DNA from: Acidimicrobiia bacterium | GTDB lineage: Bacteria > Actinomycetota > Acidimicrobiia > IMCC26256 > JACDBD01 | Length of the DNA stretch: 64,000 nucleotides | Assembly (NCBI GenBank): GCA_050743365.1 | Contig: JBOGFI010000072.1 | Location: 25,667 to 89,666 of the forward strand | Direction: 5' to 3' | Part shown: one piece after another, positions 1 through 64,000 of the stretch | Layout: each line of letters starts with the position of its first letter | Numbering within the stretch: the stretch's first letter is position 1 | Translations under genes and position numbers: made by a program | Notes under the pieces: generated by a model | What the model was told of the DNA's origin: nothing | Seen by the model: the letters and a program-made list of their open reading frames with translations, nothing else | Database searches by the model: none

Positions 1-1011
1 CACCCAGAGGTCCTCGAAGGGCGTCTCCGCTACGATCCGCCCGTTCACGACACAGTTGAGCGCGACGCCTCCGGCGAGCACGAGCCTCGGGCTCGGACAG
101 CGCGCGTGCAGGTTGCGGAGCCACTCCAGCTCGATCTCCTCGAGGCGCGCCTGCACGGACGCGGCAAGGTCGCGGTCGCGGTCGGTCACCTCGGATCGTG
201 GGACTCGTGCCGGCCCGAAGCGCTCGGCCACGTGGTCGGACCACAGTTGCCCGATCAGCGGCGTTCCTCCGGTCCAGGTCATGTCCACGCCGCGGTCGTG
301 ATGAACGAAGTAGTCGAGGTCGAGGCAGATCCGCATCCCGTCGAGGCCGACGACGTCGCGGAGCTCGTCGAGATACGAGGGCCCGCCGTACGCGGCGAGC
401 CCCATGAGCTTGTACTCGTCGCCGTACGACGGGAGGCCGAGGAACTGCGTGAACGCCGTGTAGAAGACGCCCAAGGAGTCCGGGAACCCGACGTTGCCAC
501 GCACGCCGATCGACGAGCCCTGGCCGACGCCCCACATCGCGGACACGTAGTCGCCCATGCCGTCGAGGGTCGCGGTCGTGGCGTCCTCGAACGGCGAGCA
601 TAGGAACGCGCTCGCCATGTGCGAGCGGTGGTGCTCGACTCGATGGAACTTCGCCCGCAGGTCCTTCGGATCGACGTCAAGCGTCGCCGCGAGCCCGTCA
701 CGCGCGGAGAGGATCTGGCGATTGTTGGAGAGCCGCTGACGAACGGAACGGATCGACCGTCGGTCGCGCAGTGTGCGCAACACCTTGCGCCCGATGTGAG
801 CGAGCGGGTCGCGCGAGATCCCGACATGGTCGATGTCACGCGCGCTCGCACCAGCTTGGCCCAGACACCAGCGCACAGCCTCCGACGGGAAGCCGGCCTG
901 GTGCTTCTCGCGCGTGAACCGCTCTTCCTCGACCGCCGCGACGACCTCCCCGTTGACGAGCACGCACGCCGAGGTGTCCCCGTGGTAGGCGTTGACGCCG
1001 AGGACGATCAC
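1..1011 (-). CDS. Carbamoyltransferase (NodU/CmcH family), N-terminal 337 codons; C-terminus lies beyond the window edge
   Basis: Absent from the ORF track because it runs off the edge. Own minus-strand translation from GTG at 1011-1009 gives VIVLGVNAYHGDTSACVLVNGEVVAAVEEERFTREKHQAGFPSEAV...HHRSHMASAF...YGDEYKLMGLAAYG, the typical N-terminal pattern of NodU/CmcH carbamoyltransferases. GC3 is high. It begins 7 nt after the stop of the upstream minus-strand gene. Confidence 0.8.
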   Translation of the reverse strand, partial: MIVLGVNAYHGDTSACVLVNGEVVAAVEEERFTREKHQAGFPSEAVRWCLGQAGASARDIDHVGISRDPLAHIGRKVLRTLRDRRSIRSVRQRLSNNRQILSARDGLAATLDVDPKDLRAKFHRVEHHRSHMASAFLCSPFEDATTATLDGMGDYVSAMWGVGQGSSIGVRGNVGFPDSLGVFYTAFTQFLGLPSYGDEYKLMGLAAYGGPSYLDELRDVVGLDGMRICLDLDYFVHHDRGVDMTWTGGTPLIGQLWSDHVAERFGPARVPRSEVTDRDRDLAASVQARLEEIELEWLRNLHARCPSPRLVLAGGVALNCVVNGRIVAETPFEDLWV

Positions 1012-1018
1012 CGCGCCG

Positions 1019-2056
1019 TCAAGAGGCGGCTGACGCGCTCACGGGCCGCTCCGTGAGCAGGTGCCCCAGGGATGCCCTGACCGCCTCAGGGTCCTTCGTC
1101 GCGGTGTACCAGTCCACGGTGCGACGGAGCCCATCGGCGAACGTCACCTGGGGCTCCCATCCGAGGAGCTTGCGCGCGAGGTGGTTGTCGGCGACTCGGT
1201 TCACTGGGCCGATGGGCATGTGCGGTTGCGTCTCGATCGGCGCCCGGTGCCCCGTGTAGTCGAAGACCAGCTCGACCGCGTCGAGGACGCGCACGCGTTC
1301 CATCGTGCCGAGGTTGACCGCGGTGCCGTCGTCGATGTGCTCGGCTGCCGCGACAGTGCCGAAGACGATGTCGTCCACGTAGGTCCAGTTGCGGATCTGC
1401 TCGCCGGTACCCCACACCGCGAACGGGCTCTCACCGATGAACGCACGGGCGATCATCGCCATAACAGCGTGGTTCTCGACGCCGCGGGGACCGTAGACGG
1501 TGAAGTACCGGCACGACGCCGTGCTCATGCCGTCCTCGCTGTGCAACGCGCGCAGCGTCAGCTCGCCCGCGAGTTTCGCCAACCCGTACATGCCATCCGG
1601 GTCGTATGGCGGCCCAACCATGTCCTCGCTGAGGTACAGCTCGTCAACGGGCTCCGTCTGGAGGTGCATCGGGTAGACGCATCCCGAGGACGCGAACGCG
1701 ATCTTGCCGACACCGGCGGCGCGACACGCGTCGAACAGCGTCTGGTCGAGACCGAGGTTTGTCGCGCATGCAACTTGGTGGAGGTCGACGTAACCGCGAC
1801 CGCCGTGGTCGGCCGCGAGATGGAACACGACCTCCCGATCCGCGCACACGCGGTGCGCGACGTCGGGATCGCCGAGGTCGCCCACTTGGAGGTCGACGTC
1901 GTCGGCGACCGCGGCCAGGTTGTCGCGACGGCCGCTCGAAAGGTCGTCGATCACGCGGACGTGCGCGCCCCGCGTGACCAGCACTTCGACGAGATGCGAT
2001 CCGATGAACGAGGCGCCACCCGTGACGAGCACCGCGCGGCCGGTCCAGAACGACAT
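1019..2056 (-). CDS. NAD-dependent epimerase/dehydratase (extended SDR)
   Basis: The track ORF 1019..2422 is over-extended. The real start is ATG at 2056 (MSFWTGRAVLVTGGASFIGSHLV), preceded by GAGGAAGGA. It has a GxxGxxG Rossmann motif and YGLAKLAGE (YxxxK). Confidence 0.85.
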   Translation of the reverse strand: MSFWTGRAVLVTGGASFIGSHLVEVLVTRGAHVRVIDDLSSGRRDNLAAVADDVDLQVGDLGDPDVAHRVCADREVVFHLAADHGGRGYVDLHQVACATNLGLDQTLFDACRAAGVGKIAFASSGCVYPMHLQTEPVDELYLSEDMVGPPYDPDGMYGLAKLAGELTLRALHSEDGMSTASCRYFTVYGPRGVENHAVMAMIARAFIGESPFAVWGTGEQIRNWTYVDDIVFGTVAAAEHIDDGTAVNLGTMERVRVLDAVELVFDYTGHRAPIETQPHMPIGPVNRVADNHLARKLLGWEPQVTFADGLRRTVDWYTATKDPEAVRASLGHLLTERPVSASAAS

Positions 2057-2066
2057 GGGTCCTTCC

Positions 2067-3275
2067 TCATCCTGTGGGGCCTGCGACCTGCCCCGACGGC
2101 CGGGCCGCGGCTTCGACCAGCTCGACGAACCGTAGCAGTAGGCGTTCGCGCGCGAACGCTTTTCCCGCCGCGGCCGCCCGGTCGGCCATCGTCGCCCGGC
2201 GGCCCGGGTCGCGGCGGAGCTCGGCGAGGTGTGCTGCGATGTTGCCCGGGTCCTCGGGATCGGCGACGACCCCGCAGCCCCATTCGGCCACGAGGTGCGC
2301 GGCCTCGCTCTCGGCCGGGACGACGGCCAGGACGGGACGGCCATACGCGAGCGCTGTGAACAGCTTGCTGGGTACGACGAAGCCAGCGAGCCCCGGACGG
2401 AGCGCGACGACCTGCACGTCACCCGCGGCCATCACGGACGCGAGCTCCGCGCGTGGTCGGAACGGGACGACTCGCAACCCACGATCGCGCAAGACCTCGG
2501 CGCGCACGCCATCGCCGACGAAGAGGAAGGCATCGTGACCGACACGGTCCGCGGTCTGCGCGAGCTGCTCCCAGGGACCTGCCGCGCCGAGATTGCCGGC
2601 GTGGACGGCGAGGAAGTCGGTGCCCGCGCGCAGCTCGGCGACGACGACAGGATCCGGCGCCCCGGCGGGTGCAGCCGCGCCGTCTGGCACCACGACGACG
2701 CCCTCGGCAGGAACGCCGCGCTCGCGCACACGCGTCGCCATCGTCTCACCGAGACAGATCACGAGCCGGCAGCGGCGCATTGCGGCTGTGTGCACCCACG
2801 ACCAGGCGCGCGTGGACGGGCCGGAACGCACCATGCCGGTCTCGAGCGCGGTGTCGGGATGGAGGTCGCGCAGGCTGTAGACGACAGGACGTCCGCGCGC
2901 GATCAGGAGCGCGGACAGCACCGCAAGCGGAGGATCCGAGCCCGCGATCACGACGTCAGGACGACGACGAATCACGCCGAGGATGACCGCGAGGCAGAGG
3001 TACGAGACGTAGTTCGCGGCACGACCGGCTGCGTTTCGACGATCAAAGCCCGTCGATCCCACGCGCACGATCTCGACGCCGTTACGTCGCTTCCGCTGCC
3101 GCGGCTGCCAGCGCGTCCGTTCCATCGGGTCGTACGACGGATGTCCGCAGAGCACCGTGACGTCGTTGCCAGCACGGACGAGCGCGTCGGCGATCTCGGC
3201 GAAGACGGCCGCGGTCGCGGAGGTATCCGGCGGGAAGTACTGGTTGACGAGGAGAATGGTCATGGAACCGACCAA
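2067..3275 (-). CDS. Glycosyltransferase family 4 (WcaI-like)
   Basis: The N-terminus MTILLVNQYFPPDTSATAAVF is typical of WcaI-type GT4 enzymes. An alternative start is ATG at 3263. The gene is divergent from the + operon starting at 3318. Confidence 0.85.
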   Translation of the reverse strand: MVGSMTILLVNQYFPPDTSATAAVFAEIADALVRAGNDVTVLCGHPSYDPMERTRWQPRQRKRRNGVEIVRVGSTGFDRRNAAGRAANYVSYLCLAVILGVIRRRPDVVIAGSDPPLAVLSALLIARGRPVVYSLRDLHPDTALETGMVRSGPSTRAWSWVHTAAMRRCRLVICLGETMATRVRERGVPAEGVVVVPDGAAAPAGAPDPVVVAELRAGTDFLAVHAGNLGAAGPWEQLAQTADRVGHDAFLFVGDGVRAEVLRDRGLRVVPFRPRAELASVMAAGDVQVVALRPGLAGFVVPSKLFTALAYGRPVLAVVPAESEAAHLVAEWGCGVVADPEDPGNIAAHLAELRRDPGRRATMADRAAAAGKAFARERLLLRFVELVEAAARPSGQVAGPTG

Positions 3276-3317
3276 TGCATAGCAGTCTCGCCGCCAAACC
3301 GGGTCCCGGGAAGAGTG

Positions 3318-4508
3318 ATGGATAGGATCGCCGCGATGCCCACCGCGCCGCGCCTGCTCGTCCTCGCGACCGATCCGTGGGGCGTCGGAGGCATCCAGCG
3401 CATTACTCGTTCTGTGCTCGCGACACTCTCGGACGCGTACGGACCCGATCGCGCGGGACTCCTGGCGATCTGGGAAGGCGACGGCTTACTGCCACCCTGT
3501 GTGATCCTGCACCGTGGCCATCCTGCACGAGCAGGATCCACAGGACGAGTCCCGCTCGGTGCCCGCATCTCGTATGCCACGGCGGCCGTGCGCGCGGCAC
3601 GCCGGTGGCGTGCGGACCCACTGCTCGTCGTCGCATGCCATCCCCACCTCGCGCCTATCGCCTGGGTCGCGGCCCGCGCAGCCAAGAGCCCCTTCGTCGT
3701 CTGGTGCTACGGCATCGAGGTCTGGGGATCGTTGCGTCGCAGCGTCCGCGCCGCGCTCACTCGCGCCGACCGGCTGCTCGCGATCAGCGAGTTCACTGCC
3801 GACCGTCTCGACGAGGCGGTACCGGGTGCGCGGACCCGCACGACCGTCGTGTCGCCGGGTGCCACGGTGGTCGACATTCCCGACGATCCCGTCGCACGCG
3901 ATTCCATGCTCGTGCTCACCGTCTCGCGCCTGGATCCCGAACACGCGTACAAGGGCGTTGACACGCTCCTGTTGGCGTGGCCGCGTGTGCTCATGGAAGT
4001 ACCGAACGCACACCTCACGGTCGTGGGCGACGGAGGGGCACGAGCGCATCTCGAAGGATTGGCGCGTCGGCTCGACGTCGGTAAGAGCGTCTGCTTCCTC
4101 GGCCGCGTCAGCGATGACGAGCTGCGCTCGCTCTACGCGCGCACCGGTCTGTTCGCGCTCCCCGGGCGTGCGCGCCTGGGTGCGCGTCCCGAGGGCGAGG
4201 GCTTCGGCGTTGTGTTCCTCGAGGCCGGCGCAGCCGGGCTTCCTGTCGTCGCCGGCGATGCCGGTGGCGCGCGCGAGGCCGTCGTCGACGGCGAGACCGG
4301 TCTCCTCGTCGACCCCGAGGACCCGGACGACGTCGCCGAGGCGATCGTGTGGGTGCTCACCGATCCCGCAGTCGCCCGGCGGCTGGGCACCGCGGGACGA
4401 CGCCACGCCAACGGACCCGGGTCGGAAGCGGCCTTCCGCGCGCGCGTCCTCGAGGTGGTCGACGAGCTCGTCACCTCTCGATCGCCGGGCGACCCGGTGC
4501 AGGTGTAG
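3318..4508 (+). CDS. Glycosyltransferase family 4
   Basis: This is the C-terminal part of track ORF 2229..4508; the in-frame ATG at 3318 gives MDRIAAMPTAPRLLVLATDPWGVGGIQR. The GT-B signature EGFGVVFLEAGAAGLPVVAGDAGGAREAVVDGETGLLV is present. Alternative starts are at 3315 and 3336. Confidence 0.85.
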   Translation: MDRIAAMPTAPRLLVLATDPWGVGGIQRITRSVLATLSDAYGPDRAGLLAIWEGDGLLPPCVILHRGHPARAGSTGRVPLGARISYATAAVRAARRWRADPLLVVACHPHLAPIAWVAARAAKSPFVVWCYGIEVWGSLRRSVRAALTRADRLLAISEFTADRLDEAVPGARTRTTVVSPGATVVDIPDDPVARDSMLVLTVSRLDPEHAYKGVDTLLLAWPRVLMEVPNAHLTVVGDGGARAHLEGLARRLDVGKSVCFLGRVSDDELRSLYARTGLFALPGRARLGARPEGEGFGVVFLEAGAAGLPVVAGDAGGAREAVVDGETGLLVDPEDPDDVAEAIVWVLTDPAVARRLGTAGRRHANGPGSEAAFRARVLEVVDELVTSRSPGDPVQV

Positions 4509-4512
4509 AGCG

Positions 4513-6345
4513 ATGTGCGGCGTCGTCGGGGCGATCAGTACCACGCCCGACACGACCCGATCACGTATCGAGGCTGCTCTCGACGCGCTCCGCCACCGCG
4601 GGCCGGAGACGCACGGCCTGGAGACGCTCGCGCTCGCGTCGGTGCAATGCGTCCTCGGCCACACGCGTCTGCGCATCATCGACCTGTCACCAGACGCGAA
4701 CCAACCGCTCTCCAACGGGCGCGGCACGACGTGGGTCTCGTACAACGGAGAGATCTACAACCACAGCGAGCTGCGCTCCGAGCTCGAGGCCGCCGGGGCA
4801 GAGTTTCGCTCCAGGAGCGACACGGAGGTGCTCGTCCACCTCTACGACCGTTACGACGGTGACGTCGACGCGATGCTGGCACGCCTGCGGGGCATGTTCG
4901 CGTTCGCGCTCGTTGATACGAGTCGCCGCCGGGTCGTGCTCGCCCGCGACCGGCTCGGCATCAAGCCGCTGTACTGGACCCACCACGAGGGCCGCTTGGC
5001 ATTCGCATCCGAATGCCGCGCCCTTGTACGGAGCGGATTGGCGCCCACGACGGCCGACGTGGACACACTGAACAGCTACCTCTTCTGGGGCGTCGTGCCG
5101 GGCCCGCGCACCGTGTACTCGGAGATCCACGAGCTCATGCCGGGCTCGTATCTTGAATGGGACGAGGGCGCCGAGCGTCATGTTCGCTGGTGGTGTCCGA
5201 GTACCGATATCGACGACCAGCTCGGCGCCGACGCAGAGCGCGTCGTGCGCGCAGCGCTCCACGACTCCGTCGCGCGTCACCTGGTGGCGGACCGAACGAT
5301 CGGCGTCTTCCTGTCGAGCGGCGTTGACTCTCTTGCGGTCGCCACGACCGCAGCAGCGCTCGCCGGAAGCGATCTGCGCTCCCTGACCGTCACGTTCCCG
5401 GACGAGCCCTTCGACGAGGGAACGGTGGAGACGACCGCGCACCGACTCGGTTCTCGTCACGATCGCGTGCCCGTGACGGGCACCGAAGTCGCGGCCGCCA
5501 TGCCCGAGATCGTCTCGGCCATGGACCAGCCAACGCTCGACGGCGTGAACACCTGGCTCGTCTGTCGGGCGGCAGCGCAGGCCGGGCTTGTCGTCGCCCT
5601 CTCGGGCCTCGGCGGCGACGAGCTCTTCGGTGGCTATCCGACGTTCCGTCGCGTCCCCCAGCTCGCTCGCATTTCGGCGCTCACCCGGGTTGTGCCCATC
5701 GCGTTACGCGACCGTCTCGCGCTCGTGCGGGCACGACGACGCCCGGGAAGCTCGCAAGCGCGCGGCCTCGCCGGCGCTCCAGGGGTCATCGGCGGCTACG
5801 CGGCCACCCGCGGCTTGTTCGCGCCAACGGAGCTTCCCGATCACGGGCGCCGTGCGCTCGACACACTGGCACAGACATGCGGGCTCGACGGCGTTCGCGA
5901 CCCGCGGCTCGCCGTCGGCTGCCTCGAGCTCGCGCACTATCTCCCCAACCAGCTCCTTCGAGACACGGACGTGATGTCGATGGCGCACTCGCTCGAGGTA
6001 CGTGTGCCGCTGATCGACGACGTGCTCGTGAATGTCGTCACGGCGCTACCACCCGCCATCCGGTTCGAACCGGACAAGCAACTCCTGACCCGGGCTGCGG
6101 CTCTGCGCGAGAGCCTCCGCAAGCAGCCGTTCGCGCTCCCGTTCGCATCCTGGCTGCGCGGACCGCTTCGCGACGACGTCCGTCGGGGCCTGCTCTCGGC
6201 GGACCTCCCGCTCGGCGACGTGATCCCGGTGCCGTTGCGCGACCGGGTCTGGCACGCGTTGGAGGCCGGGCGCGTCCATTGGTCACGGCCGTGGGCCCTC
6301 GCCGTCGTTCGCCTGTGGGCCGAGGCGAACGGAGTCGACACGTGA
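4513..6345 (+). CDS. Asparagine synthase (glutamine-hydrolysing) family amidotransferase
   Basis: In-frame ATG at 4513 gives MCGVVG, with the N-terminal Cys nucleophile. The motifs RGPE and YNGEIYN are present, as is the PP-loop FLSSGVDS. The gene sits 5 nt after the previous stop. Confidence 0.9.
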   Translation: MCGVVGAISTTPDTTRSRIEAALDALRHRGPETHGLETLALASVQCVLGHTRLRIIDLSPDANQPLSNGRGTTWVSYNGEIYNHSELRSELEAAGAEFRSRSDTEVLVHLYDRYDGDVDAMLARLRGMFAFALVDTSRRRVVLARDRLGIKPLYWTHHEGRLAFASECRALVRSGLAPTTADVDTLNSYLFWGVVPGPRTVYSEIHELMPGSYLEWDEGAERHVRWWCPSTDIDDQLGADAERVVRAALHDSVARHLVADRTIGVFLSSGVDSLAVATTAAALAGSDLRSLTVTFPDEPFDEGTVETTAHRLGSRHDRVPVTGTEVAAAMPEIVSAMDQPTLDGVNTWLVCRAAAQAGLVVALSGLGGDELFGGYPTFRRVPQLARISALTRVVPIALRDRLALVRARRRPGSSQARGLAGAPGVIGGYAATRGLFAPTELPDHGRRALDTLAQTCGLDGVRDPRLAVGCLELAHYLPNQLLRDTDVMSMAHSLEVRVPLIDDVLVNVVTALPPAIRFEPDKQLLTRAAALRESLRKQPFALPFASWLRGPLRDDVRRGLLSADLPLGDVIPVPLRDRVWHALEAGRVHWSRPWALAVVRLWAEANGVDT

Positions 6346-7475
6346 GCGACGTCGCCAATACGAGGCCACGCGTCGTCCTCACCGTGCCATCGCTCGCCCG
6401 CGAGTTCGGAGGGCCGATCGACAAGGCTCGGCGACTGGCCGGCGCGTTGCGTCAGCTCGGTCACGAGGTGACGCTCGTCGGACCGGGGCGCGACGCGAAC
6501 GGACGCGCGGTAGCGCTCGGCCAACGAGGCCGGTTCCGGAGCACTCCAGTACCTCGCCATCTCGGCCCACTCCGCGCTGCGATCTCCGAGAGCGAGGTCG
6601 TCCACGTGCTCGGCTACCGGGATCCTGTAGGCACACTCGCCACGTTCGCAGCCCGACGCCGACGGGTCCCGTACGTGCTCGAGCCATGCGGCATGCACCG
6701 TCGCCGGATCCGCAGTCACGCCCTCAAGGCGGGCTTCGACGCGACCGCGGGGCGGCTCGTGATCTCAGGTGCGAGCCGCATCGTCGCGACATCGCGCGTC
6801 GAGCATGACGAGCTCGTCGCGGACGGCATCGTCCGCGAGCGGATCGTCGTACGCGCGAACGGGGTCGACGTCGACACCACCCTGGATGCAGCCGCTGGCC
6901 GAGCGCTTCGCGAGCGGTTCGGGATTCCCCGAGATGTCCCGCTCGTGATCTCGATCGGACGGCTCACGGCGAAGAAGGGACTGACGTCGCTCGTGCGGGC
7001 CGTCGCGGGACTCCCGACGCCATGGTTGCTGATCGCCGGCCCGGACGCTGGAGATGGCACGATCGCGCGATTGCGCGCGCTGCGCGACGACCTCCGGGCC
7101 ACCGACAGGATCGTGATCGTCATCGATGGGCTCTGGGGCGACGACAAGACGGCCGCGTTGGCAGCCGCCGACGTGTTCTGCCTGCCGTCGGTCAGCGAGA
7201 ACTTCGGCACGGCAGCCGCCGAAGCGGCCGTCGTAGGCGTGCCGGTGGTCGTGTCCGATCAGTGCGGCGTCGGGGAGTGGCTCGATCCCTCGGCGACGCG
7301 AACCGTGCCGCACGCAGACGTCGAGGCACTTCGCACGGCGGTGGGCGAGATGATCTCGGATCCGGGCGTCCCCGCTGCCGCGAGAGGCGCGGCGTCTGCG
7401 GTGCGCGAGCGACTCGACTGGCGCTCGCTCGCGGCCCAACAAGCCGACATCTACCGCGAGCTCAAGGCGCGCTGA
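6342..7475 (+). CDS. Glycosyltransferase family 4
   Basis: Its GTG start overlaps the asnB-like stop (GTGA at 6342-6345). The C-terminal region LPSVSENFGTAAAEAAVVGVPVVVSDQCGVGEW is a GT-B signature. Confidence 0.8.
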   Translation: MSDVANTRPRVVLTVPSLAREFGGPIDKARRLAGALRQLGHEVTLVGPGRDANGRAVALGQRGRFRSTPVPRHLGPLRAAISESEVVHVLGYRDPVGTLATFAARRRRVPYVLEPCGMHRRRIRSHALKAGFDATAGRLVISGASRIVATSRVEHDELVADGIVRERIVVRANGVDVDTTLDAAAGRALRERFGIPRDVPLVISIGRLTAKKGLTSLVRAVAGLPTPWLLIAGPDAGDGTIARLRALRDDLRATDRIVIVIDGLWGDDKTAALAAADVFCLPSVSENFGTAAAEAAVVGVPVVVSDQCGVGEWLDPSATRTVPHADVEALRTAVGEMISDPGVPAAARGAASAVRERLDWRSLAAQQADIYRELKAR

Positions 7476-7498
7476 TCTCCGCCGCCCACGAGGGAGGC

Positions 7499-8272
7499 AT
7501 GCTGCACAGGACCGAACGCCGTCTGACGCTCGGCTGCGGCGATACCGTGTCCGCGGTGACGAGTCGGGGTACCGACGTGGAGATCAACCGACGCGTGTGG
7601 GAGAAGGCCGCCGGCGTCAGCGATCTCCGGGAATCACGGCTGCGGCGCGTGGCCGAGGTCGTCGCGGCCTTGCCGCCGGGGAAGCTACTCGACGTCGGCT
7701 GCGGTCGTGGTGCCTTCGGGTCGTTCGTGCGGAAGCAGCTCGGGTGGGAGGTGCACGGCGTCGAGCTGATCGACGACTTCGTTGCGGAAGCCGCCAAACG
7801 ACTCCATTCCGCGCAGGCCGTCGCGATCAGCGAGGCGCCGCTTCCGTTCCCCTCCGACTCCTTCGACCTGGTGTTCGCAGGCGAGATCATCGAGCACCTC
7901 GTCGACACCGACGCCTTCCTCGCCGAGATCGCACGTGTCACGCAACCGGGCGGCACGGTGATCGTGACCACGCCGAATCTGGCGAGCTTCGAGAACCGGC
8001 TGCGGATCCTGCTCGGCCTTTATCCGATCTGGGTCGATTACCGCGCCGGCGGCGAGGGCCACGTGCGTGCGTACACACCGCGGGTCCTCAAGCGCCAGCT
8101 CCGCGCACACGGCCTCGAGCCCCTCCGCCACCTCGGCAACTGGGTACCGTTCCTCCCGCAGCGATTCGCCGACGATCTACGGCACCCGTGGCTGAGCGTC
8201 ACGGGAAAGTGGCTTCCTTCCCTCGCGATGGACATCATCATCGTCGCGCGCAAGCGAGGGGTCGCGCGCTGA
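7499..8272 (+). CDS. Class I SAM-dependent methyltransferase
   Basis: ATG at 7499 is preceded by GAGGGAGG. Motif I is LLDVGCGRGAFG, followed by DLVFAGEIIEHL. Confidence 0.85.
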   Translation: MLHRTERRLTLGCGDTVSAVTSRGTDVEINRRVWEKAAGVSDLRESRLRRVAEVVAALPPGKLLDVGCGRGAFGSFVRKQLGWEVHGVELIDDFVAEAAKRLHSAQAVAISEAPLPFPSDSFDLVFAGEIIEHLVDTDAFLAEIARVTQPGGTVIVTTPNLASFENRLRILLGLYPIWVDYRAGGEGHVRAYTPRVLKRQLRAHGLEPLRHLGNWVPFLPQRFADDLRHPWLSVTGKWLPSLAMDIIIVARKRGVAR

Positions 8273-8292
8273 GTCCAGGAGCCTGATGACAC

Positions 8293-9435
8293 GTGCCGGT
8301 GGTCATCTACTACTGCACGGTCCACAGCTGGTTCGACCGTCCACACTTCTATCAGGGCTTAGCGCGAGCGCTCGCGCGAAACCACAGCGTGCTCTATGTC
8401 TGTCCCCCGCGAGGGCGCCGGGCACTCCGTCCGCACCGTGACGACGCGCGCCCGATCCGTGGGGGGCTCCTTTCTCAACTGGCGCCGCGCCTCGTCGTGC
8501 TCGAGCCGCTCATCGCACCCGGCGCGCGCTTCTACCGTCGTGTCGACGTGTTCAGACGGCGGTGCGATGACCTAGTGGCGCGCACGACGCTCGCGGCTAT
8601 GCAGGAACTCGAGCTTGACCGGCCCGAGTTCATCCTCGCCTTCGCTCCCGACGCGACAGCGCTCCTCGCTCGGTTCGGGGACGCTCGCTCCGCGTACTGG
8701 ACGGGTGACGAGGTCACGATGCCACGCGAGGACGAGCTGGTGCAGCGCGTGGACGTCGTGTTCGCCGTGTCCGGACCCGCGTACCAGCGCAACATCGCTC
8801 GAGCTGCGAGACGCGTGCATCGCATGCCAATGGCGATCGATCCCGAACCGTTCGTCACCGCAGCCGAGCTGGGCGCTACTCCTCCGGATCTCGTAGGCCT
8901 CCCGCGACCGTTCATCGGGTACGGGGGCGGAATGAGTCGCCGCATGAACTGGGAGCTGATTGCCGAGGTCGCGCGACACGCTACGGGTACCGTCGTCCTT
9001 GTGGGTCCGGTCCTCGACGGCGTCGCCCGGGTGGCGATCGCCGGGCTGATCAAACGCGACAACGTCCGCTGGCTCGGTCACCGCGACGCCGAGGCGGTAC
9101 CTCATTACCTCGCTACCCTCGACGTCGGATTGATCCCATACGTTCGCAACGCGTTCAACGACGGCTCGAATCCGGTGAAGGCCTACGAGTACCTCGCCGC
9201 GGGGATCCCCGTGGTAGGGACGTGCATCCCGTCGTTGGTCGAGCTCGGCGAGCTCATCGACTGCGAGGACGATCCCGAGCGCTTCGTCGCCGCGGTCGCA
9301 GCTGCCGCGAGGCCCGAGCGACGCGCCCCCGAGCTCGTCGCCAGGCGCCGACTGGCAGCCCGGGCCCACGACTACACCGCGCTCGTCCGGCGCATCCACG
9401 ATGTCCTGGGCGGACGTGATGCCAACGGGACCTGA
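8293..9435 (+). CDS. Glycosyltransferase (GT-B fold, group 1-like)
   Basis: The C-terminal region LDVGLIPYVRNAFNDGSNPVKAYEYLAAGIPVVGT resembles GT1-family nucleotide-sugar binding regions. The start is GTG. Confidence 0.7.
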   Translation: MPVVIYYCTVHSWFDRPHFYQGLARALARNHSVLYVCPPRGRRALRPHRDDARPIRGGLLSQLAPRLVVLEPLIAPGARFYRRVDVFRRRCDDLVARTTLAAMQELELDRPEFILAFAPDATALLARFGDARSAYWTGDEVTMPREDELVQRVDVVFAVSGPAYQRNIARAARRVHRMPMAIDPEPFVTAAELGATPPDLVGLPRPFIGYGGGMSRRMNWELIAEVARHATGTVVLVGPVLDGVARVAIAGLIKRDNVRWLGHRDAEAVPHYLATLDVGLIPYVRNAFNDGSNPVKAYEYLAAGIPVVGTCIPSLVELGELIDCEDDPERFVAAVAAAARPERRAPELVARRRLAARAHDYTALVRRIHDVLGGRDANGT

Positions 9436-9438
9436 TCC

Positions 9439-10155
9439 GTGGGAGCACGCATCGAGCGGCTCGACTGGGACAGTGCCTTCTTCGGCGTACCGATCGTGCG
9501 GGTGCGGTCCGACGCGTCTGACGACCTCGATGCCGTCGCCCGCGAGGCGGATGCCGACGACGTGGCTTGCACGTACTTGATGACGGAGCCACCCTCGATC
9601 GGCGGCGCGGGCGCGCCCGAGCAGGCAGGGTTCTTCCTCGTCGACGTGCAACTCGAGCTTGTCCGCTCACTTCAGGACGCGATTGCCCACGACCACGCCC
9701 CGGTTCGGGCCGGGAGGCCCGCGGACGCCGCCGGACTCGACCCGGTACTCGACGAGCTGGCGCCCTGGAGTCGATTCGCCGTCGATCCCGGTTTCGGTCT
9801 CGCGGCCGCGCGCCGCTTGTACGGGGCGTGGCTCGAGCGCGCCCTTCGTCACGAGGACGAGCTCGTGCTCGTCGCCGAACACCACGAGCAGCCCATCGGG
9901 TTTGTTACGTGCGCATTCGACCCGGAGCCCACCATCGGTCTCATCGGCACGACCGAATCCGGGCGCGGGACCGGGAAGGCGCTGTTCGCCGGCGTCGTGG
10001 CTAGGGCGCGCGAACACCGCGAAACCCGCTCGCTGCACGTCCGTACCCAGGCGCGGAACGTCCGCGCGCTCAGCTACTACGCGCGAGTCGGGTTCGCTGT
10101 CACCGCCGCGCAGTACGTGTACCACCGTTGGCACGACGAAGGCCCTCGACCTTGA
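9439..10155 (+). CDS. GNAT N-acetyltransferase, WecD (dTDP-fucosamine acetyltransferase)-like
   Basis: The N-terminal LDWDSAFFGVPIVRV matches, from memory, the WecD LxWxxxFFG pattern. The C-terminal GNAT core is GRGTGKALF. Confidence 0.7.
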   Translation: MGARIERLDWDSAFFGVPIVRVRSDASDDLDAVAREADADDVACTYLMTEPPSIGGAGAPEQAGFFLVDVQLELVRSLQDAIAHDHAPVRAGRPADAAGLDPVLDELAPWSRFAVDPGFGLAAARRLYGAWLERALRHEDELVLVAEHHEQPIGFVTCAFDPEPTIGLIGTTESGRGTGKALFAGVVARAREHRETRSLHVRTQARNVRALSYYARVGFAVTAAQYVYHRWHDEGPRP

Positions 10156-11354
10156 GCGCGTTGGCGATCGACGGGGGCGCGCCGGTCCGCAACGAGTTCA
10201 TGCCGTTCGGTGTGCCGTCGATCACCGACGACGAGATCAACGAGGTCGTGGACACACTCAAGTCCGGCTGGATCGGCACCGGGCACAAGGCGCAGCGCTT
10301 CGAACACGAATTCGCCAGGTACACGGGCGCAGATCATGCCGTTGCGGTGAGCTCGTGCACCGCCGCGCTGCACCTCGCGCTCCTTGCCCTGGACTGCGGG
10401 CCTGGCGACGAGGTAGTGACCAGCGACCTGACATTCGTTGCGACTACCAACGCGATCTTGCACTCGGGCGCGACGCCTGTCGTGGCCGACGTCGACGCGA
10501 CAACGTGGAACGTGACCGCGGAGACTCTCGCGGCAGCCTGTTCTCCGCGTACGAAGGCACTCCTACCGGTCCACTTCGGGGGGCTGGCGTGCGAGCTCGA
10601 CGCGATTTACGACTTCGCTGACGAGCACGGGATCGCGGTCGTCGAGGATTGTGCGCACGCGGTCGGCACCGAGCGACGTGGCCGGCGCCTTGGGAGCACG
10701 CCCGGCGTGTCGTGCTTCAGCTTCTACGCCAACAAGAACCTCACGACGTCCGAGGGCGGGATGCTCACCACCCCCGCCGAAGACCTGGCGGCGCGCATCG
10801 TGACGTGGAGGCTCCACGGACTCGACCAGGACGCGTGGCATCGCTTCCAGACGACGGAGCTGCTGCGTTCGTGGTGCACGTACCCAGGCTTCAAGTACAA
10901 CCTCACTGATCTCGCCGCGTCCCTCGGCATCCACCAGCTCGCGCGCCTCGACACGATGCTGGAACAGCGCGAGAGCCTCGCAACGCAGCTCGACCCGGTC
11001 GTCGACAGCCTCCCCGGTGCGAGCCGCCAACCGCGGCCCACCGACCGTTCCGAGGGTCGCCACGGCTTGCACCTTTACGCGATCACGATCGATCCTTCCG
11101 CGTTCACCGTCGACCGCGACCACGTCGTGCAGGCACTCCGCGCCGAGAATATCGGGGCAGCAATCCATTACGAGCCCGTGCATCGACACCCGTACTACGA
11201 GCAACTCCTCGGGGTCGGGGACGCCGACCGTCCCGTCGCGTCGGCGGTCGGTAGCACGATCCTGTCGCTACCGCTGACTCCTGCGATGAGCCCCGCCGAT
11301 CTCGACGACGTGGCGAACGCGCTCGAGCGCGTCCTCGTGCACTACCGGCGATGA
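10152..11354 (+). CDS. DegT/DnrJ/EryC1/StrS family sugar aminotransferase
   Basis: The N-terminal region is AIDGGAPVRNEFMPFGVPSITDDEINEVVDTLKSGWIGTG, and the PLP-lysine region is FSFYANKNLTTSEGG. The TTG start overlaps the upstream stop (TTGA at 10152-10155). An alternative TTG start is at 10128. Confidence 0.9.
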   Translation: MSALAIDGGAPVRNEFMPFGVPSITDDEINEVVDTLKSGWIGTGHKAQRFEHEFARYTGADHAVAVSSCTAALHLALLALDCGPGDEVVTSDLTFVATTNAILHSGATPVVADVDATTWNVTAETLAAACSPRTKALLPVHFGGLACELDAIYDFADEHGIAVVEDCAHAVGTERRGRRLGSTPGVSCFSFYANKNLTTSEGGMLTTPAEDLAARIVTWRLHGLDQDAWHRFQTTELLRSWCTYPGFKYNLTDLAASLGIHQLARLDTMLEQRESLATQLDPVVDSLPGASRQPRPTDRSEGRHGLHLYAITIDPSAFTVDRDHVVQALRAENIGAAIHYEPVHRHPYYEQLLGVGDADRPVASAVGSTILSLPLTPAMSPADLDDVANALERVLVHYRR

Positions 11355-12823
11355 CCGACGCCGGCGTGGATCCCAACCCGGAGGTCGTTTCGTCGAGCCT
11401 GCGTTGGAGCGGCGCGACGGTCGTTGTGGCGCGCTTCCTGATCCTCGCGCGAGGCCTCCTGCTCGCGCGCCTCGTCGGCCCGCAGGCGTTCGGCATCGTC
11501 GCGGGCGTCGTTGCGTTCACGACGATCTGCACGACCGTGGCCGAGGTCGGACTCGGGAGCTACCTCACCCATCGAGGGCACAAGGCTCGGACCGACGCGC
11601 CGCGCGTCACGCGACTCGGGATCGTTACCGGCGTTCTTGGCACCGTGACGCTCGCGGCCCTCGCGGTGCCGATCGGGCGCCTCTACGACGGCGACAGCTC
11701 ATCCGTCGTCGCGCTCGCGCTCGCACCGACGGTCTTGGCCGGCGTCGTCGTCCTCGTCGTTAGCGGGCTCCTGCGCGCCGAGTTCCGGTTCCGAGTCCTC
11801 GCGGTCGCCGAGATCGGAGCGGCCGCCACCGGCCTCGTCGTCGGGGTCGGGCTCGCGGTCACAGGGGCCGACACGTGGGCCCTCGTCGCCGCCGTGCTCG
11901 CGAGCCAGGTCATCCAGCTCGGCGTCGTGGTGGGTGCGGCCGAGCTCGCATTGCACCGGCGCCCAGCAGCCGGCGTCGAGCTCCGCCCGGCAGTGCGATT
12001 CGGCTGGAAGGTGGCGGCCGGCGGAGCTGTCTGGACGGTGGCTCTTCAGGCGGACAACGCGATCGTCGGTGGCGTGCTCGGTGCCTCCGCGCTCGGCCTC
12101 TACGCGTTTGCGTACACGTATGGCACGCTCCCCGGCTTGCTCGTGGGATCGTCGGTCGGCCAGGTCGCTTTCCCTGTGTTCGCGCACCGCCGCGACCAGG
12201 GCACGACGCCGGATCGCGACTTTCGCGAGTTCGTTCGGCTTACCGCGACGCTGATCCTTCCGCTCACCGCGATTGGTGTCGCCCTCACCCGTCCCGCCGT
12301 GGAGCTCGTGCTTGGAGACGCGTGGCGTGGCGCGATCGAACCACTGCGGTGGCTCCTCGTGGTCGGCGCGCTCCGCGGCCTGTTCCCGACCGACGAGCTC
12401 CTCCGATCCGTCGGACGCACCGACGTCGAACTACGCATCGGCCTCGTCGCCGCTCCGGCGGTCGTCGTCGCCGCCCTCGTCGGCACGATCTGGAGCATCG
12501 AGGCGGTCGCGCTCGGCATCCTCGTCGTGCTCGCGGGCTGCGGCACTGCCAACGTGCTCGTGGCGACACGGCTGAGCGGGGTGCACTCAACTCCCGTGCT
12601 CCTCGACACCTTGCGGCCGGCGCTCCTGGCCGCGCTCGCCGGAGCAGCAGCGGCGGCAACTGCCCACGCGATCGGCGGCCCGGATGCCATCGTGCTCGTC
12701 GCGGCTGGCACCGTCGGTATCCTCATCTACCTCGTCGCGGTCCGTGTGTTCGCTCGGCCCTCCTGGGAGGCTCTGATGACTCTCGTCACGCACCGCCACC
12801 TCACGACGGCGGAGCCTGCGTGA
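11351..12823 (+). CDS. Polysaccharide flippase (MOP/Wzx-like), polytopic membrane protein
   Basis: It is a 490-aa hydrophobic protein with many predicted TM segments. It has an ATGA overlap with the aminotransferase gene and lies between sugar-modification and GT genes. Confidence 0.8.
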   Translation: MTDAGVDPNPEVVSSSLRWSGATVVVARFLILARGLLLARLVGPQAFGIVAGVVAFTTICTTVAEVGLGSYLTHRGHKARTDAPRVTRLGIVTGVLGTVTLAALAVPIGRLYDGDSSSVVALALAPTVLAGVVVLVVSGLLRAEFRFRVLAVAEIGAAATGLVVGVGLAVTGADTWALVAAVLASQVIQLGVVVGAAELALHRRPAAGVELRPAVRFGWKVAAGGAVWTVALQADNAIVGGVLGASALGLYAFAYTYGTLPGLLVGSSVGQVAFPVFAHRRDQGTTPDRDFREFVRLTATLILPLTAIGVALTRPAVELVLGDAWRGAIEPLRWLLVVGALRGLFPTDELLRSVGRTDVELRIGLVAAPAVVVAALVGTIWSIEAVALGILVVLAGCGTANVLVATRLSGVHSTPVLLDTLRPALLAALAGAAAAATAHAIGGPDAIVLVAAGTVGILIYLVAVRVFARPSWEALMTLVTHRHLTTAEPA

Positions 12824-13764
12824 GCGAGCGCGTCAGCATCGTCATCGTCAACTGGAACGGGGCCGAGGACCTCGAGGTGGCGCTCCCGTCATTGAGAGCG
12901 CAGTCGTATCCCGATCTCGAGATCGTCGTCGCGGACAACGGAAGCATCGACGATTCCGAGCAGGTCGCCCGCGCGCACGAGGTCGTTTGGCATCCGTTGG
13001 GGGAGAACCGCGGCCTCGCTCCCGCGCTCAACGAGGGCGCCCGCCGCGCGCGCGGTGACGTGTTGCTGTTCCTCAACAACGACATGCGCTTCGCGCCAGA
13101 CTACGTCGAGCGCGCCGTGGAGGTCCTCCTCTCGGATCGGGACATTGCGGCGGTCGGCACCTGCCAGCTCGACTGGGACGGCAACGTCGGCGTCCACGAG
13201 CGCACTCGGCTCCGACCCGCGCGTTGGCCGCGTGGTGACGTTCCCGGTTGGGAGTTCGCCCAGGAACCGGCGTCAGCGCCCTGCGACTGCCTCTTCGCGT
13301 CCGCCGCCGACCTTCTCATCCGCCGAGTCGACTTCGAAGCGCTCGGAGGCTGGGACGATGCCTTCACGCTGAGCTGGGAGGACGTGGACCTCTGCTGGCG
13401 GATCTGGGCAGCTGGACACCGCGTCGTCCACATCCCGGATGCCATTTGCTGGCACCGCGTTGCCGCTGCCAGCACCGCGACCGACGATGGCTCTGACGCG
13501 CGCCTGCACGGGACGCTCTACGGCCGCTTGCGATTCGCCTGGAAGCACTTGCCTGCGGCGTCCCTGGTCGTGCTGCACCTGCTGCTCATCGCGGGGATCG
13601 TCACTGACATGGTGCGTAGCCGATCCGTGGAGCGTCGCGCTCGGACACACGTGCTGGGTCGAGTCATGCGCGAGCTTCCCAAGCTTGTGCGCGTCCGCCG
13701 CGAGCACGCCCGACCAGCTGGCCGGAGCCGCCGCGCCTTCCTGCGTCGGCTCGGGGCCATCTGA
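12820..13764 (+). CDS. Glycosyltransferase family 2
   Basis: GTGA overlap at 12820-12823. The N-terminus is VSIVIVNWNGAEDLEVALPSLRAQSYPDLEIVVADNGSIDDS, and a DxD-like LNNDM motif is present. Confidence 0.85.
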   Translation: MSERVSIVIVNWNGAEDLEVALPSLRAQSYPDLEIVVADNGSIDDSEQVARAHEVVWHPLGENRGLAPALNEGARRARGDVLLFLNNDMRFAPDYVERAVEVLLSDRDIAAVGTCQLDWDGNVGVHERTRLRPARWPRGDVPGWEFAQEPASAPCDCLFASAADLLIRRVDFEALGGWDDAFTLSWEDVDLCWRIWAAGHRVVHIPDAICWHRVAAASTATDDGSDARLHGTLYGRLRFAWKHLPAASLVVLHLLLIAGIVTDMVRSRSVERRARTHVLGRVMRELPKLVRVRREHARPAGRSRRAFLRRLGAI

Positions 13765-13775
13765 CAACCGACGCG

Positions 13776-14885
13776 ATGCGCGTCCTCGTCAACGCCACGA
13801 GATCGGAGGCTGACCGCATCGGCGGCGACTTCACGTTCGTGCGGACGGTGCTCGACCTCGACGCCGCCGGGCTCGACATCGTCCCGGTGCCCGAGTCCAC
13901 CGAGCGCTCGGTCAGCGAGCGCGTCGCGCGGCTCGCGTGGCGCGCCTCGACGAGCTGTCTCCCACGCGCGCTACGCCGATCAGCGTTTCGCGCGGCGCGA
14001 CGGCTCCCGATCTCACGTGCCGCGCTCGACGTGACCGCGCCCGACGTGGTGTTCTCCCACCTCTCCTTCCCACGATTGCCGCGTGACGCGAACGTGCCGA
14101 TCGTCTGGAGCTCACAGGGGATCTCGCCGGCGCGCTACTACCGGATCACCAGCGGCGGTCGTTTGCGCCTCGCCGACGTAGTCCAGCTCTACCGCACGCT
14201 TGGACCGCGTGCATCCGCGCTGCTCGTCTGGACCGAGACCGAGGCGCGCTTGTTGTGCGAGCTCGTGCCGACGCTCGCAAACCGAGTCACCGTCGTGCAC
14301 CCGCCGGTCGACATCGCCGACGAGCCGATCGACAAGCCTTCCCGCCAGAACGGCACGGTCAGACTCCTCTTCGTCGGTACGCGTGCAATCGCCAAGGGAC
14401 TCCCCGAGGCTGTCGAGGCGTTCCAGCTCCTTCGTGGTCGTCATGCTCGCGTCGAGATGGACGTCGTCACGCGTGCGCCCGGTTGGCTCTCCCCCACGCT
14501 TCACGAGACCACCGGTCTGACGACGAACGAGATCGCCCCCGGCCTCGCGGTGCAGCTCATGCGAAACGCCGACGTGCTCGTCTTCCCGAGCTATGACGAC
14601 ACCTACGGGCTCGTCGCGGCCGAGGCCATGGCCAATGGCTGCGCAGTCGTCGCATTCGACGCCGAGCCCCTGCCAGAGGTCGTTCCCGATGGCGAAGCGG
14701 GCCTGATCGTACGAACCGGCGGGACCGATGCACTTGCCGACGCGCTCGACCGACTCGTCTCCGACGAGGCGCTGCTCCGGCGACTTCAAGCAGGCGCGTG
14801 GCGGCGATGCCGGCAACGTAACCATCCCCGCGCGTTCGGCGAGCAGTTCACGGCGATCCTCGAGCAAGCGGTGGCGCAGCAGTGA
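13776..14885 (+). CDS. Glycosyltransferase family 4
   Basis: The C-terminal region FPSYDDTYGLVAAEAMANGCAVVAFDAEPLPEVVPDGEAGLIV is a GT-B signature. Confidence 0.75.
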   Translation: MRVLVNATRSEADRIGGDFTFVRTVLDLDAAGLDIVPVPESTERSVSERVARLAWRASTSCLPRALRRSAFRAARRLPISRAALDVTAPDVVFSHLSFPRLPRDANVPIVWSSQGISPARYYRITSGGRLRLADVVQLYRTLGPRASALLVWTETEARLLCELVPTLANRVTVVHPPVDIADEPIDKPSRQNGTVRLLFVGTRAIAKGLPEAVEAFQLLRGRHARVEMDVVTRAPGWLSPTLHETTGLTTNEIAPGLAVQLMRNADVLVFPSYDDTYGLVAAEAMANGCAVVAFDAEPLPEVVPDGEAGLIVRTGGTDALADALDRLVSDEALLRRLQAGAWRRCRQRNHPRAFGEQFTAILEQAVAQQ

Positions 14886-17074
14886 GCTCCCAGGCGCCCG
14901 GTACGCTTCGCCGGGTGAGCGTCGAGGCCGTCACCGCTGCGCCGGCGCAGCCACGGATCTCGGTCGTGATCCCCACCTGGAAACGGGCGGCATGGTTGGA
15001 TCGGTGCATCCGGGCGGTCGCGGAGCAGGATCCTCCACCCGCCGAGATCATCGTGGTCGGCCGGGCGGAGGACATGCAGGCGCGCGAGGTCGCTGGTCGT
15101 CTCGACGTCGAGTTCACGGTCCCGGTTTGCTGGATCGAGGTCGACAGACCCGGTCACGTCGCCCCGGTCGAGCGCGGCGTCGAGGTCGCGCGTTTCGAGC
15201 TCGTTGCGTTGATCGACGACGATGCCGTGCCCCAGCCGGGCTGGCTGCGAGCGATCGTCGCTCCCTTCGACGATCCGAGCGTCGGATGCGTCGGCGGTCG
15301 CGTCGTCGTGCCCGACGGCATTCGACCCGCCGACGAGCGTCTGGTCGTGCGCGAAGACGCCGGGACGCTGCGTTGGTACGGCAAGCTCGTCGGCAATCTC
15401 GGCGAGCTCGACCACGCCGGGGTCAGCGAGCGAGACACGGTCGTCGAGTGCAACTGGGTGTGGCGACGAAGCCTGCTCGCGGCCCTCGAGGTCGATCCCA
15501 TCGTGGACCACGACGAAGCGGCCTTCTACGGACTCGACCTCACGCTCCAGGCTCGTGCCCTCGGGTTCCGTACCCTGTACGAACCGCGTGCGCGCGTCGA
15601 CCACTACCTCGCACCGCGTGACGAGCAGCTGGTCCGTGAGGACCGTCGAGCGCGAGCACGCGCGGCGTCGCGCAACTTCACGTATCTCGCGCTCAAGCAT
15701 TTCGGTGCACTGCGCAAGGCGGCCTTCCTCTGCTGGTCGTTCCTGATTGGAGCACGCCGCCAGCCGGGGCTCGCGGCAAGCGCACTCGTGCTCGCGGAGC
15801 GTCCGGGTGCCTGGCGCGAGATCCGCGCCGCTTGGCAGGGGAAGCTGGAGGGCCTCACGGCGGCGCTCTCGACTCGACGACCGGATCTGCTGGTGTCGAG
15901 GGGGTCGACGACGAAACCGCGGATCGTCGTGTTCGACGCGTTCCCGACCCAGTTCTTCGGGCCTTACTACCGCTGGCTCACGGCATCCGAGCGCGTCGAC
16001 CTGACCGTCGTGTACTGGGAGACGGCGGAAACGGAGCACGTGATCGACCCGGAGCTCGGCCGAGCGCCGGTATTCGACATCCCAATCACCGGTGGATACC
16101 GCGACTACGTCATGCGTCGCGGGCCACGCGGCGTGCTCGACTGTTGGCGATGGACACGTCAGGCACGTGACGCCGACGCCGTGCTGCTCTCGGGCTGGGC
16201 GCGACCACGCGAGCTCACCCTCCTCGCGTTCGGCCACCTGCGTGGCCTCCCGATGCTCGTCACCAGCGACGTGACGCCGCTCTACGACGACTCCGCACGA
16301 CGACCGTCGCTCCGGCGGCGGGCACTCCGACGTCTCGTCCGCACCATCCCCGGGTTCATGGCCACCGGATCGCTGGCGCGCGAGCACTTGACGAGCCTCG
16401 GCGTTCCCGAGGACCGCATCTTCTTTCGCCCGTATGCGCCTGACAACGCCGCCTTCGCGGCCGCGACGGCGGCAGAACGCGCTGCGCGGGCCGCGCGGCG
16501 CGCCGCACTCCGCATCGCGTCCGATGCCCGGGTCGTGTTGGCGATCGCCAAGCTGGTCGAGCGAGAGGGTGTCGACGAGCTCATCGACGCGCTTGCGGCC
16601 GTTCGAACGCCTGGTCTCGTCTGCGTCGTCGTCGGCGACGGTCCGATGCAAGAGCGGCTCGAGCGCACCGTCGAACGCGACGGCACGAAGGTGCTGTTCG
16701 TCGGCTACCAGCCGTACTCGGTACTGCCGCGCTTCTACGCGCTCGCCGATCTGTTTGTCCACCCAGCCCGGCGTGAGTCGTGGGGCGTCTCGGTGAACGA
16801 GGCGATGGCGAGCGGCGTTCCGGTCGTCGTCTCGAACATGGTCGGCTCCGGCTACGACCTCGTGCGCGAAGGGGTCACCGGCTCGACCTACCCGTCAGGC
16901 GATTCGAAGGCACTGGGAGCCGCGATCGACGACTTCTTCGGCAAGTCCGACACGGAACGTGCGGCGATGGCGGCTGCTGCGCAAGAGTGGGTCGACGGGT
17001 GGAGCTTCGCTCGCGCTGCCGACGAGCTCGATCGCGCGGTCGACTTCCTCTACTCCGCGCGATCGACACGATGA
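14882..17074 (+). CDS. Two-domain glycosyltransferase (N-terminal GT2 fused to C-terminal GT4)
   Basis: GTGA overlap at 14882. The N-terminal part has ISVVIPTWKRAAWLDRCIRAV...LIDDDAVP (GT2). The C-terminal part has VVVGDGPMQERL...FVHPARRESWGVSVNEAMASGVPVVVSNMVGSGYDLVREGVTG (GT4). Confidence 0.75.
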   Translation: MSSQAPGTLRRVSVEAVTAAPAQPRISVVIPTWKRAAWLDRCIRAVAEQDPPPAEIIVVGRAEDMQAREVAGRLDVEFTVPVCWIEVDRPGHVAPVERGVEVARFELVALIDDDAVPQPGWLRAIVAPFDDPSVGCVGGRVVVPDGIRPADERLVVREDAGTLRWYGKLVGNLGELDHAGVSERDTVVECNWVWRRSLLAALEVDPIVDHDEAAFYGLDLTLQARALGFRTLYEPRARVDHYLAPRDEQLVREDRRARARAASRNFTYLALKHFGALRKAAFLCWSFLIGARRQPGLAASALVLAERPGAWREIRAAWQGKLEGLTAALSTRRPDLLVSRGSTTKPRIVVFDAFPTQFFGPYYRWLTASERVDLTVVYWETAETEHVIDPELGRAPVFDIPITGGYRDYVMRRGPRGVLDCWRWTRQARDADAVLLSGWARPRELTLLAFGHLRGLPMLVTSDVTPLYDDSARRPSLRRRALRRLVRTIPGFMATGSLAREHLTSLGVPEDRIFFRPYAPDNAAFAAATAAERAARAARRAALRIASDARVVLAIAKLVEREGVDELIDALAAVRTPGLVCVVVGDGPMQERLERTVERDGTKVLFVGYQPYSVLPRFYALADLFVHPARRESWGVSVNEAMASGVPVVVSNMVGSGYDLVREGVTGSTYPSGDSKALGAAIDDFFGKSDTERAAMAAAAQEWVDGWSFARAADELDRAVDFLYSARSTR

Positions 17075-18642
17075 CCACAGTAACGCATGCAGCACGCCGA
17101 GCTCGCACGGTTCTGGGGCCGTCCGCGATACTCGTGGCGCTCTGCGGCGCCGTGATCGGCGCCGCCGTGTCGAACTCGGCGCTCGATGCGCGATTGCGTG
17201 TGATCGTTCAGCTGCTCGCCGGCGCCATAGTGCTCGCGCTCGTCGTCCCGCTCATCCTCGGACGCTGGCGCGTGCTGCTCGGCTCCCTCTTCGCATGGCT
17301 CGTCGTCGAGGATCTCCTCCGAAAGCTCGCCGGCAACGACCTTCGCCTCTACTTCGTCAAGGACGTGATCTACCTGCTCGTGTTGATCGGGCTCGCGACC
17401 GATCCCGGCGTGCGCAGCACGTGGACGAGGGCGACCGGCCGTACCCGCTGGGCCCTGTACGCGCTGATCGGTTGGGGCCTCGCGCTCTCGGTCGCGTCGT
17501 TCTTCGAGAACCCGGTCCTGCCCGCAGTCGGCATGCGCCTCCACTTCTTGTACGTCCCGCTTGTTGTCGCCGGATTCCTCATGGCACGTGACTCGGCGCG
17601 CGTACGACGCTGGCTCGTCGGGCTCGCGACGCTCGCCGCCGCCGCGTCGATCGTCGGAATCATCCAGGCGGTCGTCGGCCCCGACTTCCTGTCACCGGGC
17701 CAGCCGACCGACCTTCAGCACCTCGAGCTCACCCGGCGGACGCTCAGTGGTCGCGAGCTCTTCCAGCCTTCGGGTCCATTCGCGGATCCCGGTCGCCTCA
17801 TCGCCGCGTCCGTGGTCGGCGTCACGGTCGCGTTCGCTGCCTTCGTCGGCTGGCGCAAGCAAGCCCGCGGTCCGATCTTGCTCGGCATCGTCTGCGCCGC
17901 GGGGACGTGGGCAGCGAGCGGGAAGGCAGGCGTGATCCTGGTCGGCACGCTCGCGCTCGCGACGATCGTGAGCCTCCGTTTCGGGTCTCGTGAGCGTCGC
18001 GTCAGGTGGGCCATGGGCACCGCAACCGTGTTGATCGTGGCGCTCGTCGCTCTGGCCGCCGCGTTCCCCGGTCTCTTCCGTGATCGCGTCGAGTACTTCG
18101 CGCAGACGCTCAGCCCGACCTCCCCCGTGAACGAATGGAGCGACCGATTCGACGCGTGGGAGTCCGACATCGCTCGGGGTATTGCGATCGGCGGGCTCCT
18201 CGGCACGGGCACCGGCCAGGAGTCGCTTGGACGCCAGTACATCTTCGGTGACGAGACCGATGAGCGCCGCCTTTCGCAAGTCGAAGGCGGTTACGCGTCG
18301 CTAGCGGTCGAATGGGGCCTTATCGGCATCGGGCTCTGGCTCGTTTGGAGCATCTCCTGGACACGTCGCCTGTGGCGATCGGGCAAGCGACTCCGGGGCA
18401 GCTCCCTCGCGTCGGCCACTTTCGTGCTTTTCGCCTGGGCGGTCATGGTGCTCTTCGTACGGTTCATGACAGGGCTGAGCTCGTGGCAGGACTACCTCCC
18501 GAACGCCTACTTCTGGTTCCTGTCGGGCGTGGTGTTCGGGCTCGCGAGCTGGTCGGGGACGCAGGCCGATGCGCAGATGGCCCGCGCGGAGCCGTCCGCT
18601 CGGATCGGCACCGCGTACCATCCGGATCCTGTCGTGAGGTAG
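17071..18642 (+). CDS. O-antigen polymerase/ligase-like (Wzy-type) polytopic membrane protein
   Basis: ATGA overlap at 17071-17074; the track ORF 16780.. is over-extended. It encodes about 523 aa with many TM segments and one larger loop. It is the last gene of the + operon. Confidence 0.7.
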   Translation: MTTVTHAARRARTVLGPSAILVALCGAVIGAAVSNSALDARLRVIVQLLAGAIVLALVVPLILGRWRVLLGSLFAWLVVEDLLRKLAGNDLRLYFVKDVIYLLVLIGLATDPGVRSTWTRATGRTRWALYALIGWGLALSVASFFENPVLPAVGMRLHFLYVPLVVAGFLMARDSARVRRWLVGLATLAAAASIVGIIQAVVGPDFLSPGQPTDLQHLELTRRTLSGRELFQPSGPFADPGRLIAASVVGVTVAFAAFVGWRKQARGPILLGIVCAAGTWAASGKAGVILVGTLALATIVSLRFGSRERRVRWAMGTATVLIVALVALAAAFPGLFRDRVEYFAQTLSPTSPVNEWSDRFDAWESDIARGIAIGGLLGTGTGQESLGRQYIFGDETDERRLSQVEGGYASLAVEWGLIGIGLWLVWSISWTRRLWRSGKRLRGSSLASATFVLFAWAVMVLFVRFMTGLSSWQDYLPNAYFWFLSGVVFGLASWSGTQADAQMARAEPSARIGTAYHPDPVVR

Positions 18643-18708
18643 GTGAGGTCGCAGACGTGATCGCCGGACCAGACCGAAACTGCACCGACGACCTCAGGGC
18701 GCGGTTCG

Positions 18709-18870
18709 TCATCGAAGGCCCGCCTCGGCGTTGGTCGCCTCGATCCGCGTGGGGTCGAGGGCCTTGCTCTGGATCACCTGAACGAAGCCGGCTTCGTTCG
18801 ACGGCTCCACCTGCACGTCGACGTCAGTGCTGTCGACGAAGCTGACCGGGCCGTCGAGGTACTTTTCCAT
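18709..18870 (-). CDS. Small acidic hypothetical protein (53 aa), below the track length cutoff
   Basis: Own translation: MEKYLDGPVSFVDSTDVDVQVEPSNEAGFVQVIQSKALDPTRIEATNAEAGLR. 47 of 53 codons end in G or C, which looks like coding sequence for this genome. The ATG lies 18 nt after the stop of the Wzc-like gene on the same strand. Confidence 0.35.
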   Translation of the reverse strand: MEKYLDGPVSFVDSTDVDVQVEPSNEAGFVQVIQSKALDPTRIEATNAEAGLR

Positions 18871-18888
18871 CACTGACCACCACGCGCC

Positions 18889-20514
18889 CTACCGGCGAGC
18901 GGCCTCCTTCTCGGCCCGCTTCGCCTCCCGCTTGCGGGTCCGGGCACTCCGCGAGCCGCGCCGCCCGTAGTAATAGCGGTAGCCATAGCCGTAGTCGACC
19001 TCGCGTGCGGTCCGGTTGAAGACCGCGCCGACGAGCCGGGCGTCGACCTGCCCGAGCTTCGCCACCGCCCGCTGGAGCCGCTTGCGCGTCGTAAAGCCCG
19101 CCATCACGACGAGCAGCGTCGCGTCCGCCCACGTGGAGACCACCGCGGCGTCGGTCACCGGGAGCACCGGCGGCGAGTCAATGATGACGGTGTCGGCCTG
19201 GGCCGCGAGCTCCTCGAGGAGGCCCTTCGTGAGCGGTGACCCCAAGAGCTCCGAGGGGTTCGGGGGAAAGGGGCCGGAGGCGAGCAAGGAGAGGTGCTCC
19301 TCGCCCGGGACCCGCTGGAGGGCGGTCGCGAGCGGCTGACGGCCCAGCAGCACGGAAGTGAAGCCCACGTCGTTGGGGAGGTCGAAGTACTCGTGGACTC
19401 GCGACCGGCGCAGGTCGAGATCCACGATCACCACGCGCTGCCCCGCCCGGGCGAGCATGGCCGCAAGGTTGGCGACCGTCGTGGTCTTGCCCTCGGCGGC
19501 GATGGGGCTCGTGACCTGGAGCGTGCGCAGCTGACGGTCGAGGCTCAGGAACTGCACCGCGGTCCGCAGCGATCGGTAGGCCTCGGCCGGTGGTGAGTTG
19601 GGGGCCGTGAGCGCGACCACCCCGGGCGACCTGGTCTTCCACTCCACCGAGGGCACGTGCCCGAGGACGGGCAACCACGTGCCGGTCGATCGGTCGAGGT
19701 CCTCCGCTGTCTTGATGGAGTCGTCGAGGTAGTCGACGACGAAGGCGAGCCCGATGCCGAGCACGAGCCCGATCCCGGCGGCCACGAGACCGTTGCGCAC
19801 GGGGTTGGGCCGCACCGGGTTCTCCGGGGCGACGGCGCGCTTCACCACCCGCGGACCGCCGCTCGCGAGCCCCGCCTCCAGGTCGAGCTCGTCGAGCTTC
19901 TGGCGGAACAGCAGCCGTTGCTCGATCAGCGCGTCGCGCTCGGCCTGGAGGCTCGCGGCGACGGCGCCGCGCTCGTCGTCGGGAGTGAACGCCACCTGGG
20001 CATCGATCTCGCCGATCCGCCGGTCGACTTCGCTGATCCGGCCCTGGATCTTCCGCGCCGCCTCCAAAACGGCCTCGGACTCCCGCTGCCGGCCGACCTC
20101 GATGTAGGCCTCGGTGTAGGCGTTGACCGCCTCTGCCGCGCCCGCGGGATCGGTGCTCTCGACGCTGATCTCGATGATGTCGGTCTCGCCGACCTGCTCG
20201 GCCGACACGTCGGGCGCGACGCCGAGCTTCTCGGCGACCGCCTCGCCGATGTCGGAGCTCTCGAAGATCCGGATCTCGGTCTCGGCGGCGTTGGGGTCGA
20301 CGGGGGCCACCTGGTCCGACAGCGGGTTGTCGCGCCGCGAGTTGAGCAGCACCTCGCCCTCGGCCCGGTAGACCTTCTCCTGCTGGAGGGTGAGCGCGAC
20401 GGCCGTGCCCACGACGGCCAGGACGACGAGTGCGACGACCCAGGCGCGGCGGCGGGCGATCCGCAGGTAGTCGAGGAGGCTCAGCTCCCGCGTCTCGCCG
20501 TTCGGGTCCGGCAT
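18889..20514 (-). CDS. Polysaccharide co-polymerase / BY-type tyrosine autokinase (Wzc-like)
   Basis: The real start is ATG at 20514 (MPDPNGETRELSLLDYLRIARRRAWVV). It has an N-terminal Wzz-like domain with a TM segment and coiled region. Walker A is SPIAAEGKTTTVANLA. The C-terminal tyrosine cluster is DYGYGYRYYYG, followed by a basic tail. Confidence 0.9.
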   Translation of the reverse strand: MPDPNGETRELSLLDYLRIARRRAWVVALVVLAVVGTAVALTLQQEKVYRAEGEVLLNSRRDNPLSDQVAPVDPNAAETEIRIFESSDIGEAVAEKLGVAPDVSAEQVGETDIIEISVESTDPAGAAEAVNAYTEAYIEVGRQRESEAVLEAARKIQGRISEVDRRIGEIDAQVAFTPDDERGAVAASLQAERDALIEQRLLFRQKLDELDLEAGLASGGPRVVKRAVAPENPVRPNPVRNGLVAAGIGLVLGIGLAFVVDYLDDSIKTAEDLDRSTGTWLPVLGHVPSVEWKTRSPGVVALTAPNSPPAEAYRSLRTAVQFLSLDRQLRTLQVTSPIAAEGKTTTVANLAAMLARAGQRVVIVDLDLRRSRVHEYFDLPNDVGFTSVLLGRQPLATALQRVPGEEHLSLLASGPFPPNPSELLGSPLTKGLLEELAAQADTVIIDSPPVLPVTDAAVVSTWADATLLVVMAGFTTRKRLQRAVAKLGQVDARLVGAVFNRTAREVDYGYGYRYYYGRRGSRSARTRKREAKRAEKEAARR

Positions 20515-20521
20515 CGACGAG

Positions 20522-20527
20522 ATCGTA
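20522..20527 (-). promoter_or_regulatory. Candidate -10 hexamer (TACGAT) 7 nt upstream of the Wzc-like ATG; possible leaderless transcript
   Basis: The minus strand reads gggTACGATctcgtcgATG. It fits TANNNT at the spacing expected for actinobacterial leaderless mRNAs. No SD is visible. Confidence 0.25.
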
Positions 20528-20576
20528 CCCGCCGCGCGAAGGCTCTCCCTGGACCGCGCCGGCCTGGGCCCCGACG

Positions 20577-20737
20577 CTAGGCCCGCACGAGCAGGAGGAT
20601 CAGCGTGTAGTGGCAGGCGCCCGCCGTGACGACCATCGCATGCCAGACCTCGTGGTAGCCGAAGACGGCCGGTCGCAGCGCGGGCCGTCCGGCAGCCAGC
20701 ATCACGGCACCGACGGTGTACATGAGGCCGCCGGCGA
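20577..20737 (-). pseudogene. 3' fragment (last 53 codons plus stop) of a hemolysin-III family gene; direct-repeat copy A
   Basis: 161 nt match 23238-23398 with 7 mismatches by my alignment. The fragment translates to ...AGGLMYTVGAVMLAAGRPALRPAVFGYHEVWHAMVVTAGACHYTLILLLVRA*. No upstream coding continuation exists. Confidence 0.8.
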
Positions 20738-20843
20738 TGCAACGCCCGCGAGTTTGATCACGTGAGACCCTTCGGTCCCAGTCGCCTCGCAGTCGGGCCT
20801 TTCACTCAGGCGGATCCCCTTAGTAACCGCCGGGAGGCACCGC

Positions 20844-21860
20844 TTACCTAGCCCTGAGTCCACCCTCGGCCACGCGTCCATCGGTCTCGGCGACCTCGAT
20901 GCGGTCACGTCCGTTCGCCTTCGCTTCGTAGAGCGCACCGTCGGCGCGCTGAAGCGTTGTCCTCGGGCTCTCGCCCTCCCGGTGCACGGCAATGCCGGCT
21001 GAAAACGTGGTGACGGCCTCATTCCACTCGTCGCGGAGGCGGCGCAGCACGTCCTGAGATCCGCTGACCCCTCCGCGCGCGAGGACCATCGCGAACTCTT
21101 CGCCGCCGTACCGCGCCACGCTGTCGCTGTCGCGAGTCACGGACCGCATGGCGTCCGCGAACTGCTGCAGTGTGTCGTCGCCCACTTGATGGCCATGGAC
21201 GTCGTTGACTCTCTTGAAGCAATCGAGGTCGACGACGACCACCGCGTCACCTGGCTGCATGGACGTCAGCGCTCGCTCGTAGCACCTGCGATTGCCGAGT
21301 GCGGTGAGAGGATCGGTCTCTGCGATGCGCTCGAGGTGATGCGTGCGTTGGCTCAAGGCGCGAGCGAGTAGCTCGCCGATCAAGCACCACATCGGGGCGG
21401 CGATCGCGAGGGCTGTGAGCCCGGAGCGCATTGCGTGACCGCTACCGATGACGTAGGACAGGACTGCGATCGGCACCATCCGCAGGGGTACACCGGGCCG
21501 GCCAACGAGGCCGATGTAGACGAAAGTAAAGCTGTACAGGGAGATGTACAGGGTAAGGACGCCCGGGGTGAGAACGCCGGCGACGGCCAGCAGCACATAC
21601 CCCATGATGGGGAGGGCGACGAGGGGCCGAGCACCCCACCGTGACCACGGCAAACGCGGAATGACGAGTCCAACCGCCAGCGCCACCAGACCCATCGTGC
21701 CGATCGTGAGTCGCGGGACGTTCGGTGGAGTCAGGGGCAAGGTGATCCAGACGATCGTCGCCGCCCCGACGAAGAGCACCGCGCCGATCCGAGCTCCTCG
21801 GACGGATTCACTTTCACCGGCACGGCCGAGCAGGAGTGCATCCAAGTACGACTGGCTCAT
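20844..21860 (-). CDS. Membrane-bound diguanylate cyclase (GGDEF)
   Basis: ATG at 21860 gives MSQSYLDALLLG and overlaps the EAL gene stop (ATGA). There are about 6 N-terminal TM segments. The motif RDSDSVARYGGEEF carries an intact GGEEF and an RxxD I-site 5 residues upstream. Confidence 0.9.
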   Translation of the reverse strand: MSQSYLDALLLGRAGESESVRGARIGAVLFVGAATIVWITLPLTPPNVPRLTIGTMGLVALAVGLVIPRLPWSRWGARPLVALPIMGYVLLAVAGVLTPGVLTLYISLYSFTFVYIGLVGRPGVPLRMVPIAVLSYVIGSGHAMRSGLTALAIAAPMWCLIGELLARALSQRTHHLERIAETDPLTALGNRRCYERALTSMQPGDAVVVVDLDCFKRVNDVHGHQVGDDTLQQFADAMRSVTRDSDSVARYGGEEFAMVLARGGVSGSQDVLRRLRDEWNEAVTTFSAGIAVHREGESPRTTLQRADGALYEAKANGRDRIEVAETDGRVAEGGLRAR

Positions 21861-23095
21861 GGGAGGCCGGGGATCCACTGATCGGTGGAGCGGCTGCGTC
21901 CCCGCCGCTGATCCTTCTGCGCTTCCAGCGCGTCGGTGAGCTCGCGAGGTGTTGAGGGCACCCCCAGGTGGAACCCTTGGCCGTAGTCGCAACGCATCGC
22001 CTTCAACAGCTCCAGCTGCGCTGCCGTCTCGATCCCTTCCGCGATCGCCGTGAGGTCGAGCGTGTGGGCGAGCAGGATGATCGTGCCGACGAAGGCCTGT
22101 CCCTGTTCGCTCTCGGTGATCCGTGCCGTGAAGGAGCGATCAAGCTTGACCGTGTGGACCGGGAAGAGGTGAACGTACGAGAGCGAGGACTGGCCGGTGC
22201 CGAAGTCGTCGATCGCCAGCCGCACCCCGAGCTCGCGAAGAGCTGTGAGCTGACGGAGGCAGAGCTCCATGTCTTCCATCACGGCGGTCTCGGTGACCTC
22301 GAAGGTCAGGTGCCCCGGATCGATGCCATGGCTGTCGATCGCTGTCCCGACGCGGGCCAGGAGCTCGGGATCGGCCAGTTCACGAGCCGACAGGTTCATC
22401 GAGACGGTGAAGCGCGGCTCATCGGTCAGCCCGCTCCACTGCACGATGTGTCGGCACACGTCGTGGAGCACGAACTCGCCGAGCTCGACGACGAGGCCCG
22501 TTGCCTCAGCCGCGGGAATGAAGTCAGCTGGAGGGACCAAGCCGCGGCTCGGGTGGCGCCAGCGGATGAGCGCCTCGGCTCCGACCACGCGGCGGCGCCG
22601 ACCCACGACGTCGAAGATCGGCTGGTAGTGCACCTCGAGCTCATGGTGCGCGAGTGCCCGGCGCAATGACCGGTCGGTGCGGGCGAACCGGAGGGCTGTG
22701 AGCCGTAGGGCACGCGGCTGATTGATGAGGAGTGCGAGCACCTGGCCGATACCGAGGAAGAACCCTGTGCGCATACCCCAGTCACTGAACACCTGCGACG
22801 TGCCGTCGGTAACGTCGAGGGGCAGCAGCGGCCCCGCGAGGAGGCCCGACACGATCGACGTGATGAACGTGCCCGCCCATCCGAAGCGCAGCGCCGCGAA
22901 GATGATCGGGATGTAGAACCAGTGCGGCGGCACAGGCCCGGCCCCGCCCAAGGCGAAGGCGATGGCCCACGAGGCTGCGAGCAGCCCGACAATTGCGCAG
23001 ACGGCGAGGCCTGCCGGCAGCTCTGCTGACACGCCTGCGACCTGCGCGGCCGTGCGCTGGCGCCAATGGAACCCGGGCGACGCTGGAGCAGCCAT
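21857..23095 (-). CDS. Membrane-bound c-di-GMP phosphodiesterase (EAL)
   Basis: ATG at 23095 is preceded by GAGGAG. N-terminal TM segments are present. The EAL-domain motifs EALIRW, MNLSAREL, FEVTE, DDFGTGQSSLSYV, KLDRSF, AEGIET and YGQGF are all present. Confidence 0.9.
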   Translation of the reverse strand: MAAPASPGFHWRQRTAAQVAGVSAELPAGLAVCAIVGLLAASWAIAFALGGAGPVPPHWFYIPIIFAALRFGWAGTFITSIVSGLLAGPLLPLDVTDGTSQVFSDWGMRTGFFLGIGQVLALLINQPRALRLTALRFARTDRSLRRALAHHELEVHYQPIFDVVGRRRRVVGAEALIRWRHPSRGLVPPADFIPAAEATGLVVELGEFVLHDVCRHIVQWSGLTDEPRFTVSMNLSARELADPELLARVGTAIDSHGIDPGHLTFEVTETAVMEDMELCLRQLTALRELGVRLAIDDFGTGQSSLSYVHLFPVHTVKLDRSFTARITESEQGQAFVGTIILLAHTLDLTAIAEGIETAAQLELLKAMRCDYGQGFHLGVPSTPRELTDALEAQKDQRRGRSRSTDQWIPGLP

Positions 23096-23237
23096 CGTGG
23101 CACTCCTCAACCTCAACGACCGCGACAGGCTCACTGCGGGATATCGTCGGATGTCGCCGGGTCTTGAGGGCGTTTTGTCGACTACGGGCCAGCCGATCGC
23201 CCCAGTGGGTACGCGATGGGCGCCCTTCCCAGCGCGT

Positions 23238-23398
23238 CTAGGCCCGCACGAGCAGGAGGATCAGCGCGTAGTGGCACGCGCCCGCCGTGACGACCATCGC
23301 ATGCCAAACCTCGTGGTAGCCGAAGACGGCCGGTCGCAGCGCGGGCCGGCCGGCAGCGAGCATCACGGCGCCGACGGTGTACATGACGCCGCCGGCGA
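23238..23398 (-). repeat. Direct-repeat copy B (intact gene 3' end) of the 161-bp hemolysin-III segment
   Basis: It matches 20577-20737. The two copies are 2661 bp apart and bracket the GGDEF and EAL genes. Confidence 0.9.
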
Positions 23399-23894
23399 GC
23401 AGCAGCCCCAGCTCGACCGGACCCAACCTGCGCAAGAGCTCGGGGGCAGCGACCACCCCGAGCCAGCCGAGGGCGAGGTACAGCGCCATGCCCACCCGGT
23501 GGAGCCGGTCGAGGCAGATGACGGTGAGGACCACGCCGGCGAGGCATCCGACCCAGGCGACCGACAGCAGCGCGATGCCCCAGGCCGGTCGCAGCACGAG
23601 CAGCGTGATGGGCGTGTACGTGCCCGCGATCAGCACGAAGATCATCGAGTGGTCGAGATGCTTCATGATGCGCTCGGCCCGGGGCGACCAGGCCCGTCGG
23701 TGGTACGCGGCGCTGGTGGCGTACACGGCTGCGAGGCTCACCGCGAAGATCGCCGCCCCCGTACGGGCCTCGGCGCCGCGGCCGGCAGCCACCAGCCCGA
23801 GGCCGGCGGGGACCGACGCCACGAACGCGAGCTGGTGCAGCCGGCCCCGCCAACGAGGCTTCGGCTTGGCGACGGCGGTCTCGACCGCGGGCAC
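23238..23894 (-). CDS. Hemolysin III / PAQR family membrane protein
   Basis: This is the C-terminal part of the artefactual 681-aa track ORF. An in-frame GTG at 23894 gives MPAVETAVAKPKPRWRGRLHQLAF, followed by 7 TM-like segments and ...FGYHEVWHAMVV. Confidence 0.85.
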   Translation of the reverse strand: MPAVETAVAKPKPRWRGRLHQLAFVASVPAGLGLVAAGRGAEARTGAAIFAVSLAAVYATSAAYHRRAWSPRAERIMKHLDHSMIFVLIAGTYTPITLLVLRPAWGIALLSVAWVGCLAGVVLTVICLDRLHRVGMALYLALGWLGVVAAPELLRRLGPVELGLLLAGGVMYTVGAVMLAAGRPALRPAVFGYHEVWHAMVVTAGACHYALILLLVRA

Positions 23895-23965
23895 GGAGAC
23901 ATCTTGGCCGGTCGCCGAGCTGGATGGGCGGCACCCCCGCGACGGCCCACCGGGGGTGGCGATGG

Positions 23966-25390
23966 TCAGGCCTGGATGATGACGAGCCGCTCCTCGGTCA
24001 TCTCGCGCACCGCCCAGTGCGGGCCCTCGCGGGTGTTGCCGGAATCGCGCCGGCCGCCGTAGGGCATCTGGTCGGCCCGGAACGTCGGCACCTCGTTCAC
24101 GAGCACGCCGCCGTAGTCGAGGGTGCGGGCGGCGCGCAGGGCCGTCGGCAGGTGCGACGTGAAGATGGCGGCCTGGAGCCCGTAGCGCGAGTCGTTGGCG
24201 AGCCGCAGCGCCTCGCCCACGTCGCTGTAGGCCTGCACGGCCACCACCGGGCCGAAGACCTCGAGCGCGCACACCTTCATGTCGGGCTTCACGTTGGCGA
24301 GCACCGACGGTCGGACGAACGGGCCGTCGACCCCACCCCCGGTGAGGACGTCGGCGCCCGCGGCCGCGGCCTCGTCGACCCACGAGACGACCCGGTCGCG
24401 TTCCGCGGTCGAGATCAGCGACGACACGTCGGTGTCCTCGGCCAGCGGGTCGCCCAGCTTCAGGGCCTCGACTTTGGGGACCAGGGCGTCGAGGAACGGC
24501 TCGACGATCGACTCGTGGGCGTAGACGCGCTGGGTGGAGATGCACGACTGGCCGGCGTGGCTGTACCCGGCCACGGAGATCTTCCCGGCGGCCGTCGCGT
24601 AGTCGGCGTCGGGCTCGAGGATCACGGGGGCGTTGTTGCCCAGCTCGAGGCCGACCTTCTTGCGGGGGGCGCGTGCCTTGATGCCCCAGCCCACGTCGGG
24701 CGAGCCGGTGAACGTGATCATGGCGACGTCGGGATGGTCGACGAGGGCGTTGCCGACGGTGCCGCCGCCGCCGGTGACCACGTTGAGCCAACCGGACCGC
24801 AGTCCGCACTCGTCGAGCAGGAGATCGGCGAGCGCAAGGGCTGACAGCGGCGTCTGCGACGCCGGCTTGAGCACCACCGGGCAACCGGCCGCGATCGCGG
24901 GCGCGACCTTGTGCGCCACCAGGTTGAGCGGGAAGTTGAACGGGCTGATGGCGCCGACGACGCCGATGGGTACCCGCAGGGTGAACGCGAGCTTGCCCGC
25001 CCCGGCGTCGCTGCCCTCCATGGGGACGAGGTCGCCGGCCAGCGTGCGCGCCTCGATCGCCGCGAACGTGAAGGTGGAGACGGCCCGCTGGGCCTCGACG
25101 CGTGCCGTCTTGATCGGCTTGGCGGCCTCGGCGGCGATGATCCGGGCGAAGTCCTCGGTACGCTCTGCGAGCAGCCCGGCGGCGCGCTCGAGCACCTCGG
25201 CCCGCTCCCACGCCGCCGGCGCGCCGGCGGCGAGCACGTCGCGGGCCGCCTCGACCGCCCGGTCGACCTCGGCCGACCCGCACGCCGGCACCCGGCCCAG
25301 CTCGGCGCCGTCGTAGGGCGACTCGACCGCGATGGTGCCCCCGGTGGTGACCCGCTCGCCGCCGATGGGGAGGGTGCGAGGCTCGATCAT
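23966..25390 (-). CDS. NAD(P)-dependent aldehyde dehydrogenase
   Basis: ATG at 25390 gives MIEPRTLPIGGERV and is preceded by GGGAG. The motifs are FTGSPDVG, LELGNNAP and the catalytic-Cys region HAGQSCISTQR. Confidence 0.9.
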   Translation of the reverse strand: MIEPRTLPIGGERVTTGGTIAVESPYDGAELGRVPACGSAEVDRAVEAARDVLAAGAPAAWERAEVLERAAGLLAERTEDFARIIAAEAAKPIKTARVEAQRAVSTFTFAAIEARTLAGDLVPMEGSDAGAGKLAFTLRVPIGVVGAISPFNFPLNLVAHKVAPAIAAGCPVVLKPASQTPLSALALADLLLDECGLRSGWLNVVTGGGGTVGNALVDHPDVAMITFTGSPDVGWGIKARAPRKKVGLELGNNAPVILEPDADYATAAGKISVAGYSHAGQSCISTQRVYAHESIVEPFLDALVPKVEALKLGDPLAEDTDVSSLISTAERDRVVSWVDEAAAAGADVLTGGGVDGPFVRPSVLANVKPDMKVCALEVFGPVVAVQAYSDVGEALRLANDSRYGLQAAIFTSHLPTALRAARTLDYGGVLVNEVPTFRADQMPYGGRRDSGNTREGPHWAVREMTEERLVIIQA

Positions 25391-25463
25391 CGCGGCTCCC
25401 TGGCTCGTTCGCACGACGTCGTCAGCCTTCCACACCGCCGGTCGGGCTATTCCGGGAGCAGCG

Positions 25464-26631
25464 CTAGGCAACCACCTTCAGTAGCAGCTCCTCGACCCGT
25501 TGTGCCGACGAGTTCCAGTTCAGGCGGGATTCGAACTCGTCGAACGACGAGAGGGCCAACCGCTCGTACGCGTCACGGTCCAGGAACACGCGGGCGACGT
25601 ACTCGCAGTAGTCGGTCGCGGGCGCGTCCTTCGGGAAGCGCTGGCCGTTTCGCCCGTTGGCGACCAACGACGAGACGCCGCCGACATCGGTCACGATCGA
25701 CGGCACTCCGAACGAGCTGGCTTCGGCGCACACCGTAGGTGTCGCATCTGCCGTCGTGGGGAGCACGAGGAAGTGCGCCTCCTGCATCAGGCGATCGAAT
25801 CGTTCCGCTCCTTCGGCGGTCGACTTCGCGATATTGCCGTGCAGGGTCACGCAGTCGGGGAGCGGCCGGTGGCGCGATCTCGGACTGGCTCCGATGACTG
25901 CCAGCTCGGTGCGCAGTCCCTGTTGGTTGAGCAGCCATCTCGACCGCGGTGTCGCCGCCCTTTCTCTCCCAGTCGCTGCTGATGAAGATCAGACGGCAAG
26001 TCGTTCGAGACCTCAGCGCGACGAGACGCTCAACGTCACGGGCAGTCCGCTGGCAATCGATGTTGGCGCCGAAGGGCACTACCGCCACTCGTGTCGGATC
26101 GATCGCGTAATGGTCGACCGCACCCTTAGCCGCCCATTCCGAGGAATAGATCGCCAGGGTGCACCGGCTGAGCGCCGCCGTGTCGTTGGCGAGGCCGTCG
26201 CGGATGGTGGCGTCCGCGAGCTTGGCCTTCGAGTCGGAATAGACCTCGATCGTGCTGGCAAACGTCGCGTCGGTCCAGATCACGATGGGCTGATCGCAGT
26301 CGAGATAGGCGACGGGCTGCGACCCCTGGCTCATGGGGCTCAGTACGACCTCGGCGTCCGTCCGGCGTAGCTGGCTCGAGATCTGGCGAGCGAAATCCCT
26401 GACGAGGAACCGATCGCGCTTGGCGTCGTAGCGCAGGCGCGAGGAAGCAAGGTGCTCGTGGTAGAGCTTCCTCGCGAGCACCAGGGACATGACAGGCCTT
26501 CGGCGGCTGAGCGACAAGAACTCGAGCGGGAGGCGCCGATGCTGCAGCGCTCGCATCATGTAGTGGAGTCGCCCACCGAACGCGTCGGGATCCGTGAGGT
26601 CGTGCTGACTCACGCACGCGACCTTGAGCAC
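25464..26631 (-). pseudogene. Glycosyltransferase family 4, disrupted by a +1 frameshift near 25925-25945
   Basis: The N-terminal frame (track ORF 25573..26631) is convincing up to ...RLIFISSDWERKGGDTAVEMAAQ and then turns to junk. The continuation LNQQGLRTELAVIGASPRSRHRPLPDCVTLHGNIAKSTAEGAERFDRLMQEAHFLVLPT...FGVPSIVTDVGGVSSLV lies in the +1 frame and ends at 25464. Confidence 0.75.
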
Positions 26632-26777
26632 CGCGCCCTCTCACCCTCCCTGTTGCCGCAACTTGGCACCACGTCCGGCGGATTGCCTCGAGGCCCGGTC
26701 ACGCCCGGCCGCACTCTATGGCGATTGTGCCCCCACGCGTGGACGGCCGTTCTCCGAGTCGCTCCTGGGTCCCCGAC

Positions 26778-26809
26778 TCAGCGCCCCCGGCAGTCAGCGC
26801 CCCCGGCAG
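26778..26809 (-). repeat. Perfect 2 x 16-nt tandem direct repeat (plus strand tcagcgcccccggcag) covering the last 12 nt of tRNA-Arg plus 4 nt of trailer
   Basis: Read directly: 26778-26793 is identical to 26794-26809. The second copy is part of the tRNA 3' end. Confidence 0.9.
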
Positions 26810-26869
26810 GATTCGAACCTGCGCACACGGCTCCGGAGGCCGATGCTCTATCCCCTGAGCTACGGGGGC
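26798..26869 (-). tRNA. tRNA-Arg (anticodon CCG)
   Basis: The minus strand reads GCCCCCG TA GCTC AGGGGATA GAGC A TCGGC CTCCGGA GCCGT GTGC GCAGG TTCGAAT CCTGC CGGGGGC G. This folds as a cloverleaf with a 7-bp acceptor stem, a GTTCGAAT T-loop and anticodon loop CU-CCG-GA. There is one U-U mismatch at the top of the anticodon stem, and CCA is not encoded. Confidence 0.85.
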
Positions 26870-26910
26870 GGAGACACGAGGGTACCGCTGCCGTGCCACA
26901 ATCTCGGCCC

Positions 26911-28185
26911 ATGAATCCAGAAGCGGGGCGACAGAGAGTCCTCGTGGTCGGGCAGGGCTATGTGGGCCTACCGGTCGCGATGCGTTCCGTAGCGGTCGGC
27001 CACGCGGTCATGGGCTTCGACTCCGACGAGGAGCGGGTGAAGCTGCTGGCGGCGGGCGAGTCTCAGGTCGAGGACGTCCCTGCGCCGACCCTGATGGCGG
27101 CGCTGGCAACGGGCCGGTACCGACCCTCGAGCCGACCCGACGACTGCGCCGGCTTCGACGTGGCGGTGATCGCGGTCCCTACGCCGCTCGCCGAGGGCGT
27201 CCCTGACCTCTCCCACATCGAGGCAGCCGGTGCGATGCTCGCGCACCACGTCCGCCGGGGAGCGACCGTCGTCCTCGAGTCGACGACGTACCCCGGTACC
27301 ACCGAGGAGCTCCTGGTACCGATCATCGAGAACGGCAGCGGCCTGGCGGCCGGGCTCGATTTCCACGTCGGGTACAGCCCCGAGCGCATCGACCCGGGGA
27401 ACCCCATCTGGACCCTTGCCAACACTCCCAAGGTCGTCTCGGGGATCGACGAGGCGTCGCTCGAGGCGGTCCGGTCGTTCTACGAGACGATCGTCGAGCG
27501 GACGGTCGTGGTCGCCGGGCCCAAGGAGGCCGAGCTCACCAAGCTGCTCGAGAACACGTTCCGCCACGTGAACATCGCTCTCGTGAACGAGCTGGCGATG
27601 TTCGCGCACGATCTCGGGATCAACGTGCGCGAGGCGATCGATGCGGCCACCACCAAGCCCTTCGGGTTCATGCAGTTCGAGCCCGGACCCGGCGTGGGCG
27701 GCCACTGCCTTCCTATCGACCCGAGCTACCTCTCCTGGCGGGTACGCCGCCGGCTGGGCCAACCGTTCCGCTTCGTCGAGCTCGCCAACGACGTCAACGA
27801 TCACATGCCGGAGTACGTGGTCCGGCGTCTCCTGGTTGCGCTCAACCGGCAGCGGATGGCGGTGAACGGCAGCCGGGTTCTCCTGCTCGGCCTGTCGTAC
27901 AAGCGCAACACCGGCGACGCCCGCGAATCGCCGGCCATCCGCGTCGCTCGCGAGCTCCTGACGCTCGGCGCCGAGGTGCGCGCCGCCGACCCGTACGTCG
28001 CCGACAGGTGGGTCGACCCACGGGTGGTTCGGGTCGATCCCACGGTCGACGAGCTCTCGTCGGCGGACGCGGTGGTGGTCCTCACCGACCACGACGCCTT
28101 CGACTTCGACGCCGTGACCGAGTATGGCCGCTACGTGCTCGACACCCGGAACCGCGTCCACGGGGACCGGGTCGAGAGTCTGTGA
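26911..28185 (+). CDS. Nucleotide-sugar 6-dehydrogenase (UDP-glucose/GDP-mannose dehydrogenase family)
   Basis: ATG at 26911 gives MNPEAGRQRVLVVGQGYVGLPVA (NAD fold). The catalytic-Cys region is GPGVGGHCLPIDP. The track ORF 26452.. is over-extended across the tRNA. Confidence 0.9.
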   Translation: MNPEAGRQRVLVVGQGYVGLPVAMRSVAVGHAVMGFDSDEERVKLLAAGESQVEDVPAPTLMAALATGRYRPSSRPDDCAGFDVAVIAVPTPLAEGVPDLSHIEAAGAMLAHHVRRGATVVLESTTYPGTTEELLVPIIENGSGLAAGLDFHVGYSPERIDPGNPIWTLANTPKVVSGIDEASLEAVRSFYETIVERTVVVAGPKEAELTKLLENTFRHVNIALVNELAMFAHDLGINVREAIDAATTKPFGFMQFEPGPGVGGHCLPIDPSYLSWRVRRRLGQPFRFVELANDVNDHMPEYVVRRLLVALNRQRMAVNGSRVLLLGLSYKRNTGDARESPAIRVARELLTLGAEVRAADPYVADRWVDPRVVRVDPTVDELSSADAVVVLTDHDAFDFDAVTEYGRYVLDTRNRVHGDRVESL

Positions 28186-28742
28186 GTGGCGCCGGCCCGC
28201 AGATCCTCCTCGTATGCACGGCCAACATCTGCCGGTCGCCCATGGCGGAGGCGTTGCTCCGGCACCGACTCGATCAGCGCGGCCTCTCGATCGAGATCGT
28301 CTCGGCCGGGCTCCTCGAGGACGGCCTCCCGGTGAGCGATGGCACGCTGCGGGCGCTCGAGAGCCGGGGAATCGACGTCAGCGCGCACCAGAGTCGCCGG
28401 CTCGACGCCGACCTCGTCGCTTCGGCGGCGCTGGTCATCGGGATGGAGCGCCGCCACGTGCAGGAGGCCGTGCTCCTGGCGCGCGATGCCTGGCCCCGGT
28501 CGTTCACGCTCAAGGAGCTCGTGCGGCGAGGCGAGTCCATCGGGCCGCGCGGCGACGAGCCGTTCGAGTCGTGGCTGGCGCGGGTGCACGAGGGGCGCTC
28601 CACGGCCGACCTCCTCGGAACCGCGGAGGAGGACGACGTGGCCGACCCGTACGGCCTGGCCGACCGGGTTCATCGCCGCACGGCCAAGGAGCTCGACGAT
28701 CTCGTGACCCGGCTGGCCTCTCTGCTCTGGGGTGATCCTTGA
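28182..28742 (+). CDS. Low-molecular-weight protein-tyrosine phosphatase (Wzb-like)
   Basis: GTGA overlap at 28182-28185. The P-loop LLVCTANICRSPMAEAL matches CX5R(S/T), and a C-terminal DP motif (VADPYG) is present. Confidence 0.9.
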   Translation: MSGAGPQILLVCTANICRSPMAEALLRHRLDQRGLSIEIVSAGLLEDGLPVSDGTLRALESRGIDVSAHQSRRLDADLVASAALVIGMERRHVQEAVLLARDAWPRSFTLKELVRRGESIGPRGDEPFESWLARVHEGRSTADLLGTAEEDDVADPYGLADRVHRRTAKELDDLVTRLASLLWGDP

Positions 28743-29665
28743 ACGCCCTCGTGACCGGCGGCGCCGGGTTCATCGGCTCGCACCTCGTCGACGCGTTGGC
28801 CGAGGACGGGCATTCGGTGCGCGTGCTCGACGACCTCTTCTCGGGTTTCGAGGAGAACGTCCATCCCCGAGCCGAGCTCGCCATCGCCACCGTGGCCGAC
28901 GCCGACGCGGTGCGCGCCGCCGTGGAGGGTGTGGAGGTGGTGTTCCACCAGGCCGCGCACCGGGCCGTGCTGCGATCGGTGGAGGACCCGCTCACGACCG
29001 ACACGGCGAACGTCCACGGCACGCTCACCGTCCTGAAGGCGGCGGCGGACGCGGGGGTACGGCGCGTGGTATACGCGTCGTCCAGCAGCGTCTACGGCGG
29101 CGCCGAGCGGCTCCCCACGCCCGAGTCGGTTCCCACCGTGCCGCGGTCGCCCTACGCGGTGAGCAAGCTCACCGGTGAGCACTACTGCCGGGTACTCAGC
29201 GAGCTCCACGGGCTGGAGACGATCTCTCTGCGCTACTTCAACGTGTACGGCCCGCGCCAACGCCCCGACTCGGCCTACGCGGCGGTGATCCCGCTCTTCA
29301 TCGACGCGCTGCGCCGGGGTGAGCCGCCGACTGTCCACGGCGACGGCCGGCAGAGCCGCGACTTCACCTACGTGAGCGATGTCGTCGCCGCCAACCTGGC
29401 GGCGGCGGGCGCGCCCGGCGAGGCGAGCCGTGGTGGCGCCTACAACATCGCGGGAGGCACCGCCCACTCGCTGCTCGACCTGCTCGAGGTGCTCGGCCGG
29501 ATCCTCGGGGTGGAGCCGGCCCCGGTGCACACCGACCCCCGGCCCGGCGACGTACGCCACACGCGCGCCGACTCCTCGGCCGCGCGGCGGGACTTCGGCT
29601 TCGAATGTCAGGTCGACTTCGAGGACGGGCTCCGCCGGACCGCGGAGTGGTTCGCGTCCCGCTGA
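28739..29665 (+). CDS. NAD-dependent nucleotide-sugar 4-epimerase (WbpP/TviC-like SDR)
   Basis: TTGA overlap at 28739-28742. Motifs are VTGGAGFIGSHLV, ASSSSVYG and YAVSKLTGE. Confidence 0.9.
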   Translation: MNALVTGGAGFIGSHLVDALAEDGHSVRVLDDLFSGFEENVHPRAELAIATVADADAVRAAVEGVEVVFHQAAHRAVLRSVEDPLTTDTANVHGTLTVLKAAADAGVRRVVYASSSSVYGGAERLPTPESVPTVPRSPYAVSKLTGEHYCRVLSELHGLETISLRYFNVYGPRQRPDSAYAAVIPLFIDALRRGEPPTVHGDGRQSRDFTYVSDVVAANLAAAGAPGEASRGGAYNIAGGTAHSLLDLLEVLGRILGVEPAPVHTDPRPGDVRHTRADSSAARRDFGFECQVDFEDGLRRTAEWFASR

Positions 29666-29692
29666 GGCCTCTCGGTCAGCCAGCTGCCGGGC

Positions 29693-30361
29693 TCAGCGTA
29701 GGGCCCGCTCGGGGGACGGCTCCTCGGCGTCGAACGACGCCTGCCGAACCCCGCGAAGAGCACGGATGAGCGTGCTGCCGACCCAGGCGACGACCGCCGC
29801 CACCAGAAGCGTGCCGATGTCGGCCAGCGCAGCCGCGTAGCGGAAGATGTCGGCGTCCCCAGCGAACTCGGAGCTGACGTATCGGACCGCCCCGATGGCG
29901 GCGAGAACGAAGGCGAGGAAGAGCACGACCGCGGCGCGCTGCAAGACGTGGGCCATGACCTCCGACCTCATTCTCGCCTCGTGGCGCAGCTCGCGCAGTG
30001 AGGGCGGCAGTGGCCCGTCGCCGTAGCCATCGGCGACGGGGACGACCCCCGACTTCGCCCACTCGTCGAAGTCGAGGCGCACGAGCCGTTCCTCGTCGGG
30101 GGGGGAGTCGTCGGCCCCCTCATCGACTCCGGCGGACGGGGACGTCGCCGCGGGCTGCTGGCGTACGAGCTCGACGGCCACCGGCCGCTCCGAGTGACGA
30201 GCGGCGATGCGAGTGACCTGGAGCGCGAGGCCGGGGCCCACGGCGGCGAGCGGCTCCTCGACGTGCACCTGCACGAAGAGCAGGTCGTCGCGCTCGGTGA
30301 ACCCGGTCGAACGGACTCCGGGCAGCTTCCGCAGCTCCAGCTCGAGCTGGTCCAGGTTCAC
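29693..30361 (-). CDS. Hypothetical membrane protein (soluble N-terminal domain, acidic linker, 2 C-terminal TM segments)
   Basis: In-frame GTG at 30361 (VNLDQLELELRKLPGVRSTGF) is preceded by GGAAGGGGGG and lies 22 nt after the stop of the upstream GGDEF gene. No family was recognised. Confidence 0.5.
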   Translation of the reverse strand: MNLDQLELELRKLPGVRSTGFTERDDLLFVQVHVEEPLAAVGPGLALQVTRIAARHSERPVAVELVRQQPAATSPSAGVDEGADDSPPDEERLVRLDFDEWAKSGVVPVADGYGDGPLPPSLRELRHEARMRSEVMAHVLQRAAVVLFLAFVLAAIGAVRYVSSEFAGDADIFRYAAALADIGTLLVAAVVAWVGSTLIRALRGVRQASFDAEEPSPERALR

Positions 30362-30383
30362 GGTCAGGCCCCCCTTCCGAGGC

Positions 30384-31166
30384 TCAGCACCCGTCACTAC
30401 GATCCGTTCGACGGCCCTTCGCCTCGTACAACCGCTGATCCGCCAGGCGGAACAGTGCTCCCAGCTCGTCGGCTTCCCGCGGACACAAAGCGTGACCATA
30501 CGAGAATGCGAGGCCCGTGTCACGCTCGGGAGCTCCGGCTTCCCGGACCCGGGCCAGGATCCCGGGCACGTTGGTGGCGCTCGTGTCCGGCAGGATCAGC
30601 CCGAACTCGTCGCCGCCGATGCGGGCGGCATCATCGCCGTAGCGGAGCACGTGCCCGAGACGGTCCGCCAGCGCCCGCAGCGCGGCGTCGCCGGCGGCGT
30701 GCCCGTCGCGGTCGTTGAGCGCCTTGAGCCCGTCGACGTCGAGGATCACGAGCGTGAACTGCCACCCATACCGGCAGCTGCGCGCGATGGCGTTCTCGAG
30801 CAGGCGGTCGAAGCTGCGCCGGTCGTAGAGCCCGGTCAGCGGGTCGTGCCCGGCCTCGTAGCGGAGGAGATCGAGGCGGAGCGCCAGCACGGCGAGGTTC
30901 GTGATCAGATGCCCGTCGAAAGAGCTCGAATCCAGCGGCGGATCGGTGTAGAAGCCGGTACCCGCCAGCCTGAGGCGGCCCTCGTCGTCCCTCGGATGGC
31001 GTCCGGCGCGAAACACCTGCCGGCCGAGCCCGGCCTCGTCGACGACCACGGCCGCGTCCCTGAGCCCGAAGTGCCTCACGACGGCGTCGAGCGCGCGGTA
31101 GATGAGCCCGATGCCAGACTCACTCGTCGCGAGCTTGGCGACGAGGTCGGATCCGAAGTCAGCCAT
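30384..31166 (-). CDS. Cytoplasmic diguanylate cyclase (GGDEF) with a short N-terminal sensor-like region
   Basis: The real start is ATG at 31166 (MADFGSDLVAKL); the rest of the 797-aa track ORF is antisense to argS. Motifs are DPLTGLYDRRSF and LRYGDDAARIGGDEF, giving an intact GGDEF with RxxD 5 residues upstream. Confidence 0.85.
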   Translation of the reverse strand: MADFGSDLVAKLATSESGIGLIYRALDAVVRHFGLRDAAVVVDEAGLGRQVFRAGRHPRDDEGRLRLAGTGFYTDPPLDSSSFDGHLITNLAVLALRLDLLRYEAGHDPLTGLYDRRSFDRLLENAIARSCRYGWQFTLVILDVDGLKALNDRDGHAAGDAALRALADRLGHVLRYGDDAARIGGDEFGLILPDTSATNVPGILARVREAGAPERDTGLAFSYGHALCPREADELGALFRLADQRLYEAKGRRTDRSDGC

Positions 31167-31295
31167 GACCGTGATGGCCCCTGTGTAGCGCCCGCTCCCC
31201 GGCCCGCAGGCTAGCGGAAGCACCGCTCGAATCGGCCCCGCGCCGAGCGGACTCGGCGGTACGATGCCGCGCGCGCCGGCGGCGCGCCCACGCCC

Positions 31296-32948
31296 GTGAT
31301 CCGCGACGAGATCCTTCACTCCGTGCGCGCCGCGCTCGCGGCAGCCGGTTTCCCCGAGCCGGCCGGCGGCATCGCGCTCGAAGCACCCAATGAGCGCGAG
31401 CACGGCGATTGGTCCACAAACGTCGCCCTGCAACTCGCGAAGTCCGTTCGGCAGCCACCGCGCGCGGTCGCGGACACGCTTTCCGCGGTGATCGAGGCCG
31501 ACCCTCCTGCCCATCTGGCGCGCCTCGAGATCGCGGGCCCGGGGTTCCTCAACTTCCATCTCGCCCCGACCTGGTTGCACGGCGTGCTGCGCGACGTCGC
31601 CGCCGCCGGCGAGGGCTACGGGCGGGCCAAGCCGCTCGACGGAGCCCGCATCAACCTCGAGTTCGTGTCGGCGAATCCCACCGGGCCGCTCCACGCGGGA
31701 GGCGGGCGGTGGGTCGCGGTGGGCGACGCCATCGCCAACCTGCTCGCGGCCCAGGGCGCCACCGTGCACCGCGAGTACTACCTCAACGACGCCGGCAACC
31801 AGCTCGAGAGCTTCGGCCGCTCGCTGTACGCGCGGTACCTCGGCAAGGAGCCGCCCGACGACGGGTACCGGGGGGAGTACCTGGTCGAGATGGCGGGCCG
31901 GCTGCGTGCCGAGCGCGGCGATGGCGCGACCGAGGACGAGGCGCGCGAATGGGGGTACCGGGACGCGGTCCGCCAGCTCGAGGAGGACCTGGGCCGCATC
32001 GGGGTGCGCTTCGACACCTGGTTCTCGGAGCGGGCCCTCCACGAGCGCGGCGAGGTCGCCGACGTCCTGAGGCTCCTCGGCGAGCGGGGGCACACGTACG
32101 AGCGCGACGGCGCCACCTGGCTCCGTAGCACGGAGTTCGGCGACCAGCGCGACCGGGTGCTCGTCAAGGGTGACGGCGCCACGACGTACCTGGCCAACGA
32201 TCTCGCCTACCACCGCGACAAGTTCGTGCGGGGGTGGGACCACCTCATCGACATCTGGGGCGCCGATCACCACGGGCAGGTCAAGTCGCTCCAAGCGGGC
32301 ATGGAGGCGCTCGGCTTCCCGCCGGGCGAGCCCGAGATCGTCCTCGGCCAGCTGGTCAAGCTCGAGCGGGGTGGCGTACCGGTGCGGCTGTCCAAGCGCG
32401 CCGGCGACGTCGTCACCCTCGCCGACATCCTCGACGAGGTCGACCCCGATGCGTGCCGGCTCACCTTCCTGCTCCAGAGCATCGATACTGCCCAGACCTT
32501 CGATCTCGACGTCGTGACCGCGCAGTCGATGGAGAATCCCGTCTACTACGTGCAGTACGCCCACGCCCGCATCGCGTCGATCGGGCGCAAGGCGTACGAG
32601 CGGGGCGTCGAGCGCCGCCCGCTCGACGAGGTGGACCTGGCGCCGCTGGCCGGTGAACGCGAGCTCGACCTGCTGCGGGCGTTGGCCGTGTACCCCGACG
32701 AAGTGGCGGAGGCGGCCCGGCGCCGCGCCCCGCACCGTGTCACCACCTGGGTACGCGACTTCGCCGGCCGCTTCCACGGCTTCTACCGCGACTGCCGGGT
32801 GCTCACCGACGACATCGCGCTGACCCAGGCCCGCCTGTGGCTGATCGAGGCGTGCCGCATCGGCCTGGCCGACGCCCTCGGGCTGCTGGGCGTGCGCGCC
32901 CCCGACGAGATGGCCCGCCTGGACGACGAGGAGCCGGGACAGCCGTGA
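31296..32948 (+). CDS. argS: Arginine--tRNA ligase
   Basis: 550 aa. The N-terminal region is MIRDEILHSVRAAL, and the HIGH-type region is SANPTGPLHAGGGR. The DALR anticodon-binding tail is ...YYVQYAHARIASI. Confidence 0.95.
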   Translation: MIRDEILHSVRAALAAAGFPEPAGGIALEAPNEREHGDWSTNVALQLAKSVRQPPRAVADTLSAVIEADPPAHLARLEIAGPGFLNFHLAPTWLHGVLRDVAAAGEGYGRAKPLDGARINLEFVSANPTGPLHAGGGRWVAVGDAIANLLAAQGATVHREYYLNDAGNQLESFGRSLYARYLGKEPPDDGYRGEYLVEMAGRLRAERGDGATEDEAREWGYRDAVRQLEEDLGRIGVRFDTWFSERALHERGEVADVLRLLGERGHTYERDGATWLRSTEFGDQRDRVLVKGDGATTYLANDLAYHRDKFVRGWDHLIDIWGADHHGQVKSLQAGMEALGFPPGEPEIVLGQLVKLERGGVPVRLSKRAGDVVTLADILDEVDPDACRLTFLLQSIDTAQTFDLDVVTAQSMENPVYYVQYAHARIASIGRKAYERGVERRPLDEVDLAPLAGERELDLLRALAVYPDEVAEAARRRAPHRVTTWVRDFAGRFHGFYRDCRVLTDDIALTQARLWLIEACRIGLADALGLLGVRAPDEMARLDDEEPGQP

Positions 32949-34225
32949 GCGAGCCGTTCGACCGCGCGCTCGTGCCGCCCGGCGTGCTCGAGCTCGACCT
33001 CGAGGCGTTGACGCGGGAGTTCGGCACGCCGCTGTTCGTCTACGACGAGGACGACCTACGCCGGCGGTGCCGGGAGTACCTGGAGCACTTCGGCGACGAC
33101 AACGTCGCGTATGCCGGCAAGGCGTTCCTCTGCACGGCCATGGCGCGCCTCGTCGGCGAAGAGGGTCTGCACCTCGACGTGGCGACCGGTGGTGAGCTGC
33201 ACGTCGCCCTGGGCGCCGGCTTCCCTGCCGAGCGGGTGGTGTTCCACGGCAACAATAAGTCGGTCGGGGAGCTCGAGTCGGCCCTCGCCGGCGGGGTGGG
33301 CCGTATCGTCGTCGACTCCTTCGACGAGCTCGACCGGCTCGAGCGGATCGTCACCGCCCGGGACGTGTCGCCGCGGGTGCTGGTGCGGGTGACGCCGGGC
33401 GTCGAGGCGCACACGCATGTCTTCATCGAGACGGGCACGGAGGAGTCGAAGTTCGGGTTCACCGTCACCGACGGTGTCGCCCGCGTCGCGGCGACCCGGG
33501 TGGCCGAGAGCCCGAGGCTGCGGTTCGCGGGCCTGCATTGCCACATCGGCTCGCAGATCTTCGTCCTCGAGTCGTACCGCCGCGCCACCGAGATCCTGGC
33601 CGGCCTCGCCCGGGAGCTGGAGGCCGGCGGGCATCTCGTCGAGGAGCTCAATCTCGGTGGCGGCCTCGGGGTGCGCTACCTGCTCGACGACCCCGTCCGC
33701 GAGGTCGCCGACTACGCCAAGACGCTGCGGACCGCCTTCGACGAGGCGTGCTCGGGCGCGCGGCTGACGGCGGCGCCCCGCCTGATGGTCGAGCCCGGCC
33801 GCTCGATCGCGGCGCCCGCCGCGATCACGCTGTACCGGGTCGGGACCGTGAAGGAGATCCCCGGCGGGCGGACCTACGTCGCGGTCGACGGCGGCATGAG
33901 CGACAACCCGCGCCCGGTGCTGTACGGCGCCGGCTATGAGGCGTACCTGCCCGCCCGCATCGACGAGCCCCGCCCGGTGGTGGCGTCGATCGCAGGGAAG
34001 CACTGCGAGCAGGGCGATCTGCTCGTGACGGATGCCCACCTCCCGGCCGGCGTCGAGGTGGGGGACCTCCTCGCCGTGCCCGTGACCGGCGCGTACGGCT
34101 ACTCGATGGCGTCCAACTACAACAAGGTGCCTCGCCCGGCGGTGGTGTTCGTACGGGGTGGCGAGGCTCGCCTGGTGATCCGGCGCGAGACGCCCGACGA
34201 TCTCGTCCGCCTGGATGAGCCCTAG
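32945..34225 (+). CDS. lysA: Diaminopimelate decarboxylase
   Basis: GTGA overlap with argS. Motifs are GTPLFVYDEDDLR, the PLP-Lys region YAGKAF, HCHIGSQ and EPGRSI. Confidence 0.95.
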   Translation: MSEPFDRALVPPGVLELDLEALTREFGTPLFVYDEDDLRRRCREYLEHFGDDNVAYAGKAFLCTAMARLVGEEGLHLDVATGGELHVALGAGFPAERVVFHGNNKSVGELESALAGGVGRIVVDSFDELDRLERIVTARDVSPRVLVRVTPGVEAHTHVFIETGTEESKFGFTVTDGVARVAATRVAESPRLRFAGLHCHIGSQIFVLESYRRATEILAGLARELEAGGHLVEELNLGGGLGVRYLLDDPVREVADYAKTLRTAFDEACSGARLTAAPRLMVEPGRSIAAPAAITLYRVGTVKEIPGGRTYVAVDGGMSDNPRPVLYGAGYEAYLPARIDEPRPVVASIAGKHCEQGDLLVTDAHLPAGVEVGDLLAVPVTGAYGYSMASNYNKVPRPAVVFVRGGEARLVIRRETPDDLVRLDEP

Positions 34226-34242
34226 TTCGCGAGACTGACCCT

Positions 34243-35547
34243 GTGACCGACCGCCTGCGCGATGAAGCCGTGAAGGTGGGACTGCTCGGGTGCGGGCACG
34301 TGGGCTCGGCGCTGGTGCGCCTGATCGACGAGCATGCCGACGTCATCGAGAGCCGCGCCGGCGTGCGGGTCGAGGTCACGCGGGTGGCGGTGCGCAACCT
34401 CGCGCTCGAGCGCGATGTCCCGCTGCCGGCGAGCATCTTCACCCACTCCGCCTCCGACGTCGTCGGCGACCCCGAGATCGACGTCGTGGTGGAGGTGATC
34501 GGCGGGATCGAGCCCGCCCGCTCGCTGGTCACGGAGGCGTTGAAGTCGGGCAAGCCGGTGGTGACCGCCAACAAGGAGCTCCTCGCCAACGTGGCCAAGG
34601 AGCTGTTCGAGACGGCCGAGACCGCGGGCGTCGACCTCCTGTTCGAGGCGTCGGTAGGCGGCGGGATCCCCCTCATCCGGCCGTTGCGCGAGTCGCTCGC
34701 CGGGGATCGGATCCGGCGGGTGATGGGCATCGTGAACGGGACGACCAACTACATCCTCACCCGCATGACCGAGGAGGGCTCGTCGTTCCAGGAAGCGCTG
34801 GCCGAGGCGCAGACGCTGGGCTACGCCGAGCGTGACCCGACGGCCGACGTCGAGGGGTTCGACGCTGCCGCGAAGGCCGCGATCATGGCGTCGATCGCCT
34901 TCGGCGCCCGGGTCGTGGCCGGCGACGTGTACCGCGAAGGCATCACCGCGGTCACCGACGACGACATCGCGTCCGCGCACGAGCTCGGGTACGTCGTGAA
35001 GCTGCTGGCGGTCGTCGAGGAAGCCGACGGCGAGATCGCGGCGCGGGTGCACCCGGCCATGGTGCCGGTGCACCACCCGCTGGCCTCCGTGCGCGAGTCG
35101 TTCAACGCCCTGTTCATCGAGGGCGACGCCGTCGGCGAGCTGATGCTCTACGGCCGTGGCGCCGGCGGCAGCCCGACGGCGTCGGCGGTGCTCGGCGACC
35201 TGATCGACGCGTCCAAGAACCTGGTCTCGGCCGGCCGGGGCGCCACGATCGGCCCGCTCGCCCGCCGCCCGATCCGGCCCATCGACGCGGTCGAGTCGCA
35301 GTTCTACCTGCTCATGGAGGTGGCGGACCGTCCCGGGGTGCTCGCCGCCATCGCGTCCGAGTTCGGGCGCCACGGCGTCTCGATCAAGTCGATGCAGCAG
35401 AAGGGCATCGGCGATGACGCCCGCCTCATCTTCGTTACGCACAAAGCGCGCGAAGCGGCGCTGCGCGCCACGGTGCACGCCCTGCGCGACGTCGAGCCGG
35501 TGCACCGGGTGGGGTCGGTCGTGAGGGTCATAGGCGACGAGCCGTGA
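34243..35547 (+). CDS. hom: Homoserine dehydrogenase
   Basis: Motifs are [20 protein letters not shown] and [10 protein letters not shown]-terminal ACT-like domain is present. Confidence 0.95.
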
Positions 35548-36593
35548 CCTGGGCGGGAGTGATCGAGGAGTACCGCGAGCTGCTGCCGGTCACCGACGCC
35601 ACCCCGATCGTGACGCTGCTCGAGGGCGGGACCCCGCTGGTCGAGGCGCCGCGCTTGTCGGAGCGCACCGGTGTTCGGGTGCTGTTGAAGGTCGAGGGCG
35701 CCAACCCGACGGGCTCGTTCAAGGACCGGGGCATGACGGTGGCGATCTCGAAGGCGCTCGAGGAACGGTTCAAGGCCGTGATCTGCGCGTCCACGGGCAA
35801 CACCTCGGCGTCGGCGGCCGCGTACGCGGCCCGGGCCGGGCTCTCCTGCGGGGTGGTCATCCCCGAGGGACAGATCGCGCTGGGCAAGCTCGCCCAGGCG
35901 CTGATCCACGGCGCGCGCGTCGTACCCGTGCGAGGCAACTTCGACGCCGCCCTGGGTGTGGTCCGAGCGCTGGGCGCCACGGGCGAGGTCTCGGTCGTCA
36001 ACTCGATCAACCCGCACCGCATCGAGGGGCAGAAGACGGCCGCCTTCGAGATCGTCGACGTGCTCGGCGATTCGCCCGACGCGCACTGCGTCCCGGTCGG
36101 CAACGCCGGCAACATCACCGCCTACTGGAGTGGGTACCGCGAATACGCCGCGCTCGGACGAGCCCGCTCGACGCCACGCATGCTCGGGTGGCAGGCGGCC
36201 GGGGCTGCCCCGCTGGTGTTGGGCGAGCCAGTGCCGTATCCCGAGACGGTCGCGACCGCGATCCAGATCGGGAACCCGGCGTCGTGGGAGGGGGCGGTCG
36301 CGGCCCGCGACGAGTCCGGCGGCCACATCGGGGCGGTGACCGACACCGAGATCCTCGACGCCTACCGCCTCCTGGCCACCCTCGAGGGCTACTTCGTCGA
36401 GCCGGCCTCGGCCGCCTCGGTTGCGGGTCTCCTGCGGGCGGTCGAACGCGGGCTGATCGAGCCGCTCGAGACAGTGGTGTGCCTGCTGACCGGCCACGGG
36501 CTCAAGGATCCCGAGCGCGCGATCGCCGAGGTCGAATTGGGGGCGACGGTCGAGCCGACCGCCGAGGCGGTGGCTGCGGAGCTGGGGCTGTAA
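35544..36593 (+). CDS. thrC: Threonine synthase
   Basis: GTGA overlap with hom. The motif [10 protein letters not shown] carries the PLP lysine, and STGNTSAS is present. Confidence 0.95.
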
Positions 36594-36624
36594 AGCCTCT
36601 CTCAGACGCGGTCCGCGGCCTAGT

Positions 36625-37551
36625 TCACCACTCGACGTCGGGGTAGAAGTGGCGGGCGAGTTCCGTCGTGCCTTCCTGCACTCGGCCGACCTCGTCGTCG
36701 GTGAGGCGTGACCGCCAGGCCTCGATGTTCCCCGCCGAGTCACGCTGAATTTGGTAGGGGTCGCCTTCGGGAGCCTCCGTGGGGTTGTCGGCGCTGCTGT
36801 GCTTCCGGATGACTGCTTCGGCCGCCGGCGTCATCTCCACATCAAGTGCCCGATACATGGCGCGAAAGCCCTCGATGGGGGCGGCGGACAGGTCTTCGTG
36901 CCGGATGAACTGCCAGTCGGGCCGACGTTGCTGGGTGACTCGGATCACCTCGTGGGTGACGACCCACGCCAGGACAGCGCCGTCGAAGGGGTCGTGCGGG
37001 CCGCGTAGCGCCTCGAGTCGCTCGCGATGCTGCTGCAGGTACACCTTCACGAGCTCCGGCTGGTCGAGGAACTTACCGAAGTCGTGAGTCCAGCCCACTC
37101 GCATGATGCTGGAGACGAAGGCCGCAGGGTGGCGAATCATGATCACGACCTGCATTCCGAACGTGTCAGCAAGCCATTCCGCCGAGAACAGCGCGATGGG
37201 ATCCTTCATCAGCGGGCGCAGGCCCGCGCGCCGTGCCTGCGACGCGCGACGGCCGGCAGCGACCACTTGCCGGACCTGTTTTCGGGTCCGGCAGGTCCGC
37301 AACTCCTTGTCGATCCGGTAGCGCAACTGGAGGGTGCGCTCAATCGGTGTCTTGAAGCTCGCCTCATTCGCCGGGTGGACGAACGTGAACCCACGGAAGG
37401 GAGCATCACAGAATCCCGGCCGGGGGATCTCTGGGTTGAAGGGCTCGTGGAGATAGGCGAACGATCCCGAAGCCTCGAGCATCCGACCCACCCAGGTCGT
37501 ACCGGACCGGTGCGACCCGGACACGAGCACAGGACTCGCCACCGTAGCCAT
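36625..37551 (-). CDS. Sulfotransferase family protein
   Basis: The N-terminal PAPS 5'-phosphosulfate loop is VLVSGSHRSGTTWVG. The 3'-phosphate region is IMIRHPAAFVSS. The gene is convergent with thrC. Confidence 0.8.
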   Translation of the reverse strand: MATVASPVLVSGSHRSGTTWVGRMLEASGSFAYLHEPFNPEIPRPGFCDAPFRGFTFVHPANEASFKTPIERTLQLRYRIDKELRTCRTRKQVRQVVAAGRRASQARRAGLRPLMKDPIALFSAEWLADTFGMQVVIMIRHPAAFVSSIMRVGWTHDFGKFLDQPELVKVYLQQHRERLEALRGPHDPFDGAVLAWVVTHEVIRVTQQRRPDWQFIRHEDLSAAPIEGFRAMYRALDVEMTPAAEAVIRKHSSADNPTEAPEGDPYQIQRDSAGNIEAWRSRLTDDEVGRVQEGTTELARHFYPDVEW

Positions 37552-37671
37552 CGTGCTCCCCCCGACTCACCGTTACCCTAGTGACAAGGCCGCGGCCCGC
37601 CGGAGCGCCATCGACGACGTCATCGAGAGCGGTTCGCGGTAGCGATGCCACGCAGCGCGCGCGCGCCCGCT

Positions 37672-37700
37672 TTGTGGATTACGGCGGCGAGTGTTAGTTT
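37672..37700 (+). promoter_or_regulatory. Candidate sigma-70-type promoter (TTGTGG - 17 nt - TAGTTT) for the rfbF operon
   Basis: Read directly from the sequence. It is the only AT-richer patch in the 315-bp intergenic region upstream of rfbF. Confidence 0.35.
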
Positions 37701-37741
37701 GCCTGGCCTTCGCGGGTAAGGGACGACGCCGGGGAGACGTG

Positions 37742-37870
37742 ATGGCCCAACGACTAGCCTTCGCGCGCAGCGTGGTCGTGGAAGGCGTCGCCGCCCACGA
37801 CGATCCCCGTCGGCGCGCGTGTCGCGAGGAGTTCATCGCATCGACAGCTGACGTCCGTGGAGGCGCGTGA
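37742..37870 (+). CDS. Possible upstream small ORF (42 aa) translationally coupled to rfbF
   Basis: ATG at 37742 lies 5 nt after GGGGAG. Own translation: MAQRLAFARSVVVEGVAAHDDPRRRACREEFIASTADVRGGA. Its stop overlaps the rfbF start (TGATG). GC3 is only moderate (about 30 of 42 codons end in G or C), so coding status is uncertain. Confidence 0.25.
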   Translation: MAQRLAFARSVVVEGVAAHDDPRRRACREEFIASTADVRGGA

Positions 37871-38640
37871 TGAAGGTCGGCATCCTGGCGGGCGGGCTGG
37901 GCACGCGCCTGGCCGAAGAGACCGAAGCCCTTCCCAAGCCGATGATCGAGATCGGCGGGAAGCCGATGCTGTGGCACATCATGAAGCACTACGCACACCA
38001 CGGCTTCTCCGACTTCGTCATCGCGCTCGGCTACAAGGGCGAGGTCATCAAGCGCTACATGGTCGAGTACTGCTCGCTGACGAGCAACCTCACCGTCCAC
38101 CTCGGCGAGGGGAGGGTCGAGCTGCACGAGGGGGAGCGCGAGAACTGGACCGCCGAGCTGATCGAGACCGGCTTCTACACCGCCACCGCAGGCCGCATCA
38201 AGCGACTCGCTCCTTACCTCGACGACGGCACGTTCCTGCTCACGTGGGGTGACGGCGTCTCCGACCTCGACCTCGAGGACCTCCTCGCCTTCCACCGCTC
38301 GCACGGCCGGCTGGCGACGCTGACCGCCGTCCGGCCCCCGGCTCGGTTCGGGCACATGGAGCTCGACGACGACGTCGTCACCGAGTTCTCGGAGAAGCCG
38401 CAGACCGGTGAGGGCTGGATCAACGGCGCGTTCTTCGTGCTCGAGCCGGGGGTGTTCGACTACGTCGAAGGCGACGACACGCAGTGGGAGCGCGAGCCGC
38501 TCGAGAACCTGGCCAAGGACGGCCAGCTCATGGCCTATCGCTACTCGGGCTTCTGGCAGTGCATGGACACCGTGCGCGACAAGAAGACCCTCGAGCGGCT
38601 CTGGGCGACGGGCGAGGCGCCCTGGAAGGTCTGGGACTGA
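37870..38640 (+). CDS. rfbF: Glucose-1-phosphate cytidylyltransferase
   Basis: The N-terminus [57 protein letters not shown] closely follows the RfbF N-terminus. GGAGG lies 6 nt upstream of ATG 37870. The track start is GTG at 37867. Confidence 0.9.
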
Positions 38641-38645
38641 TCGGC

Positions 38646-39707
38646 ATGCGAGTCCTGGTCACCGGCCATCAGGGGTACATCGGCGTCCGGCTCGCCCCGC
38701 TGTTCCGGTCGGCCGGCCACGACGTCGTGGGCCTCGACAGCGGGCTGTTCGACGACTGCACCCTCGGCCCGGCCGGCCCCGGCATCGACACGCTGGAGCG
38801 CGACGTCCGTGACGTGACCGCCCGCGACCTGCGCGGCTTCGACGCCGTGGTGCACCTCGCCGGGATCTCGAACGACCCGCTGGGCGACCTCGACCCCGAC
38901 TGCACGTACGACATCAACCATCGGGGGACCGTCCACCTCGCCGAGCAGGCGAAGGCGGCGGGGGTCGCGCGCTTCCTCTTCTCGTCGTCGTGCAGTCTCT
39001 ACGGCGCGGCCGGCGACGCGATGCTCGACGAGCAGGCGGAGTTCAACCCCGTGACGCCGTACGGGTGGTCGAAGGTGCTGGCCGAACGGGATCTCGGTGT
39101 CCTGGCCGACGACGGGTTCTGTCCCGTCTTCCTCAGGAACGCGACCGCCTACGGGGTGTCGGCCCGGCTGCGCGGCGACCTGGTCGTCAACAACCTGGTG
39201 GGCTACGCGGTGACAACGGGAGAGGTGTTCCTCAAGAGCGACGGGTCGCCGCTGCGGCCGCTGGTCCACATCGAGGACATCGCCCGCGCCTTCCTCGCCC
39301 TCCTCGAGGCGCCGCGCGAGCTCGTCCACGGCGAGGCGTTCAACGTGGGCGTCAGCAGCGAGAACTACCGAATCAGGGAGGTCGCCGCGCTCGTGGAGGA
39401 GCTGGTGCCGGGAAGCCGGGTCGTGTTCGCGCAGGACGCCGGCCCCGACCGGCGGAACTACCGGGTGAGCTGCGACAAGCTCGCGGCCACCATGCCGGCG
39501 TTTCGGCCGCAGTGGACCGTCCGGGCCGGCATCGAGGAGCTGGTCGCCGCCTTCGGCGCCGCCCGGCTCACGCTCGACGACCTCACCGGCTCCCGGCTCC
39601 AGCGGATCCAGCACGTCAAGCGGCTGCTGGACGAGCACAGGCTCGGTCCCGACCTGAGATGGCGCGAGGCCCGGGCAGGTGCCAGGGCGACGGCGGCGCA
39701 TGGCTGA
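38646..39707 (+). CDS. NAD-dependent epimerase/dehydratase (SDR)
   Basis: ATG at 38646 gives [16 protein letters not shown]. Motifs are SSSCSLYG and YGWSKVLAE (YxxxK). Confidence 0.85.
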
Positions 39708-40953
39708 GGGACCGCTGCCGCGCGCAGCGGCCTCGTGCCGGTCGTGTGGCGCGGACCGGCTCCGGCCGTTCCTCGATCTCGGCGAGACGCCGCTCGCCGA
39801 CGCCCTGGTGCGGCCGGGGGACCTCGCCAAGCCCGAACCGAGGTTCCCGCTGGTGGTGGCGTTCTGCCCCGAGTGCACGCTCGTGCAGATCCTCGAGGAG
39901 GTGCCGCCCGAGAAGCTCTTTGTCGAGAACTACCTCTACTTCTCGTCGTTCTCCGACGATCTGCTCGACCACGCCCGGCGCCATGCGCTCGACCTCGTCG
40001 ATCGCCAGGGGCTCGGTGCGAGCAGCCTCGCGGTCGAGCTCGCGAGCAACGACGGCTACCTCCTGCGCAACTTCGTCGACCGGGGCGTGCCGGTGCTCGG
40101 GATCGACCCCGCGCCCGACCAGGCCGAGGCGGCGGAGGCCGCCGGGGTGCCGACGATCCGCGAGTTCTTCGGCGTCGAGCTGGCGAAGCGGCTCGTCTCC
40201 GAGGGGCGGCGCGCCGACGTGATCGTGGCGAACAACGTGATGGCACACGTGCCCGATCTCAACGGGTTCGTCGAGGGAATGGAGATCCTGCTCGCCGACG
40301 ACGGGGTCGCCACGATCGAGAACCCGTACGTCCGGGACCTCGTCGAGCACGTCGAGTTCGACACCATCTACCACGAGCACTTCTGCTACTTCTCCTGCAC
40401 CGCCGTCGACGCCCTGATGCGGCGTCATGGCATGTTCCTCAACGACGTCGAGTACTTCCCGGGTCTCCACGGGGGGACCTTGCGGTGGTGGGTCGGGAAG
40501 CGGGAGCAGCCGTCCGAGACCGTCCGGCGCTACCTCGACGAGGAGCGCGCCACCGGCGTGACCGACTTCTCCTATTACCGCGATTTCGCCGAGCGCGTGG
40601 TTGCGATCAAGCGCGATCTGCTCGAGTTGCTCCGCGAGCTGAAGAGCGACGGCGCCCGGATCGCCGCTTACGGCGCCGCCGCCAAGGGCAGCACCCTCGT
40701 CAACTACGTCGGCATCGGCCCCGAGGTCGTCGACTTCGTCGTCGACCGCAACCTCCACAAGCAGGGCCTGTGCATGCCGGGAGTGCATCTCCCCATCCGC
40801 GACCCGGCTGCACTGCTCGATGAGCGACCCGAGTATGTGTTGCTCCTCGCCTGGAACTTCAAGGACGAGATCATGCGCCAGCAGGCCGAGTACCGGGAGC
40901 GGGGCGGTCGGTTCGTGGTGCCCGTGCCCGCCCCCACGGTGGTCTCGGCGTGA
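39700..40953 (+). CDS. TylCIII-type nucleotide-sugar methyltransferase (Zn-ribbon, SAM MTase and C-terminal Rossmann-like domain); module M0
   Basis: ATG at 39700 overlaps the SDR stop (ATGGCTGA). Motifs are CRSCG...[31 protein letters not shown] and DRNLHKQG. Confidence 0.85.
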
Positions 40954-42143
40954 GCGGCAGGGCCGCGACCGATGCTGCCTGCCCGGCGTGCGACGCGATC
41001 GGGATGGACGTTTTCCACGAGCAGGACGGCGTTCCCGCCCACAGCGTGCTCCTGCTGCCGAGCCGTGACGAGGCTCTCGGCTATCCGACCGGCGACCTCA
41101 GGCTCGGCTTCTGCCGCTCTTGTGGGTTCATCTCGAACCTGGCCTTCGACGTCGCGCTCAACGAGTACTCCCAGCGCTGCGAGGAGACGCAGGGGTTCTC
41201 GCCGCATTTCCGGGCCTGGCTGCGGGGACTGGCCGAGGGGTTCGTCGACCGCTACGACCTGCGGGGCAGGGACGTGCTCGAGATCGGGTGCGGGAAGGGC
41301 GAGTTCCTCGCCCTCGTCTGTGAGCTCGGCGCCGGCCGCGGCACCGGGATCGATCCTGCCTACGTGCCTGATCGACTCGAGAGCGAGGCCGCCGATCGCC
41401 TGACGTTCATCACGGAGCTCTACTCGGAGGCGTACGGGCACCTGGTCGGCGACGCCGTCGCGTGCCGCCACACGCTCGAGCACATCGCTCCCGTCGCAGA
41501 GTTCGTCCGCACGGTGCGGCGCTCGCTCGCCGACCGCGACGACGTGATCGTCTTCTTCGAGCTGCCCGAGACCCTCAGGGTGCTGCGCGAGATTGCGTTC
41601 TGGGACATCTACTACGAGCACTGCTCGTACTTCACCCCCGGCTCCCTCACCCGCCTCTTCCGGCGCGAGGGCTTCGACCCGATCGACCTCCGCCTCGACT
41701 ACGCCGACCAGTACGTCCTCCTCGACACCCGGCCGGGGACAGGCCGGGGGCCGCAACTTCCGCTGGAGGACGACCTCGCCGAGACTGCTCGCCTCGTCGA
41801 CCACTTCCGGCGGGTGTTCCCCGAACGGGTGGAGGAGCTCGCAGCGACGATTCGCGCCGTGCACGCCGGCGACGGCCATACCGTGATCTGGGGAGCGGGC
41901 TCGAAGGGCGTGGCGTTCCTCACGACGCTGGGGGTCTCGGAGGACGAGATCGAGTACGCCGTGGATATCGACCCGTACAAGCAGGGCATGTTCATGGCCG
42001 GGACGGGCCAGGAGATCGTCGCCCCCGCCTTCCTCGCCGACTACCGGCCCGATCTCGTGCTGGTCATGAATCCCGTGTACACGGACGAGATCGGGCGGGA
42101 GCTCGAGTCGATGGGTCTCGCTCCCAAGGTCGTGGCGGTGTGA
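40950..42143 (+). CDS. Zn-ribbon SAM-dependent methyltransferase, same architecture as M0; module M1
   Basis: GTGA overlap at 40950. Motifs are CPACD...CRSCG, LEIGCGKGEFL, HTLEH, WDIYYEH, WGAGSKG and DPYKQG. Confidence 0.8.
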   Translation: MSGRAATDAACPACDAIGMDVFHEQDGVPAHSVLLLPSRDEALGYPTGDLRLGFCRSCGFISNLAFDVALNEYSQRCEETQGFSPHFRAWLRGLAEGFVDRYDLRGRDVLEIGCGKGEFLALVCELGAGRGTGIDPAYVPDRLESEAADRLTFITELYSEAYGHLVGDAVACRHTLEHIAPVAEFVRTVRRSLADRDDVIVFFELPETLRVLREIAFWDIYYEHCSYFTPGSLTRLFRREGFDPIDLRLDYADQYVLLDTRPGTGRGPQLPLEDDLAETARLVDHFRRVFPERVEELAATIRAVHAGDGHTVIWGAGSKGVAFLTTLGVSEDEIEYAVDIDPYKQGMFMAGTGQEIVAPAFLADYRPDLVLVMNPVYTDEIGRELESMGLAPKVVAV

Positions 42144-44713
42144 GCGAGCTCTCCGGCCGCTCGGAGTGCGTGACGTGCGGGAGTGAGGCGCGGACGCGCG
42201 TCCTCTCGCTGGAGTCGATGCCGGCGCTGATCAACCAGCGTTTCCCCGACGCCGCCTCGGCGCGGTCGGCTCCGCGGGGCGACGTGGAGCTCTTCCTCTG
42301 CGATGAATGCGGGATGATCGCCAACGCCGCCTTCGACCCCAAGCTGGTGGAGTACAGCCCCGCCTACGAGAACTCGCTGCACTTCTCGCCCACCTTCGAG
42401 CGCTACGCCGAGGGCCTGGCCAAGCGCCTGGTCGAGACGTACGACCTCCACTACAAGGTCGTCGTGGAGGTGGGGTGCGGCAAGGGCGAGTTCCTGTCTC
42501 TGCTCTGTCAGGCCGGGAACAACCGCGGCGTCGGCTTCGACCCGAGCTACGGCGGTGAGCTCGACGACTTCAGCGCCGCCCGGCACATGCGATTCGTGCC
42601 CCAGCTCTTCCCGGAGCCCACGCACACGAGCTTTGTGGACCTCGTCTGTGCCCGCCACGTGCTGGAGCACACTGCCGATCCGAACCTGTTCCTGCACCGC
42701 ATCGCTCGCGCAGTCGGCAATCAACAGGCCGTCGTCTACCTCGAGGTCCCCAACGCGACGTACATGCTTCGTAGCCTCGCCGTGTGGGACGTGATCTACG
42801 AGCACGTGCTGTACCTCTCGCCGGTGTCGCTCGCGCGGCTCGTACACGAGCAGGGCTTCGACATCCGTGCCCTCGGTACGGCGTTCGACGCCCAGTACCT
42901 CTTCGTCGAAGCCCAGCCGTCCACAGGGCACGCCTCGGGTCGCCGCGACGACAGTGCCATCGCCGAGCTCCGAGAGCTGGCGGCGCGCTTCGAAGCCCAC
43001 CTCCGGACCACCGTCGACACCTGGCGCTCCCGTCTCGAGGAGCTCGAAGGTCGCGGCCGCCGGATCGCGCTCTGGGGCGCCGGTTCCAAGGGCGGCACGT
43101 TCCTCAACGTCGTCCCCGGCGCTGACCTTATCGAGTGGGTGGTCGACGTCAATCCTCGCAAGCAGGGGACCTTCATCACGGGGACGGGGCATCGCATCGT
43201 GGCGCCCGAACAGCTCGCGGGCGTTTCGCCTGACGTGGTCATCGTGCTCAACCCCATCTACGTGCCCGAGGTCTCTGGCCGGCTCCGAGAGCTGGCGATC
43301 GACGCCGAGGTGATCGGGCCCGGGGCCGAGCCGGTCTCCGATGCCGGATCAGGCGAGGTCGAGATCGACCTACGAGACGACACCGCGCGACCGGGGAGTG
43401 ACGTCCGAACCCGCGTCGGGGCGTCGGCAAGCTCGGGCTGCGTGACCTGCAGGGGCGAGACGCTGACGCCCGTCCTCCGGATCGAGTCGGTCCCCGCGCT
43501 CGTCAACCGGCGCTGGCACGACGCCGAGTCCGCGCGAGCAGCCCCGCGGGGCGCCATCGAGCTCGTCCTGTGCGAGGAATGCGGGATGATTTACAATGCC
43601 GCCTTCGATCCGAGCCTCGTCGAGCACACCGCTGCGCACGAGAGCTCGCTCCACTTCTCGCCGACCTTGGCGCGACACGAGCAGTCGGTGGCCGAACGGC
43701 TCATCAAGACGTACGACGTTCGTGGAAAGGAAGTGCTCGAGATCGGCTACGGGAAGGGCGAGTTCCTCGAGCTCATCTGCGCCGCGGGCGGCAACCGCGG
43801 CGTCGGCTACGACCCCAGCTACGACGGGGAGCTCGACGACGTCGCGGCGGCACGGAACATCCGGTTCGTGCGCGAGCTCCTCCCGGAGGCCGGCCACGCC
43901 AGAGCGGCCGACCTGGTCTGCTCCCGGCACGTGCTCGAGTACGACCCCGAGCCCAGGGCGTTCCTCGGCCGGTTGGGGCGGGCCATCGGCGACGCCTCGA
44001 CGATCCTCGACTTCGAGGTCCCCGATGCGCTGTACATGCTGCGCGAGCTCGCGATCTGGGGCGTCAGCTACGAGCAGCCGCTGTACTTCTGCGCCCCCTC
44101 CCTCTCGCGGTTGGTCCGCGAGATGGGGTTCGAGGTCGTCGAGACGGGGCCCACCTTCGGCGGGCAGTACCTCTATCTGCAAGCTTCGCGACCGGGCGGT
44201 CCGGGCTCCGTCGCGCCGGCCGCCGAGGTCACGGCCGAGCTGTGGGAGCTGGGCAGGTCGTTCGGTCGCGGCTTCGAGGCCGTTGTGCAGATCTGGCGTG
44301 AGCGCCTCGAGGAGCTCGAACGTGAAGGTCGCCGGGTGGCGCTCTGGGGCGCCGGGTCCGAGGGCGTGACCTTCCTCAACGTCGTGCCCGGCGCCGACCG
44401 TCTCGAGTGGGTCGTCGATATCAACCGCCGGAAGCAGGGGGCGTTCGTCGCCGGCACCGGGCAGCGCATCATGGCGCCCGAACAGCTCGCGAGCGCGTCA
44501 CCGGACGTGGTGATCGTCCTCAACCCGCTCTACGCCTCCGAGGTCCGTGCCTGGTTGCGAGAGCTGGCCATCGACGCCGAGGTGATCGGGCCTGGGGGCG
44601 CGCCGGTCTCCGATAACGGATCAGGCAGGGTCGAGATCGATCTACGCGACGACACCGCGCCCGGCGTCGGACGCGGGCACCGGAGGGACGAAAGTGCTCA
44701 CGACTCGCGATAG
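42140..44713 (+). CDS. Two-module methyltransferase fusion (M2-M3), 857 aa
   Basis: GTGA overlap at 42140; the first part of track ORF 41462.. is an artefact. M2 carries CVTCG...CDECG, VEVGCGKGEFL, HVLEH, WDVIYEH and WGAGSKG. The linker is GPGAEPVSDAGSGEVEIDLRDDTARPGSDVRTRVGASASSG. M3 carries CVTCRG...CEECG, LEIGYGKGEFL, HVLEY, WGVSYEQ and WGAGSEG. Confidence 0.75.
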   Translation: MSELSGRSECVTCGSEARTRVLSLESMPALINQRFPDAASARSAPRGDVELFLCDECGMIANAAFDPKLVEYSPAYENSLHFSPTFERYAEGLAKRLVETYDLHYKVVVEVGCGKGEFLSLLCQAGNNRGVGFDPSYGGELDDFSAARHMRFVPQLFPEPTHTSFVDLVCARHVLEHTADPNLFLHRIARAVGNQQAVVYLEVPNATYMLRSLAVWDVIYEHVLYLSPVSLARLVHEQGFDIRALGTAFDAQYLFVEAQPSTGHASGRRDDSAIAELRELAARFEAHLRTTVDTWRSRLEELEGRGRRIALWGAGSKGGTFLNVVPGADLIEWVVDVNPRKQGTFITGTGHRIVAPEQLAGVSPDVVIVLNPIYVPEVSGRLRELAIDAEVIGPGAEPVSDAGSGEVEIDLRDDTARPGSDVRTRVGASASSGCVTCRGETLTPVLRIESVPALVNRRWHDAESARAAPRGAIELVLCEECGMIYNAAFDPSLVEHTAAHESSLHFSPTLARHEQSVAERLIKTYDVRGKEVLEIGYGKGEFLELICAAGGNRGVGYDPSYDGELDDVAAARNIRFVRELLPEAGHARAADLVCSRHVLEYDPEPRAFLGRLGRAIGDASTILDFEVPDALYMLRELAIWGVSYEQPLYFCAPSLSRLVREMGFEVVETGPTFGGQYLYLQASRPGGPGSVAPAAEVTAELWELGRSFGRGFEAVVQIWRERLEELEREGRRVALWGAGSEGVTFLNVVPGADRLEWVVDINRRKQGAFVAGTGQRIMAPEQLASASPDVVIVLNPLYASEVRAWLRELAIDAEVIGPGGAPVSDNGSGRVEIDLRDDTAPGVGRGHRRDESAHDSR

Positions 44714-44758
44714 GGGCGCGATGCCCAAGAGCCCGCGTGCACCCGACACCGGCCCGGC

Positions 44759-45985
44759 ATGACCCGGGTCGGCGCGTCGGGAGGCTCTGCGTGCGTGACG
44801 TGCAGGGGGGAGGCGCTGACGCGCGTCCTCCGGGTCGAGTCGGTCCCGGCGCTCGTCAACCGGCGCTGGCCCGACGCGGAATCCGCGCGAGCAGCCCCGC
44901 GGGGCGACATCGAGCTGGTCCTGTGCGAGGAATGCGGGACGATACACAATGCCGCCTTCGATCCGAGCCTCGTCGTGTACACCCCTGCATACGAGAACTC
45001 GCTCCACTTCTCGCCGACCTTCGAGCGGCACGCGCACTCCGTTGCCGAACGGCTCGTCAAGACGTACGACGTTCGTGGAAAGGAAGTGCTCGACATCGGC
45101 TGCGGGAAGGGCGAGTTCCTCGAGCTCATCTGCGCCGCCGGCGGCAACCGCGGCGTCGGCTACGACCCCACCTACGACGGGGAGCTCGACGACGTCGCCG
45201 GCGCGCGGAACCTCCGGTTCGTGCGCGAGCTCTTCCCGGAGATGGGGCACGCGAGGGGGGCCGACCTGGTCTGCTCCCGGCACGTGCTCGAGCACGATCC
45301 CGAGCCCAGGGCGTTCCTCGGCCGGCTGGCCCGGGCCATAGGCGACGCTCCGACCATCCTCGACCTCGAGGTCCCCGATGCCCTCCACATGCTGCGCGAG
45401 CTCGCGATCTGGGACGTCATCTACGAGCACCCGTTGTACTTTTGTGCCATCTCCCTCTCGCGGCTGGTCCGCGAGATGGGGTTCGAGGTCCTCGAGACGG
45501 GACCCACCTTCGGCGGGCAGTACCTTTATCTGCAAGCGGCGCGATCGGGCACTCCGGACTCCGTCGGGCCGGCTGCTGACGTCACCGCCGAGCTGCGGGA
45601 GCTGGGCAGGTCGTTCGGTCGCGGCTTCGACGCGGTTGTGCAGATCTGGCGTGAGCGCCTCGAGGAGCTCGAACGTGAAGGTCGCCGGGTGGCGCTCTGG
45701 GGCGCCGGGTCGAAGGGCGTGACCTTCCTCAACGTCGTGCCCGGCGCCGACCGTCTCGAGTGGGTCGTCGATATCAACCGCCGGAAGCAGGGGGCGTTCG
45801 TCGCCGGCACCGGCCAGCGCATCGTGGCGCCCGAACAGCTCGCGAGCGCGTCACCGGACGTGGTGATCGTCCTCAACCCGCTCTACGCCTCCGAGATCCG
45901 TGCCTGGTTGCGAGAGCTCGCCATCGACGCCGAGGTGATCGGGCCGGAGGACGCGACTCGAGCCCGCCACCGTCTGGCGCGATGA
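44759..45985 (+). CDS. Zn-ribbon SAM-dependent methyltransferase; module M4
   Basis: 408 aa. Motifs are CVTCRG...CEECG, LDIGCGKGEFL, HVLEH, WDVIYEH, WGAGSKG and NRRKQG, all in canonical form. Confidence 0.85.
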   Translation: MTRVGASGGSACVTCRGEALTRVLRVESVPALVNRRWPDAESARAAPRGDIELVLCEECGTIHNAAFDPSLVVYTPAYENSLHFSPTFERHAHSVAERLVKTYDVRGKEVLDIGCGKGEFLELICAAGGNRGVGYDPTYDGELDDVAGARNLRFVRELFPEMGHARGADLVCSRHVLEHDPEPRAFLGRLARAIGDAPTILDLEVPDALHMLRELAIWDVIYEHPLYFCAISLSRLVREMGFEVLETGPTFGGQYLYLQAARSGTPDSVGPAADVTAELRELGRSFGRGFDAVVQIWRERLEELEREGRRVALWGAGSKGVTFLNVVPGADRLEWVVDINRRKQGAFVAGTGQRIVAPEQLASASPDVVIVLNPLYASEIRAWLRELAIDAEVIGPEDATRARHRLAR

Positions 45986-47892
45986 TCGTCGGCTCGACCT
46001 GGGTGCCCATGCCTCTGTCACGACGACACTTCATCGCCGCCGGCTTCGGGTTGGTGGCAGGCGGCGTCGCCGCTGCCTGCCAGTCCGGGGGGCCGAGCCG
46101 ACGGTCACGAAATCCCGTGCCGGCGGGCCGGTGGAGCAACCCCGCAACCTGGGGTGGTGCCGTCCCCCGTCGCGGCGCGCACGTGGTGGTGGACCGGGCG
46201 GTGCTCGTCGACGTCGACGCCGAGGTGGCCAGCCTCACCATCAGCCCGGTAGGGACGCTGGTCTTCGACCCTGAGGGCGGACGCACCCTCGAGAGCGAGG
46301 GCAACGTCGTCGTCCACGGACGCCTCGCCATGCGCCCGGCGACGGCGTCGGCCGAGCACCGGCTCGTGTTCAGGGGCGTCGACGAGCGGCGCTTCGCCGG
46401 TGGTGGCATGGACCCGTTGGACTCCGACGTGGGCCTGTGGGTCATGGGCGCGGGGGTGCTCGACGCCGCCGGCACCCCGAAGCGGGCATGGTCGCGTCTC
46501 GCCGAGCCTGCCCGCTTCGGGACGAGCAGCATCACCGTGGCCGACCCCTCGGGCTGGCAGGCGGGCGACGAGATCGTCGTCACCCCGACCGAGGCCCCGT
46601 CCCTTCCCGAGCATCACCTGCGCCACGATCGCCGCCGCATCGCCTCGATCTCGGGGACCGAGATCGAGCTCGACACTCCTCTCGACTTCCCACACCCCGC
46701 CGTCGAGGTCGCGCCCGGGCACACGATGAGGGCCGAGGTCCTGAACCTGACCCGGAACGTCCGGATCGAAGGCACCCCCGACGGGCGTGCCCACGTGTTC
46801 ATTCGAGCCGGCCGCCAGACGATCTCCCACGTCGAGCTCGCCCACGTCGGTCCTCGCCAGCCGACGCCCGACCCGCAGGCGGACAGCCAGAAGGTGCTCG
46901 GTCGCTACGGCCTTCACTTCCACCATTGCGGCGACGGCTCGAGTGGCTCGACGGTCGAGGGCTGCGTCATCCGCGACGCCGGCAACCACGCCTTCGTGCC
47001 CCACACCTCCCACGGAATCACGTTCCGCGACTGCATCTCCCACGACACCATCGAGAAGCCGTACTGGTGGGACGAGTCCGAGCTCACCGACGACACGCTC
47101 TTCGAGCGCTGCGTCGCCAGTCGCTCGCGCCACGATCCCGACTCGCGCGGCTACGGCCACGAGGCATTCCTGTTCGGAGCCGGGGAGGGAAACCGGGCCC
47201 GGGACTGCGTGGCTTCGGGCATCTCGGGCGGCTTCGGTGGCTTCGGCTGGGACGCGCTCCACCCCCAGTCCGTATGGCCCGAGGCATCCGGCCTCGTCGC
47301 CCACAACATCAATGGCCCGGGCATCAAGGTGTGGCAGAACAATTTCGAGTGCCACCACATCCGCGGCTTCGTCAGCTACCACAACTCTGGCGCAGGCATC
47401 GAGCACGGCGCCTACGGCAACAACTACCTCTACGAGGACGGCATCTGCTACGGCAACGGGGCTTCGCCCATCGATGTCCACGCGTCGTTTACCGCTCCGC
47501 GCTCCGATGACAACGGCAAGGTCTGCGACCAGCGACAGACCTACCGCCGTATCCATTGCGACGGCGGGGGTCGGGCTGAGTACGGCATTCAGTTCGGCCC
47601 TACCCCCGCAGGCGCGTCTGACGACGGCCAGCCGGTGCTCATCGAGGAATGCACGTTCGCCGGTACCACCCGAGCGAACGTCGGCATGGTTGGTCCCGGC
47701 TCCGACACGCCGATCCTCGTCGACGCCTTGCGCAACACGTATGGCGGGAACGCCTTCTGGCTCAACTCGGATGTGCCGGCGGGTTCCCAGATCAAGGTCG
47801 ACGACCCGACGCACCGCCGGGTCACGCTGCGGGCGGCCGGCCAGCCGGGGACACCCAATGCGGAGTGGAACGCCTCCGTCGAGAGCCCCTGA
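45982..47892 (+). CDS. Secreted G8-domain / right-handed beta-helix protein, probable Tat-exported lipoprotein
   Basis: ATGA overlap with M4 at 45982-45985. The N-terminus is MIVGSTWVPMPLSRRHFIAAGFGLVAGGVAAAC, with a twin-arginine motif and lipobox-like AAAC. The G8-like start is WSNPATWGGAVPRRGAHVVVDRAVLVD. Repeated NHAF, GHEAF and GAGIEHG beta-helix-like segments follow. Confidence 0.8.
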   Translation: MIVGSTWVPMPLSRRHFIAAGFGLVAGGVAAACQSGGPSRRSRNPVPAGRWSNPATWGGAVPRRGAHVVVDRAVLVDVDAEVASLTISPVGTLVFDPEGGRTLESEGNVVVHGRLAMRPATASAEHRLVFRGVDERRFAGGGMDPLDSDVGLWVMGAGVLDAAGTPKRAWSRLAEPARFGTSSITVADPSGWQAGDEIVVTPTEAPSLPEHHLRHDRRRIASISGTEIELDTPLDFPHPAVEVAPGHTMRAEVLNLTRNVRIEGTPDGRAHVFIRAGRQTISHVELAHVGPRQPTPDPQADSQKVLGRYGLHFHHCGDGSSGSTVEGCVIRDAGNHAFVPHTSHGITFRDCISHDTIEKPYWWDESELTDDTLFERCVASRSRHDPDSRGYGHEAFLFGAGEGNRARDCVASGISGGFGGFGWDALHPQSVWPEASGLVAHNINGPGIKVWQNNFECHHIRGFVSYHNSGAGIEHGAYGNNYLYEDGICYGNGASPIDVHASFTAPRSDDNGKVCDQRQTYRRIHCDGGGRAEYGIQFGPTPAGASDDGQPVLIEECTFAGTTRANVGMVGPGSDTPILVDALRNTYGGNAFWLNSDVPAGSQIKVDDPTHRRVTLRAAGQPGTPNAEWNASVESP

Positions 47893-47909
47893 CACCCCTG
47901 AGCGCGCAC

Positions 47910-48764
47910 TTGACGCCGAAGCCCGCGACCAGGTCGTCCGATCTCGTGCTGGCCACCGTTCTGACCCATAACGATCCGGAGGCCCTCGCAGGCTGTCTCG
48001 CGGCGATCGCTCGTCAGACCCGGCGGCCCGACGCCGTCCTCGTCATCGACAATGGCAGCTCTCCGCTCGCCCGCGCCGCGGTCGACCGGCTCGCGGGCGA
48101 ATCGTGTGCCACCGTGCTGCGCTTGAGCGCCAATCTCGGGCCCGCCGGCGGGCATGCCGCCGGCCTGCGAGCGTTCCTGGCCGGCCCTTGCGATGTTGCG
48201 TGGGTCATGGACGACGACTGCGTGCCCGAGCCAGATTGCCTCCAGGCGATCCTGAGTGCCCGTGAGGCGCAAGACCGCGACGGCGTGTTGTTCCCGGCCC
48301 AGACCGATGAGGTTGGCGTGGAGCGCAACTGGCCGGGCTGGTTCGCAGTGCTCGTGCCGCGCGCGGTCGTCGATCGAGTCGGCGTGCCGAGGGAGGAGTT
48401 CTTCTGGTGGGCGGAGGACACCGAGTATCTCCAGTGGCGCATCCCCAGGGCCGGCTTCCCCCTGCAGTGGGTCGCGGGAGCACGAGTGCAGCACCGGAGG
48501 CGACAGGCCACGGGGCCCAAGCCGGCATGGAAGGTCTATTACGAGGCCAGGAACAGCGTGTACTACCGGCTGCGAGTCCAGCGACCCTTCCAGCGACCCC
48601 TCAGGATCCAAAAGGTCTCCCGGCTCACGAGGGCACTGTCGAGAACACTATGGTCCTTGATCACCGAGAGCCACGATCGTCGGAACCGCTTGCGTATGTT
48701 CGCCCGAGGCATCTTCGACGGGCTCCGGGGACGCCTCGGCCGAACCGTCGTGCCCGAAGCCTGA
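47910..48764 (+). CDS. Glycosyltransferase family 2
   Basis: Motifs are ATVLTHNDPEALAGCLAAIARQTRRPDAVLVIDNGSS and a DxD motif (MDDDCVP). The start is uncertain: TTG at 47910 or GTG at 47946. Confidence 0.75.
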   Translation: MTPKPATRSSDLVLATVLTHNDPEALAGCLAAIARQTRRPDAVLVIDNGSSPLARAAVDRLAGESCATVLRLSANLGPAGGHAAGLRAFLAGPCDVAWVMDDDCVPEPDCLQAILSAREAQDRDGVLFPAQTDEVGVERNWPGWFAVLVPRAVVDRVGVPREEFFWWAEDTEYLQWRIPRAGFPLQWVAGARVQHRRRQATGPKPAWKVYYEARNSVYYRLRVQRPFQRPLRIQKVSRLTRALSRTLWSLITESHDRRNRLRMFARGIFDGLRGRLGRTVVPEA

Positions 48765-48786
48765 GTCGCCGCATCAGGAGCTAACG

Positions 48787-49683
48787 ATGTCCGACGGTCG
48801 TCCCCGGGTAAGCGTCGGCCTTCCCGTGTACAACGGGCAGGCGTTCCTTGCCGAGGCAATCGAGTCGATCCTTGCCCAGGACTTCACCGACCTCGAGCTG
48901 GTCATCGGTGACAACGCGTCGACCGATGCGACTCCGGAGATCTGCCGCCGGTACCTCGGCGCCGATGGAAGGGTCTCGTACCTCCGTAGCGAGGTGAACC
49001 GGGGCGCGGCATGGAACTTCAGCCGGCTCGTGGACGCCGCCCGGGGCGAGTACTTCAAGTGGGCCGCCAGCGACGACGTTTGTGCGCCCACATACCTCTC
49101 TCGCTGCGTCGAGGTACTCGATCACCAGGCGGACGTCGTGCTCTGCTCGACGGGAACCGTCATGATCGACGAGCGGGGTCAACCGATCGGGCCGCTGGAG
49201 ATCACGAACCACGGGACCGCGGGCGAGCCGGCGGAACGATTTCGGGATCTTGTGCTCCGGCCGCACAAGGCCTTCTCGGTGTTCGGCGTGATCCGACGAG
49301 ACGCCCTCTGCGAAACGCCACGGCTGGGCGCCTACACGGCATCCGACCTGGTGACACTGGCCGAGCTCGCGCTCAGGGGGCGGTTCCACGAGGTGCCGGA
49401 ACCGCTGTTCTTCAACCGTGACCACGGCGGGCGCTCGATCCGCGCGAATCCCACCTACAAGGCGAGGCAACCCTGGTTCGATCCGAACCGGGCGGGCAGG
49501 ATCACGCTTCCTCGGTGGCGGCTTGGCATCGAATACGCGCGGGCAATCGGTCGCGCTCCGCTGTCCTCCGTTCAGCGGAGGCAGGCGTACGAAGCACTCG
49601 CGAGGTGGAGCTGGGCCAATGGGCTGTCACTCGGCAACGACATCGTTCGCGCGGCCCGCGACCTGGGCCGGTTCTCTCAGTAG
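48787..49683 (+). CDS. Glycosyltransferase family 2
   Basis: The N-terminus is MSDGRPRVSVGLPVYNGQAFLAEAIESILAQDFTDLELVIGDNASTDAT. It is a paralogue of 52955..53893. Confidence 0.85.
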   Translation: MSDGRPRVSVGLPVYNGQAFLAEAIESILAQDFTDLELVIGDNASTDATPEICRRYLGADGRVSYLRSEVNRGAAWNFSRLVDAARGEYFKWAASDDVCAPTYLSRCVEVLDHQADVVLCSTGTVMIDERGQPIGPLEITNHGTAGEPAERFRDLVLRPHKAFSVFGVIRRDALCETPRLGAYTASDLVTLAELALRGRFHEVPEPLFFNRDHGGRSIRANPTYKARQPWFDPNRAGRITLPRWRLGIEYARAIGRAPLSSVQRRQAYEALARWSWANGLSLGNDIVRAARDLGRFSQ

Positions 49684-50531
49684 CCGCCCAACACGCCGAG
49701 TTTGCGGCCATACTCGAGTGACCGCCCGTACAGCCACAGGCCGAGCGGGTAGACGACGGCGATGAAGGTCGCGAGCATCAGGACTGCCTGGCCGGTGGAG
49801 GGACCGGAGATCGCCGAGCTGTCGGCCATCAGGAGCCGCCGCATCGCGCTGAGGGCGTAGGTCTGGGGAAGGCAGTAGGCGACGATCTTCAGCGGCAGCG
49901 GGAGCAGCGCCACCGGGAACACGACGCCGGCCAACACGGAGCTCGCGAGCGTGTAGAGGCTGAGCACGGGGTCAGACCGCTTGGACAGGACCTTCACGCT
50001 CGCGGCCACCACGCCGATCGCGTGGCCAGCTGCGATCCCGAGGGCCAGCACCACCAGGGCGGCCGGGACGCCCACCAGCCGGAGGTCGGCGCCGAGCGCG
50101 AGGGCCGTGCCCAGCCCGGCCAATCCGGCGCCGACGCTCACCAGCACGGGCCAGCCGGCGAGCCCGAACGGGATGAGCCGCCACCGGATCGGCTCGATGA
50201 GCAGCGTCTCGAACCGTCCCTGCTGCAACGCATAGTCCAGATGGTTCCCGAAGCCTCTGAGCCCCCCGTCCATCGCCAGGGCCGTGGTCAGGCCGATGAC
50301 CGCGAAGGTGTAGTAGCTGTCGCCCACCGACGGGCCGGAGTCGACGAGTCGAGCGACGAAGTAGTAGACGATCGGTGACGTCGTCGCGCTGACCAGCTGG
50401 ATGACGAGGAAGAGCGGGTACGCCATCGCTTCCGTGTACCCCATCCAGACGAAGGCCCCGGCGACCTGGGCGCCGCGTCGAGCCCTCGTCCACGGGACGC
50501 GTAGCCCAATCCTCTGCGACACGTGCGTCAC
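49677..50531 (-). CDS. ABC-2 type polysaccharide exporter permease (Wzm-like)
   Basis: It has six hydrophobic segments and a GTGA overlap with the ATPase gene at 50528-50531. It converges on the GT2 gene with a 7-bp overlap of the two 3' ends. Confidence 0.85.
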   Translation of the reverse strand: MTHVSQRIGLRVPWTRARRGAQVAGAFVWMGYTEAMAYPLFLVIQLVSATTSPIVYYFVARLVDSGPSVGDSYYTFAVIGLTTALAMDGGLRGFGNHLDYALQQGRFETLLIEPIRWRLIPFGLAGWPVLVSVGAGLAGLGTALALGADLRLVGVPAALVVLALGIAAGHAIGVVAASVKVLSKRSDPVLSLYTLASSVLAGVVFPVALLPLPLKIVAYCLPQTYALSAMRRLLMADSSAISGPSTGQAVLMLATFIAVVYPLGLWLYGRSLEYGRKLGVLGGY

Positions 50532-51583
50532 TCCGGCGGCTCCTCGACGAGCCTGGTGAGCAGCTCACGGAGCGGCATCCGCGCTTCCTCGATCGAGACC
50601 ACGTGAGCGAGATGGCCATCCAGGCTGACGAGCAGATCGCCCGTGCGTCCCGCCACCACGGCGGTGACCGAATCCGCCTCGACCTCCACCACCTCCACGC
50701 CCGGCGTGCTCACCAGCCCCCCGGCCGCAACTCTGGCGGTGTCGGCGTCGTCGAACCGGACCACCACTCGCGGATTTTCCCAGACGTCACGCAGCGAGTG
50801 GAGGTCTCCCCAGTGCACGAGCATGCCCCGATCGAGGAACGCGACATTGTCGTGGAGGGCGTCGATCTCCTCCAGACGGTGCGAGCTCAGGAGCACGGCG
50901 AGGCCCTGCTCCTTCGTCAGGCGCTCGATGAGGTTCAGGAGCGTGTGTGAGCCGACGGGGTCGACGTTGGCAGTGGGCTCGTCGAGGATGAGGACCCGCG
51001 GCCGGTGCAGCAGTGCCCGGGCGAGCTGGAGCCGGGCGCGCATCCCGCTCGAGAGCGCGAAGCCGGTGCGGGTGCGGGCATGGCCGAGCCCGACGATCTC
51101 GAGCGTCTCGCCCACGACTGCTTCGAGTCGCGACCCCGAGAGCCCCTGGAGCCGGCCGTGGAAGGCGAGATTCTGCTCGCACGTGTGCCGGAGGTAGAGG
51201 CTCCGATCGTCGGCGGGCATGAAGCCAACGAGCTTGCGTACTCGTCTCGGCTCGCGCTCGATGTCAGAGCCCATGATCGTCGCGCTGCCGTTCGTGGCGG
51301 TGGTGAGCCCGGTGAGGATGCGGAAGAGCGTCGACTTCCCCGCGCCGTTCGGGCCGACGACCGCGCACACCTCGCCCGGTCGCACCGACAGGGTGACGTC
51401 GTCGAGCGCGCGCACCGGCTGGTCGATGGCTGAGCGCAAGAGGAACCGCATCCACATCGGCGACGGCTCGTAGACCTTCGTGAGATGCTGGACCTCGACG
51501 ATCGGCTCTTGCGTTGCCCGAGGTTCGAGCTTGGTGGGGGCTGGGTGCACGGTGCCTTCGAGGTGGATCACGCCGGGCGTCAA
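50528..51583 (-). CDS. ABC transporter ATP-binding protein (Wzt-like) with a ~100-aa C-terminal extension
   Basis: Walker A is GPNGAGKST, the signature motif is LSSGMRARL and Walker B is VLILDEP. The start is uncertain: TTG at 51583, or GTG at 51571 or 51550. Confidence 0.9.
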   Translation of the reverse strand: MTPGVIHLEGTVHPAPTKLEPRATQEPIVEVQHLTKVYEPSPMWMRFLLRSAIDQPVRALDDVTLSVRPGEVCAVVGPNGAGKSTLFRILTGLTTATNGSATIMGSDIEREPRRVRKLVGFMPADDRSLYLRHTCEQNLAFHGRLQGLSGSRLEAVVGETLEIVGLGHARTRTGFALSSGMRARLQLARALLHRPRVLILDEPTANVDPVGSHTLLNLIERLTKEQGLAVLLSSHRLEEIDALHDNVAFLDRGMLVHWGDLHSLRDVWENPRVVVRFDDADTARVAAGGLVSTPGVEVVEVEADSVTAVVAGRTGDLLVSLDGHLAHVVSIEEARMPLRELLTRLVEEPPE

Positions 51584-51593
51584 TTGAAATTGA
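51580..51593. promoter_or_regulatory. AT-rich perfect palindrome TCAATT-GA-AATTGA in the divergent wzt / GT2 control region
   Basis: Read directly from the sequence. It is the most AT-rich 14-mer I noticed in the window. It overlaps the most upstream possible wzt start codon. Confidence 0.4.
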
Positions 51594-51966
51594 TGAGCGA
51601 ACTAGGCTACCCGCGTGAGTGCGGCAGGCAGAAATTCGGCGTGATCTCCGTGCCTGGATCGGGGTCCATCGGCGCGGGCAGGGCAGCATCGCTTCCATCA
51701 CCGACGAGACCACCCGCGTCCTCGCCGACCGGTCCGCGTTCTCGATCGTCGGCGGGCGCACCGGGCGGAGCCCCGCCCGCGAGGTGCCGGGCATCCAGCA
51801 TCCGGCGTTGGACGACCGGATGGACCGGCAGGTGCTCGACTCGCTCCCGGCGGTTCGCGACCGAGCGCGGCCGCGCGAGCGCTCAGCGCGCGAGACCTCG
51901 ACTCCGGCTCAGAAGGCGCTTGTCCGTCCCTCTATGCTCCCGGCCCAGGCTCCGAGGTGGCGCGAG

Positions 51967-52932
51967 ATGAGCATGAATAGATCTCGTGCCGGCGGTCAGC
52001 GGCACTCGCCGGCGTTCAGCGTCGTCGTGCCGACCTTCAATCGATCCGCGCTGGTCCCCCGGGCGATCCGGAGCGTGCTCCATCAGACGTTCACCGACTT
52101 CGACCTCATCGTCGTGGACGACGGTTCCACCGACGAAACGCCGGACGTGCTCGCGTCCATCCACGATCCACGGCTTCGCCTCGTGCGTCAGGAGAACCAG
52201 GGCTTGTCGGCAGCGCGCAACGCGGGTGCGGCGATCGCCGCCGGTGAATGGCTGACGTTCCTCGACGACGACGACGAGGCCCTCCCCGGATGGCTCGAGC
52301 TCTTCCGACGGCAGATCAACGGCTCCGCATGTGGCGTGGTGTGCTGCGGCGGCATCATCGTCGACGAACAGGGGCGCACGCTCCAGACCGTGAAGCCGGA
52401 GCAGCTCGGCCCCGCCTACGAGAACCAGGTGTGCTCTTTGCTCGCCGGCACGTACGGCGTACGCCGTGAGCTGTTCGACGCGGTGTGCGGGTATGTCCCC
52501 GGCCTGCGGGCTTCGCACGGGACGGAGCTCGTGTTTCGCCTGTTGCCGCACTGCGTCTCCCGGGGCTTGACCGTCCGCAGCACCTCCGAGCCCGGGGTGA
52601 GAATCGAGTCGCGGCCGGCCGCGCAACGAAATCGGGGGAAGCCCGACGTCCTCCTCGACGGGGTGACGTACATCCTGGAGCGTCACCGCGACCGCATCCG
52701 ACTGTCGCCGCAGACCTTTGCCGACTTCACGTCGATAGCCGGTGTCAACGCAGCTCGCCTGGGGAGATACCGTGAAGCTCGCCGGTTTCTCGCTCAGGCG
52801 ATCCGGGCCGAGCCGCTGGCGCCGAGGCGATGGGCACGACTCCTGCTGAGCCTCGTGCCGCCGCTGGGCGACCGGGTGTGGCGACGGTGGGATGCCGGGG
52901 CGTCGAACCCTCCGCCGAAGGTAGTTGCGTGA
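51967..52932 (+). CDS. Glycosyltransferase family 2
   Basis: ATG at 51967 gives MSMNRSRAGGQRHSPAFSVVVPTFNRSALVPRAIRSVLHQTFTDFDLIVVDDGSTDET, and a LDDDDE motif is present. The in-frame upstream region back to GTG at 51619 also has high GC3, so a longer N-terminus cannot be excluded. Confidence 0.85.
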   Translation: MSMNRSRAGGQRHSPAFSVVVPTFNRSALVPRAIRSVLHQTFTDFDLIVVDDGSTDETPDVLASIHDPRLRLVRQENQGLSAARNAGAAIAAGEWLTFLDDDDEALPGWLELFRRQINGSACGVVCCGGIIVDEQGRTLQTVKPEQLGPAYENQVCSLLAGTYGVRRELFDAVCGYVPGLRASHGTELVFRLLPHCVSRGLTVRSTSEPGVRIESRPAAQRNRGKPDVLLDGVTYILERHRDRIRLSPQTFADFTSIAGVNAARLGRYREARRFLAQAIRAEPLAPRRWARLLLSLVPPLGDRVWRRWDAGASNPPPKVVA

Positions 52933-52954
52933 TGAGGTTCTCCGAGGTCGGCTG

Positions 52955-53893
52955 ATGAGCGACAACGCACCTACGGTGACCGTGGGCCTGCCCGTGTACA
53001 ACGGTGGCCAACACGTCGCTCAGTGCTTGGATTCATGGCTCGCGCAGGAGTTCGAGGATTTCGAGGTGATCGTCTCCGACAACGCCTCGGAAGATGGGAC
53101 GGAAGCGATCTGTCGTGAGTACGCGTCCAGGGACCCGAGGATCAGGTACCACCGGAACGCCAGCAATCTCGGGGCGGCCGCCAACTCGAACCGCGTGTTC
53201 GGCCTGGCGTCCGGGAAGTACTTCAAGCTGAGCGGTCACGACGACTGGTTCTCGCCCAAGCTGTTGTCACACTGCGTCGAGGTGCTGGAGAATCGGCCGG
53301 ACGTCGTTCTTTGCTACTGGCTCGAGACGATCGTCGACAGCCGAGACGACGTCCTGCGTGCCTACGACGAGAGCCAGCGCTTCGCCGTGGATTCGCCCCG
53401 CGCCAGCGAGCGCTTCCATGAGTGGTTGTGGTCCTTCGTGTCCGGTGCTCGCGGCGATCCGATCTACGGGATGATTCGAACCGAGGTGACGAGGACGGTC
53501 AGGCCCCTGTATCCCGGATTCCAGTCGAACTTCGTCTACCTTGCCGAGCTCAGCCTGCAGGGACCCTGGCACACTGTGCCCGAGCATCTGGCGTTCCGGC
53601 GTGCCAATACCGCGCGAGTCACCGTGCCGGCGATGATGACCTGGCTGGAGCCCCAGAACTCGCGGCGCGTTCGATTCCCTCATTGGCGACGCTGGTGCGA
53701 GTACCTCAGGGTGTTGCTCACGAGTCAGCAGCTGACCGCGAGGGAGAAGGCATACCTCTCTCTGAACACGTCCTACTACTTCTTCTCGCGCGACCTAAAG
53801 GGTCTGGCGTGGGATCTTCCGTACGCAGCCCGCCAGCTGATCGCGTTGCAGAAGGAAAGGCGGGCTCGACCCGCAAACGCCCCGAGTGCGTGA
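52955..53893 (+). CDS. Glycosyltransferase family 2
   Basis: ATG at 52955 lies 7 nt after GAGG. The N-terminus is MSDNAPTVTVGLPVYNGGQHVAQCLDSWLAQEFEDFEVIVSDNASEDGT. Confidence 0.85.
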   Translation: MSDNAPTVTVGLPVYNGGQHVAQCLDSWLAQEFEDFEVIVSDNASEDGTEAICREYASRDPRIRYHRNASNLGAAANSNRVFGLASGKYFKLSGHDDWFSPKLLSHCVEVLENRPDVVLCYWLETIVDSRDDVLRAYDESQRFAVDSPRASERFHEWLWSFVSGARGDPIYGMIRTEVTRTVRPLYPGFQSNFVYLAELSLQGPWHTVPEHLAFRRANTARVTVPAMMTWLEPQNSRRVRFPHWRRWCEYLRVLLTSQQLTAREKAYLSLNTSYYFFSRDLKGLAWDLPYAARQLIALQKERRARPANAPSA

Positions 53894-53918
53894 TGCGTCT
53901 CACGCATCCAGCCAACGG

Positions 53919-54464
53919 TCAGCGCCGAGACCTCGCGGTGCGGGGCTCACCGTAGGCGTTCAGCTCCTCGGGCGTCCGACCGAGCACGGCGGCGAGGACC
54001 TCCACATCGGTGGCGCGGATCGTCACGAGCCGGCTGTAGCGCTCCTCGCGCCGCCGCTGGATCTCGGCGACGAAGCGCAGAAGAACGGCAGCGTCGGGAT
54101 CGTCGGTCTTCGCGAGCCGGTTGAGATCGACCATGTATCGCAGCTCCGCCTCGGTCTCGGCGGTCTCGGTGAGGTCGATCTCGACACCGACCTCACGCGG
54201 CAGGAGCTCCTCGACCGGGACCCGGTACAACCGGGCGAGCCGCAGCAGTCGCGGCAGCGAGATCACCCGCTCGCCTCGCTCGTAGGCGCCGAGCGCCGAC
54301 GCCTTGAACTCGAGCGCCGAGCGTGCCTGCACGTCGTGGAGCGACAGTCCCTTCTCGCGCCTGACCGTTCGCAGGCGGTCGCCCACCTCCGAGCTGATCC
54401 CGTGCAGGGGGCTCCCGGTCCCTCCCGACGGCGTTATGCGCACTACGCGCGTGCCCTCGCGCAC
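53919..54464 (-). CDS. BldD-like XRE-family transcriptional regulator
   Basis: The HTH region VGDRLRTVRREKGLSLHDVQARSALEFKASALGAYERGERVISLPRLLRLARLYRVPVEELLP aligns without gaps to the Streptomyces BldD N-terminal domain as I recall it. The C-terminal region LRFVAEIQRRREERYSRLVTIRATDVEVLAAV aligns to the BldD c-di-GMP-binding region. The start is uncertain (GTG at 54464 or downstream GTGs). Confidence 0.75.
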   Translation of the reverse strand: MREGTRVVRITPSGGTGSPLHGISSEVGDRLRTVRREKGLSLHDVQARSALEFKASALGAYERGERVISLPRLLRLARLYRVPVEELLPREVGVEIDLTETAETEAELRYMVDLNRLAKTDDPDAAVLLRFVAEIQRRREERYSRLVTIRATDVEVLAAVLGRTPEELNAYGEPRTARSRR

Positions 54465-54569
54465 TGCGTGGTAAGTTTAGGGGCACCGGCGTGACTTGTG
54501 GGGGATTTCGCGGAGTTTTGTGCACCTTCCCCTGGGTATCGTGGCGGTACCGTGAGGCTGGGGCACCCC

Positions 54570-55907
54570 ATGCATCGACGTCGATCCTCGCTCGTCCGCG
54601 GGCTCCTGTGCGTCGTCGCGGCCGCGGCGGCGTGCAGCAGCGGGGGCGACTCGGCATCGGATCCCCGCACCCGACGGCCCGCCCCGACAGCCGCTGACTC
54701 AGCCGGAGCCTGTGGGCGCGTGCCCGAGCCCCGCGAGGCGGAGGGGCCGTCCGCCGAGACGGTCCTGCTGCAGGGGCCCGACGACGGCGGTCCCGCGGTC
54801 GAGGCGGCGGTGTACCCCCGGCCCGACTACCGCGGCGATCCCTGGTCCCAATGGGGCCAGGGCGTGGTGTTGGCGGACGGGCGCTTCGTGTCCGCGATCG
54901 GCGATCACCTCGGGCCCGACGGCAACTCCTACCTGTTCGTGTACGAGCCGGAACGCGAGCGCATCACCCGATTCGCCGACGTGCTCTCGCACGCCGAGCA
55001 CGAAGCGGGCGACTGGGGGTACGGCAAGGTGCACGGGCAGATGGTGGCGGGCCCGTGCGGGGAGGTCTTCTTCGGCACGTACTACGGGGACCTCGACGGC
55101 CTCCAATACGGCGGTACGTACCGGGGCGACCTGCTCTTCCGCGTGGATCCGTCGACCCTGGAGATCGAGCAGCTCGGCGTGCCGGTGCCCGAGCGGGGCC
55201 TGCCGTCGCTCGCCGGTCCGACCCCCGACGGGATCCTCTACGGGGAGGCGGTCGACCCGCTCCCGGCCGATCCCGACGCCTATCCCGGGGGCGCGTTCTT
55301 CGCCTACGACCCCGCCCGCGACCGGACCCTCTTCCGCTCGGACGACGAGCGTCACGGCGGCTTCCGCAACATCCTCGTCGACGGTGAGGGAACCGCCTAT
55401 CTGGCTACCGACGACAGCCGCCTCCTCGTCTACGAGCCGGGTTCGAGCGAGCTGCGGGTCCACCCCGAGCGCCTGCCCGGCGGATGGCTCCGAGCGTCGA
55501 CTCTCCCCGCGCCCGACGGCACCGTGTACGGCGTCACGAACGAGCCGTTCAATCTCTTCGCGCTCCGGCCCGACGGAAGCATCCGCGACCTCGGCCCCGC
55601 CGGTGGCTACACCGCGTCGCTTGCCCTGCACCCGGATGGCCGTCGCTTCTTCTTCGTGCCCGGTGCGCACGGCGATTCGTGGCAGAAGGGGACCCCACTC
55701 GTCGCGGTCGATACCGACACCGGTGAGCAAGAGGTCGTCGTCGAGCTCAACCAGCTGGCGGAACAGGAGCTGAACCTCACCTTGGGCGGGACGTACAACG
55801 TCGCGGTCGACCCCTCAGGCGAGCGCGTCTACGTCGGGTTCAACGCCGGACCTGATCGCGACGACCCCTGGGGCCAAGTGGTGCTGGTGGTGGTCCACCT
55901 GCGATGA
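54570..55907 (+). CDS. Hypothetical secreted lipoprotein, beta-propeller-like
   Basis: ATG at 54570 gives MHRRRSSLVRGLLCVVAAAAACSSGG, a lipoprotein-type signal. The repeated YG/DG-rich strands suggest a propeller. No family was recognised. Confidence 0.6.
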   Translation: MHRRRSSLVRGLLCVVAAAAACSSGGDSASDPRTRRPAPTAADSAGACGRVPEPREAEGPSAETVLLQGPDDGGPAVEAAVYPRPDYRGDPWSQWGQGVVLADGRFVSAIGDHLGPDGNSYLFVYEPERERITRFADVLSHAEHEAGDWGYGKVHGQMVAGPCGEVFFGTYYGDLDGLQYGGTYRGDLLFRVDPSTLEIEQLGVPVPERGLPSLAGPTPDGILYGEAVDPLPADPDAYPGGAFFAYDPARDRTLFRSDDERHGGFRNILVDGEGTAYLATDDSRLLVYEPGSSELRVHPERLPGGWLRASTLPAPDGTVYGVTNEPFNLFALRPDGSIRDLGPAGGYTASLALHPDGRRFFFVPGAHGDSWQKGTPLVAVDTDTGEQEVVVELNQLAEQELNLTLGGTYNVAVDPSGERVYVGFNAGPDRDDPWGQVVLVVVHLR

Positions 55908-57616
55908 GGCGCGCCCGCGACGCAGCCGCAGCGCTGGTGCTCGCGGCGTGCACGGCAACCGCCTGCAGCGGCGAGGACACGCGTCGGCGCGACGCCGCTC
56001 CGGCCCCGGCTACGGAAGCCCGTCCCCCGGTCGACCAGGCTCCGGCGGCGACGGCGCCCTGCTACGAGGCGCCGAGGGCCGGCGGCGGGGGCACGGTCAC
56101 GTTCTCCGACGCCACCGAGGACCTCGGCCTGGTGGAGCCGCTGGCCGGGATGCGCGCCCACGCGACCGCGGTTGGCGACGTCGACGCCGATGGCTGGACC
56201 GACCTCTTCGTGGGCACGTTCGCCGACCGGCCACTCGAGGACTACCGGGTGCGCGGGGCCGACGGGCCCGCTCCCGACCGGCTCCTCCTGGGTGGTCCCA
56301 CCGGGTTCCGGCCCGACCCGTCGTTTCCCGGCGAGCTGGGCAGGACGAGCGGGGCCGCCTTCGCCGATCTCGACGGCGACGCCGACCTCGACCTCGTGCT
56401 CTCGCGGAACCACCGCGGTGAGGAGCGGGGGCGGGCGGCATCGGTGGTGCTACGCAACGACGCGGGCGGCTTCTCGATGGCGACCGAGCTCGATGCCCGA
56501 CGAGGAGGCCGCTCGATCGGAGTGCTCGACTACGACGGCGACGGCGCCCTCGACCTGGTGCTCGTCGAGGACCGTGTGAGCGGGGGCTCGACCGCCCTGT
56601 TCCACAATGATGGTGCCTTGCGCTTCTCGGAGGCGACGACGTCGGCGGGCCTGCCGGCCGACGTCCACGGTCTCGGAGTTGCCACCGCCGACCTCAACGG
56701 CGACAGCAGGCCGGACCTCTTCGTGGCCGGCTCGAACCGTCTCTTCGTGAACACCGGCGAGGGACGGTTCCGGGAGGGCGACTCCGAGGTGTTCGCCTGG
56801 AAGCGCTTCGGCGACGAGGACGACGCCGCCGGTGTCGCCGTGGGGGACGTGGACCGCGACGGCCGACCGGACCTCGTCGTCGGCCAGCACTACAACAGCA
56901 CCATCGACGACGGGCGGCGGGTCTCCGTTCGTCTCTACCTCAACCAAGGACCCGACGGGTCCGGCGAGCCGGTCTTCCGCGACGTGACGAAGGAGGCGGG
57001 GCTGATCGGGCTCCCCACGAAAGCGCCCCACGTCGAGATCGTCGACCTCGACGCCGACGGTTGGCCCGACATCCTCACGAGCGCCTCCGCCGCTGACGGC
57101 ACGCGCCCGGCGGTGTTCCGTCACCTCGGCCTCGCCGATGGCTCCCCGCGATTCGAGCCACCGGCGGGCATCGGGAAGCCCCAGTACTGGGTGGCCGGCG
57201 CCACGCTCGATGCCGACCGCGACGGGCGTCTCGACGTGTTCATCGCCGAGTTCGAACCGGAGCTCGGCTCCCGCTTGTTGCGCAACGACAGCGACACCGC
57301 CCACTGGCTGGCCGTCGCCGTGGGGCCGTCGGGAGCGGGCGGGATCGGCGCCACCGTCGACGTGTACCGGGGCGGACGGCTCGGCGAACGGGCGGATCTG
57401 CTCGGGACGAGCGAGATCGCGGCGTCGACCGGGTACGGGTCGGGATCTGCGCCACTGGCACGCTTTGGCCTCGGGGGCGAGTCCCGCGTCGACGTGGTCG
57501 TGCGCTTCCCGGACGGACGGCCGCCGCTGGACCTCCGGGCAGTGGCTGCCGACCGGCTGCTCGAGGTGGCCCCGGAGGCCGGCTGTGACGGGGGACCGTG
57601 CACGTCCTGTACGTGA
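55904..57616 (+). CDS. FG-GAP/VCBS-repeat lipoprotein with an ASPIC/UnbV-like C-terminus (CRTAC1-like)
   Basis: ATGA overlap at 55904. The signal is MRRARDAAAALVLAACTATAC, with lipobox LAAC. Repeated DVDADGWTDLFVG, DLDGDADLDLV, DYDGDGALDLV, DLNGDSRPDLFV, DVDRDGRPDLVV and DLDADGWPDIL motifs follow. Confidence 0.75.
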   Translation: MRRARDAAAALVLAACTATACSGEDTRRRDAAPAPATEARPPVDQAPAATAPCYEAPRAGGGGTVTFSDATEDLGLVEPLAGMRAHATAVGDVDADGWTDLFVGTFADRPLEDYRVRGADGPAPDRLLLGGPTGFRPDPSFPGELGRTSGAAFADLDGDADLDLVLSRNHRGEERGRAASVVLRNDAGGFSMATELDARRGGRSIGVLDYDGDGALDLVLVEDRVSGGSTALFHNDGALRFSEATTSAGLPADVHGLGVATADLNGDSRPDLFVAGSNRLFVNTGEGRFREGDSEVFAWKRFGDEDDAAGVAVGDVDRDGRPDLVVGQHYNSTIDDGRRVSVRLYLNQGPDGSGEPVFRDVTKEAGLIGLPTKAPHVEIVDLDADGWPDILTSASAADGTRPAVFRHLGLADGSPRFEPPAGIGKPQYWVAGATLDADRDGRLDVFIAEFEPELGSRLLRNDSDTAHWLAVAVGPSGAGGIGATVDVYRGGRLGERADLLGTSEIAASTGYGSGSAPLARFGLGGESRVDVVVRFPDGRPPLDLRAVAADRLLEVAPEAGCDGGPCTSCT

Positions 57617-58746
57617 TCGACAGCCTCGTTCCGGCGGGCGCCGAGCGGTCCCTGGAGGCGCTCGCTCCGCGTTACGCCGCCCGGGGCGTGCGCCTGGACG
57701 TCGCCTACCTCCACGAGCGCGCCGGGCTCCACCAGCAGCTCGAGGCAGCCGGCGCTCGCCTCTTCACGCTCGCGGGCCACGGCGGCCGCGCCGGGTGGGT
57801 CCGGCGAGCGGCGTCGCTGACCGCGCGGCTCCGTCCCGATCTCGTCCACACGACCCTCTTCGAGGCCGACGTCACCGGCCGAGTCGCGGCACGCCTCGCG
57901 CGCGTCCCCGTCGTCTCGAGCCTCGTGAACGAGGTCTACGGGGCCGCGCACGTGGGCGATCCCGAACTGCGCCGGTGGAAGGTGCGCGGCGCGCAGCTAC
58001 TCGACGCCGCGACCGCCCGCCTCGCAAGCCGGCTCCATGCCGTCTCCGGTCACGTGGCCGACACCATGGCGCGCCAGATTCGCTTCCCCCGGGAGCGCAT
58101 CGACGTCGTCCCGCGCGGCCGCGACCCGGCCCGGCTCGGTCGGCGGACGCCGGCGCGGCGGGCCGCGGCGCGGACGCGCCTCGGTGTGGGTGACCGGGCA
58201 CCGTTGCTGCTGGCCGTCGCTCGCCAGGAGCACCAGAAGGGTCTCGACGTGCTGCTTGATGCCGTCGCGCTCGTACGGAACGAGGTGCCGGAGGCTCGGC
58301 TCGTCGTCGCCGGGCGAGCGGGAAGCCAGACGCCGTTACTCCGCGACCGCGTGAGCCGACTGCGACTGGGTGACGCGGTCTCCTTCCTCGGGAGCAGGGA
58401 CGACGTGGCCGACCTGCTGTGCGCCGCCGACGTGTTCGTACTGCCCTCCCGCCGCGAGGGTCTGCCCGGCTCGGTGCTGGAAGCGATGGCACTGGAGGCG
58501 CCGATCGTGGCCAGCGACCTGGCCGAGGTACGTGAGGTGGTCGACGGCGACTGCGCCCGCCTGGTCGCCCCCGGCTCGCCCGAGGCACTGGCGGCCGCGA
58601 TCGCGGGCGTCATGAGCGACCCGGCACCTGCCGGTGCCCGCGCCCGCCGGGCGGCCGCCCGGTTCTACGAGCGCTTCACCATCGATAGGGTCGCCGATCA
58701 GATGCTGACCTTCTATGCACGCGCCCTCGATCGCCCGGCGCGGTGA
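57598..58746 (+). CDS. Glycosyltransferase family 4
   Basis: The N-terminus is VHVLYVIDSLVPAGAERSL. The C-terminal signature is LPSRREGLPGSVLEAMALEAPIVASDLAEVREVVDG. Confidence 0.85.
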   Translation: MHVLYVIDSLVPAGAERSLEALAPRYAARGVRLDVAYLHERAGLHQQLEAAGARLFTLAGHGGRAGWVRRAASLTARLRPDLVHTTLFEADVTGRVAARLARVPVVSSLVNEVYGAAHVGDPELRRWKVRGAQLLDAATARLASRLHAVSGHVADTMARQIRFPRERIDVVPRGRDPARLGRRTPARRAAARTRLGVGDRAPLLLAVARQEHQKGLDVLLDAVALVRNEVPEARLVVAGRAGSQTPLLRDRVSRLRLGDAVSFLGSRDDVADLLCAADVFVLPSRREGLPGSVLEAMALEAPIVASDLAEVREVVDGDCARLVAPGSPEALAAAIAGVMSDPAPAGARARRAAARFYERFTIDRVADQMLTFYARALDRPAR

Positions 58747-59896
58747 GCGAGGCGACCGCGACGTGGTGACCGTGCTGTACCGCGGGCCCTTCCAGGGCCG
58801 GCGGCTCGGCTTCCTCCTCGAGTCGATCTCCCGGGTGCACGGCGAGGTGGACCTGACCTGGCTGAACCCGCGCCTCGAGCCCGGTGCCACGACCGGGTGG
58901 TTCTTCGAGTGGGTCGACGAGTGGTGGCCGTTCGTCGCGCGCCGCTCGGAGGTCGACGGCAATCTGCGCTCGCTGCCGCGGGTCGTGCGGCACCTCCGGC
59001 GCCGGCTCGGCCGCCGACCTGACGTCGTCTATGCGATCGGGTCGCTGACGCTCCCGTACGCGCGGGCGATCGCCCCTCGAGCGTTCGCCTGGTGCATCAA
59101 CGGAATCCCGGAGGAACGGCTGCTCCACGACCGCGGGTGGCGGTCGCAAACGGCCGTTCGAGCGGAATGGCTCGTCACGCGCGCCGGTCGGCGACCCGAC
59201 GTCGTGGTGACGGTCTCCGGTCCTATGGGGAAGCTGATCGAGCGCCGGCTCCCCGGCACGAGGTGGATCAACGCGCCGACGTGCGTCGACCTCGAGACGT
59301 TCCGGCCGCCGCCGAACGTGACGCGTTCGCGCCTCACCTACGTCGGGTCCGGGGCTCCCTGGCAGTGCCTCGACCTGCTGGCGGCGGTGTGGAGTGAGCT
59401 GTACCGCCTCGATCCGTCGCTGCGCTTCCGGGTGATCTCACGCGACGAGCGGACGCGGGTTCTCGCCGCGGCCCTGCCCGCCTCGGTGGTGGAGCTGCGC
59501 GGGGCGGAGGTGCCGCAGGAGGTGGCGACCGCCCTCTGGGAGGCGGAGCTGGGGTTCCTGCTCCGCACGCCGGGAATCGTGAACGAGACGTCGTTCCCTA
59601 CGAAGTTCGGCGAGTACGTGGCGGCCGGCGTCCCGGTGGTGAGCACCGACGTCGGCTGGGACCTGGCTGCGATGGTGCGAGGCACCGGGTGCGGGGTGAT
59701 CGTCGATTGGCGGGCGGACCCGTCCGTGGTCGCGAGGGATGCGCTCGCTCTGCGTCACCGTGCAACCCGGAACGGCGGCGACATTCGTCGGGCATGCGAG
59801 GAAGCCGCGGCGATGCTTGCCCGGGAGCGGTGGGTCGAAGCGCTCGCCCTTGCTCTACGCGACGAGTTGGCCCACGCGCGGCGCCGGGCCGACTAG
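58715..59896 (+). CDS. Glycosyltransferase-like protein (GT-B fold suspected)
   Basis: The C-terminal region is FPTKFGEYVAAGVPVVSTDVGWDLAAMVRGTGCGVIVD. The start is uncertain: ATG at 58715 overlaps the upstream gene by 32 nt, whereas GTG at 58763 follows a GAGG. Confidence 0.6.
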   Translation: MHAPSIARRGERGDRDVVTVLYRGPFQGRRLGFLLESISRVHGEVDLTWLNPRLEPGATTGWFFEWVDEWWPFVARRSEVDGNLRSLPRVVRHLRRRLGRRPDVVYAIGSLTLPYARAIAPRAFAWCINGIPEERLLHDRGWRSQTAVRAEWLVTRAGRRPDVVVTVSGPMGKLIERRLPGTRWINAPTCVDLETFRPPPNVTRSRLTYVGSGAPWQCLDLLAAVWSELYRLDPSLRFRVISRDERTRVLAAALPASVVELRGAEVPQEVATALWEAELGFLLRTPGIVNETSFPTKFGEYVAAGVPVVSTDVGWDLAAMVRGTGCGVIVDWRADPSVVARDALALRHRATRNGGDIRRACEEAAAMLARERWVEALALALRDELAHARRRAD

Positions 59897-59900
59897 ACGG

Positions 59901-60830
59901 TCAGGGAGTGCTCTCGAGGAGCAGCACCGTTCCACGCGGCCGCCGCACGGCATGCACGAGCGCGCTCGCCACGGATCGAACCGGCTGCCATTGACTGAGA
60001 CGCTGACGCAGAGGTATCCGCGCCTCGCGGAGGCCGGCTGTGGTCGTCATCGTCACGAGCGAGCGATGGTCGAAGCAGTTCAGGTGCTCGAGTGGCGCAA
60101 CCGCGTTGAGCGAGTCGGGCGAGCCCTTCGGAGCGTCCCAATCGCCGCGGGCGAGCCGGTCCTTGATGTCGGAGCCGTTCGGGACGCTGATTCGAAGGAT
60201 GCCACCGGGCCGCAGCGCGCGCCGGAGCCGAGCCGCGGTCTCCAGCGGTGCCGTCAGGTGCTCGAACACCTGCTCCGTGTTGATGAAGTGGAACCTACTC
60301 TCGGGGAGGTCCGTCTCGTCGAGCACCTCGACGGCCTGCTCGGTCGCGCGGTCGCGCCGCTCGTCCGAGAACTCGACGCCACTGACAGTGCATCCCAACG
60401 CCGCGGCCATCTGGAGCCAGATACCCCAACCCATTCCGTAGTCGAGAACCTCGACTTCCGACGGATCGACGCGGAAGTACTCGATGAGGCTCATGATCTG
60501 GAACGCGTACGTGCGACGCTGGTGCAGGCCACGTGCTACAGCCTTGTCGTGGGACTCCTCGCGGAGGATCCATTCCCCGTAGAGTGTTCTGAGCAACTCC
60601 GCGTCCGGTACGTGCTGCTGGAACACCAGCGAGCACGCATCGCACTCGGCAAGGGTGTAATGCCAGGGCGACAACCGCGCCGGGTCACATCGGCCACCAT
60701 AGAAGGAGAGCAAGTAGTCGCTGATGGGTGGCCGGTCGAAGGGGCAGTCGTAGAGCACACCGTGACTGGTCGCCGAGCAACCCGGACACGACTCGCGCCG
60801 CAGCAGCTGTTGCCTCCTGTGTTGCCTCAT
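59901..60830 (-). CDS. Class I SAM-dependent methyltransferase with an N-terminal Cys-rich segment
   Basis: The Cys-rich segment is CPGCS...CDACS. Motif I is VLDYGMGWGIW. Further motifs are FINTEQVFEHL and LRPGGILRISVPNG. Confidence 0.8.
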   Translation of the reverse strand: MRQHRRQQLLRRESCPGCSATSHGVLYDCPFDRPPISDYLLSFYGGRCDPARLSPWHYTLAECDACSLVFQQHVPDAELLRTLYGEWILREESHDKAVARGLHQRRTYAFQIMSLIEYFRVDPSEVEVLDYGMGWGIWLQMAAALGCTVSGVEFSDERRDRATEQAVEVLDETDLPESRFHFINTEQVFEHLTAPLETAARLRRALRPGGILRISVPNGSDIKDRLARGDWDAPKGSPDSLNAVAPLEHLNCFDHRSLVTMTTTAGLREARIPLRQRLSQWQPVRSVASALVHAVRRPRGTVLLLESTP

Positions 60831-61941
60831 GTGGGGTAAGCCTAACTACGCTCGCCGCAAGCGCGAGACGGACGTCCTCCAGGTCATCACGTCGACCGAC
60901 CGGAGGGGCGCGGAGGTCTTCGCCGTCGACCTGGGGGAGGCGCTGACCCGACGAGGACGGCGCGTCCGGACGGTCGCGCTGACCCCGGGTGACGCACCCG
61001 GTGGGCTCGACGTACCGACGCTGGGCCAGCGACGGCTGGGAGCGGGGACGCTCGCGGCGCTGCGGGTCGAGGCGCGAGCCGCCCGGCTCGTCATCGCGCA
61101 CGGATCGACCACGTTGCCGGCGTGTGCACTCGCGACCCTCGGCACCGGTGTTCCGTTCGTGTACCGGAACATCGGGGATCCGGCCCACTGGTCCGGCACG
61201 CGCGGGCGCCGGCTGCGGTCGTCGCTCCTGCTCCGGCGGGCGCGCGCCGTCGTGGCGCTCAGCCCCGGCACTGCCGGGGAACTGGCGGACCGGTACCGCG
61301 TGCAGCCGAGCCGCATTCGGGTCATCCCGACCGGGAGCCCGGCTAGCCGGTTTCAACCTGCCGACGAGGGGGCCCGGCTTCGGGGGCGGGAGACCTTCGG
61401 CCTGACGCGAACGCAGAAGGTGGTGCTGTACCTGGGGGCATTGAGCAGCGAGAAGAAGGTCGGGCTGGCCATCGAGGCTGTTGCCCGGCTGGCGGGCGTA
61501 CACCTGCTCGTCGTCGGCGACGGCCCCGAACGACGAGCACTCGAGCTCCTGGCGCGGGAGGTGGCACCCGAGGAAGTCCGCTTCGCCGGAGCAACCGAGG
61601 ACCCGGCGCAAGCACTGGCTGCGGCCGACGTGCTCGTGCTCCCGAGCAGCACCGAAGGCCTTCCCGCGGTCCTCATCGAGGCGGGCCTCAGCCGGGTGCC
61701 GGTGGTCGCAACCGACGTCGGGCTCGTTCGCGACATCGTCGTCGACCACCGAACCGGCTTGCTGGTGCCGACGGGTGATGTCGAAGCGCTGGCCGCCGCC
61801 CTGGCGGCCGCGCTCAGCGACGCCGCCCGGCTCGCCGAAGCGGCGCGCGTGCACTGTCTCGAGCGCTTCGAGCTCGGTGTGGTCGCCGCCCTCTGGCACG
61901 ACCTCATCTGCGAGATCATCGGCTTTCGGCTCGACGGTTAG
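60829..61941 (+). CDS. Glycosyltransferase family 4
   Basis: Motifs are VLQVITSTDRRGAEVFAVDL and LPSSTEGLPAVLIEAGLSRVPVVATDVGLVRDIVVDHRTGLLV. ATG at 60829 is the only in-frame start before the conserved core. Confidence 0.8.
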   Translation: MWGKPNYARRKRETDVLQVITSTDRRGAEVFAVDLGEALTRRGRRVRTVALTPGDAPGGLDVPTLGQRRLGAGTLAALRVEARAARLVIAHGSTTLPACALATLGTGVPFVYRNIGDPAHWSGTRGRRLRSSLLLRRARAVVALSPGTAGELADRYRVQPSRIRVIPTGSPASRFQPADEGARLRGRETFGLTRTQKVVLYLGALSSEKKVGLAIEAVARLAGVHLLVVGDGPERRALELLAREVAPEEVRFAGATEDPAQALAAADVLVLPSSTEGLPAVLIEAGLSRVPVVATDVGLVRDIVVDHRTGLLVPTGDVEALAAALAAALSDAARLAEAARVHCLERFELGVVAALWHDLICEIIGFRLDG

Positions 61942-61951
61942 GGTCCTGGCC

Positions 61952-63073
61952 GTGCGGGTGATCTGCGTGGCGGGCGCGCGACCCAACTTCATGAAGGTCA
62001 AGCCGGTGCTGGAGGTGCTGGAGGCGCGGCGCGTCGAGGTCGTGCTCGTGCACACCGGGCAGCACTACGACACCTCGATGAGCGACGTGTTCTTCGAGGA
62101 TCTCGGCCTCCGAAAGCCCGACTGGCACCTCGGGGTAGGGCCCGGCAGCCATGCCGCCCAGACCGGCAAGGTGATGATGGAGTTCGAGCCGCTCGTCGAG
62201 CGACTGTCGCCCGACGTCGTGATCGTCGTCGGCGACGTCAACTCGACGCTCGCCTGCGCGCTCGTGGCTGCGAAGGCCGGCCCGCTCCTGGCTCACGTCG
62301 AGGCGGGTCTGCGGAGCCGAGACTGGACCATGCCCGAGGAGATCAACCGCGTCGTCACCGACCGGGTGAGCGACCTGCTGTTCGTCCCGTCCGCTGACGC
62401 GGTGACGAACCTCGAGGCCGAGGGGTGCAGGCCCGACCAGATCCATCTCGTGGGGAACGTGATGGTCGACACGCTCATGGCGAACCTCGAACGCGCCCGG
62501 CAGCGTCCGGCGCTCGCGAGGTTCGGGGTGGAGGCGGGCGGCTACGGCCTCGTCACGTTGCACCGGCCGGCCAACGTGGACGACCCGTCGGAGCTGCGGC
62601 CGCTTCTCGATGCCCTGGGGGAGATCGCGCGCGAAGTGCCGCTGATCTTCCCGGTCCACCCTCGGGCGGCTGTCCGGCTCGAGGCCCTCGGGGCGCCAAG
62701 GGGCGTGACGGTCACCCCGCCCTTGCGCTACCTCGACTTCCTCGCGCTCGAGGCCGGGGCGCGGCTGGTCCTCACCGACTCGGGCGGCGTCCAGGAGGAG
62801 ACGACGGTGCTCGGCGTCGCGTGCTTGACGATTCGTGACACCACCGAGCGCCCCATCACTGTCAGCGAGGGCACGAACACGGTGGTGGGCCGGGACCCGC
62901 AACGAATCGTCGCCAACGCTTGTCGCGTGCTGCGGGACGGCGTCGAGGCCCGGCGCCCGTCCTTGTGGGACGGGCGGGCGAGCGAGCGGATCGCCGACGC
63001 CCTCCTCGAGGTCCGCCCGGGCCGGCCCCGACCGAGCGACGAAGACCGTCGGGCCGCGAGCCCGACCACGTGA
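61952..63073 (+). CDS. wecB: UDP-N-acetylglucosamine 2-epimerase (non-hydrolysing)
   Basis: In-frame GTG at 61952 gives VRVICVAGARPNFMKVKPVLEVL. Motifs are HTGQHYD, VVGDVNSTLA, HVEAGLRS and TDSGGVQEE. Confidence 0.9.
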   Translation: MRVICVAGARPNFMKVKPVLEVLEARRVEVVLVHTGQHYDTSMSDVFFEDLGLRKPDWHLGVGPGSHAAQTGKVMMEFEPLVERLSPDVVIVVGDVNSTLACALVAAKAGPLLAHVEAGLRSRDWTMPEEINRVVTDRVSDLLFVPSADAVTNLEAEGCRPDQIHLVGNVMVDTLMANLERARQRPALARFGVEAGGYGLVTLHRPANVDDPSELRPLLDALGEIAREVPLIFPVHPRAAVRLEALGAPRGVTVTPPLRYLDFLALEAGARLVLTDSGGVQEETTVLGVACLTIRDTTERPITVSEGTNTVVGRDPQRIVANACRVLRDGVEARRPSLWDGRASERIADALLEVRPGRPRPSDEDRRAASPTT

Positions 63074-63095
63074 CTGACGATTACCCTGCGCGCGC

Positions 63096-64000
63096 GTGGC
63101 GGAGAACCCCGAGCGGCTGACGACGCGCGCGGCCGTCTCCACCGGCCCCCGGGTCGCCCTGGCGTCGCCCGGCCTGAACGTGATTACGGGCGCGCCCCGC
63201 CGGGCTCGTGTCATCGACGTCGTGGTCGGGTCGCTCGTCGCCCTGGTCGGCACGGTGCTGTTCGTGTTCGCGACCCGCGGAGGTCTCGGCTTCAGTCCCG
63301 ACTCGGTGGTGTACACAGACGCTGCCCGCAGCATCGCGAGCGGACACGGGTACACGAGGCTCGTCGGCGAGACCGGCCGGGAGGCAATCGGCGCGTTCCC
63401 GCCGCTGTATTCGGCCGCGCTCGCCCCGTTCGACGTCGTCGGACTCGACGTCGCGACGGGGGCACGAGTGCTGAACGGCCTCCTGTTCGTGGGGACTGGG
63501 ATCCTGCTGTACGTGCTCCTCCTGAGGCTCACCGGGGGCTCCCGGGTCGTCGCGACCCTCGGCGCGGGGGCGTTCGTGTTGGCCGAAGAGATCGTGGCCC
63601 TGCAGGGTGCCCTGGTCAGCGAGAGCTTGTTCCTCTTCCTCGTTGTCGTGTTCTTCCTGACCCTGGACGCGTACCTCCTCCGCGCCTCCCGTCCGCTGCT
63701 CGTCGCTCTGGGCCTCGTGGCCGCGCTGGCGGCGTTGACTCGATACGTCGGCATTGCCCTCGTCCTGTCGGGCGCCGCCACCTTGCTCCTGGTGGGAGCC
63801 GGTGACCGGGGCCGCCGGGCGAGAGCGGCGGCACTCTTCGGCGCGGTGGCCCTGACGCCGCAGGTCGCGTGGTTCGTGCGCAACCAGGTGTCGGACGCAC
63901 GTTCGCATCAGCGTTTCGACGTGCACCCGGTGCGGGCCGAGCAGGTGGAGAACGGGCTGGGCGTGGTCTCGGACTGGTTCTTCCCCGCGCCCATCCCCGC
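63096..64000 (+). CDS. Polytopic membrane protein, ArnT/GT39-like glycosyltransferase candidate; 3' end beyond the window
   Basis: Absent from the track because it runs off the edge. Own translation: ...VIDVVVGSLVALVGTVLFVFATRGGLGFSPDSVVYTDAARSIASGHGYTRL...FPPLYSAALAP... It has several TM segments and an N-terminal pattern reminiscent of ArnT/PMT_2 proteins. The start is GTG at 63096 or 63180. Confidence 0.45.
   Translation, partial: MAENPERLTTRAAVSTGPRVALASPGLNVITGAPRRARVIDVVVGSLVALVGTVLFVFATRGGLGFSPDSVVYTDAARSIASGHGYTRLVGETGREAIGAFPPLYSAALAPFDVVGLDVATGARVLNGLLFVGTGILLYVLLLRLTGGSRVVATLGAGAFVLAEEIVALQGALVSESLFLFLVVVFFLTLDAYLLRASRPLLVALGLVAALAALTRYVGIALVLSGAATLLLVGAGDRGRRARAAALFGAVALTPQVAWFVRNQVSDARSHQRFDVHPVRAEQVENGLGVVSDWFFPAPIP

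Follow-up and report, generated by a model that had tools for sequence, protein, structure and literature searches.

A gene for a hemolysin III family protein (hlyIII) in an uncultured soil Acidimicrobiia lineage is followed by a second copy of its own 3' end. Two c-di-GMP genes lie between the copies, and a large polysaccharide locus begins behind the second one. This arrangement raises the question of which part is the newcomer: did the c-di-GMP genes enter as an insert, or is the repeat a trace of change in the polysaccharide locus? The window, that is, the whole analysed stretch of 64,000 nt, contains the following features.

23966..25471, minus strand: aldehyde dehydrogenase gene (ALDH), conserved left flank (Pfam Aldedh, E=3.3e-142)
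23238..23894, minus strand: hlyIII, full-length hemolysin-III/PAQR (TrhA-like) protein of 218 aa, GTG start, last gene of the left flank (PF03006)
23238..23398, minus strand: repeat copy B, final 161 nt of the intact hlyIII with its TAG stop (repeat finder, alignment)
23096..23237, minus strand: hlyIII-EAL intergenic region, 142 nt, ancestral to the clade, no Rfam match, no unusual fold
21857..23095, minus strand: EAL phosphodiesterase gene, 412 aa, hydrophobic N-terminal half (Pfam PF00563, E=8.6e-73)
20844..21860, minus strand: GGDEF diguanylate cyclase gene, 338 aa, hydrophobic N-terminal half (PF00990, E=1.7e-31)
20738..20843, minus strand: spacer from the GGDEF stop to the hlyIII fragment, 106 nt; its 3' edge 20738/20737 is the putative illegitimate junction
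20577..20737, minus strand: repeat copy A, orphan 3' end of another hlyIII allele, 52 codons and stop (alignment)
20515..20576, minus strand: intergenic region from the TAG of the fragment to the wzc start, 62 nt, no special fold
18889..20514, minus strand: wzc, Wzc-like polysaccharide tyrosine autokinase (BY-kinase) of 541 aa (Pfam Wzz, GNVR, AAA_31/CbiA)
1..18888, no single strand: remainder of the variable polysaccharide block that falls within the window (Pfam-annotated gene tables)

The repeat and the genes between its copies

The direct repeat of 20577-20737 and 23238-23398 is gap-free over 161 nt with 154 identical positions (96%), according to a repeat finder and alignment. The copies are spaced by 2661 nt and bracket 2,500 nt. 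The repeat is far beyond chance, because the next best direct repeats found in the 8-kb region have at most 34 nt at ~70% identity. Alignment with the flanks placed one edge exactly at the TAG stop of hlyIII and the other at TCGCCGGCGG (20737/23398), beyond which only a doubtful gapped resemblance of ~10 nt is seen. Two mismatches are non-synonymous, 20726/23387 (L/V) and 20606/23267 (T/A). The other five are synonymous and in third positions: 20709/23370, 20697/23358, 20688/23349, 20646/23307 and 20616/23277. The exact alignment of copies and flanks thus agrees with the preliminary description, which had reported a 161-nt duplication of the hlyIII 3' end with seven mismatches, five of them synonymous.

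Copy A is a dead 3' fragment, a pseudogene remnant. The possibility, raised in the preliminary description, that it belongs to a longer, wrongly delimited paralogue is ruled out by in-frame stops upstream and the end of homology at the repeat edge: in the hlyIII frame, a stop lies 20 codons upstream of the repeat. An intact reading frame with the full seven-helix PF03006 domain is absent from copy A. The gene caller predicted a 48-aa ORF with a weak HlyIII (PF03006) match, and another annotation has a 71-aa 'hemolysin III family protein' (MGH9013435.1). It is conceivable, but very improbable, that a product of 48-71 aa persists as a small membrane protein made together with Wzc.

The surroundings of copy A are unlike those of copy B. 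The 106-nt spacer has no homology to hlyIII or any fetched locus, no Rfam match and a fold like that of shuffled sequences (z=-0.56). The junction 20738/20737 is sharp and non-homologous; no clear microhomology was seen in the alignment of the two copies with their flanks. The 62-nt region on the other side of copy A is unrelated to the sequence after the TAG in copy B and in the relatives L167, L181 and L173 introduced below. In a lost version of the locus, it presumably separated hlyIII from wzc. The hlyIII stop codon is abutted exactly by three different sequences: one in copy B and L173, one in copy A and one in L167 and L181. When the intact gene was aligned with L167, L173 and L181, the homology to each close relative stopped precisely at this codon.

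By gene calls and Pfam, the 2.66-kb segment has no genes other than EAL and GGDEF, and thus no integrase, recombinase, replication, transfer or mobilisation gene. The two gene calls overlap by 4 nt, with the GGDEF start in the EAL stop (ATGA). The EAL translation has intact motifs (EALxR, N, ExxE, DDFGTG, KLD, EGIE, GQGF) and a weak, sub-threshold Pfam match to MASE1. In the cyclase, GGEEF is preceded by RDSD, an RxxD I-site five residues upstream. With catalytic motifs present and full-length Pfam matches, both enzymes are active-looking. An EAL paralogue (P0001, 81%) is located elsewhere within the same locus, and GGDEF orthologues in other metagenomes (P0375, P0376) are about 94% identical and have a different C-terminal tail. 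Gene calls, Pfam and motifs therefore bear out the earlier account of two genes between the copies, an EAL and a GGDEF gene with I-site joined by an ATGA overlap; so does their position upstream of a Wzc-like kinase gene on the same strand.

The gap between the pair and wzc is 329 nt, with no recognisable terminator. Since the genes also share the strand, the pair and the polysaccharide genes could be on one transcript, which would allow local tuning of the polysaccharide machinery by c-di-GMP. The Wzc protein (NCBI name: tyrosine autokinase) has a P-loop domain and a tyrosine-rich C-terminal tail (YGYGYRYYYG). No homologue of more than 54% identity was found in 5.8 billion proteins. Its gene is the first of the strain-specific polysaccharide block.

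An origin of the repeat in assembly or binning, by mixing of two strains, is conceivable for a metagenome-assembled genome, and the Logan contigs indeed break within a 41-nt stretch identical between the copies. Such an artefact is extremely improbable. An NCBI MAG contig is 100% identical over 12 kb, and the two MAG assemblies agree. Two Logan contigs of run SRR27067773 are also 100% identical: one spans 22202-20658, from GGDEF through the spacer and the junction to 80 nt into copy A; the other spans 20676-18034 with the 3' part of copy A and wzc. The junction 20738/20737 shares no k-mer with hlyIII, yet is present in the independent Logan contig L180, and variants specific to copy A are linked to wzc in L178. 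Both junctions are present in three independent assemblies of the same sample. The PGAP accessions of hlyIII, EAL, GGDEF and the fragment are consecutive, from MGH9013438 down to MGH9013435.

Ancestry of the pair and extent of the variable locus

About 180 hlyIII loci were compared overall, including 161 from species-representative genomes and JGI metagenomes and 10 contigs of close relatives. In none of them is hlyIII followed by wzc. The empty ALDH-hlyIII-wzc site, to be expected in relatives if the pair had been inserted, was not found.

The relatives have the pair or remains of it instead. In the outgroup L173 (about 89% nt identity), the order is hlyIII-TAG-ACGCGCTGGG..., then EAL, then GGDEF. 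Its EAL gene has an internal deletion of about 975 nt, and the available sequence stops inside GGDEF. Identity to L173 is 91.9% for ALDH, 89.5% for hlyIII, 93.7% for the intergenic region, 94.4% for the EAL 5' end and 92.8% for GGDEF. It is continuous across the hlyIII stop; therefore, the pair co-diverged with its flank. The conspecific L167-L172 and L174, with a 98% identical flank, retain two relics in colinear order after hlyIII: 54-58 nt of the hlyIII/EAL intergenic region (about 90% identical) and 62 nt of the GGDEF 3' end. The pair in L173 and the relics in L167-L172 and L174 demonstrate that EAL-GGDEF is the ancestral neighbour of hlyIII, an old resident and not newly inserted cargo. 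This corrects the direction of the initial inference: the polysaccharide block is the variable part.

The variable part extends from the hlyIII stop to dinB, with ALDH-hlyIII and dinB(IMS)-glyoxalase as flanks. Between these boundaries, the present genome has about 38.1 kb, L167-type strains have 1.5 kb and L181 has 0.26 kb. Inside the window, the block encodes a Wzy-like polymerase (Wzy_C), several glycosyltransferases, a Wzx-like flippase (Polysacc_synt), an aminotransferase, an acetyltransferase, a methyltransferase, an asparagine synthase, an epimerase and the start of a carbamoyltransferase. It was traced through contigs 197 and 169, whose end and start, respectively, overlap by exactly 13 nt, and runs about 15 kb past the window to dinB/IMS.

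The left flank is 97.1-98.5% identical to L167, ending at the hlyIII stop. ALDH is 97.8% identical to L167 at the nucleotide level and contiguous with hlyIII; this synteny is also present in the distant relatives L001, L002, L004 and L147. The hlyIII protein belongs to a 90%-identity cluster of 12 proteins in other metagenomes. The conserved left part also encodes a low-molecular-weight phosphotyrosine phosphatase and a UDP-glucose dehydrogenase. The right flank starts just past IMS and has 93.6% identity to L167 and 97.2% to L181; homology to L167 resumes 20 nt beyond the IMS stop. L181 combines a L167-like hlyIII end with a right flank like that of the window. A single genome has the intact pair, and it is the only one with the full polysaccharide block; the conspecifics that lost the block also lost the pair. 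This joint presence and loss hints weakly (n=1) at a role of the pair in the service of the polysaccharide machinery.

Origin of the hlyIII fragment

The sequence of copy A limits its possible sources. It differs from copy B at 7 positions and from L173 at 18, and copy B differs from L173 at 13; therefore, the adjacency of hlyIII and the pair predates the repeat. Copy A has 7-9 differences to every conspecific hlyIII allele. As this is within the species-level allelic diversity, the source was a conspecific hlyIII and not a distant donor. Variants at 20726, 20697, 20688 and 20616 are private to copy A. A G at repeat position 112 is common to copies A and B and present in no other allele compared, which hints at an intragenomic origin or gene conversion. 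The derived G at repeat position 157 of the L167/L174 group is absent from both copies. Polarisation with L173 assigned six changes to copy A, four of them synonymous, and one to copy B. The preliminary description had taken the mostly synonymous divergence as a sign of a functional orthologue. This argument has little power: the synonymous excess has P=0.022 against both copies drifting freely and P=0.40 under an in-place duplication with one copy staying functional.

Copy A is probably the scar of a recombination that joined two versions of a hypervariable Wzx/Wzy/Wzc-type locus at its left border. The gene pool of the species would have held a first version, hlyIII followed by the ancestral EAL-GGDEF, and a second version, hlyIII followed by 62 nt, wzc and polysaccharide genes. 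A single event would have joined them by homology on one side and an illegitimate join at 20737/20738 on the other. The product would be the wzc-led block behind EAL-GGDEF, retaining the last 161 nt of 'its' hlyIII. We infer homology-anchored illegitimate recombination as the mechanism. The gene fragment is thus probably a fossil of an arrangement, hlyIII directly followed by wzc, that is absent from the databases. That absence counts against the scar interpretation, as do the lack of clear microhomology at 20737/20738 and the G at position 112. Assigning the 106-nt spacer to the GGDEF side is a presumption, as L173 ends inside GGDEF, and the exact abutment of the stop codon by three sequences is only loosely explained by random joins and selection.

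The same single event may have run as a mirror image. A resident hlyIII-wzc strain would have received a linear conspecific fragment, ALDH-hlyIII-EAL-GGDEF, by homologous recombination upstream and an illegitimate join inside the resident hlyIII, displacing the hlyIII 3' end and wzc downstream. Orphan modules in T6SS/Rhs loci are a direct analogue (PMC5361080), and the affinities of the flanks to L167 differ, about 98% on the left versus 93.6% on the right, so a recombination breakpoint is located somewhere in the locus. The data do not discriminate the direction, however; L181 has a L167-like hlyIII end and a right flank like that of the window. The mirror image further needs the ancestral pair to have been lost first, exactly up to the stop codon, and regained later, and no hlyIII-wzc genome was among the loci and proteins searched. 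It is unlikely. As to direction, we lean slightly towards the wzc block having been joined on rather than the pair having been re-introduced from a conspecific. Re-introduction by a circle or a linear fragment would yield the same product.

The preliminary description had proposed a Campbell-type integration: a circle with a hlyIII 3' fragment and EAL-GGDEF entering ALDH-hlyIII-wzc by a single crossover, with the pair as cargo. Direct repeats with a 2661-nt period are exactly the topology of a single crossover, and the differences between the copies are mostly synonymous. GC is somewhat lower across the pair (0.64-0.68 vs 0.70-0.74), as is GC3 (0.76-0.84 vs 0.90-0.94 in ALDH and wzc). The pair is not set apart by its composition, because the other polysaccharide genes have a similarly lowered GC3 (0.79-0.85). 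Against a circle speak the continuous identity to L173 across the junction and the finding that every clade member examined has the pair, or relics of it, behind hlyIII and that no relative has an empty site. The segment has no mobility gene and no plasmid or phage relative; plasmid matches were to generic EAL domains and covered at most 11% of the query, and phage matches were zero. Forming the circle would itself need an illegitimate join. This integration is improbable. A recombination scar with a truncated hlyIII 3' end remains from the proposal; the pair as a circle-borne insert is not supported, being ancestral at the site.

An in-place tandem duplication of hlyIII'-EAL-GGDEF by unequal or illegitimate sister-chromosome exchange, the second pair being later replaced by the wzc block, would fit the G at position 112 shared by copies A and B and the absence of the derived G at 157 from both. 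A constrained copy beside a free one would also be consistent with the excess of synonymous changes (P=0.40). Yet two precise events are needed, the second again exactly at the stop codon, and a perfect 2.6-kb tandem repeat would be unstable. Four synonymous changes out of six in copy A are not what free decay predicts (P about 0.06, a binomial estimate with the site fractions of the above test on synonymous changes). We consider such a duplication quite improbable. The exact abutment of the hlyIII stop by three unrelated sequences invites the reading of the hlyIII 3' end as a reusable docking site for swapping c-di-GMP and polysaccharide modules, at which the 161-nt repeats may permit reversible excision of EAL-GGDEF as a 2,661-bp circle. 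If true, excision would toggle the position of wzc, directly behind hlyIII or behind the c-di-GMP pair, a recombinational switch on polysaccharide control. This is a highly speculative, very improbable reading.

Comparable loci

Recombination scars of the kind favoured here are known. Orphaned 3' gene fragments in T6SS effector-immunity, Rhs and CDI loci were attributed to homology-facilitated illegitimate recombination (Kirchberger et al. 2017, PMC5361080), a mechanism for which that article cites de Vries and Wackernagel (2002) and Prudhomme et al. (2002). Under the proposed mechanism, those loci would share with the present one a conserved upstream gene as homology anchor and a module with an illegitimate join at one end; in both, the conserved gene would have left a truncated 3' end before displaced downstream genes, with a mosaic array as the result. 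In contrast to these arrays of toxin and immunity genes, a c-di-GMP pair and a polysaccharide cluster are involved here, with one orphan fragment, in an uncultured Acidimicrobiia bacterium and by an inferred mechanism. Elements bracketed by Campbell-type or attL-attR repeats likewise have direct repeats of a gene 3' end around a segment, with the gene left intact at its upstream copy. Unlike them, the present locus has no recombinase, empty site or foreign sign, its repeats differ at 7/161 positions and the enclosed genes are ancestral.

Hypervariable polysaccharide loci between conserved flanks are known from other bacteria. The cps locus of Streptococcus pneumoniae is located between dexB and aliA, and the O-antigen cluster of E. 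coli between galF and gnd. As in such capsule, O-antigen and EPS loci, the Wzx/Wzy/Wzc-type locus described here has conserved flanks, gene remnants and a content that differs radically among conspecifics. It differs from them in its flanking genes, its lineage and the c-di-GMP pair at its border, and most sampled strains are heavily deleted rather than equipped with alternative full-length clusters. The fragment documents remodelling of a polysaccharide-locus border in this soil lineage; otherwise, the event is ordinary bacterial genome plasticity. Additional remnants were observed in the locus. L167-type strains have a 76-nt relic of the 3' end of a convergent gene, 176 nt of an island gene persist as a relic in L181, and a further scar is the 3' fragment of a carbamoyltransferase gene.

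The hlyIII repeat and its gene order

The last 161 nt of the hemolysin-III gene hlyIII (copy B, 23238-23398) recur at 20577-20737 as an orphan 3′ fragment, hlyIII' (copy A). The copies are 96% identical at a spacing of 2661 nt and were by far the strongest repeat detected in the region by a repeat finder. In an alignment with flanks, homology began at 20737/23398 and ended exactly at the TAG stop codon. Translation of both copies confirmed that five of the seven differences are synonymous third-position changes; the other two alter the protein (L/V, T/A). Assignment of hlyIII to its family is based on precomputed PF03006 matches. Stop codons occur in the hlyIII frame upstream of copy A, which is thus not a mis-delimited part of a longer intact paralogue.

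Gene order around the repeat, in the direction of transcription
25471-23966, minus: ALDH
23894-23238, minus: hlyIII/PAQR
between 23238 and 23095, minus: hlyIII-EAL intergenic region, 142 nt
23095-21857, minus: EAL, by Pfam and motifs in the translation
21860-20844, minus: GGDEF, with an ATGA overlap onto the EAL stop, by Pfam and motifs in the translation
20843-20738, minus: spacer between GGDEF and hlyIII', 106 nt
20737-20577, minus: hlyIII 3′ fragment (copy A), 161 nt
between copy A and wzc, minus: intergenic region, 62 nt
20514-18889, minus: Wzc-type tyrosine autokinase

The preliminary description was accurate on the duplication and on gene content: only the EAL and GGDEF genes (the pair) lie between the copies, and gene order places them upstream of wzc on the same strand. 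The GGDEF protein has a GGEEF motif and an RDSD I-site, and the EAL motifs are intact. Judged by these motifs, both enzymes look active.

The window derives from a metagenome-assembled genome (MAG) of an uncultured Acidimicrobiia bacterium. Over 12 kb that include both copies, a second MAG assembly (GCA_975305365.1) matches the window at 100% identity. PGAP protein accessions run consecutively on a 96,302-nt contig through hlyIII, EAL, GGDEF and a 71-aa 'hemolysin III family protein'. In an independent Logan assembly of run SRR27067773, two contigs cover the region at 100% identity. One (22202-20658) runs from GGDEF through the spacer and across the novel junction and takes in 80 nt of copy A; the other (20676-18034) includes the 3′ part of copy A and wzc. 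The break falls in a 41-nt stretch identical between the copies, as expected of a true repeat. The repeat structure is real and not an artefact.

The hlyIII locus in relatives

Searches with hlyIII in species-representative genomes and JGI metagenomes returned only relatives of at most 71% identity. Some keep the ALDH-hlyIII synteny and share nothing more; none has EAL, GGDEF or Wzc near hlyIII, and they are uninformative on the event. In a large protein database, 12 hlyIII proteins cluster at 90% identity, and their contigs were decisive. Seven of them (L167-L172 and L174) are conspecific, with 97.1-98.5% nucleotide identity across the 6.4-kb left flank. Their identity to the window stops exactly at the hlyIII stop. 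Conspecifics occur in the JGI samples 3300078545, 3300053671, 3300061203, 3300078366, 3300061535, 3300086684, 3300078280 and 3300065625.

Sequence behind hlyIII in the L167-type contigs, in order
76 nt: relic of the 3′ end of a convergent gene
54 nt: relic of the window's hlyIII-EAL intergenic region, about 90% identical
62 nt: relic of the GGDEF 3′ coding region (window 21034-20973), 89% identical
inverted epimerase gene
then dinB/IMS, two glyoxalase genes and PHO4

The 76 nt (L167 6528-6603; also in L168-L172 and L174) hold, on the opposite strand, the C-terminal 21 codons and TAA stop (SNPAVGASLADLGDVMKGFLV*) of the relic gene. No match to it was found in the window or in the polysaccharide block of the window genome.

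The outgroup contig L173 (about 89% nucleotide identity) has the order glycosyltransferase, ALDH, hlyIII and TAG stop, followed directly by the intergenic sequence of the window. Next come the first approximately 70 EAL codons; about 975 nt inside the gene are then deleted, and the EAL 3′ end and GGDEF follow up to the contig end. A conspecific variant, L181, has lost dinB/IMS. Behind its hlyIII (L181 192-453) lie 7 nt in common with L167 (CAGCCCC), a 176-nt relic of an island gene and the glyoxalase genes. The relic is 94% identical to positions 4856-5031 of L162, a contig of GCA_975305365.1; its source gene lies deep in the polysaccharide block. No relative examined has wzc behind hlyIII, and no Wzc homologue above 54% identity was present among 5.8 billion proteins.

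Origin of the hlyIII 3′ fragment

The preliminary description proposed that a circular DNA carrying the pair had entered an empty ALDH-hlyIII-wzc site by a Campbell-type single crossover. On this view relatives should show the empty site, and the EAL-GGDEF segment should be foreign. The empty site was looked for and not found. Together with the intergenic sequence upstream of it, the pair is the ancestral neighbour of hlyIII rather than foreign cargo: L173 has it, and the conspecifics keep relics of it. Identity between window and L173 is continuous across the hlyIII stop: 91.9% in ALDH, 89.5% in hlyIII, 93.7% in the intergenic region, 94.4% in the EAL 5′ end and 92.8% in GGDEF. The adjacency of hlyIII and the pair is older than the repeat: 7 sites differ between copies A and B, versus 18 between A and L173 and 13 between B and L173. 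The gene table contains no mobility genes between the copies, and searches found no plasmid or phage relatives of the segment. A circle would give the identical product but adds an element that is not observed, and its integration is not supported. GC and GC3 of the pair are below those of ALDH and wzc. They were rejected as a sign of foreign origin, since glycosyltransferase genes are likewise low; GC3 is 0.76-0.84 in the pair and 0.79-0.85 in other polysaccharide genes.

The synonymous excess had been taken to indicate that the second copy came from a functional orthologue. A synonymous/non-synonymous test rejected free drift of both copies (P=0.022). It was fully compatible with constraint on one copy and free drift of the other, as after in-place duplication (P=0.40), and does not support the proposed origin. 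One site common to A and B only hints at duplication in place, which needs two precise events, however. Copy A differs from every conspecific hlyIII allele at 7-9 sites and is thus within the allelic diversity of the species; its variants include 20726 C, 20697 G, 20688 A and 20616 C. No other hlyIII is followed by sequence related to the 62 nt after copy A. Read most simply, copy A would be a fossil of a locus version with wzc 62 nt behind an intact hlyIII. Two versions, hlyIII-wzc and hlyIII-EAL-GGDEF, would have been joined in a single event, homologous at one end and illegitimate at the other (junction 20738/20737). This would be the pattern of homology-facilitated illegitimate recombination, which has been invoked for the orphaned 3′ regions of T6SS, Rhs and CDI loci (PMC5361080). 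The left flank is most like L167 (98%) and the right flank is nearer to L181 (97.2%) than to L167 (93.6%), with an L167-like hlyIII end in L181. Repeated recombination has evidently shuffled the region. From these comparisons, copy A is best described as a probable recombination scar where a variable polysaccharide locus begins. The repeat, genes and order of the preliminary description stand; its direction of inference, with the pair as cargo, a Campbell circle and an empty site, is not supported.

The GGDEF C-terminal tail (window 20844-20860) reads …VAEGGLRAR* in the window versus …VAES* in two intact 333-aa orthologues of about 94% identity (P0375 and P0376, on JGI contigs of 1.8-3.2 kb). 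The rearrangement breakpoint may therefore not be confined to 20737/20738 but sit where the GGDEF ORF ends.

The polysaccharide locus and its possible regulation

In GCA_975305365.1, the end of contig 197 (L175) and the start of the dinB-side contig (L162) share an exact 13-nt overlap (TGCTCGACGATCA), and an interrupted ORF runs across. The two are evidently one sequence split by the assembler. Proteins from both parts, window region and dinB side, are recorded on contigs of the same 96-kb size. On this evidence the window's genome carries about 38.1 kb from the hlyIII stop to a site 20 nt beyond the end of dinB; from that site on it is homologous to L167 again, at 93.6%. The same interval to the right flank measures 1.5 kb in the L167 type and 0.26 kb in L181.

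Content of the 38-kb block, in order
EAL-GGDEF, hlyIII', Wzc
Wzy-like polymerase, glycosyltransferases, Wzx-type flippase
sugar-modifying enzymes
carbamoyltransferase and a diverged carbamoyltransferase 3′ fragment
GT4/DUF4012 protein
second EAL protein, 81% identical to the first
AbiEi/AbiEii and a response regulator

Further genes in the conserved left part are those for an LMW phosphotyrosine phosphatase, UDP-glucose dehydrogenase, tRNA-Arg and a glycosyltransferase. The region is a hypervariable polysaccharide locus, flanked by conserved genes and rich in gene relics.

The second membrane EAL gene (P0001; L162 7502-8743, about 15 kb past the window's left end) is 81% identical in amino acids and 82% in nucleotides to the window EAL. 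It has the same orientation, with the AbiEi/AbiEii pair behind it, and lies at the far end of the polysaccharide block, which is thus bracketed by EAL paralogues. A 112-aa carbamoyltransferase C-terminal piece lies ahead of a second epimerase (L175 13297-13635 and 13601-14629, 1.2-2.6 kb past the window's left end) and is another orphan 3′ fragment of this locus. It shares about 70% identical amino acids with residues 495-540 of the full carbamoyltransferase just upstream.

Since the pair lies upstream of wzc on the same strand, it may plausibly be co-transcribed with wzc and exert local c-di-GMP control over polysaccharide synthesis. Rfam scans of the whole window and of 20400-23400 detected only tRNA-Arg; the spacers gave no match to a c-di-GMP riboswitch or any other RNA. 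Promoter and terminator scans and folding of the three intergenic pieces gave nothing above shuffles; no terminator or promoter was recognised. The intact pair occurs only in the genome that alone has the full block; conspecifics without the block also lack the pair, and the EAL gene of L173 is broken. Intact pair and full block go together in a weak correlation.

The tRNA-Arg(CCG) gene (26797-26869, minus) lies between UDP-glucose dehydrogenase and the glycosyltransferase. It lies inside the conserved left part, is kept in L167 and is not an island boundary. The glycosyltransferase beside ALDH (25461-26774, minus) consists of two ORFs in different frames (25464-25850 and 25573-26631). Its L167 orthologue is intact (390 aa) and aligns with two gaps, so the split is either a frameshift pseudogene or an error in the sequence. 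About 7 kb upstream of hlyIII lies one more GGDEF-domain coding region (about 30393-30887, minus), which is 33% identical to the GGDEF of the pair.

Follow-up and report, generated by a model that had tools for sequence, protein, structure and literature searches.

The window analysed here, a stretch of 64,000 nucleotides from a contig (JBOGFI010000072.1) of an uncultured Acidimicrobiia bacterium, contains at 36.6-53.9 kb a locus of ~17 kb that encodes a sulfotransferase, RfbF, an SDR, five methyltransferase (MT) modules, a G8 protein, four GT2 glycosyltransferases and an ABC-2 exporter. On balance, this locus would seem to be a genuine modular cluster for a surface or secreted glycan, which is assembled in the cytoplasm, exported by an ABC transporter and contains a methyl-branched CDP-hexose, and not a replacement of thrB. 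The gene inventory that an earlier note on this DNA had given for positions 36594-53893, downstream of argS-lysA-hom-thrC, was recovered in full with Pfam and NCBIfam, each gene at its coordinates. The genes of the locus and the regulator at its right edge are as follows.

36625-37551, minus strand: cytoplasmic PAPS-type sulfotransferase (PF13469, 44.7 bits; cutoff 27)
37870-38640, plus strand: rfbF/ddhA, glucose-1-phosphate cytidylyltransferase, first gene of the cassette (TIGR02623 equivalog, 368 bits; cutoff 300)
38646-39707, plus strand: extended SDR, GalE-like (PF01370)
39700-40953, plus strand: CMT1, NDP-hexose 3-C-methyltransferase of the TylC3/TcaB9/KijD1 type (PF08421, PF13489, PF08484)
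40950-42143, plus strand: MT2, TylC3-like paralogue
42140-44713, plus strand: MT3a-MT3b fusion, TylC3-like paralogues
44759 or 44795 to 45985, plus strand: MT5, TylC3-like paralogue
45982-47892, plus strand: G8/CEMIP and right-handed beta-helix protein (PF10162, PF24606)
47946-48764, plus strand: GT2a (PF00535)
48787-49683, plus strand: GT2b, the transferase tied to the cassette (PF00535)
49677-50531, minus strand: ABC-2 permease of the exporter pair (weak PF01061, PF12698)
50528-51571, minus strand: ABC ATPase of the exporter pair (PF00005)
51619-52932, plus strand: GT2c (PF00535, 122 bits)
52955-53893, plus strand: GT2d (PF00535, 96 bits)
53919-54443, minus strand: BldD-like HTH regulator (PF21179, PF13560)

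Genomic context of thrC

The locus adjoins a conserved housekeeping block (30384-36593).

30384-31166, minus strand: GGDEF gene, left end of the block (Pfam and NCBIfam)
31296-32948, plus strand: argS (Pfam and NCBIfam)
32945-34225, plus strand: lysA (Pfam and NCBIfam)
34243-35547, plus strand: hom (Pfam and NCBIfam)
35544-36593, plus strand: thrC (TIGR00260, 305 bits; cutoff 167)

The same order, including the minus-strand GGDEF gene, is present in two other Acidimicrobiia loci (L004 and L092), and the argS-to-thrC order in a third (L003). Identical ThrC, double-MT and GT4c proteins are found in the NCBI MAG GCA_975305365.1, and the double-MT and a DegT aminotransferase on its contig, just past the window, carry the NCBI label Acidimicrobiia bacterium. 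The closest ThrC, Hom and ArgS proteins (69-77% identical) belong to MAGs labelled Acidimicrobiia or Acidimicrobiales and to unlabelled contigs.

The earlier note held that thrB should lie at the position of the locus; the DNA, however, comes from a MAG of the Acidimicrobiia and not from an actinomycete of the Mycobacterium type. Among 14 related (Acidimicrobiia-type) loci with readable sequence 3' of thrC, the next gene is rho in nine, a HomK-like gene in two and a sortase and/or SDR gene in three, while thrB follows thrC in none. The thrC-thrB adjacency was seen in essentially all loci of the class Actinomycetes and, among the loci compared, was confined to them. As far as gene order tells, the glycan locus does not displace thrB, since the Acidimicrobiia have no thrB after thrC; the close relatives indeed lack an argS-thrB block, which by the note's own standard tells against its insertion reading. 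Its further claim, that the window contains no thrB, was borne out: no called gene has a GHMP kinase domain in the domain search, and tblastn with five ThrB queries produced short stretches only (best E=0.009), with no GHMP motif. A scenario in which the locus was inserted at, or replaced, the thrB position of an argS-lysA-hom-thrC-thrB operon in an ancestor would fit the near-universal thrC-thrB order of the Actinomycetes and the intact argS-to-thrC run of a window without thrB; it is nevertheless very improbable, given that rho, HomK-like or other genes occupy this position in the relatives and that no thrB remnant was found in the window at E<=10.

Gene order in the relatives, where rho is seen as rho-prfA, points to rho as the ancestral neighbour of thrC, at times with the alternative homoserine phosphotransferase HomK in front. 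An ApgM/HomK-family gene lies beside thrC or rho in L004, L008 and L091 (400-414 bits on TIGR02535); in L004 a sortase/SDR follows thrC and precedes HomK-like-rho. Experiments support HomK as a substitute for ThrB (bioRxiv 10.1101/2024.10.14.618325; PMC7311316), and the relatives resemble the thrC-homK (TIGR02535/ThrB2) and thrC-rho layouts of ThrB-less lineages (GapMind; bioRxiv 10.1101/2024.10.14.618325). Unlike these, the window itself has neither gene: rho, homK and thrB are absent from the window and the 8.7 kb beyond it, and rho is missing within ~36 kb of thrC. The thrC-rho adjacency is thus what is broken in the window, a true synteny break by insertion or rearrangement. Since both homK and rho are missing, the homoserine-phosphorylating enzyme may be encoded elsewhere.

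Sugar activation

In the proposed pathway, CDP-glucose would be formed by RfbF, in line with its family assignment. The SDR scores 20.6 bits on TIGR02622 (CDP-glucose 4,6-dehydratase; cutoff 278), contains SSS...YxxxK without the TDE dyad of dehydratases, and has as its top PDB match 6vo6 (E=1e-32), which we take to be Cj1427. These features suggest a CDP-hexose C4 oxidoreductase rather than a 4,6-dehydratase, which would oxidise C4 without 6-deoxygenation. Cj1427 of Campylobacter jejuni is a GDP-heptose C4 dehydrogenase (PMC10680097), an SDR giving a 4-keto nucleotide sugar without dehydration, as the window SDR may do; however, its nucleotide is GDP instead of CDP, and the resemblance goes no further than the E-value above. 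No C4 ketoreductase is encoded in the locus, so the single SDR must act twice in the pathway as drawn.

CMT1 has full-length PDB matches to 5t64 (E=1.6e-90), 4rv9 (E=7.5e-87) and 3ndi (E=9e-83), with Y-x-E-H aligned, and has the same three-domain architecture as TylC3, TcaB9 and KijD1, to which these structures belong. As a member of this family it would put a C-3 methyl branch on the presumed 4-keto sugar. Unlike in the TylC3, TcaB9 and KijD1 systems, its partners are a cytidylyltransferase and a non-dehydratase SDR, which implies a CDP-hexose and not a dTDP-2,6-dideoxy sugar, and it has an enlarged tandem array of paralogues next to it. CDP-glucose synthesis is paired with a TylC3-type C-methyltransferase also in the CDP-glucose (ddh/rfb) pathways and the annotated triad ddhA-ddhB-NDP-hexose 3-C-methyltransferase (SMb21416-18) of S. 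meliloti (PMC4053727), whereas the SDR of the present locus is GalE/Cj1427-like.

The sulfotransferase, convergent with thrC across a gap of 31 bp, contains the PAPS loop/5'-PSB motif SHRSGTT, has no transmembrane segment and has no sequence relative in the PDB.

Tandem methyltransferases

The five MT modules are encoded by four genes (39700-45985), and four of the five are tandem paralogues; the array contains DNA repeats D1-D5 with periods of ~1185, 1272 and 1353 nt. At the amino-acid level MT3b and MT5 are 86% identical, MT3a is 59-61% identical to both, MT2 is 35-37% identical to the other paralogues, and CMT1 24-26% to the four paralogous modules. The paralogues have the TylC3/TcaB9/KijD1 fold but are more distant than CMT1 (E=1e-17 to 1e-8 against TylC3 and TcaB9 in the PDB); the MT2 family comprises 1633 clusters (50% identity) at E<=1e-30. 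All modules contain CxxC...CxxC, and all but MT3b have YxEH; MT3b has EQ, with loss of the catalytic His, and is probably impaired. The prediction of a heavily methylated product is weakened by the tandem paralogy of four of the five modules, up to the near-duplicate pair MT3b/MT5, and by the lost His.

MT2, MT3a and MT5 would add further methyl groups, most likely at the CDP-sugar stage, because the paralogues keep the nucleotide-binding C-terminal domain. A possible but doubtful alternative is that CMT1 alone acts on the nucleotide sugar and the four paralogues O-methylate the assembled glycan, either per residue or as a WbdD/WsaE-like terminating cap. Methyl caps are frequent in ABC-dependent O-antigen systems, the paralogues share only 24-26% identity with CMT1, and in L087/88 an MT module is fused to a GT2b-type transferase. 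However, the paralogues retain the full TylC3 architecture, with the C-terminal domain that binds nucleotide in TcaB9 and YxEH (EQ in MT3b), they constantly co-occur with rfbF-SDR-CMT, one homologue carries an SDR fusion, and the exporter ATPase has no cap-binding domain.

Assembly, export and product

Assembly of the glycan in the cytoplasm would fall to the four soluble GT2 enzymes, GT2b among them, with decoration by the sulfotransferase. GT2c and GT2d have no transmembrane segments and give sub-threshold NCBIfam matches only (EpsD, TuaG, PglI and similar). The sole membrane protein of the locus is the permease, with 4-5 hydrophobic segments (of five called, two overlap). With soluble transferases and an ABC-2 pair, cytoplasmic assembly looks likely, followed by the ABC-2 export that the earlier note had predicted. 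The pair had been named Wzm/Wzt; the permease and ATPase are present, but this label is over-specific, as the best NCBIfam matches of the ATPase are DrrA (198 bits), NodI and GldA, and its best PDB matches ABCA4/3/1, NosF and Rv1218c. Wzm/Wzt O-antigen, TagGH teichoic acid and mycobacterial galactan export likewise combine soluble glycosyltransferases with an in-cluster ABC-2 pair and no Wzx or Wzy, neither of which is encoded here. The present locus differs in an ATPase closer to DrrA, NodI and ABCA than to Wzt, TagH or KpsT, in which no Wzt_C/Wzt carbohydrate-binding domain was found, and in the absence from the locus of a polyprenyl-phosphate initiating transferase and an evident chain terminator; the nearest Bac_transf gene lies ~11 kb downstream, beyond the window.

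The glycan would leave the cell through this DrrAB/NodIJ-like exporter and be trimmed or modified outside by the beta-helix lipoprotein. The G8 protein has a Tat motif (SRRHFI) and a lipobox-like Cys (VAAAC) and is probably Tat-exported and lipid-anchored. In a Foldseek search its AF2 model (pLDDT 88.9) is closest to the ectodomain of TMEM2 (E=4.5e-17, TMq 0.68) and next to capsule lyases, tailspikes and AlgE epimerases, which suggests a glycan depolymerase or modifier; its homologues occur in varied polysaccharide clusters.

Because the ATPase resembles exporters of drugs and lipids more than Wzt/TagH, the product may instead be a small decorated oligosaccharide, a glycolipid or a saccharide-type secondary metabolite rather than a long polymer. 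The lack, within the locus, of a polymerase, a chain-length regulator, an initiating transferase and a Wzt carbohydrate-binding domain agrees with this, as do the TylC3-type C-methyltransferases, usual in antibiotic sugar pathways, and the L087/88 cassette, which stands alone without a transporter. The Nod-factor system, with the GT2 NodC, methyltransferase NodS, sulfotransferase NodH and exporter NodIJ, offers an analogy. Such a product is nonetheless rather unlikely: four GT2 enzymes and a depolymerase-like beta-helix lipoprotein are usual in polysaccharide clusters, no aglycone, acyl or NodA/NodB-like genes are present, and the surrounding glycan clusters include genes for Wzx and Wzy-like proteins, as described below. 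The locus could be matched to no described polymer, in agreement with the earlier note. Its predicted product shares with the mycobacterial MGLP and MMP the idea of a multiply methylated actinobacterial glycan; those are cytoplasmic and O-methylated and are not known to be made from CDP-sugars or by TylC3-like enzymes, whereas an exporter and a secreted enzyme of beta-helix type are encoded here.

Surroundings and occurrence in other genomes

Glycan genes run past 53893 to at least ~72.7 kb and also fill 1-29.7 kb, and at least four glycan clusters, this locus included, surround GGDEF-argS-lysA-hom-thrC across >70 kb. The neighbouring clusters carry Wzx, Wzy-like, BY-kinase and Bac_transf genes. 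The suggested compositional check revealed a shift, but a small one (GC3 of 0.88 in the locus and 0.94 in argS-thrC), and no mobility genes or flanking repeats of the locus were found. The BldD-like regulator (NF050110 BldD, 105 bits, under the cutoff of 250) includes REE-x8-RATD, which is close to the motif RxD-x8-RxxD; it may place the glycan genes under c-di-GMP-responsive control.

The locus is modular. A cassette of rfbF, the GalE/Cj1427-like SDR, TylC3-type CMT1, TylC3-like paralogues and GT2b is kept in metagenomes from two sources and in Longibacter salinarum, with identities to the window of 66-69% (rfbF), 55-61% (SDR), 51-54% (CMT1), 50% (MT2), 38-45% (MT3) and 42-47% (GT2b). Homologues of rfbF (57-69% identical) head the cassettes of L085, L087/88 and L089, and GT2b homologues lie within those of L085 and L087/88, MT-fused in the latter. 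An independent metagenome contig (L174) shares the order MT5-G8-GT2a-GT2b, with identities of 83-90%. Both MT-GT2 and MT-SDR fusions occur among the cassette homologues; the MT-GT2 fusion is compatible with either MT substrate, CDP-sugar or glycan.

Gene content and genomic context of the glycan locus

Genes in the window (GC content approximately 70%) were called by third-position GC and named with Pfam and NCBIfam, which bore out the gene inventory of the earlier note. The features relevant here are as follows.

1-20.7 kb: upstream cluster with a Wzx-type flippase, a Wzy-like membrane protein and a BY-kinase
26.9-29.7 kb: UDP-glucose dehydrogenase, phosphotyrosine phosphatase and epimerase
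31296-36593, one strand: argS (31296-32948), lysA, hom and thrC (35544-36593), contiguous, overlapping or near-abutting
36625-37551, minus strand: sulfotransferase, convergent with thrC
beyond the sulfotransferase, on its side away from thrC: rfbF (TIGR02623, 368 bits, cutoff 300), then a short-chain dehydrogenase/reductase (SDR)
39700-45985: five methyltransferase (MT) modules in four genes, namely CMT1, MT2, the MT3a-MT3b fusion (MT3b at 43412-44713) and MT5 (44759-45985)
3' of the MT genes: G8/CEMIP beta-helix protein
up to 53893: two GT2 genes, an ABC-2 permease and ATPase pair (minus strand), and two further GT2 genes
54.5-64 kb and 8.7 kb past the window end: GT4 genes, WecB, Bac_transf, an ATP-grasp protein and DegT

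The thrC product scores 305 bits on TIGR00260 (cutoff 167). The Wzy-like protein of the upstream cluster is a weak match that stays under the cutoff of PF04932 Wzy_C (26.5 versus 31.7 bits). The glycan locus at 36.6-53.9 kb is no isolated oddity within the window. The upstream flippase/Wzy-like cluster has its usual kinase-phosphatase pair in the Wzz/BY-kinase-type chain-length regulator (18889-20742, minus strand) and the low-molecular-weight phosphotyrosine phosphatase (28242-28742, plus strand).

The gene at the edge of the locus (53919-54443, minus strand) encodes a BldD-like regulator whose sequence REE-x8-RATD comes close to a c-di-GMP-binding motif. The window also contains one EAL and two GGDEF genes (20844-23134 and 30384-31166, both minus strand). 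Together, these genes suggest c-di-GMP control of the glycan clusters.

Genes downstream of thrC in Acidimicrobiia

The argS-lysA-hom-thrC-thrB-rho block of Actinomycetes, of the M. tuberculosis Rv1292-Rv1297 type, shares with the window the contiguous, one-strand argS, lysA, hom and thrC genes. However, that block has thrB directly 3' of thrC and rho downstream, whereas the window has neither. The earlier note was right that thrB is absent from the window: no called gene contains a GHMP kinase domain, and five ThrB tblastn queries and a scan for GHMP motifs were negative. No remnants of thrB, homK or rho were detected in the window at E<=10, and rho, homK and prfA were found neither within the 27.4 kb of window 3' of thrC nor in the 8.7 kb past its end.

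The same note had read the glycan locus as occupying the position expected for thrB, and this reading fails on the comparison with relatives. In tblastn searches with Streptomyces ThrB, thrB was located directly 3' of thrC in essentially every locus of the class Actinomycetes, but in none of the 14 Acidimicrobiia-type loci. The genes found there instead are listed below; rho lies 0.15-4.9 kb after thrC.

Genes 3' of thrC in Acidimicrobiia-type loci
L009, L010, L093, L094, L096-L098, and in part L095 and L101: rho, with prfA and prmC behind it in the loci that are long enough
L008 and L091: ApgM/HomK-family gene (L008, approximately 11.2-12.4 kb; L091, 2857-3984)
L004: sortase, SDR, GSDH, then a HomK-like gene (13813-15018) and rho
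L092: sortase, SDR (truncated)
L003: SDR (truncated)

Since the Acidimicrobiia-type loci lack thrB after thrC, the expectation appropriate to this lineage is thrC-(homK)-rho and not thrC-thrB. Where the gene after thrC is rho or encodes HomK, the alternative enzyme, a 'missing thrB' is no evidence of insertion. The displaced-thrB anomaly is thus a product of applying Mycobacterium synteny to Acidimicrobiia, to which operon expectations from Mycobacterium or Streptomyces are not transferable.

The HomK-like proteins of L004, L008 and L091 score 400-414 bits on TIGR02535 (cutoff 446), and above the cutoff of the ApgM subfamily (TIGR00306). According to the GapMind work (bioRxiv 10.1101/2024.10.14.618325; PMC7311316), an E. 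coli thrB mutant is complemented by TIGR02535/ThrB2 ('HomK') and also by a protein from Dehalococcoides whose sole family assignment is TIGR00306. The placement of these genes, directly 3' of thrC or just 5' of rho, fits a predicted replacement of ThrB by HomK. No literature on a homoserine kinase of Acidimicrobiia was found. An ApgM/HomK-family gene is also present in L114, L124-L127, L129, L142, L143, L147, L150, L165 and L167, and the order hom-thrC-homK is common in many distant lineages too.

Relatives of the window and the synteny break

Proteins identical to ThrC, to the double-MT protein (the MT3a-MT3b fusion) and to GT4c are encoded by the NCBI MAG GCA_975305365.1. The double-MT protein and the DegT aminotransferase, encoded on the same contig just past the window, are both labelled Acidimicrobiia bacterium at NCBI. 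A ThrC search of 185,579 species genomes and of JGI metagenomes yielded no close relative, the best match being 76% identical. The nearest loci, which are labelled Acidimicrobiia or Acidimicrobiales or lie on unlabelled contigs, encode Hom and ArgS proteins with 69-77% and 68-74% identity, respectively; the corresponding values for Streptomyces, Modestobacter and other members of the class Actinomycetes are 52-57% and 44-48%.

The left flank, GGDEF (minus strand)-argS-lysA-hom-thrC, is kept in L004 and L092. The neighbouring genes in the relatives are non-glycan genes, and none of the relatives carries the glycan locus. Two contigs from independent assemblies that carry proteins of the window, the 45-kb contig of the NCBI MAG and a 19-kb contig from Logan SRR27067773, both end approximately 200 bp past the same DegT gene, at a window coordinate of about 72.7 kb (approximately 19.6-19.8 kb in L082, and the ends of L083/L170), which hints at a repeat or a strain-variable junction there. 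With both assemblies ending at the same point, the synteny break may stem from either insertion or rearrangement.

The hallmarks of a genomic island are weak at this locus. The compositional check proposed in the earlier note revealed a small shift only, with a GC3 of 0.88 in the locus versus 0.94 in argS-thrC. No called gene of the window contains an integrase or transposase domain, no repeats flank the locus, and the sizeable direct repeats in the window are confined to the MT paralogues. There is no tRNA gene near the locus, the single one in the window being the distant tRNA-Arg gene at 26.8 kb. A scan for promoters and terminators performed no better than on shuffled sequences. Variable glycan clusters next to housekeeping genes are nothing unusual, and this locus is one of them, from a lineage that has been sampled poorly.

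The tRNA-Arg(CCG) gene (26797-26869, minus strand) immediately precedes the gene for UDP-glucose dehydrogenase. Beside it lies a 128-aa fragment (25464-25850, minus strand) in which nothing but the C-terminal portion of a GT1/GT4 domain is left, and this site may be a scar left by an earlier integration or rearrangement event.

Exporter and type of glycan assembly

The permease is the sole membrane-embedded protein of the locus. The best NCBIfam matches of the ATPase are DrrA, PQQ-ABC, GldA and NodI, and its best 60 PDB matches include ABCA, NosF, FtsE, LptB and Rv1218c but neither Wzt nor TarH. No PDB sequence relative was found for the permease or for the sulfotransferase. Of the Wzm/Wzt exporter claimed in the earlier note, the ABC-2 permease and ATPase pair within the cluster stands, but membership in the Wzt/Wzm, TagGH or KpsMT clades is not supported by these best matches, which place the ATPase closest to exporters of the DrrA, NodI and ABCA types.

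The locus shares with ABC-transporter-dependent (Wzm/Wzt-type) pathways this permease/ATPase pair and four soluble cytoplasmic GT2 proteins, and likewise lacks Wzx and Wzy; genes for Wzx, the Wzy-like protein and the BY-kinase are confined to the upstream cluster, which is a separate one. However, unlike such pathways, it has no polyprenyl-phosphate initiating transferase of the WecA/WbaP type at 36.6-53.9 kb. The nearest Bac_transf gene lies past the window end (L082 14913-15497), and the initiating transferase may be supplied in trans. The cap-reading Wzt_C module, which is optional in the family, is also absent from the 347-351-aa ATPase. The mycobacterial MGLP/MMP systems make a cytoplasmic product with no known exporter, using dedicated O-methyltransferases that are not known to be related to TylC3. 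Equivalence with these loci is made less likely by the presence of an exporter and a secreted enzyme here.

The G8 protein contains a lipobox-like Cys in addition to a Tat motif. The AF2 model of the protein, which has high confidence (pLDDT 88.9), matches the folds of the TMEM2 ectodomain, capsule lyases, tailspikes and AlgE epimerases. The protein was rejected as a marker of the locus type: it belongs to a large family, with >1,399 homologues in varied, unrelated polysaccharide clusters and not with the rfbF-MT cassette. In two Actinomycetota contigs (L173, 12.1-18.3 kb; L172, 19.5-22 kb), the genes after the G8 homologue form a conserved neighbourhood of GerE/response-regulator genes and arrays of small genes with PqqD domains, together with an NTP_transf_5 gene.

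Methyltransferases and the CDP-sugar pathway

CMT1 (39700-40953) contains the PF08421, PF13489 and PF08484 domains, i.e. a Zn-ribbon, a SAM domain and a C-terminal nucleotide-sugar domain, and matches TylC3, TcaB9 and KijD1 over its full length (E=1e-83 to 1e-90). The active-site motif Y-x-E-H (Y222/E224/H225 in TcaB9) is aligned in CMT1. On this sequence evidence CMT1 is predicted to be a bona fide sugar 3-C-methyltransferase of the TylC3/TcaB9/KijD1 type, and would C-methylate a 4-keto NDP-sugar.

MT2, MT3a, MT3b and MT5 constitute a tandem array of paralogues with DNA repeats of approximately 1.2-1.35 kb period. Amino-acid identity is 86% between MT3b and MT5, 59-61% between MT3a and either of these, 35-37% between MT2 and the others, and 24-26% between CMT1 and the others. 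The paralogues have the TylC3-type layout of zinc ribbon, SAM domain and C-terminal domain (E=1e-8 to 1e-17). The CxxC...CxxC zinc ribbon is present in all four, in MT5 only if translation starts at the ATG at 44759. The Y-x-E-H motif is kept in CMT1, MT2, MT3a and MT5; in MT3b its His is changed to Gln (E-Q), and SAM motif I reads GYGKG, not GCGKG. MT3b and MT5 are, judging from their identity, the probable products of a very recent tandem duplication, and MT3b may have lost its activity or taken on another role. The five MT modules reported earlier are thus present, but their number overstates the distinct chemistries, since four form a paralogue array and one of them has lost the motif His. 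The MT2 family comprises 1633 clusters at 50% identity (E<=1e-30), which bear generic names only.

The locus has ddhA/rfbF (glucose-1-phosphate cytidylyltransferase) in common with the CDP-3,6-dideoxyhexose (ddh/rfb) pathway but lacks its CDP-glucose 4,6-dehydratase-type SDR, and no ddhC- or ddhD-like genes were found by Pfam among the called genes of the locus. The possibility that the SDR is a divergent CDP-glucose 4,6-dehydratase was rejected, as it scores 20.6 bits on TIGR02622 (cutoff 278) and has SSS...YxxxK instead of TDE. Its best PDB match is 6vo6 (E=1e-32), which we take to be Cj1427, and this relative, together with the lack of a dehydratase motif, suggests that the SDR would oxidise C4 without 6-deoxygenation. 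Cj1427 is a C4 dehydrogenase of GDP-heptose (PMC10680097).

Distribution and possible product of the cassette

Longibacter salinarum (L085) and two metagenome contigs (L087 and L088) share the cassette rfbF-SDR-CMT-MT2-MT3-GT2b at 38-69% identity, and in the two contigs an MT module is fused to GT2. A further locus (L089) carries a variant with an MT-SDR fusion, and in a contig from another sample (L174) MT5-G8-GT2a-GT2b is kept with 83-90% identity. No characterised member of the cassette was found in the literature searched, in which an annotation-level triad from S. meliloti was the sole find.

This compact, cross-phylum cassette, in which CDP-glucose is combined with several TylC3-like methyltransferases and an SDR that is not a dehydratase, is the one worthwhile biochemical lead of the locus. 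It is conceivable, though rather improbable, that RfbF, the Cj1427-like C4 oxidoreductase, the TylC3-type C-methyltransferase and two to four TylC3-like paralogues make a nucleotide sugar of an undescribed kind, namely a CDP-hexose with the 6-OH retained and with more than one methyl group placed about a transient 4-keto centre, e.g. as branches at both C-3 and C-5. If so, the MT2 family (about 1,600 clusters at 50% identity in Bacteria and Archaea) would represent a new class of nucleotide-sugar methyltransferases. Through this cassette, new methyl-branched sugars could come to light in the cell envelopes of uncultured Actinomycetota that are abundant in soil and water.

An FG-GAP/ASPIC (UnbV) protein is encoded near the MT cassette both in the window (55904-57616) and in Longibacter salinarum (L085 15066-16436, minus strand); this proximity could be a coincidence or a functional link.

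Follow-up and report, generated by a model that had tools for sequence, protein, structure and literature searches.

We found that a methyltransferase array in the window, a 64,000-nt stretch of an Acidimicrobiia bacterium contig, contains a module (M3) that is fused in frame behind an intact paralogue (M2) and is altered at its active-site motifs. On sequence grounds, and with a probability that we put at roughly 0.5, M3 has lost catalysis and evolves under relaxed constraint, with activity carried by M2 and the intact M4. The setting is a widespread, unstudied sugar-tailoring cassette whose three methyltransferases have become five modules in this Acidimicrobiia genome. On this reading the case is a clear but fairly ordinary one of duplication and then loss of function. 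The relevant features are as follows.

37867..38640, + strand: glucose-1-phosphate cytidylyltransferase, RfbF/DdhA type (Pfam NTP_transferase), first cassette gene
38646..39707, + strand: extended SDR of the NAD-dependent epimerase/dehydratase family (Pfam Epimerase/GDP_Man_Dehyd), second cassette gene
39679..40953, + strand: M0, canonical TylCIII/TcaB9-type NDP-hexose C-methyltransferase (gene caller start 39700)
40950..42143, + strand: M1, first sister-subfamily member, with Zn ribbon, class I methyltransferase core and partial Methyltransf_14
42140..43345, + strand: M2 module, N-terminal half of the 857-aa fusion, conserved motifs all intact
43346..43426, + strand: M2-M3 linker, fusion residues 403-429, disordered
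43409..44713, + strand: M3 module, C-terminal half of the fusion, active site degenerate, fold and Zn-ribbon cysteines retained
44711..44758, + strand: fusion stop (TAG), then a 45-nt spacer
44759..45985, + strand: M4, intact M2-type methyltransferase, closest paralogue of M3
45982..47892, + strand: G8/CEMIP beta-helix protein with a Tat/lipoprotein-like N-terminus (Pfam G8, weak; CEMIP_beta-hel)
48787..49683, + strand: GT2 glycosyltransferase, GT2b (Pfam Glycos_transf_2), whose homologue closes the cassette in other loci

The array (39679-45985) consists of four ORFs encoding five modules of the build that the first-pass annotation of this DNA had described: each opens with a CxxC...CxxC zinc ribbon, continues with the class I SAM core and ends in a domain that matches Methyltransf_14. 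Overlaps of 4 nt (GTGA or ATGA) occur at M0/M1, M1/M2 and M4/next gene, with M1 overlapping both M0 and M2 by GTGA. The fusion of M2 and M3 into one 857-aa ORF (42140-44713, with one stop only) was likewise seen, and a related metagenome contig carries it too. M3 and M4 share a reading frame across the TAG and the 45-nt spacer, whereas the M2/M3 junction is open and 81 nt shorter (gaps of 48 and 33 nt in the alignment); both junctions are thus as previously reported, and the alignments fit the proposed deletion of a stop-containing spacer from M2/M3. Misassembly does not explain the layout. Two contigs carry exactly this 857-aa protein, and four contigs of other metagenomes show the same arrangement: L002 spans M2-linker-M3-M4, with fused M2-M3 followed by M4; L003 and L005 carry the M3 tail, TAG, spacer and M4 in order; and L004 has M3 then M4. 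L003 and L004 extend past M4 into the next gene. The M3-M4 spacer of L003 and L005 includes a remnant of the 3′ end of an M1-type gene, and the L002 linker is a different in-frame form that retains PGVGHGHQRDAGA. At 78% identity, a relative has kept the M2-M3 fusion with M4 after it.

The five modules had been annotated as TylCIII-type. We found that M0 is the sole canonical member, with Pfam matches to Methyltransf_13 (85.6 bits), Methyltransf_23 (55.2 bits) and full-length Methyltransf_14 (201.5 bits), and that M1-M4, about 24% identical to M0, fall into an unnamed sister subfamily of very large size (10,615 representatives at E<=1e-3). Profile searches matched Methyltransf_14 in every module, in M1-M4 in part (positions 43-147 of 160), while the Methyltransf_13 cut-off was reached by M0 and, weakly, by the M2 half of the fusion, and by no other module. 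The subfamily HMM matches M2 at 42155-43318. A recent triplication of M2, M3 and M4 had been proposed, of which only the M3-M4 part stood: these two form the close pair (85.5% amino acid and 91.8% nucleotide identity), whereas M2 is an old paralogue (60% amino acid and 70% nucleotide identity to M3/M4, dS about 0.7). In their 3′ thirds M3 and M4, called almost identical there, are indeed similar, but at 95.3% (98% over the final ~90 codons), with a longest identical run of 100 nt. M4 orthologues (P0011-P0013) are 88-92% identical, and among solved structures M2 and M4 are closest to MtmC (M4: MtmC 4.9e-20, KijD1 8.2e-16, TcaB9 6.1e-10).

The array is a conserved RfbF-SDR-M0-M1-M2-GT2 cassette with two additional M2-type copies. 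The order RfbF-SDR-M0-M1-M2(-GT2) was found across phyla: in L006-L010, L012 and L016 (GC 41-67%) and also on Sinorhizobium meliloti pSymB and Leisingera plasmids. Syntenic cytidylyltransferase genes are 54-73% identical (L006-L010, L012, L015, L016 and others, and pSymB), SDR homologues 51-65%, and M1-type orthologues, which follow M0 in many loci, 47-60%. A GT2 homologue follows the M2-type gene in L006-L010 and forms a single protein with an M2-type methyltransferase in P0005-P0007; other fusions join SDR with M2-type and M1 with M2. The view that no such layout had been described is overstated: its core is this widespread cassette, and two modules are also fused in further proteins of the subfamily, Longibacter P0003 among them. 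The SDR is not a canonical CDP-glucose 4,6-dehydratase (NCBIfam TIGR02622, 20 bits vs a cut-off of 278); its NCBIfam GalE match is also below threshold (92.8 vs 262 bits). The G8/CEMIP gene, which overlaps the M4 stop by ATGA and follows M4 in L003 and L004 as well, is context outside the methyltransferase array. We infer that the six genes, encoding the cytidylyltransferase, the SDR, the C-methyltransferase M0, the paralogous three-domain M1 and M2 and the GT2 glycosyltransferase, form a CDP-hexose tailoring unit inside an ABC-transporter-type glycan locus.

M3 alone is changed at the five motifs listed for it earlier, and all five changes were seen (GYGKG, HVLEY, WGVSYEQ, GAGSEG and AHESSLHFSPTLAR); the AYENSLHFSPTFER motif ascribed to M1 is absent from M1. 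The changed codons, in M3 residue numbering (Y73-K318), are:

Y73H 43625, Y77H 43637, N79S 43643, F87L 43667, C114Y 43748, + strand
H178Y 43940, D218G 44060, I220S 44066, H223Q 44075, K318E 44360, + strand

As had been claimed, M3 is degenerate at positions for catalysis and ligand binding: at these ten sites its residues occur in 0 of 264 homologues. The H178 and H223 positions are His in 264/264 homologues. H178Y, H223Q and Y77H align with H181, H225 and Y76 of TcaB9, and these three are among the residues altered in PDB entries of TcaB9 mutants (Y76F, H181N, Y222F, E224Q and H225N). K318E is a charge reversal in the GAGSKG loop, a conserved element with which the C-terminal Methyltransf_14 domain begins; we take that domain to be the nucleotide-sugar-binding part. 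At columns at least 90% conserved in the family alignment (conserved columns), M3 deviates at 9/65, M4 at 1/66 and M2 at 2/66, one of the latter being its GTG start; family-wide, the median number of deviations is 2, with 6 at the 95th percentile. M3 does keep its Zn-ribbon cysteines, the glycines of motif I, the Asp of motif II, and Y221 and E222. C114Y and a TLARHEQ patch are common to M3 here and M3 of L002, and K318E to these two and M3 of L004, in tracts otherwise homogenized with M4, while the catalytic-residue losses are confined to this genome. The persistence of M3-specific residues across lineages despite gene conversion is an observation against a dead module.

The M3 branch of this genome evolves at close to the neutral rate and is indistinguishable from neutral evolution. 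It is short (about 3% synonymous divergence), with 21 nonsynonymous and 8 synonymous changes, an omega of 1.36 for the conserved columns vs 0.78 for the rest, and 6 conserved-column replacements vs 4.4 expected under neutrality. By comparison, four pooled M4 orthologue branches had 0 conserved-column changes vs 15.4 expected (p=2e-7) and an omega of 0.49 elsewhere. Degeneracy withstood the rate comparison with its paralogues that had been named as a way to refute it: 6/21 replacements on the M3 branch but 0/33 in M4 orthologues fell at conserved columns (Fisher p=0.002). The contrast in overall N/S between M3 and M4 was not significant (p=0.11), which speaks against a dead module, and in L002 the M3 ratio was M4-like (19/16). 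Together with the conserved M3-specific residues, the latter says that M3 carries, or once carried, its own function in this lineage. No stop or frameshift was found across the 434 codons of M3 (GC3 0.89, coding-like); a purely decaying copy might have lost its frame, although this branch is a short one.

We propose that the last cassette methyltransferase was amplified to three copies in this Acidimicrobiia clade, and that loss of the stop-containing spacer through in-frame deletions would have fused the middle copy, M3, to the C-terminus of M2 by a flexible linker of about 27 residues. M3 would already have diverged in the clade ancestor (Cys to Tyr in SAM motif I, Lys to Glu in the GAGSKG loop, and the TLARHEQ patch), and in this genome it lacks both family-invariant histidines as well, along with a conserved Asp and the Tyr/Asn loop. 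The lost residues line the active site in TcaB9-type enzymes, and their loss makes M3 most likely dead as a methyltransferase. M3, apparently evolving with no detectable protein-level constraint, would represent domain-level pseudogenization within an otherwise functional ORF. That its frame is still open may reflect the shortness of the branch, or else the effect of a premature stop, which would abolish expression of M4 and the genes downstream.

Alternatively, M3 may be a selected pseudo-enzyme, non-catalytic but possibly SAM-binding, that serves M2 as a structural or regulatory partner in cis, in which case M2-M3 would act as a covalent pseudo-heterodimer mimicking the homodimer of some family members. 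We consider this rather unlikely. It would account for the order of fusion and M4 in the relative at 78% identity, for the fact that two or three lineages have kept C114Y, K318E and the 86-92 patch although gene conversion homogenized the flanks, for the M4-like constraint on M3 of L002 and for the retained cysteines, glycines, Asp, Y221 and E222. The intact frame is also consistent with it, although the short branch or polarity on downstream genes can explain that too. On the branch that saw the loss of the catalytic residues, however, no M3 partition has an omega significantly below 1. AlphaFold predicts both modules as folded (pLDDT mostly >90 in M2 and across most of M3), with <50 at fusion residues 403-405 and 407-429 in the linker, and target-normalized TM scores of 0.79-0.82 were obtained by Foldseek against MtmC, KijD1 and TcaB9. 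The confidently predicted fold of M3 is in keeping with a retained partner, but no confident M2-M3 packing was predicted (pTM 0.56). A native dimer is implied by the title of the KijD1 PDB entry ('converted to monomeric form'), whereas each of the TcaB9 and MtmC entries contains a single chain, so dimerization is not general in the family. The earlier suggestion that M3 is kept as half of an active partner is thus not supported by its near-neutral branch or by the predicted structure.

It is less probable still that M3 is an active enzyme which positive selection has re-tooled for another substrate or another chemistry. Such a switch would have a precedent in MtmC, which is both a methyltransferase and a ketoreductase, and the SAM-binding motifs of M3 are mostly retained. 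The M3 replacements cluster near active-site motifs, with 10 nonsynonymous vs 2 synonymous changes in 36 codons (omega about 3.9, Poisson p=3.5e-4) and six vs none in codons 62-79, and include reciprocal His/Tyr exchanges (H62Y, Y73H, Y77H and H178Y); this could be remodelling, and the absence of flanking synonymous changes speaks against import from a divergent donor. These windows were chosen post hoc, however, and an unbiased scan gave p=0.065, while the predefined conserved columns match neutrality. Re-tooling would also have to accommodate the loss of both invariant histidines, with residues never found there in homologues, and the K318E charge reversal. Finally, faulty assembly or MAG binning of a repeated gene could have produced the fusion or the copy number, and the short-read source and the M3-M4 identity (92%, and 98% across the last ~90 codons) could be invoked for this. 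Such an artefact is very improbable given identical runs of only 100 nt at most, the same product on two contigs, and the spans across M2-linker-M3-M4 in L002 and M3-M4 in L003-L005.

TcaB9 (3NDI), KijD1 (5T64) and MtmC (4RV9) are TylCIII-type NDP-hexose 3-C-methyltransferases with the same four-Cys Zn ribbon, class I SAM core and C-terminal Methyltransf_14 domain, and the sequence matches to them are full length. M1, M2 and M4 retain the counterparts of TcaB9 Y76, H181, Y222, E224 and H225, whereas M3 lacks three of the five. Unlike these enzymes, M1-M4 (about 18-23% identical to them) form a separate uncharacterized subfamily, match Methyltransf_14 partly and fall mostly under the Methyltransf_13 cut-off, and the pathway here is probably CDP-linked rather than dTDP-linked.

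Dead methyltransferase paralogues partner active ones in METTL14 with METTL3 and DNMT3L with DNMT3A. M3 resembles METTL14 and DNMT3L, in mechanism and not in family, as a methyltransferase-fold paralogue without catalytic residues that is physically coupled to an intact one. It differs in that the coupling is covalent, via a disordered linker, with no predicted interface, and its rates fit drift as well as retention.

The same cassette is present on S. meliloti pSymB (SMb21416-21418), where RfbF, SDR, M0 and an M2-type methyltransferase lie in a row (42-68% identity; gene names from PMC4053727), with an M1-type methyltransferase and a GT2 nearby on the opposite strand. Unlike the array described here, it has one M2-type copy, no fusion and no degenerate module. 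No functional study of this cassette was found in the searchable literature. The fusion itself has a parallel in Longibacter salinarum CRI94_16655 (P0003, 820 aa) and P0004 (815 aa), with two complete modules per polypeptide. Those proteins join an M1-type module (module A) to an M2-type one, representing two different steps, and both modules retain the His, Asp and Lys positions absent from M3, whereas the fusion here joins two M2-type paralogues, one of them degenerate.

The array lies in a metagenome-assembled Acidimicrobiia genome with a G+C content of ~70% throughout, where seven plus-strand genes run head to tail from 37867 to 47892, preceded by a divergent gene:

36625-37551, minus strand, Sulfotransfer_3 family protein, divergent, just upstream of the cassette
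37867-38640, plus strand, glucose-1-phosphate cytidylyltransferase (RfbF)
38646-39707, plus strand, extended SDR, epimerase/dehydratase family
39679/39700-40953, plus strand, methyltransferase module M0
40950-42143, plus strand, methyltransferase module M1
42140-44713, plus strand, M2-M3 fusion ORF, 857 codons
44759-45985, plus strand, methyltransferase module M4
45982-47892, plus strand, G8/CEMIP beta-helix protein, 636 aa

GTGA or ATGA overlaps connect M0 with M1, M1 with M2, and M4 with the next gene. As the neighbours of the array are the sulfotransferase, four GT2 glycosyltransferases and an ABC-2 permease/ATPase pair, its setting is an ABC-transporter-type glycan locus. The Sulfotransfer_3 gene at 36625-37551 raises the possibility that the glycan carries sulfate in addition to methyl groups. 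The G8/CEMIP beta-helix protein may serve this locus as an enzyme that processes the glycan; its N-terminus (45982-47892) is Tat/lipoprotein-like (RRHFIAAGFGLVAGGVAAAC), and its gene is translationally coupled to M4 through ATGA and conserved 3′ of M4 in two related metagenome contigs, L003 and L004, which run on into it. In the public record M4 begins 36 nt further in (44795; 396 aa) and so lacks the first zinc-ribbon cysteine. The ATG at 44759 is the likelier start, since it is conserved in four related contigs (L002-L005).

All five modules combine a CxxC...CxxC zinc ribbon, a class I SAM methyltransferase core and a C-terminal Methyltransf_14 domain, in agreement with the single architecture described in the first-pass annotation. 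In Pfam, Methyltransf_23 and related models scored above cut-off in all ORFs. Methyltransf_13, the N-terminal four-cysteine zinc ribbon (cut-off 31.3 bits), gave 85.6 bits for M0, 34.6 bits for the fusion protein via M2, and 13-27 bits for the isolated N-termini of M1-M4, while Methyltransf_14 matched M0 over its full length (201.5 bits) and gave 57-58 bits for each of M1-M4, where the match covers positions 43-147 of the 160 in the profile. The TylCIII-type assignment that had been made for the whole array therefore holds for M0, which is canonical by both models, and not for M1-M4, which are not canonical by Pfam. NCBIfam has no name for any of M0-M4. M1-M4 fall in a very large unnamed group, for which 10,615 cluster representatives match at E ≤ 1e-3 and 1,671 still do so at E ≤ 1e-30; its members are labelled merely "SAM-dependent methyltransferase" in the sources. 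At the amino acid level M3 and M4 are 85.5% identical, M2 is 59.9% identical to M3 and 60.8% to M4, M1 is 35-37% identical to M2-M4, and M0 is 23-25% identical to the other modules. With this identity of ~60% (~70% in DNA), M2 is an old paralogue of M3 and M4 and not part of a recent triplication, as had been proposed. The 3′ thirds of M3 and M4, said to be almost identical, are only similar: DNA identity rises from 91.8% for the whole module to 95.3% for its last third and 98% for the final ~90 codons, and the longest identical run is 100 nt. M1 lacks the AYENS...TFER motif that had been ascribed to it.

The window modules were aligned with 264 single-module homologues, and columns conserved at ≥90% in the homologue alignment were treated as conserved. 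The module alignment contains all five of the motif changes that had been reported as specific to M3. At the sites listed here M3 differs from M4; the M4 residue is near-invariant in the family, and none of the 264 homologues has the residue seen in M3.

Sites at which M3 differs from M4 (M3 numbering; family residue, then M3 residue) and residues found among the 264 homologues
Y73H: Y in 263 of 264
Y77H: Y in 261 of 264
N79S: N in 252 of 264
F87L: F in 258 of 264
C114Y (SAM motif I): C in 193 (73%), S in 55 (21%), A in 11, Y in 0 of 264
H178Y: H in 264 of 264
D218G: D in 254 of 264
I220S: I in 233 of 264
H223Q: H in 264 of 264
K318E (GAGSKG loop): K in 252 (95%), R in 11 (4%)

M3 deviates at 9 of the 65 conserved columns, compared with 1 for M4 and its orthologues and 2 for M2; in the family the median is 2, the 95th percentile 6 and the maximum 10. 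Three of the five counterparts of the TcaB9 active site are lost, as are a conserved Asp and, in the GAGSKG loop, the Lys; this loop opens the Methyltransf_14 domain, the part we take to be nucleotide-sugar-binding. M3 still has all four zinc-ribbon cysteines as well as the glycines of motif I and the Asp of motif II. Together, the homologue alignment and the AF2 model indicate a module that keeps its fold but has lost catalytic residues. Four His/Tyr exchanges, in both directions, are specific to this genome (H62Y, Y73H, Y77H and H178Y; window 43592-43942) and lie within or adjoin the predicted active site.

Pairwise dN/dS was 0.22-0.36 among M4 orthologues and 0.44-0.55 in pairs that include M3. 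For individual branches we counted changes unique to one sequence, with the conserved columns fixed in advance. The M3 branch of the window carries 21 nonsynonymous and 8 synonymous changes, the M3 branch of L002 (a related metagenome contig) 19 and 16, and the four M4 branches pooled 33 and 28. At conserved columns the pooled M4 branches had 0 replacements where 15.4 were expected (omega 0, p = 2e-7; omega 0.49 at the other columns), whereas the window M3 had 6 where 4.4 would be expected if neutral (omega 1.36). At its other columns 15 were observed and 19.1 expected (omega 0.78; P = 0.21 against a value of 1, with just 8 synonymous events), and neither of the two predefined partitions departs from neutrality. 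The whole-module N/S contrast between the window M3 and M4 was not significant (Fisher p = 0.11); the share of replacements falling at conserved columns was 6/21 for the window M3 vs. 0/33 for M4 (p = 0.002). The first-pass annotation had reasoned that an M3 branch with the same dN/dS as M2 and M4 would refute degeneracy; the branch differs, and does so in the direction of lost constraint.

We put the odds at about even (roughly 0.5) that M3 is a catalytically dead module under relaxed constraint. The M3 of this genome would then be without methylation activity, which would be supplied by M2 and M4, and its reading frame would still be open because the branch is short or, alternatively, because a premature stop would cut expression of M4 and the later genes. 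A rather more doubtful possibility is that M3 is a selected non-catalytic partner of M2. The covalent M2-M3 link is present; AlphaFold, run on the fusion, gave a pTM of 0.56 and no confident packing of the modules, with disorder predicted in the linker (residues 403-429) and in the tail of M3 (835-857). In that run the M2 half had a shallow alignment, since the single-module homologues had all aligned to the M3 half. We consider it unlikely that M3 is a re-tooled active enzyme: this would agree with the four His/Tyr exchanges and with 10 nonsynonymous vs. 2 synonymous changes in 36 codons around three motifs (omega ~3.9, p = 3.5e-4), but those windows were chosen post hoc, an unbiased scan statistic for clustering of M3 replacements gave p = 0.065, and the predefined partition fits neutrality. 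For the same reasons positive selection on the M3 active-site motifs is not claimed here and is a lead rather than a result.

The 857-aa fusion protein (NCBI MGH9013455.1) is present on two contigs, of which one belongs to GCA_975305365.1. The same layout recurs in L002, a 2.4-kb contig from another metagenome that runs from the end of M2 through an in-frame linker and the whole of M3 to a stop codon and the beginning of M4, and whose fusion protein (P0002) is 78% identical to that of the window. L003 and L005 have the same M3 tail, TAG, spacer and M4, and in L004 the M3 end overlaps M4. These contigs bear out the in-frame fusion recorded initially. It is very improbable that the fusion or the copy number is an artefact, given that L002-L005 repeat the layout and that the longest exact repeat between M3 and M4, at just 100 nt, can be resolved by short-read assembly. 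M3-derived patterns found no relative across genome contigs, the M3/M4 alignment found no further M3 orthologues in metagenome contigs (only distant loci, ≤43% identical), and a third protein search with M3 found no orthologue beyond P0002; clade-level inference on M3 therefore rests on L002 and the partial M3 of L004.

M3 and M4 are in the same reading frame and separated by a TAG stop and 45 nt. From the M3 TAG to the M4 ATG there are 15 sense codons (window 44711-44761), and only one stop codon keeps M2-M3 from reading on into M4 as a protein of three modules; the TAG is conserved in L003 and L005, with spacing in frame in L005 and out of frame in L003. The M2/M3 junction is 81 nt (48 + 33) shorter than the M3/M4 junction, and the missing part includes the stop. 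Because the window M2/M3 linker, but for two in-frame gaps, still aligns to the part of the M3/M4 spacer around the stop, and the L002 linker retains another part (PGVGHGHQRDAGA), the fusion arose by loss of the stop-containing spacer, as had been guessed, and later trimming was lineage-specific. The spacer before M4 in L003 (~100 nt, 203-342) and L005 (~45 nt, 276-314) is a relic of an M1-type 3′ end (...GLAPKVVAA, ...DLVIVMNPAYRGEIGREPESIGLAPKAVAA, then an ATGA overlap), of which just a short remnant is left in the window. The duplicated unit thus once began within M1.

F87L, E88A and A91E (the TLARHEQ patch), C114Y and K318E are common to the M3 modules of the window and L002, and K318E is also present in the partial L004 M3, which covers the C-terminal region only. 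Y73H, Y77H, N79S, H178Y, D218G, I220S and H223Q are found in this genome only; the L002 M3 retains HVLEH, WDVIYEH and AYENS. In L002, M3 and M4 differ at 8 of 123 aligned codons, and 7 of these 8 belong to the 86-92 patch and codon 114. As the patch and codon 114 survived gene conversion that homogenised their flanks, these sequences suggest that the M3 lineage has long been distinct in function. PRKHD replaces the conserved PRKQG in both M2 and M3 of the L002/L004 lineage, and the presence of this patch in non-adjacent paralogue types suggests that gene conversion may have taken place between M2 and M3, besides M3 and M4. Gene conversion from a divergent donor was rejected as a source of the M3 changes, the codon 62-79 cluster being without synonymous changes.

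We searched loci recovered from metagenomes with a subfamily HMM and with window proteins in tblastn. The order RfbF-SDR-M0-M1-M2, usually followed by GT2, was found in L006-L010, L012 and L016, and partially in others, with the G+C content of cassette-bearing loci ranging from 41% to 67%. In the best loci, identity to the window proteins was 71-73% for RfbF, 57-65% for the SDR, 51-62% for M0, 47-60% for M1 and 39-45% for M2. None of the other cassette loci checked has more than three methyltransferase modules, and the "five in a row" are thus a conserved three-methyltransferase cassette with two lineage-specific extra copies of its third member. On pSymB of S. meliloti 1021, RfbF, the SDR, M0 and an M2-type methyltransferase are consecutive, and an M1-type methyltransferase and GT2 are on the opposite strand (pSymB 683864-709003, locus 8835-18461); by tblastn synteny this gene order too is homologous to that of the window, where M3 and M4 are additional. 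SMb21416 and SMb21417 are named ddhA and ddhB, and SMb21418 is named NDP-hexose 3-C-methyltransferase (PMC4053727). The RfbF/DdhA tblastn match is broken into two frames at ~9050 of this locus, which may reflect a frameshift in strain 1021. The cassette also occurs on Leisingera plasmids, and a literature search found no functional study of the cassette. Cassette parts are fused pairwise elsewhere, in proteins from public metagenomes and genomes: M1-type to M2-type (P0003, from Longibacter, and P0004), M2-type to GT2 (P0005-P0007) and SDR to M2-type (P0009), which argues, as independent evidence, that the cassette proteins act in one pathway. Given that Methyltransf_14 is kept in all three methyltransferase types, and that these stand in tight linkage with RfbF and the SDR, the cassette would build a CDP-activated, multiply methylated hexose, which GT2 would move onto the glycan exported by the ABC transporter.

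The analysis exposes a widely distributed conserved cassette of CDP-hexose activation, SDR, a canonical C-methyltransferase, two methyltransferases of the unnamed subfamily and GT2, and its presence in the genetically tractable S. meliloti 1021 (SMb21416 onward) makes its sugar product identifiable by experiment. Within a single operon, the M2-M3-M4 array offers a natural series in which one enzyme is intact, one copy has diverged with the clade and one has lost the invariant histidines. This makes the array well suited to finding the residues that the subfamily needs, and to testing if the fusion of a live paralogue to a dead one does harm, brings a benefit or is simply tolerated. Only tentatively would we go as far as a selected non-catalytic or re-tooled M3 that acts in cis with M2, selection having reshaped its active site (His/Tyr swaps, omega >1 around the motifs). 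Such an M3 would have no precedent as a pseudo-methyltransferase partner in the tailoring of nucleotide sugars or glycans, and would belong to a widespread, uncharacterised multi-methyl CDP-hexose pathway found also on S. meliloti pSymB. If M3 is merely decaying, the story is one of ordinary duplication and degeneration. As it is present in S. meliloti, the cassette may prove a more useful lead than the array.

The closest solved structures, matched over the full length, are those of MtmC (4RV9, E = 4.9e-20 for M4), KijD1 (5T64, E = 8.2e-16) and TcaB9 (3NDI, E = 6.1e-10). In the structure prediction that the first-pass annotation had proposed, both modules of the fusion are folded (AF2, mean pLDDT 87.8, mostly >90 within the M2 and M3 modules) and match MtmC, TcaB9 and KijD1 in Foldseek (E 1e-23 to 1e-27; target-normalised TM 0.79-0.82). 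HMMER alignments to 3NDI equate Y77, H178, Y221, E222 and H223 (M3 numbering) with TcaB9 Y76, H181, Y222, E224 and H225. TcaB9 structures with Y76F, H181N, Y222F, E224Q, H225N and H181N/E224Q are in the PDB, and since the mutants target exactly these residues we assign them to the active site recognized by the TcaB9 investigators, on the basis of the mutant sequences and entry titles. H225 is presumably the proposed catalytic base. All five counterparts are kept in M2 and M4, and M1 keeps the H, Y, E and H with a Cys at the Y76 column, whereas M3, with Y77H, H178Y and H223Q, has only Y221 and E222 left. M0 is a member of the TylCIII/TcaB9 family of NDP-hexose C-methyltransferases, for which SAM-dependent C-methylation of an NDP-4-keto-hexose is the defining reaction. 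Judged by their sequences, M1, M2 and M4 share the architecture and active site of that family, yet form a separate, uncharacterised subfamily, and M3 lacks the active site. In the two-module proteins P0003 and P0004 an M1-type module is joined to an M2-type module and the His, Asp and Lys positions are kept in both halves, whereas in the window two M2-type paralogues are joined and the same positions are lost in M3. The fusion of two M2-type paralogues with one half degenerate is seen only in this clade.
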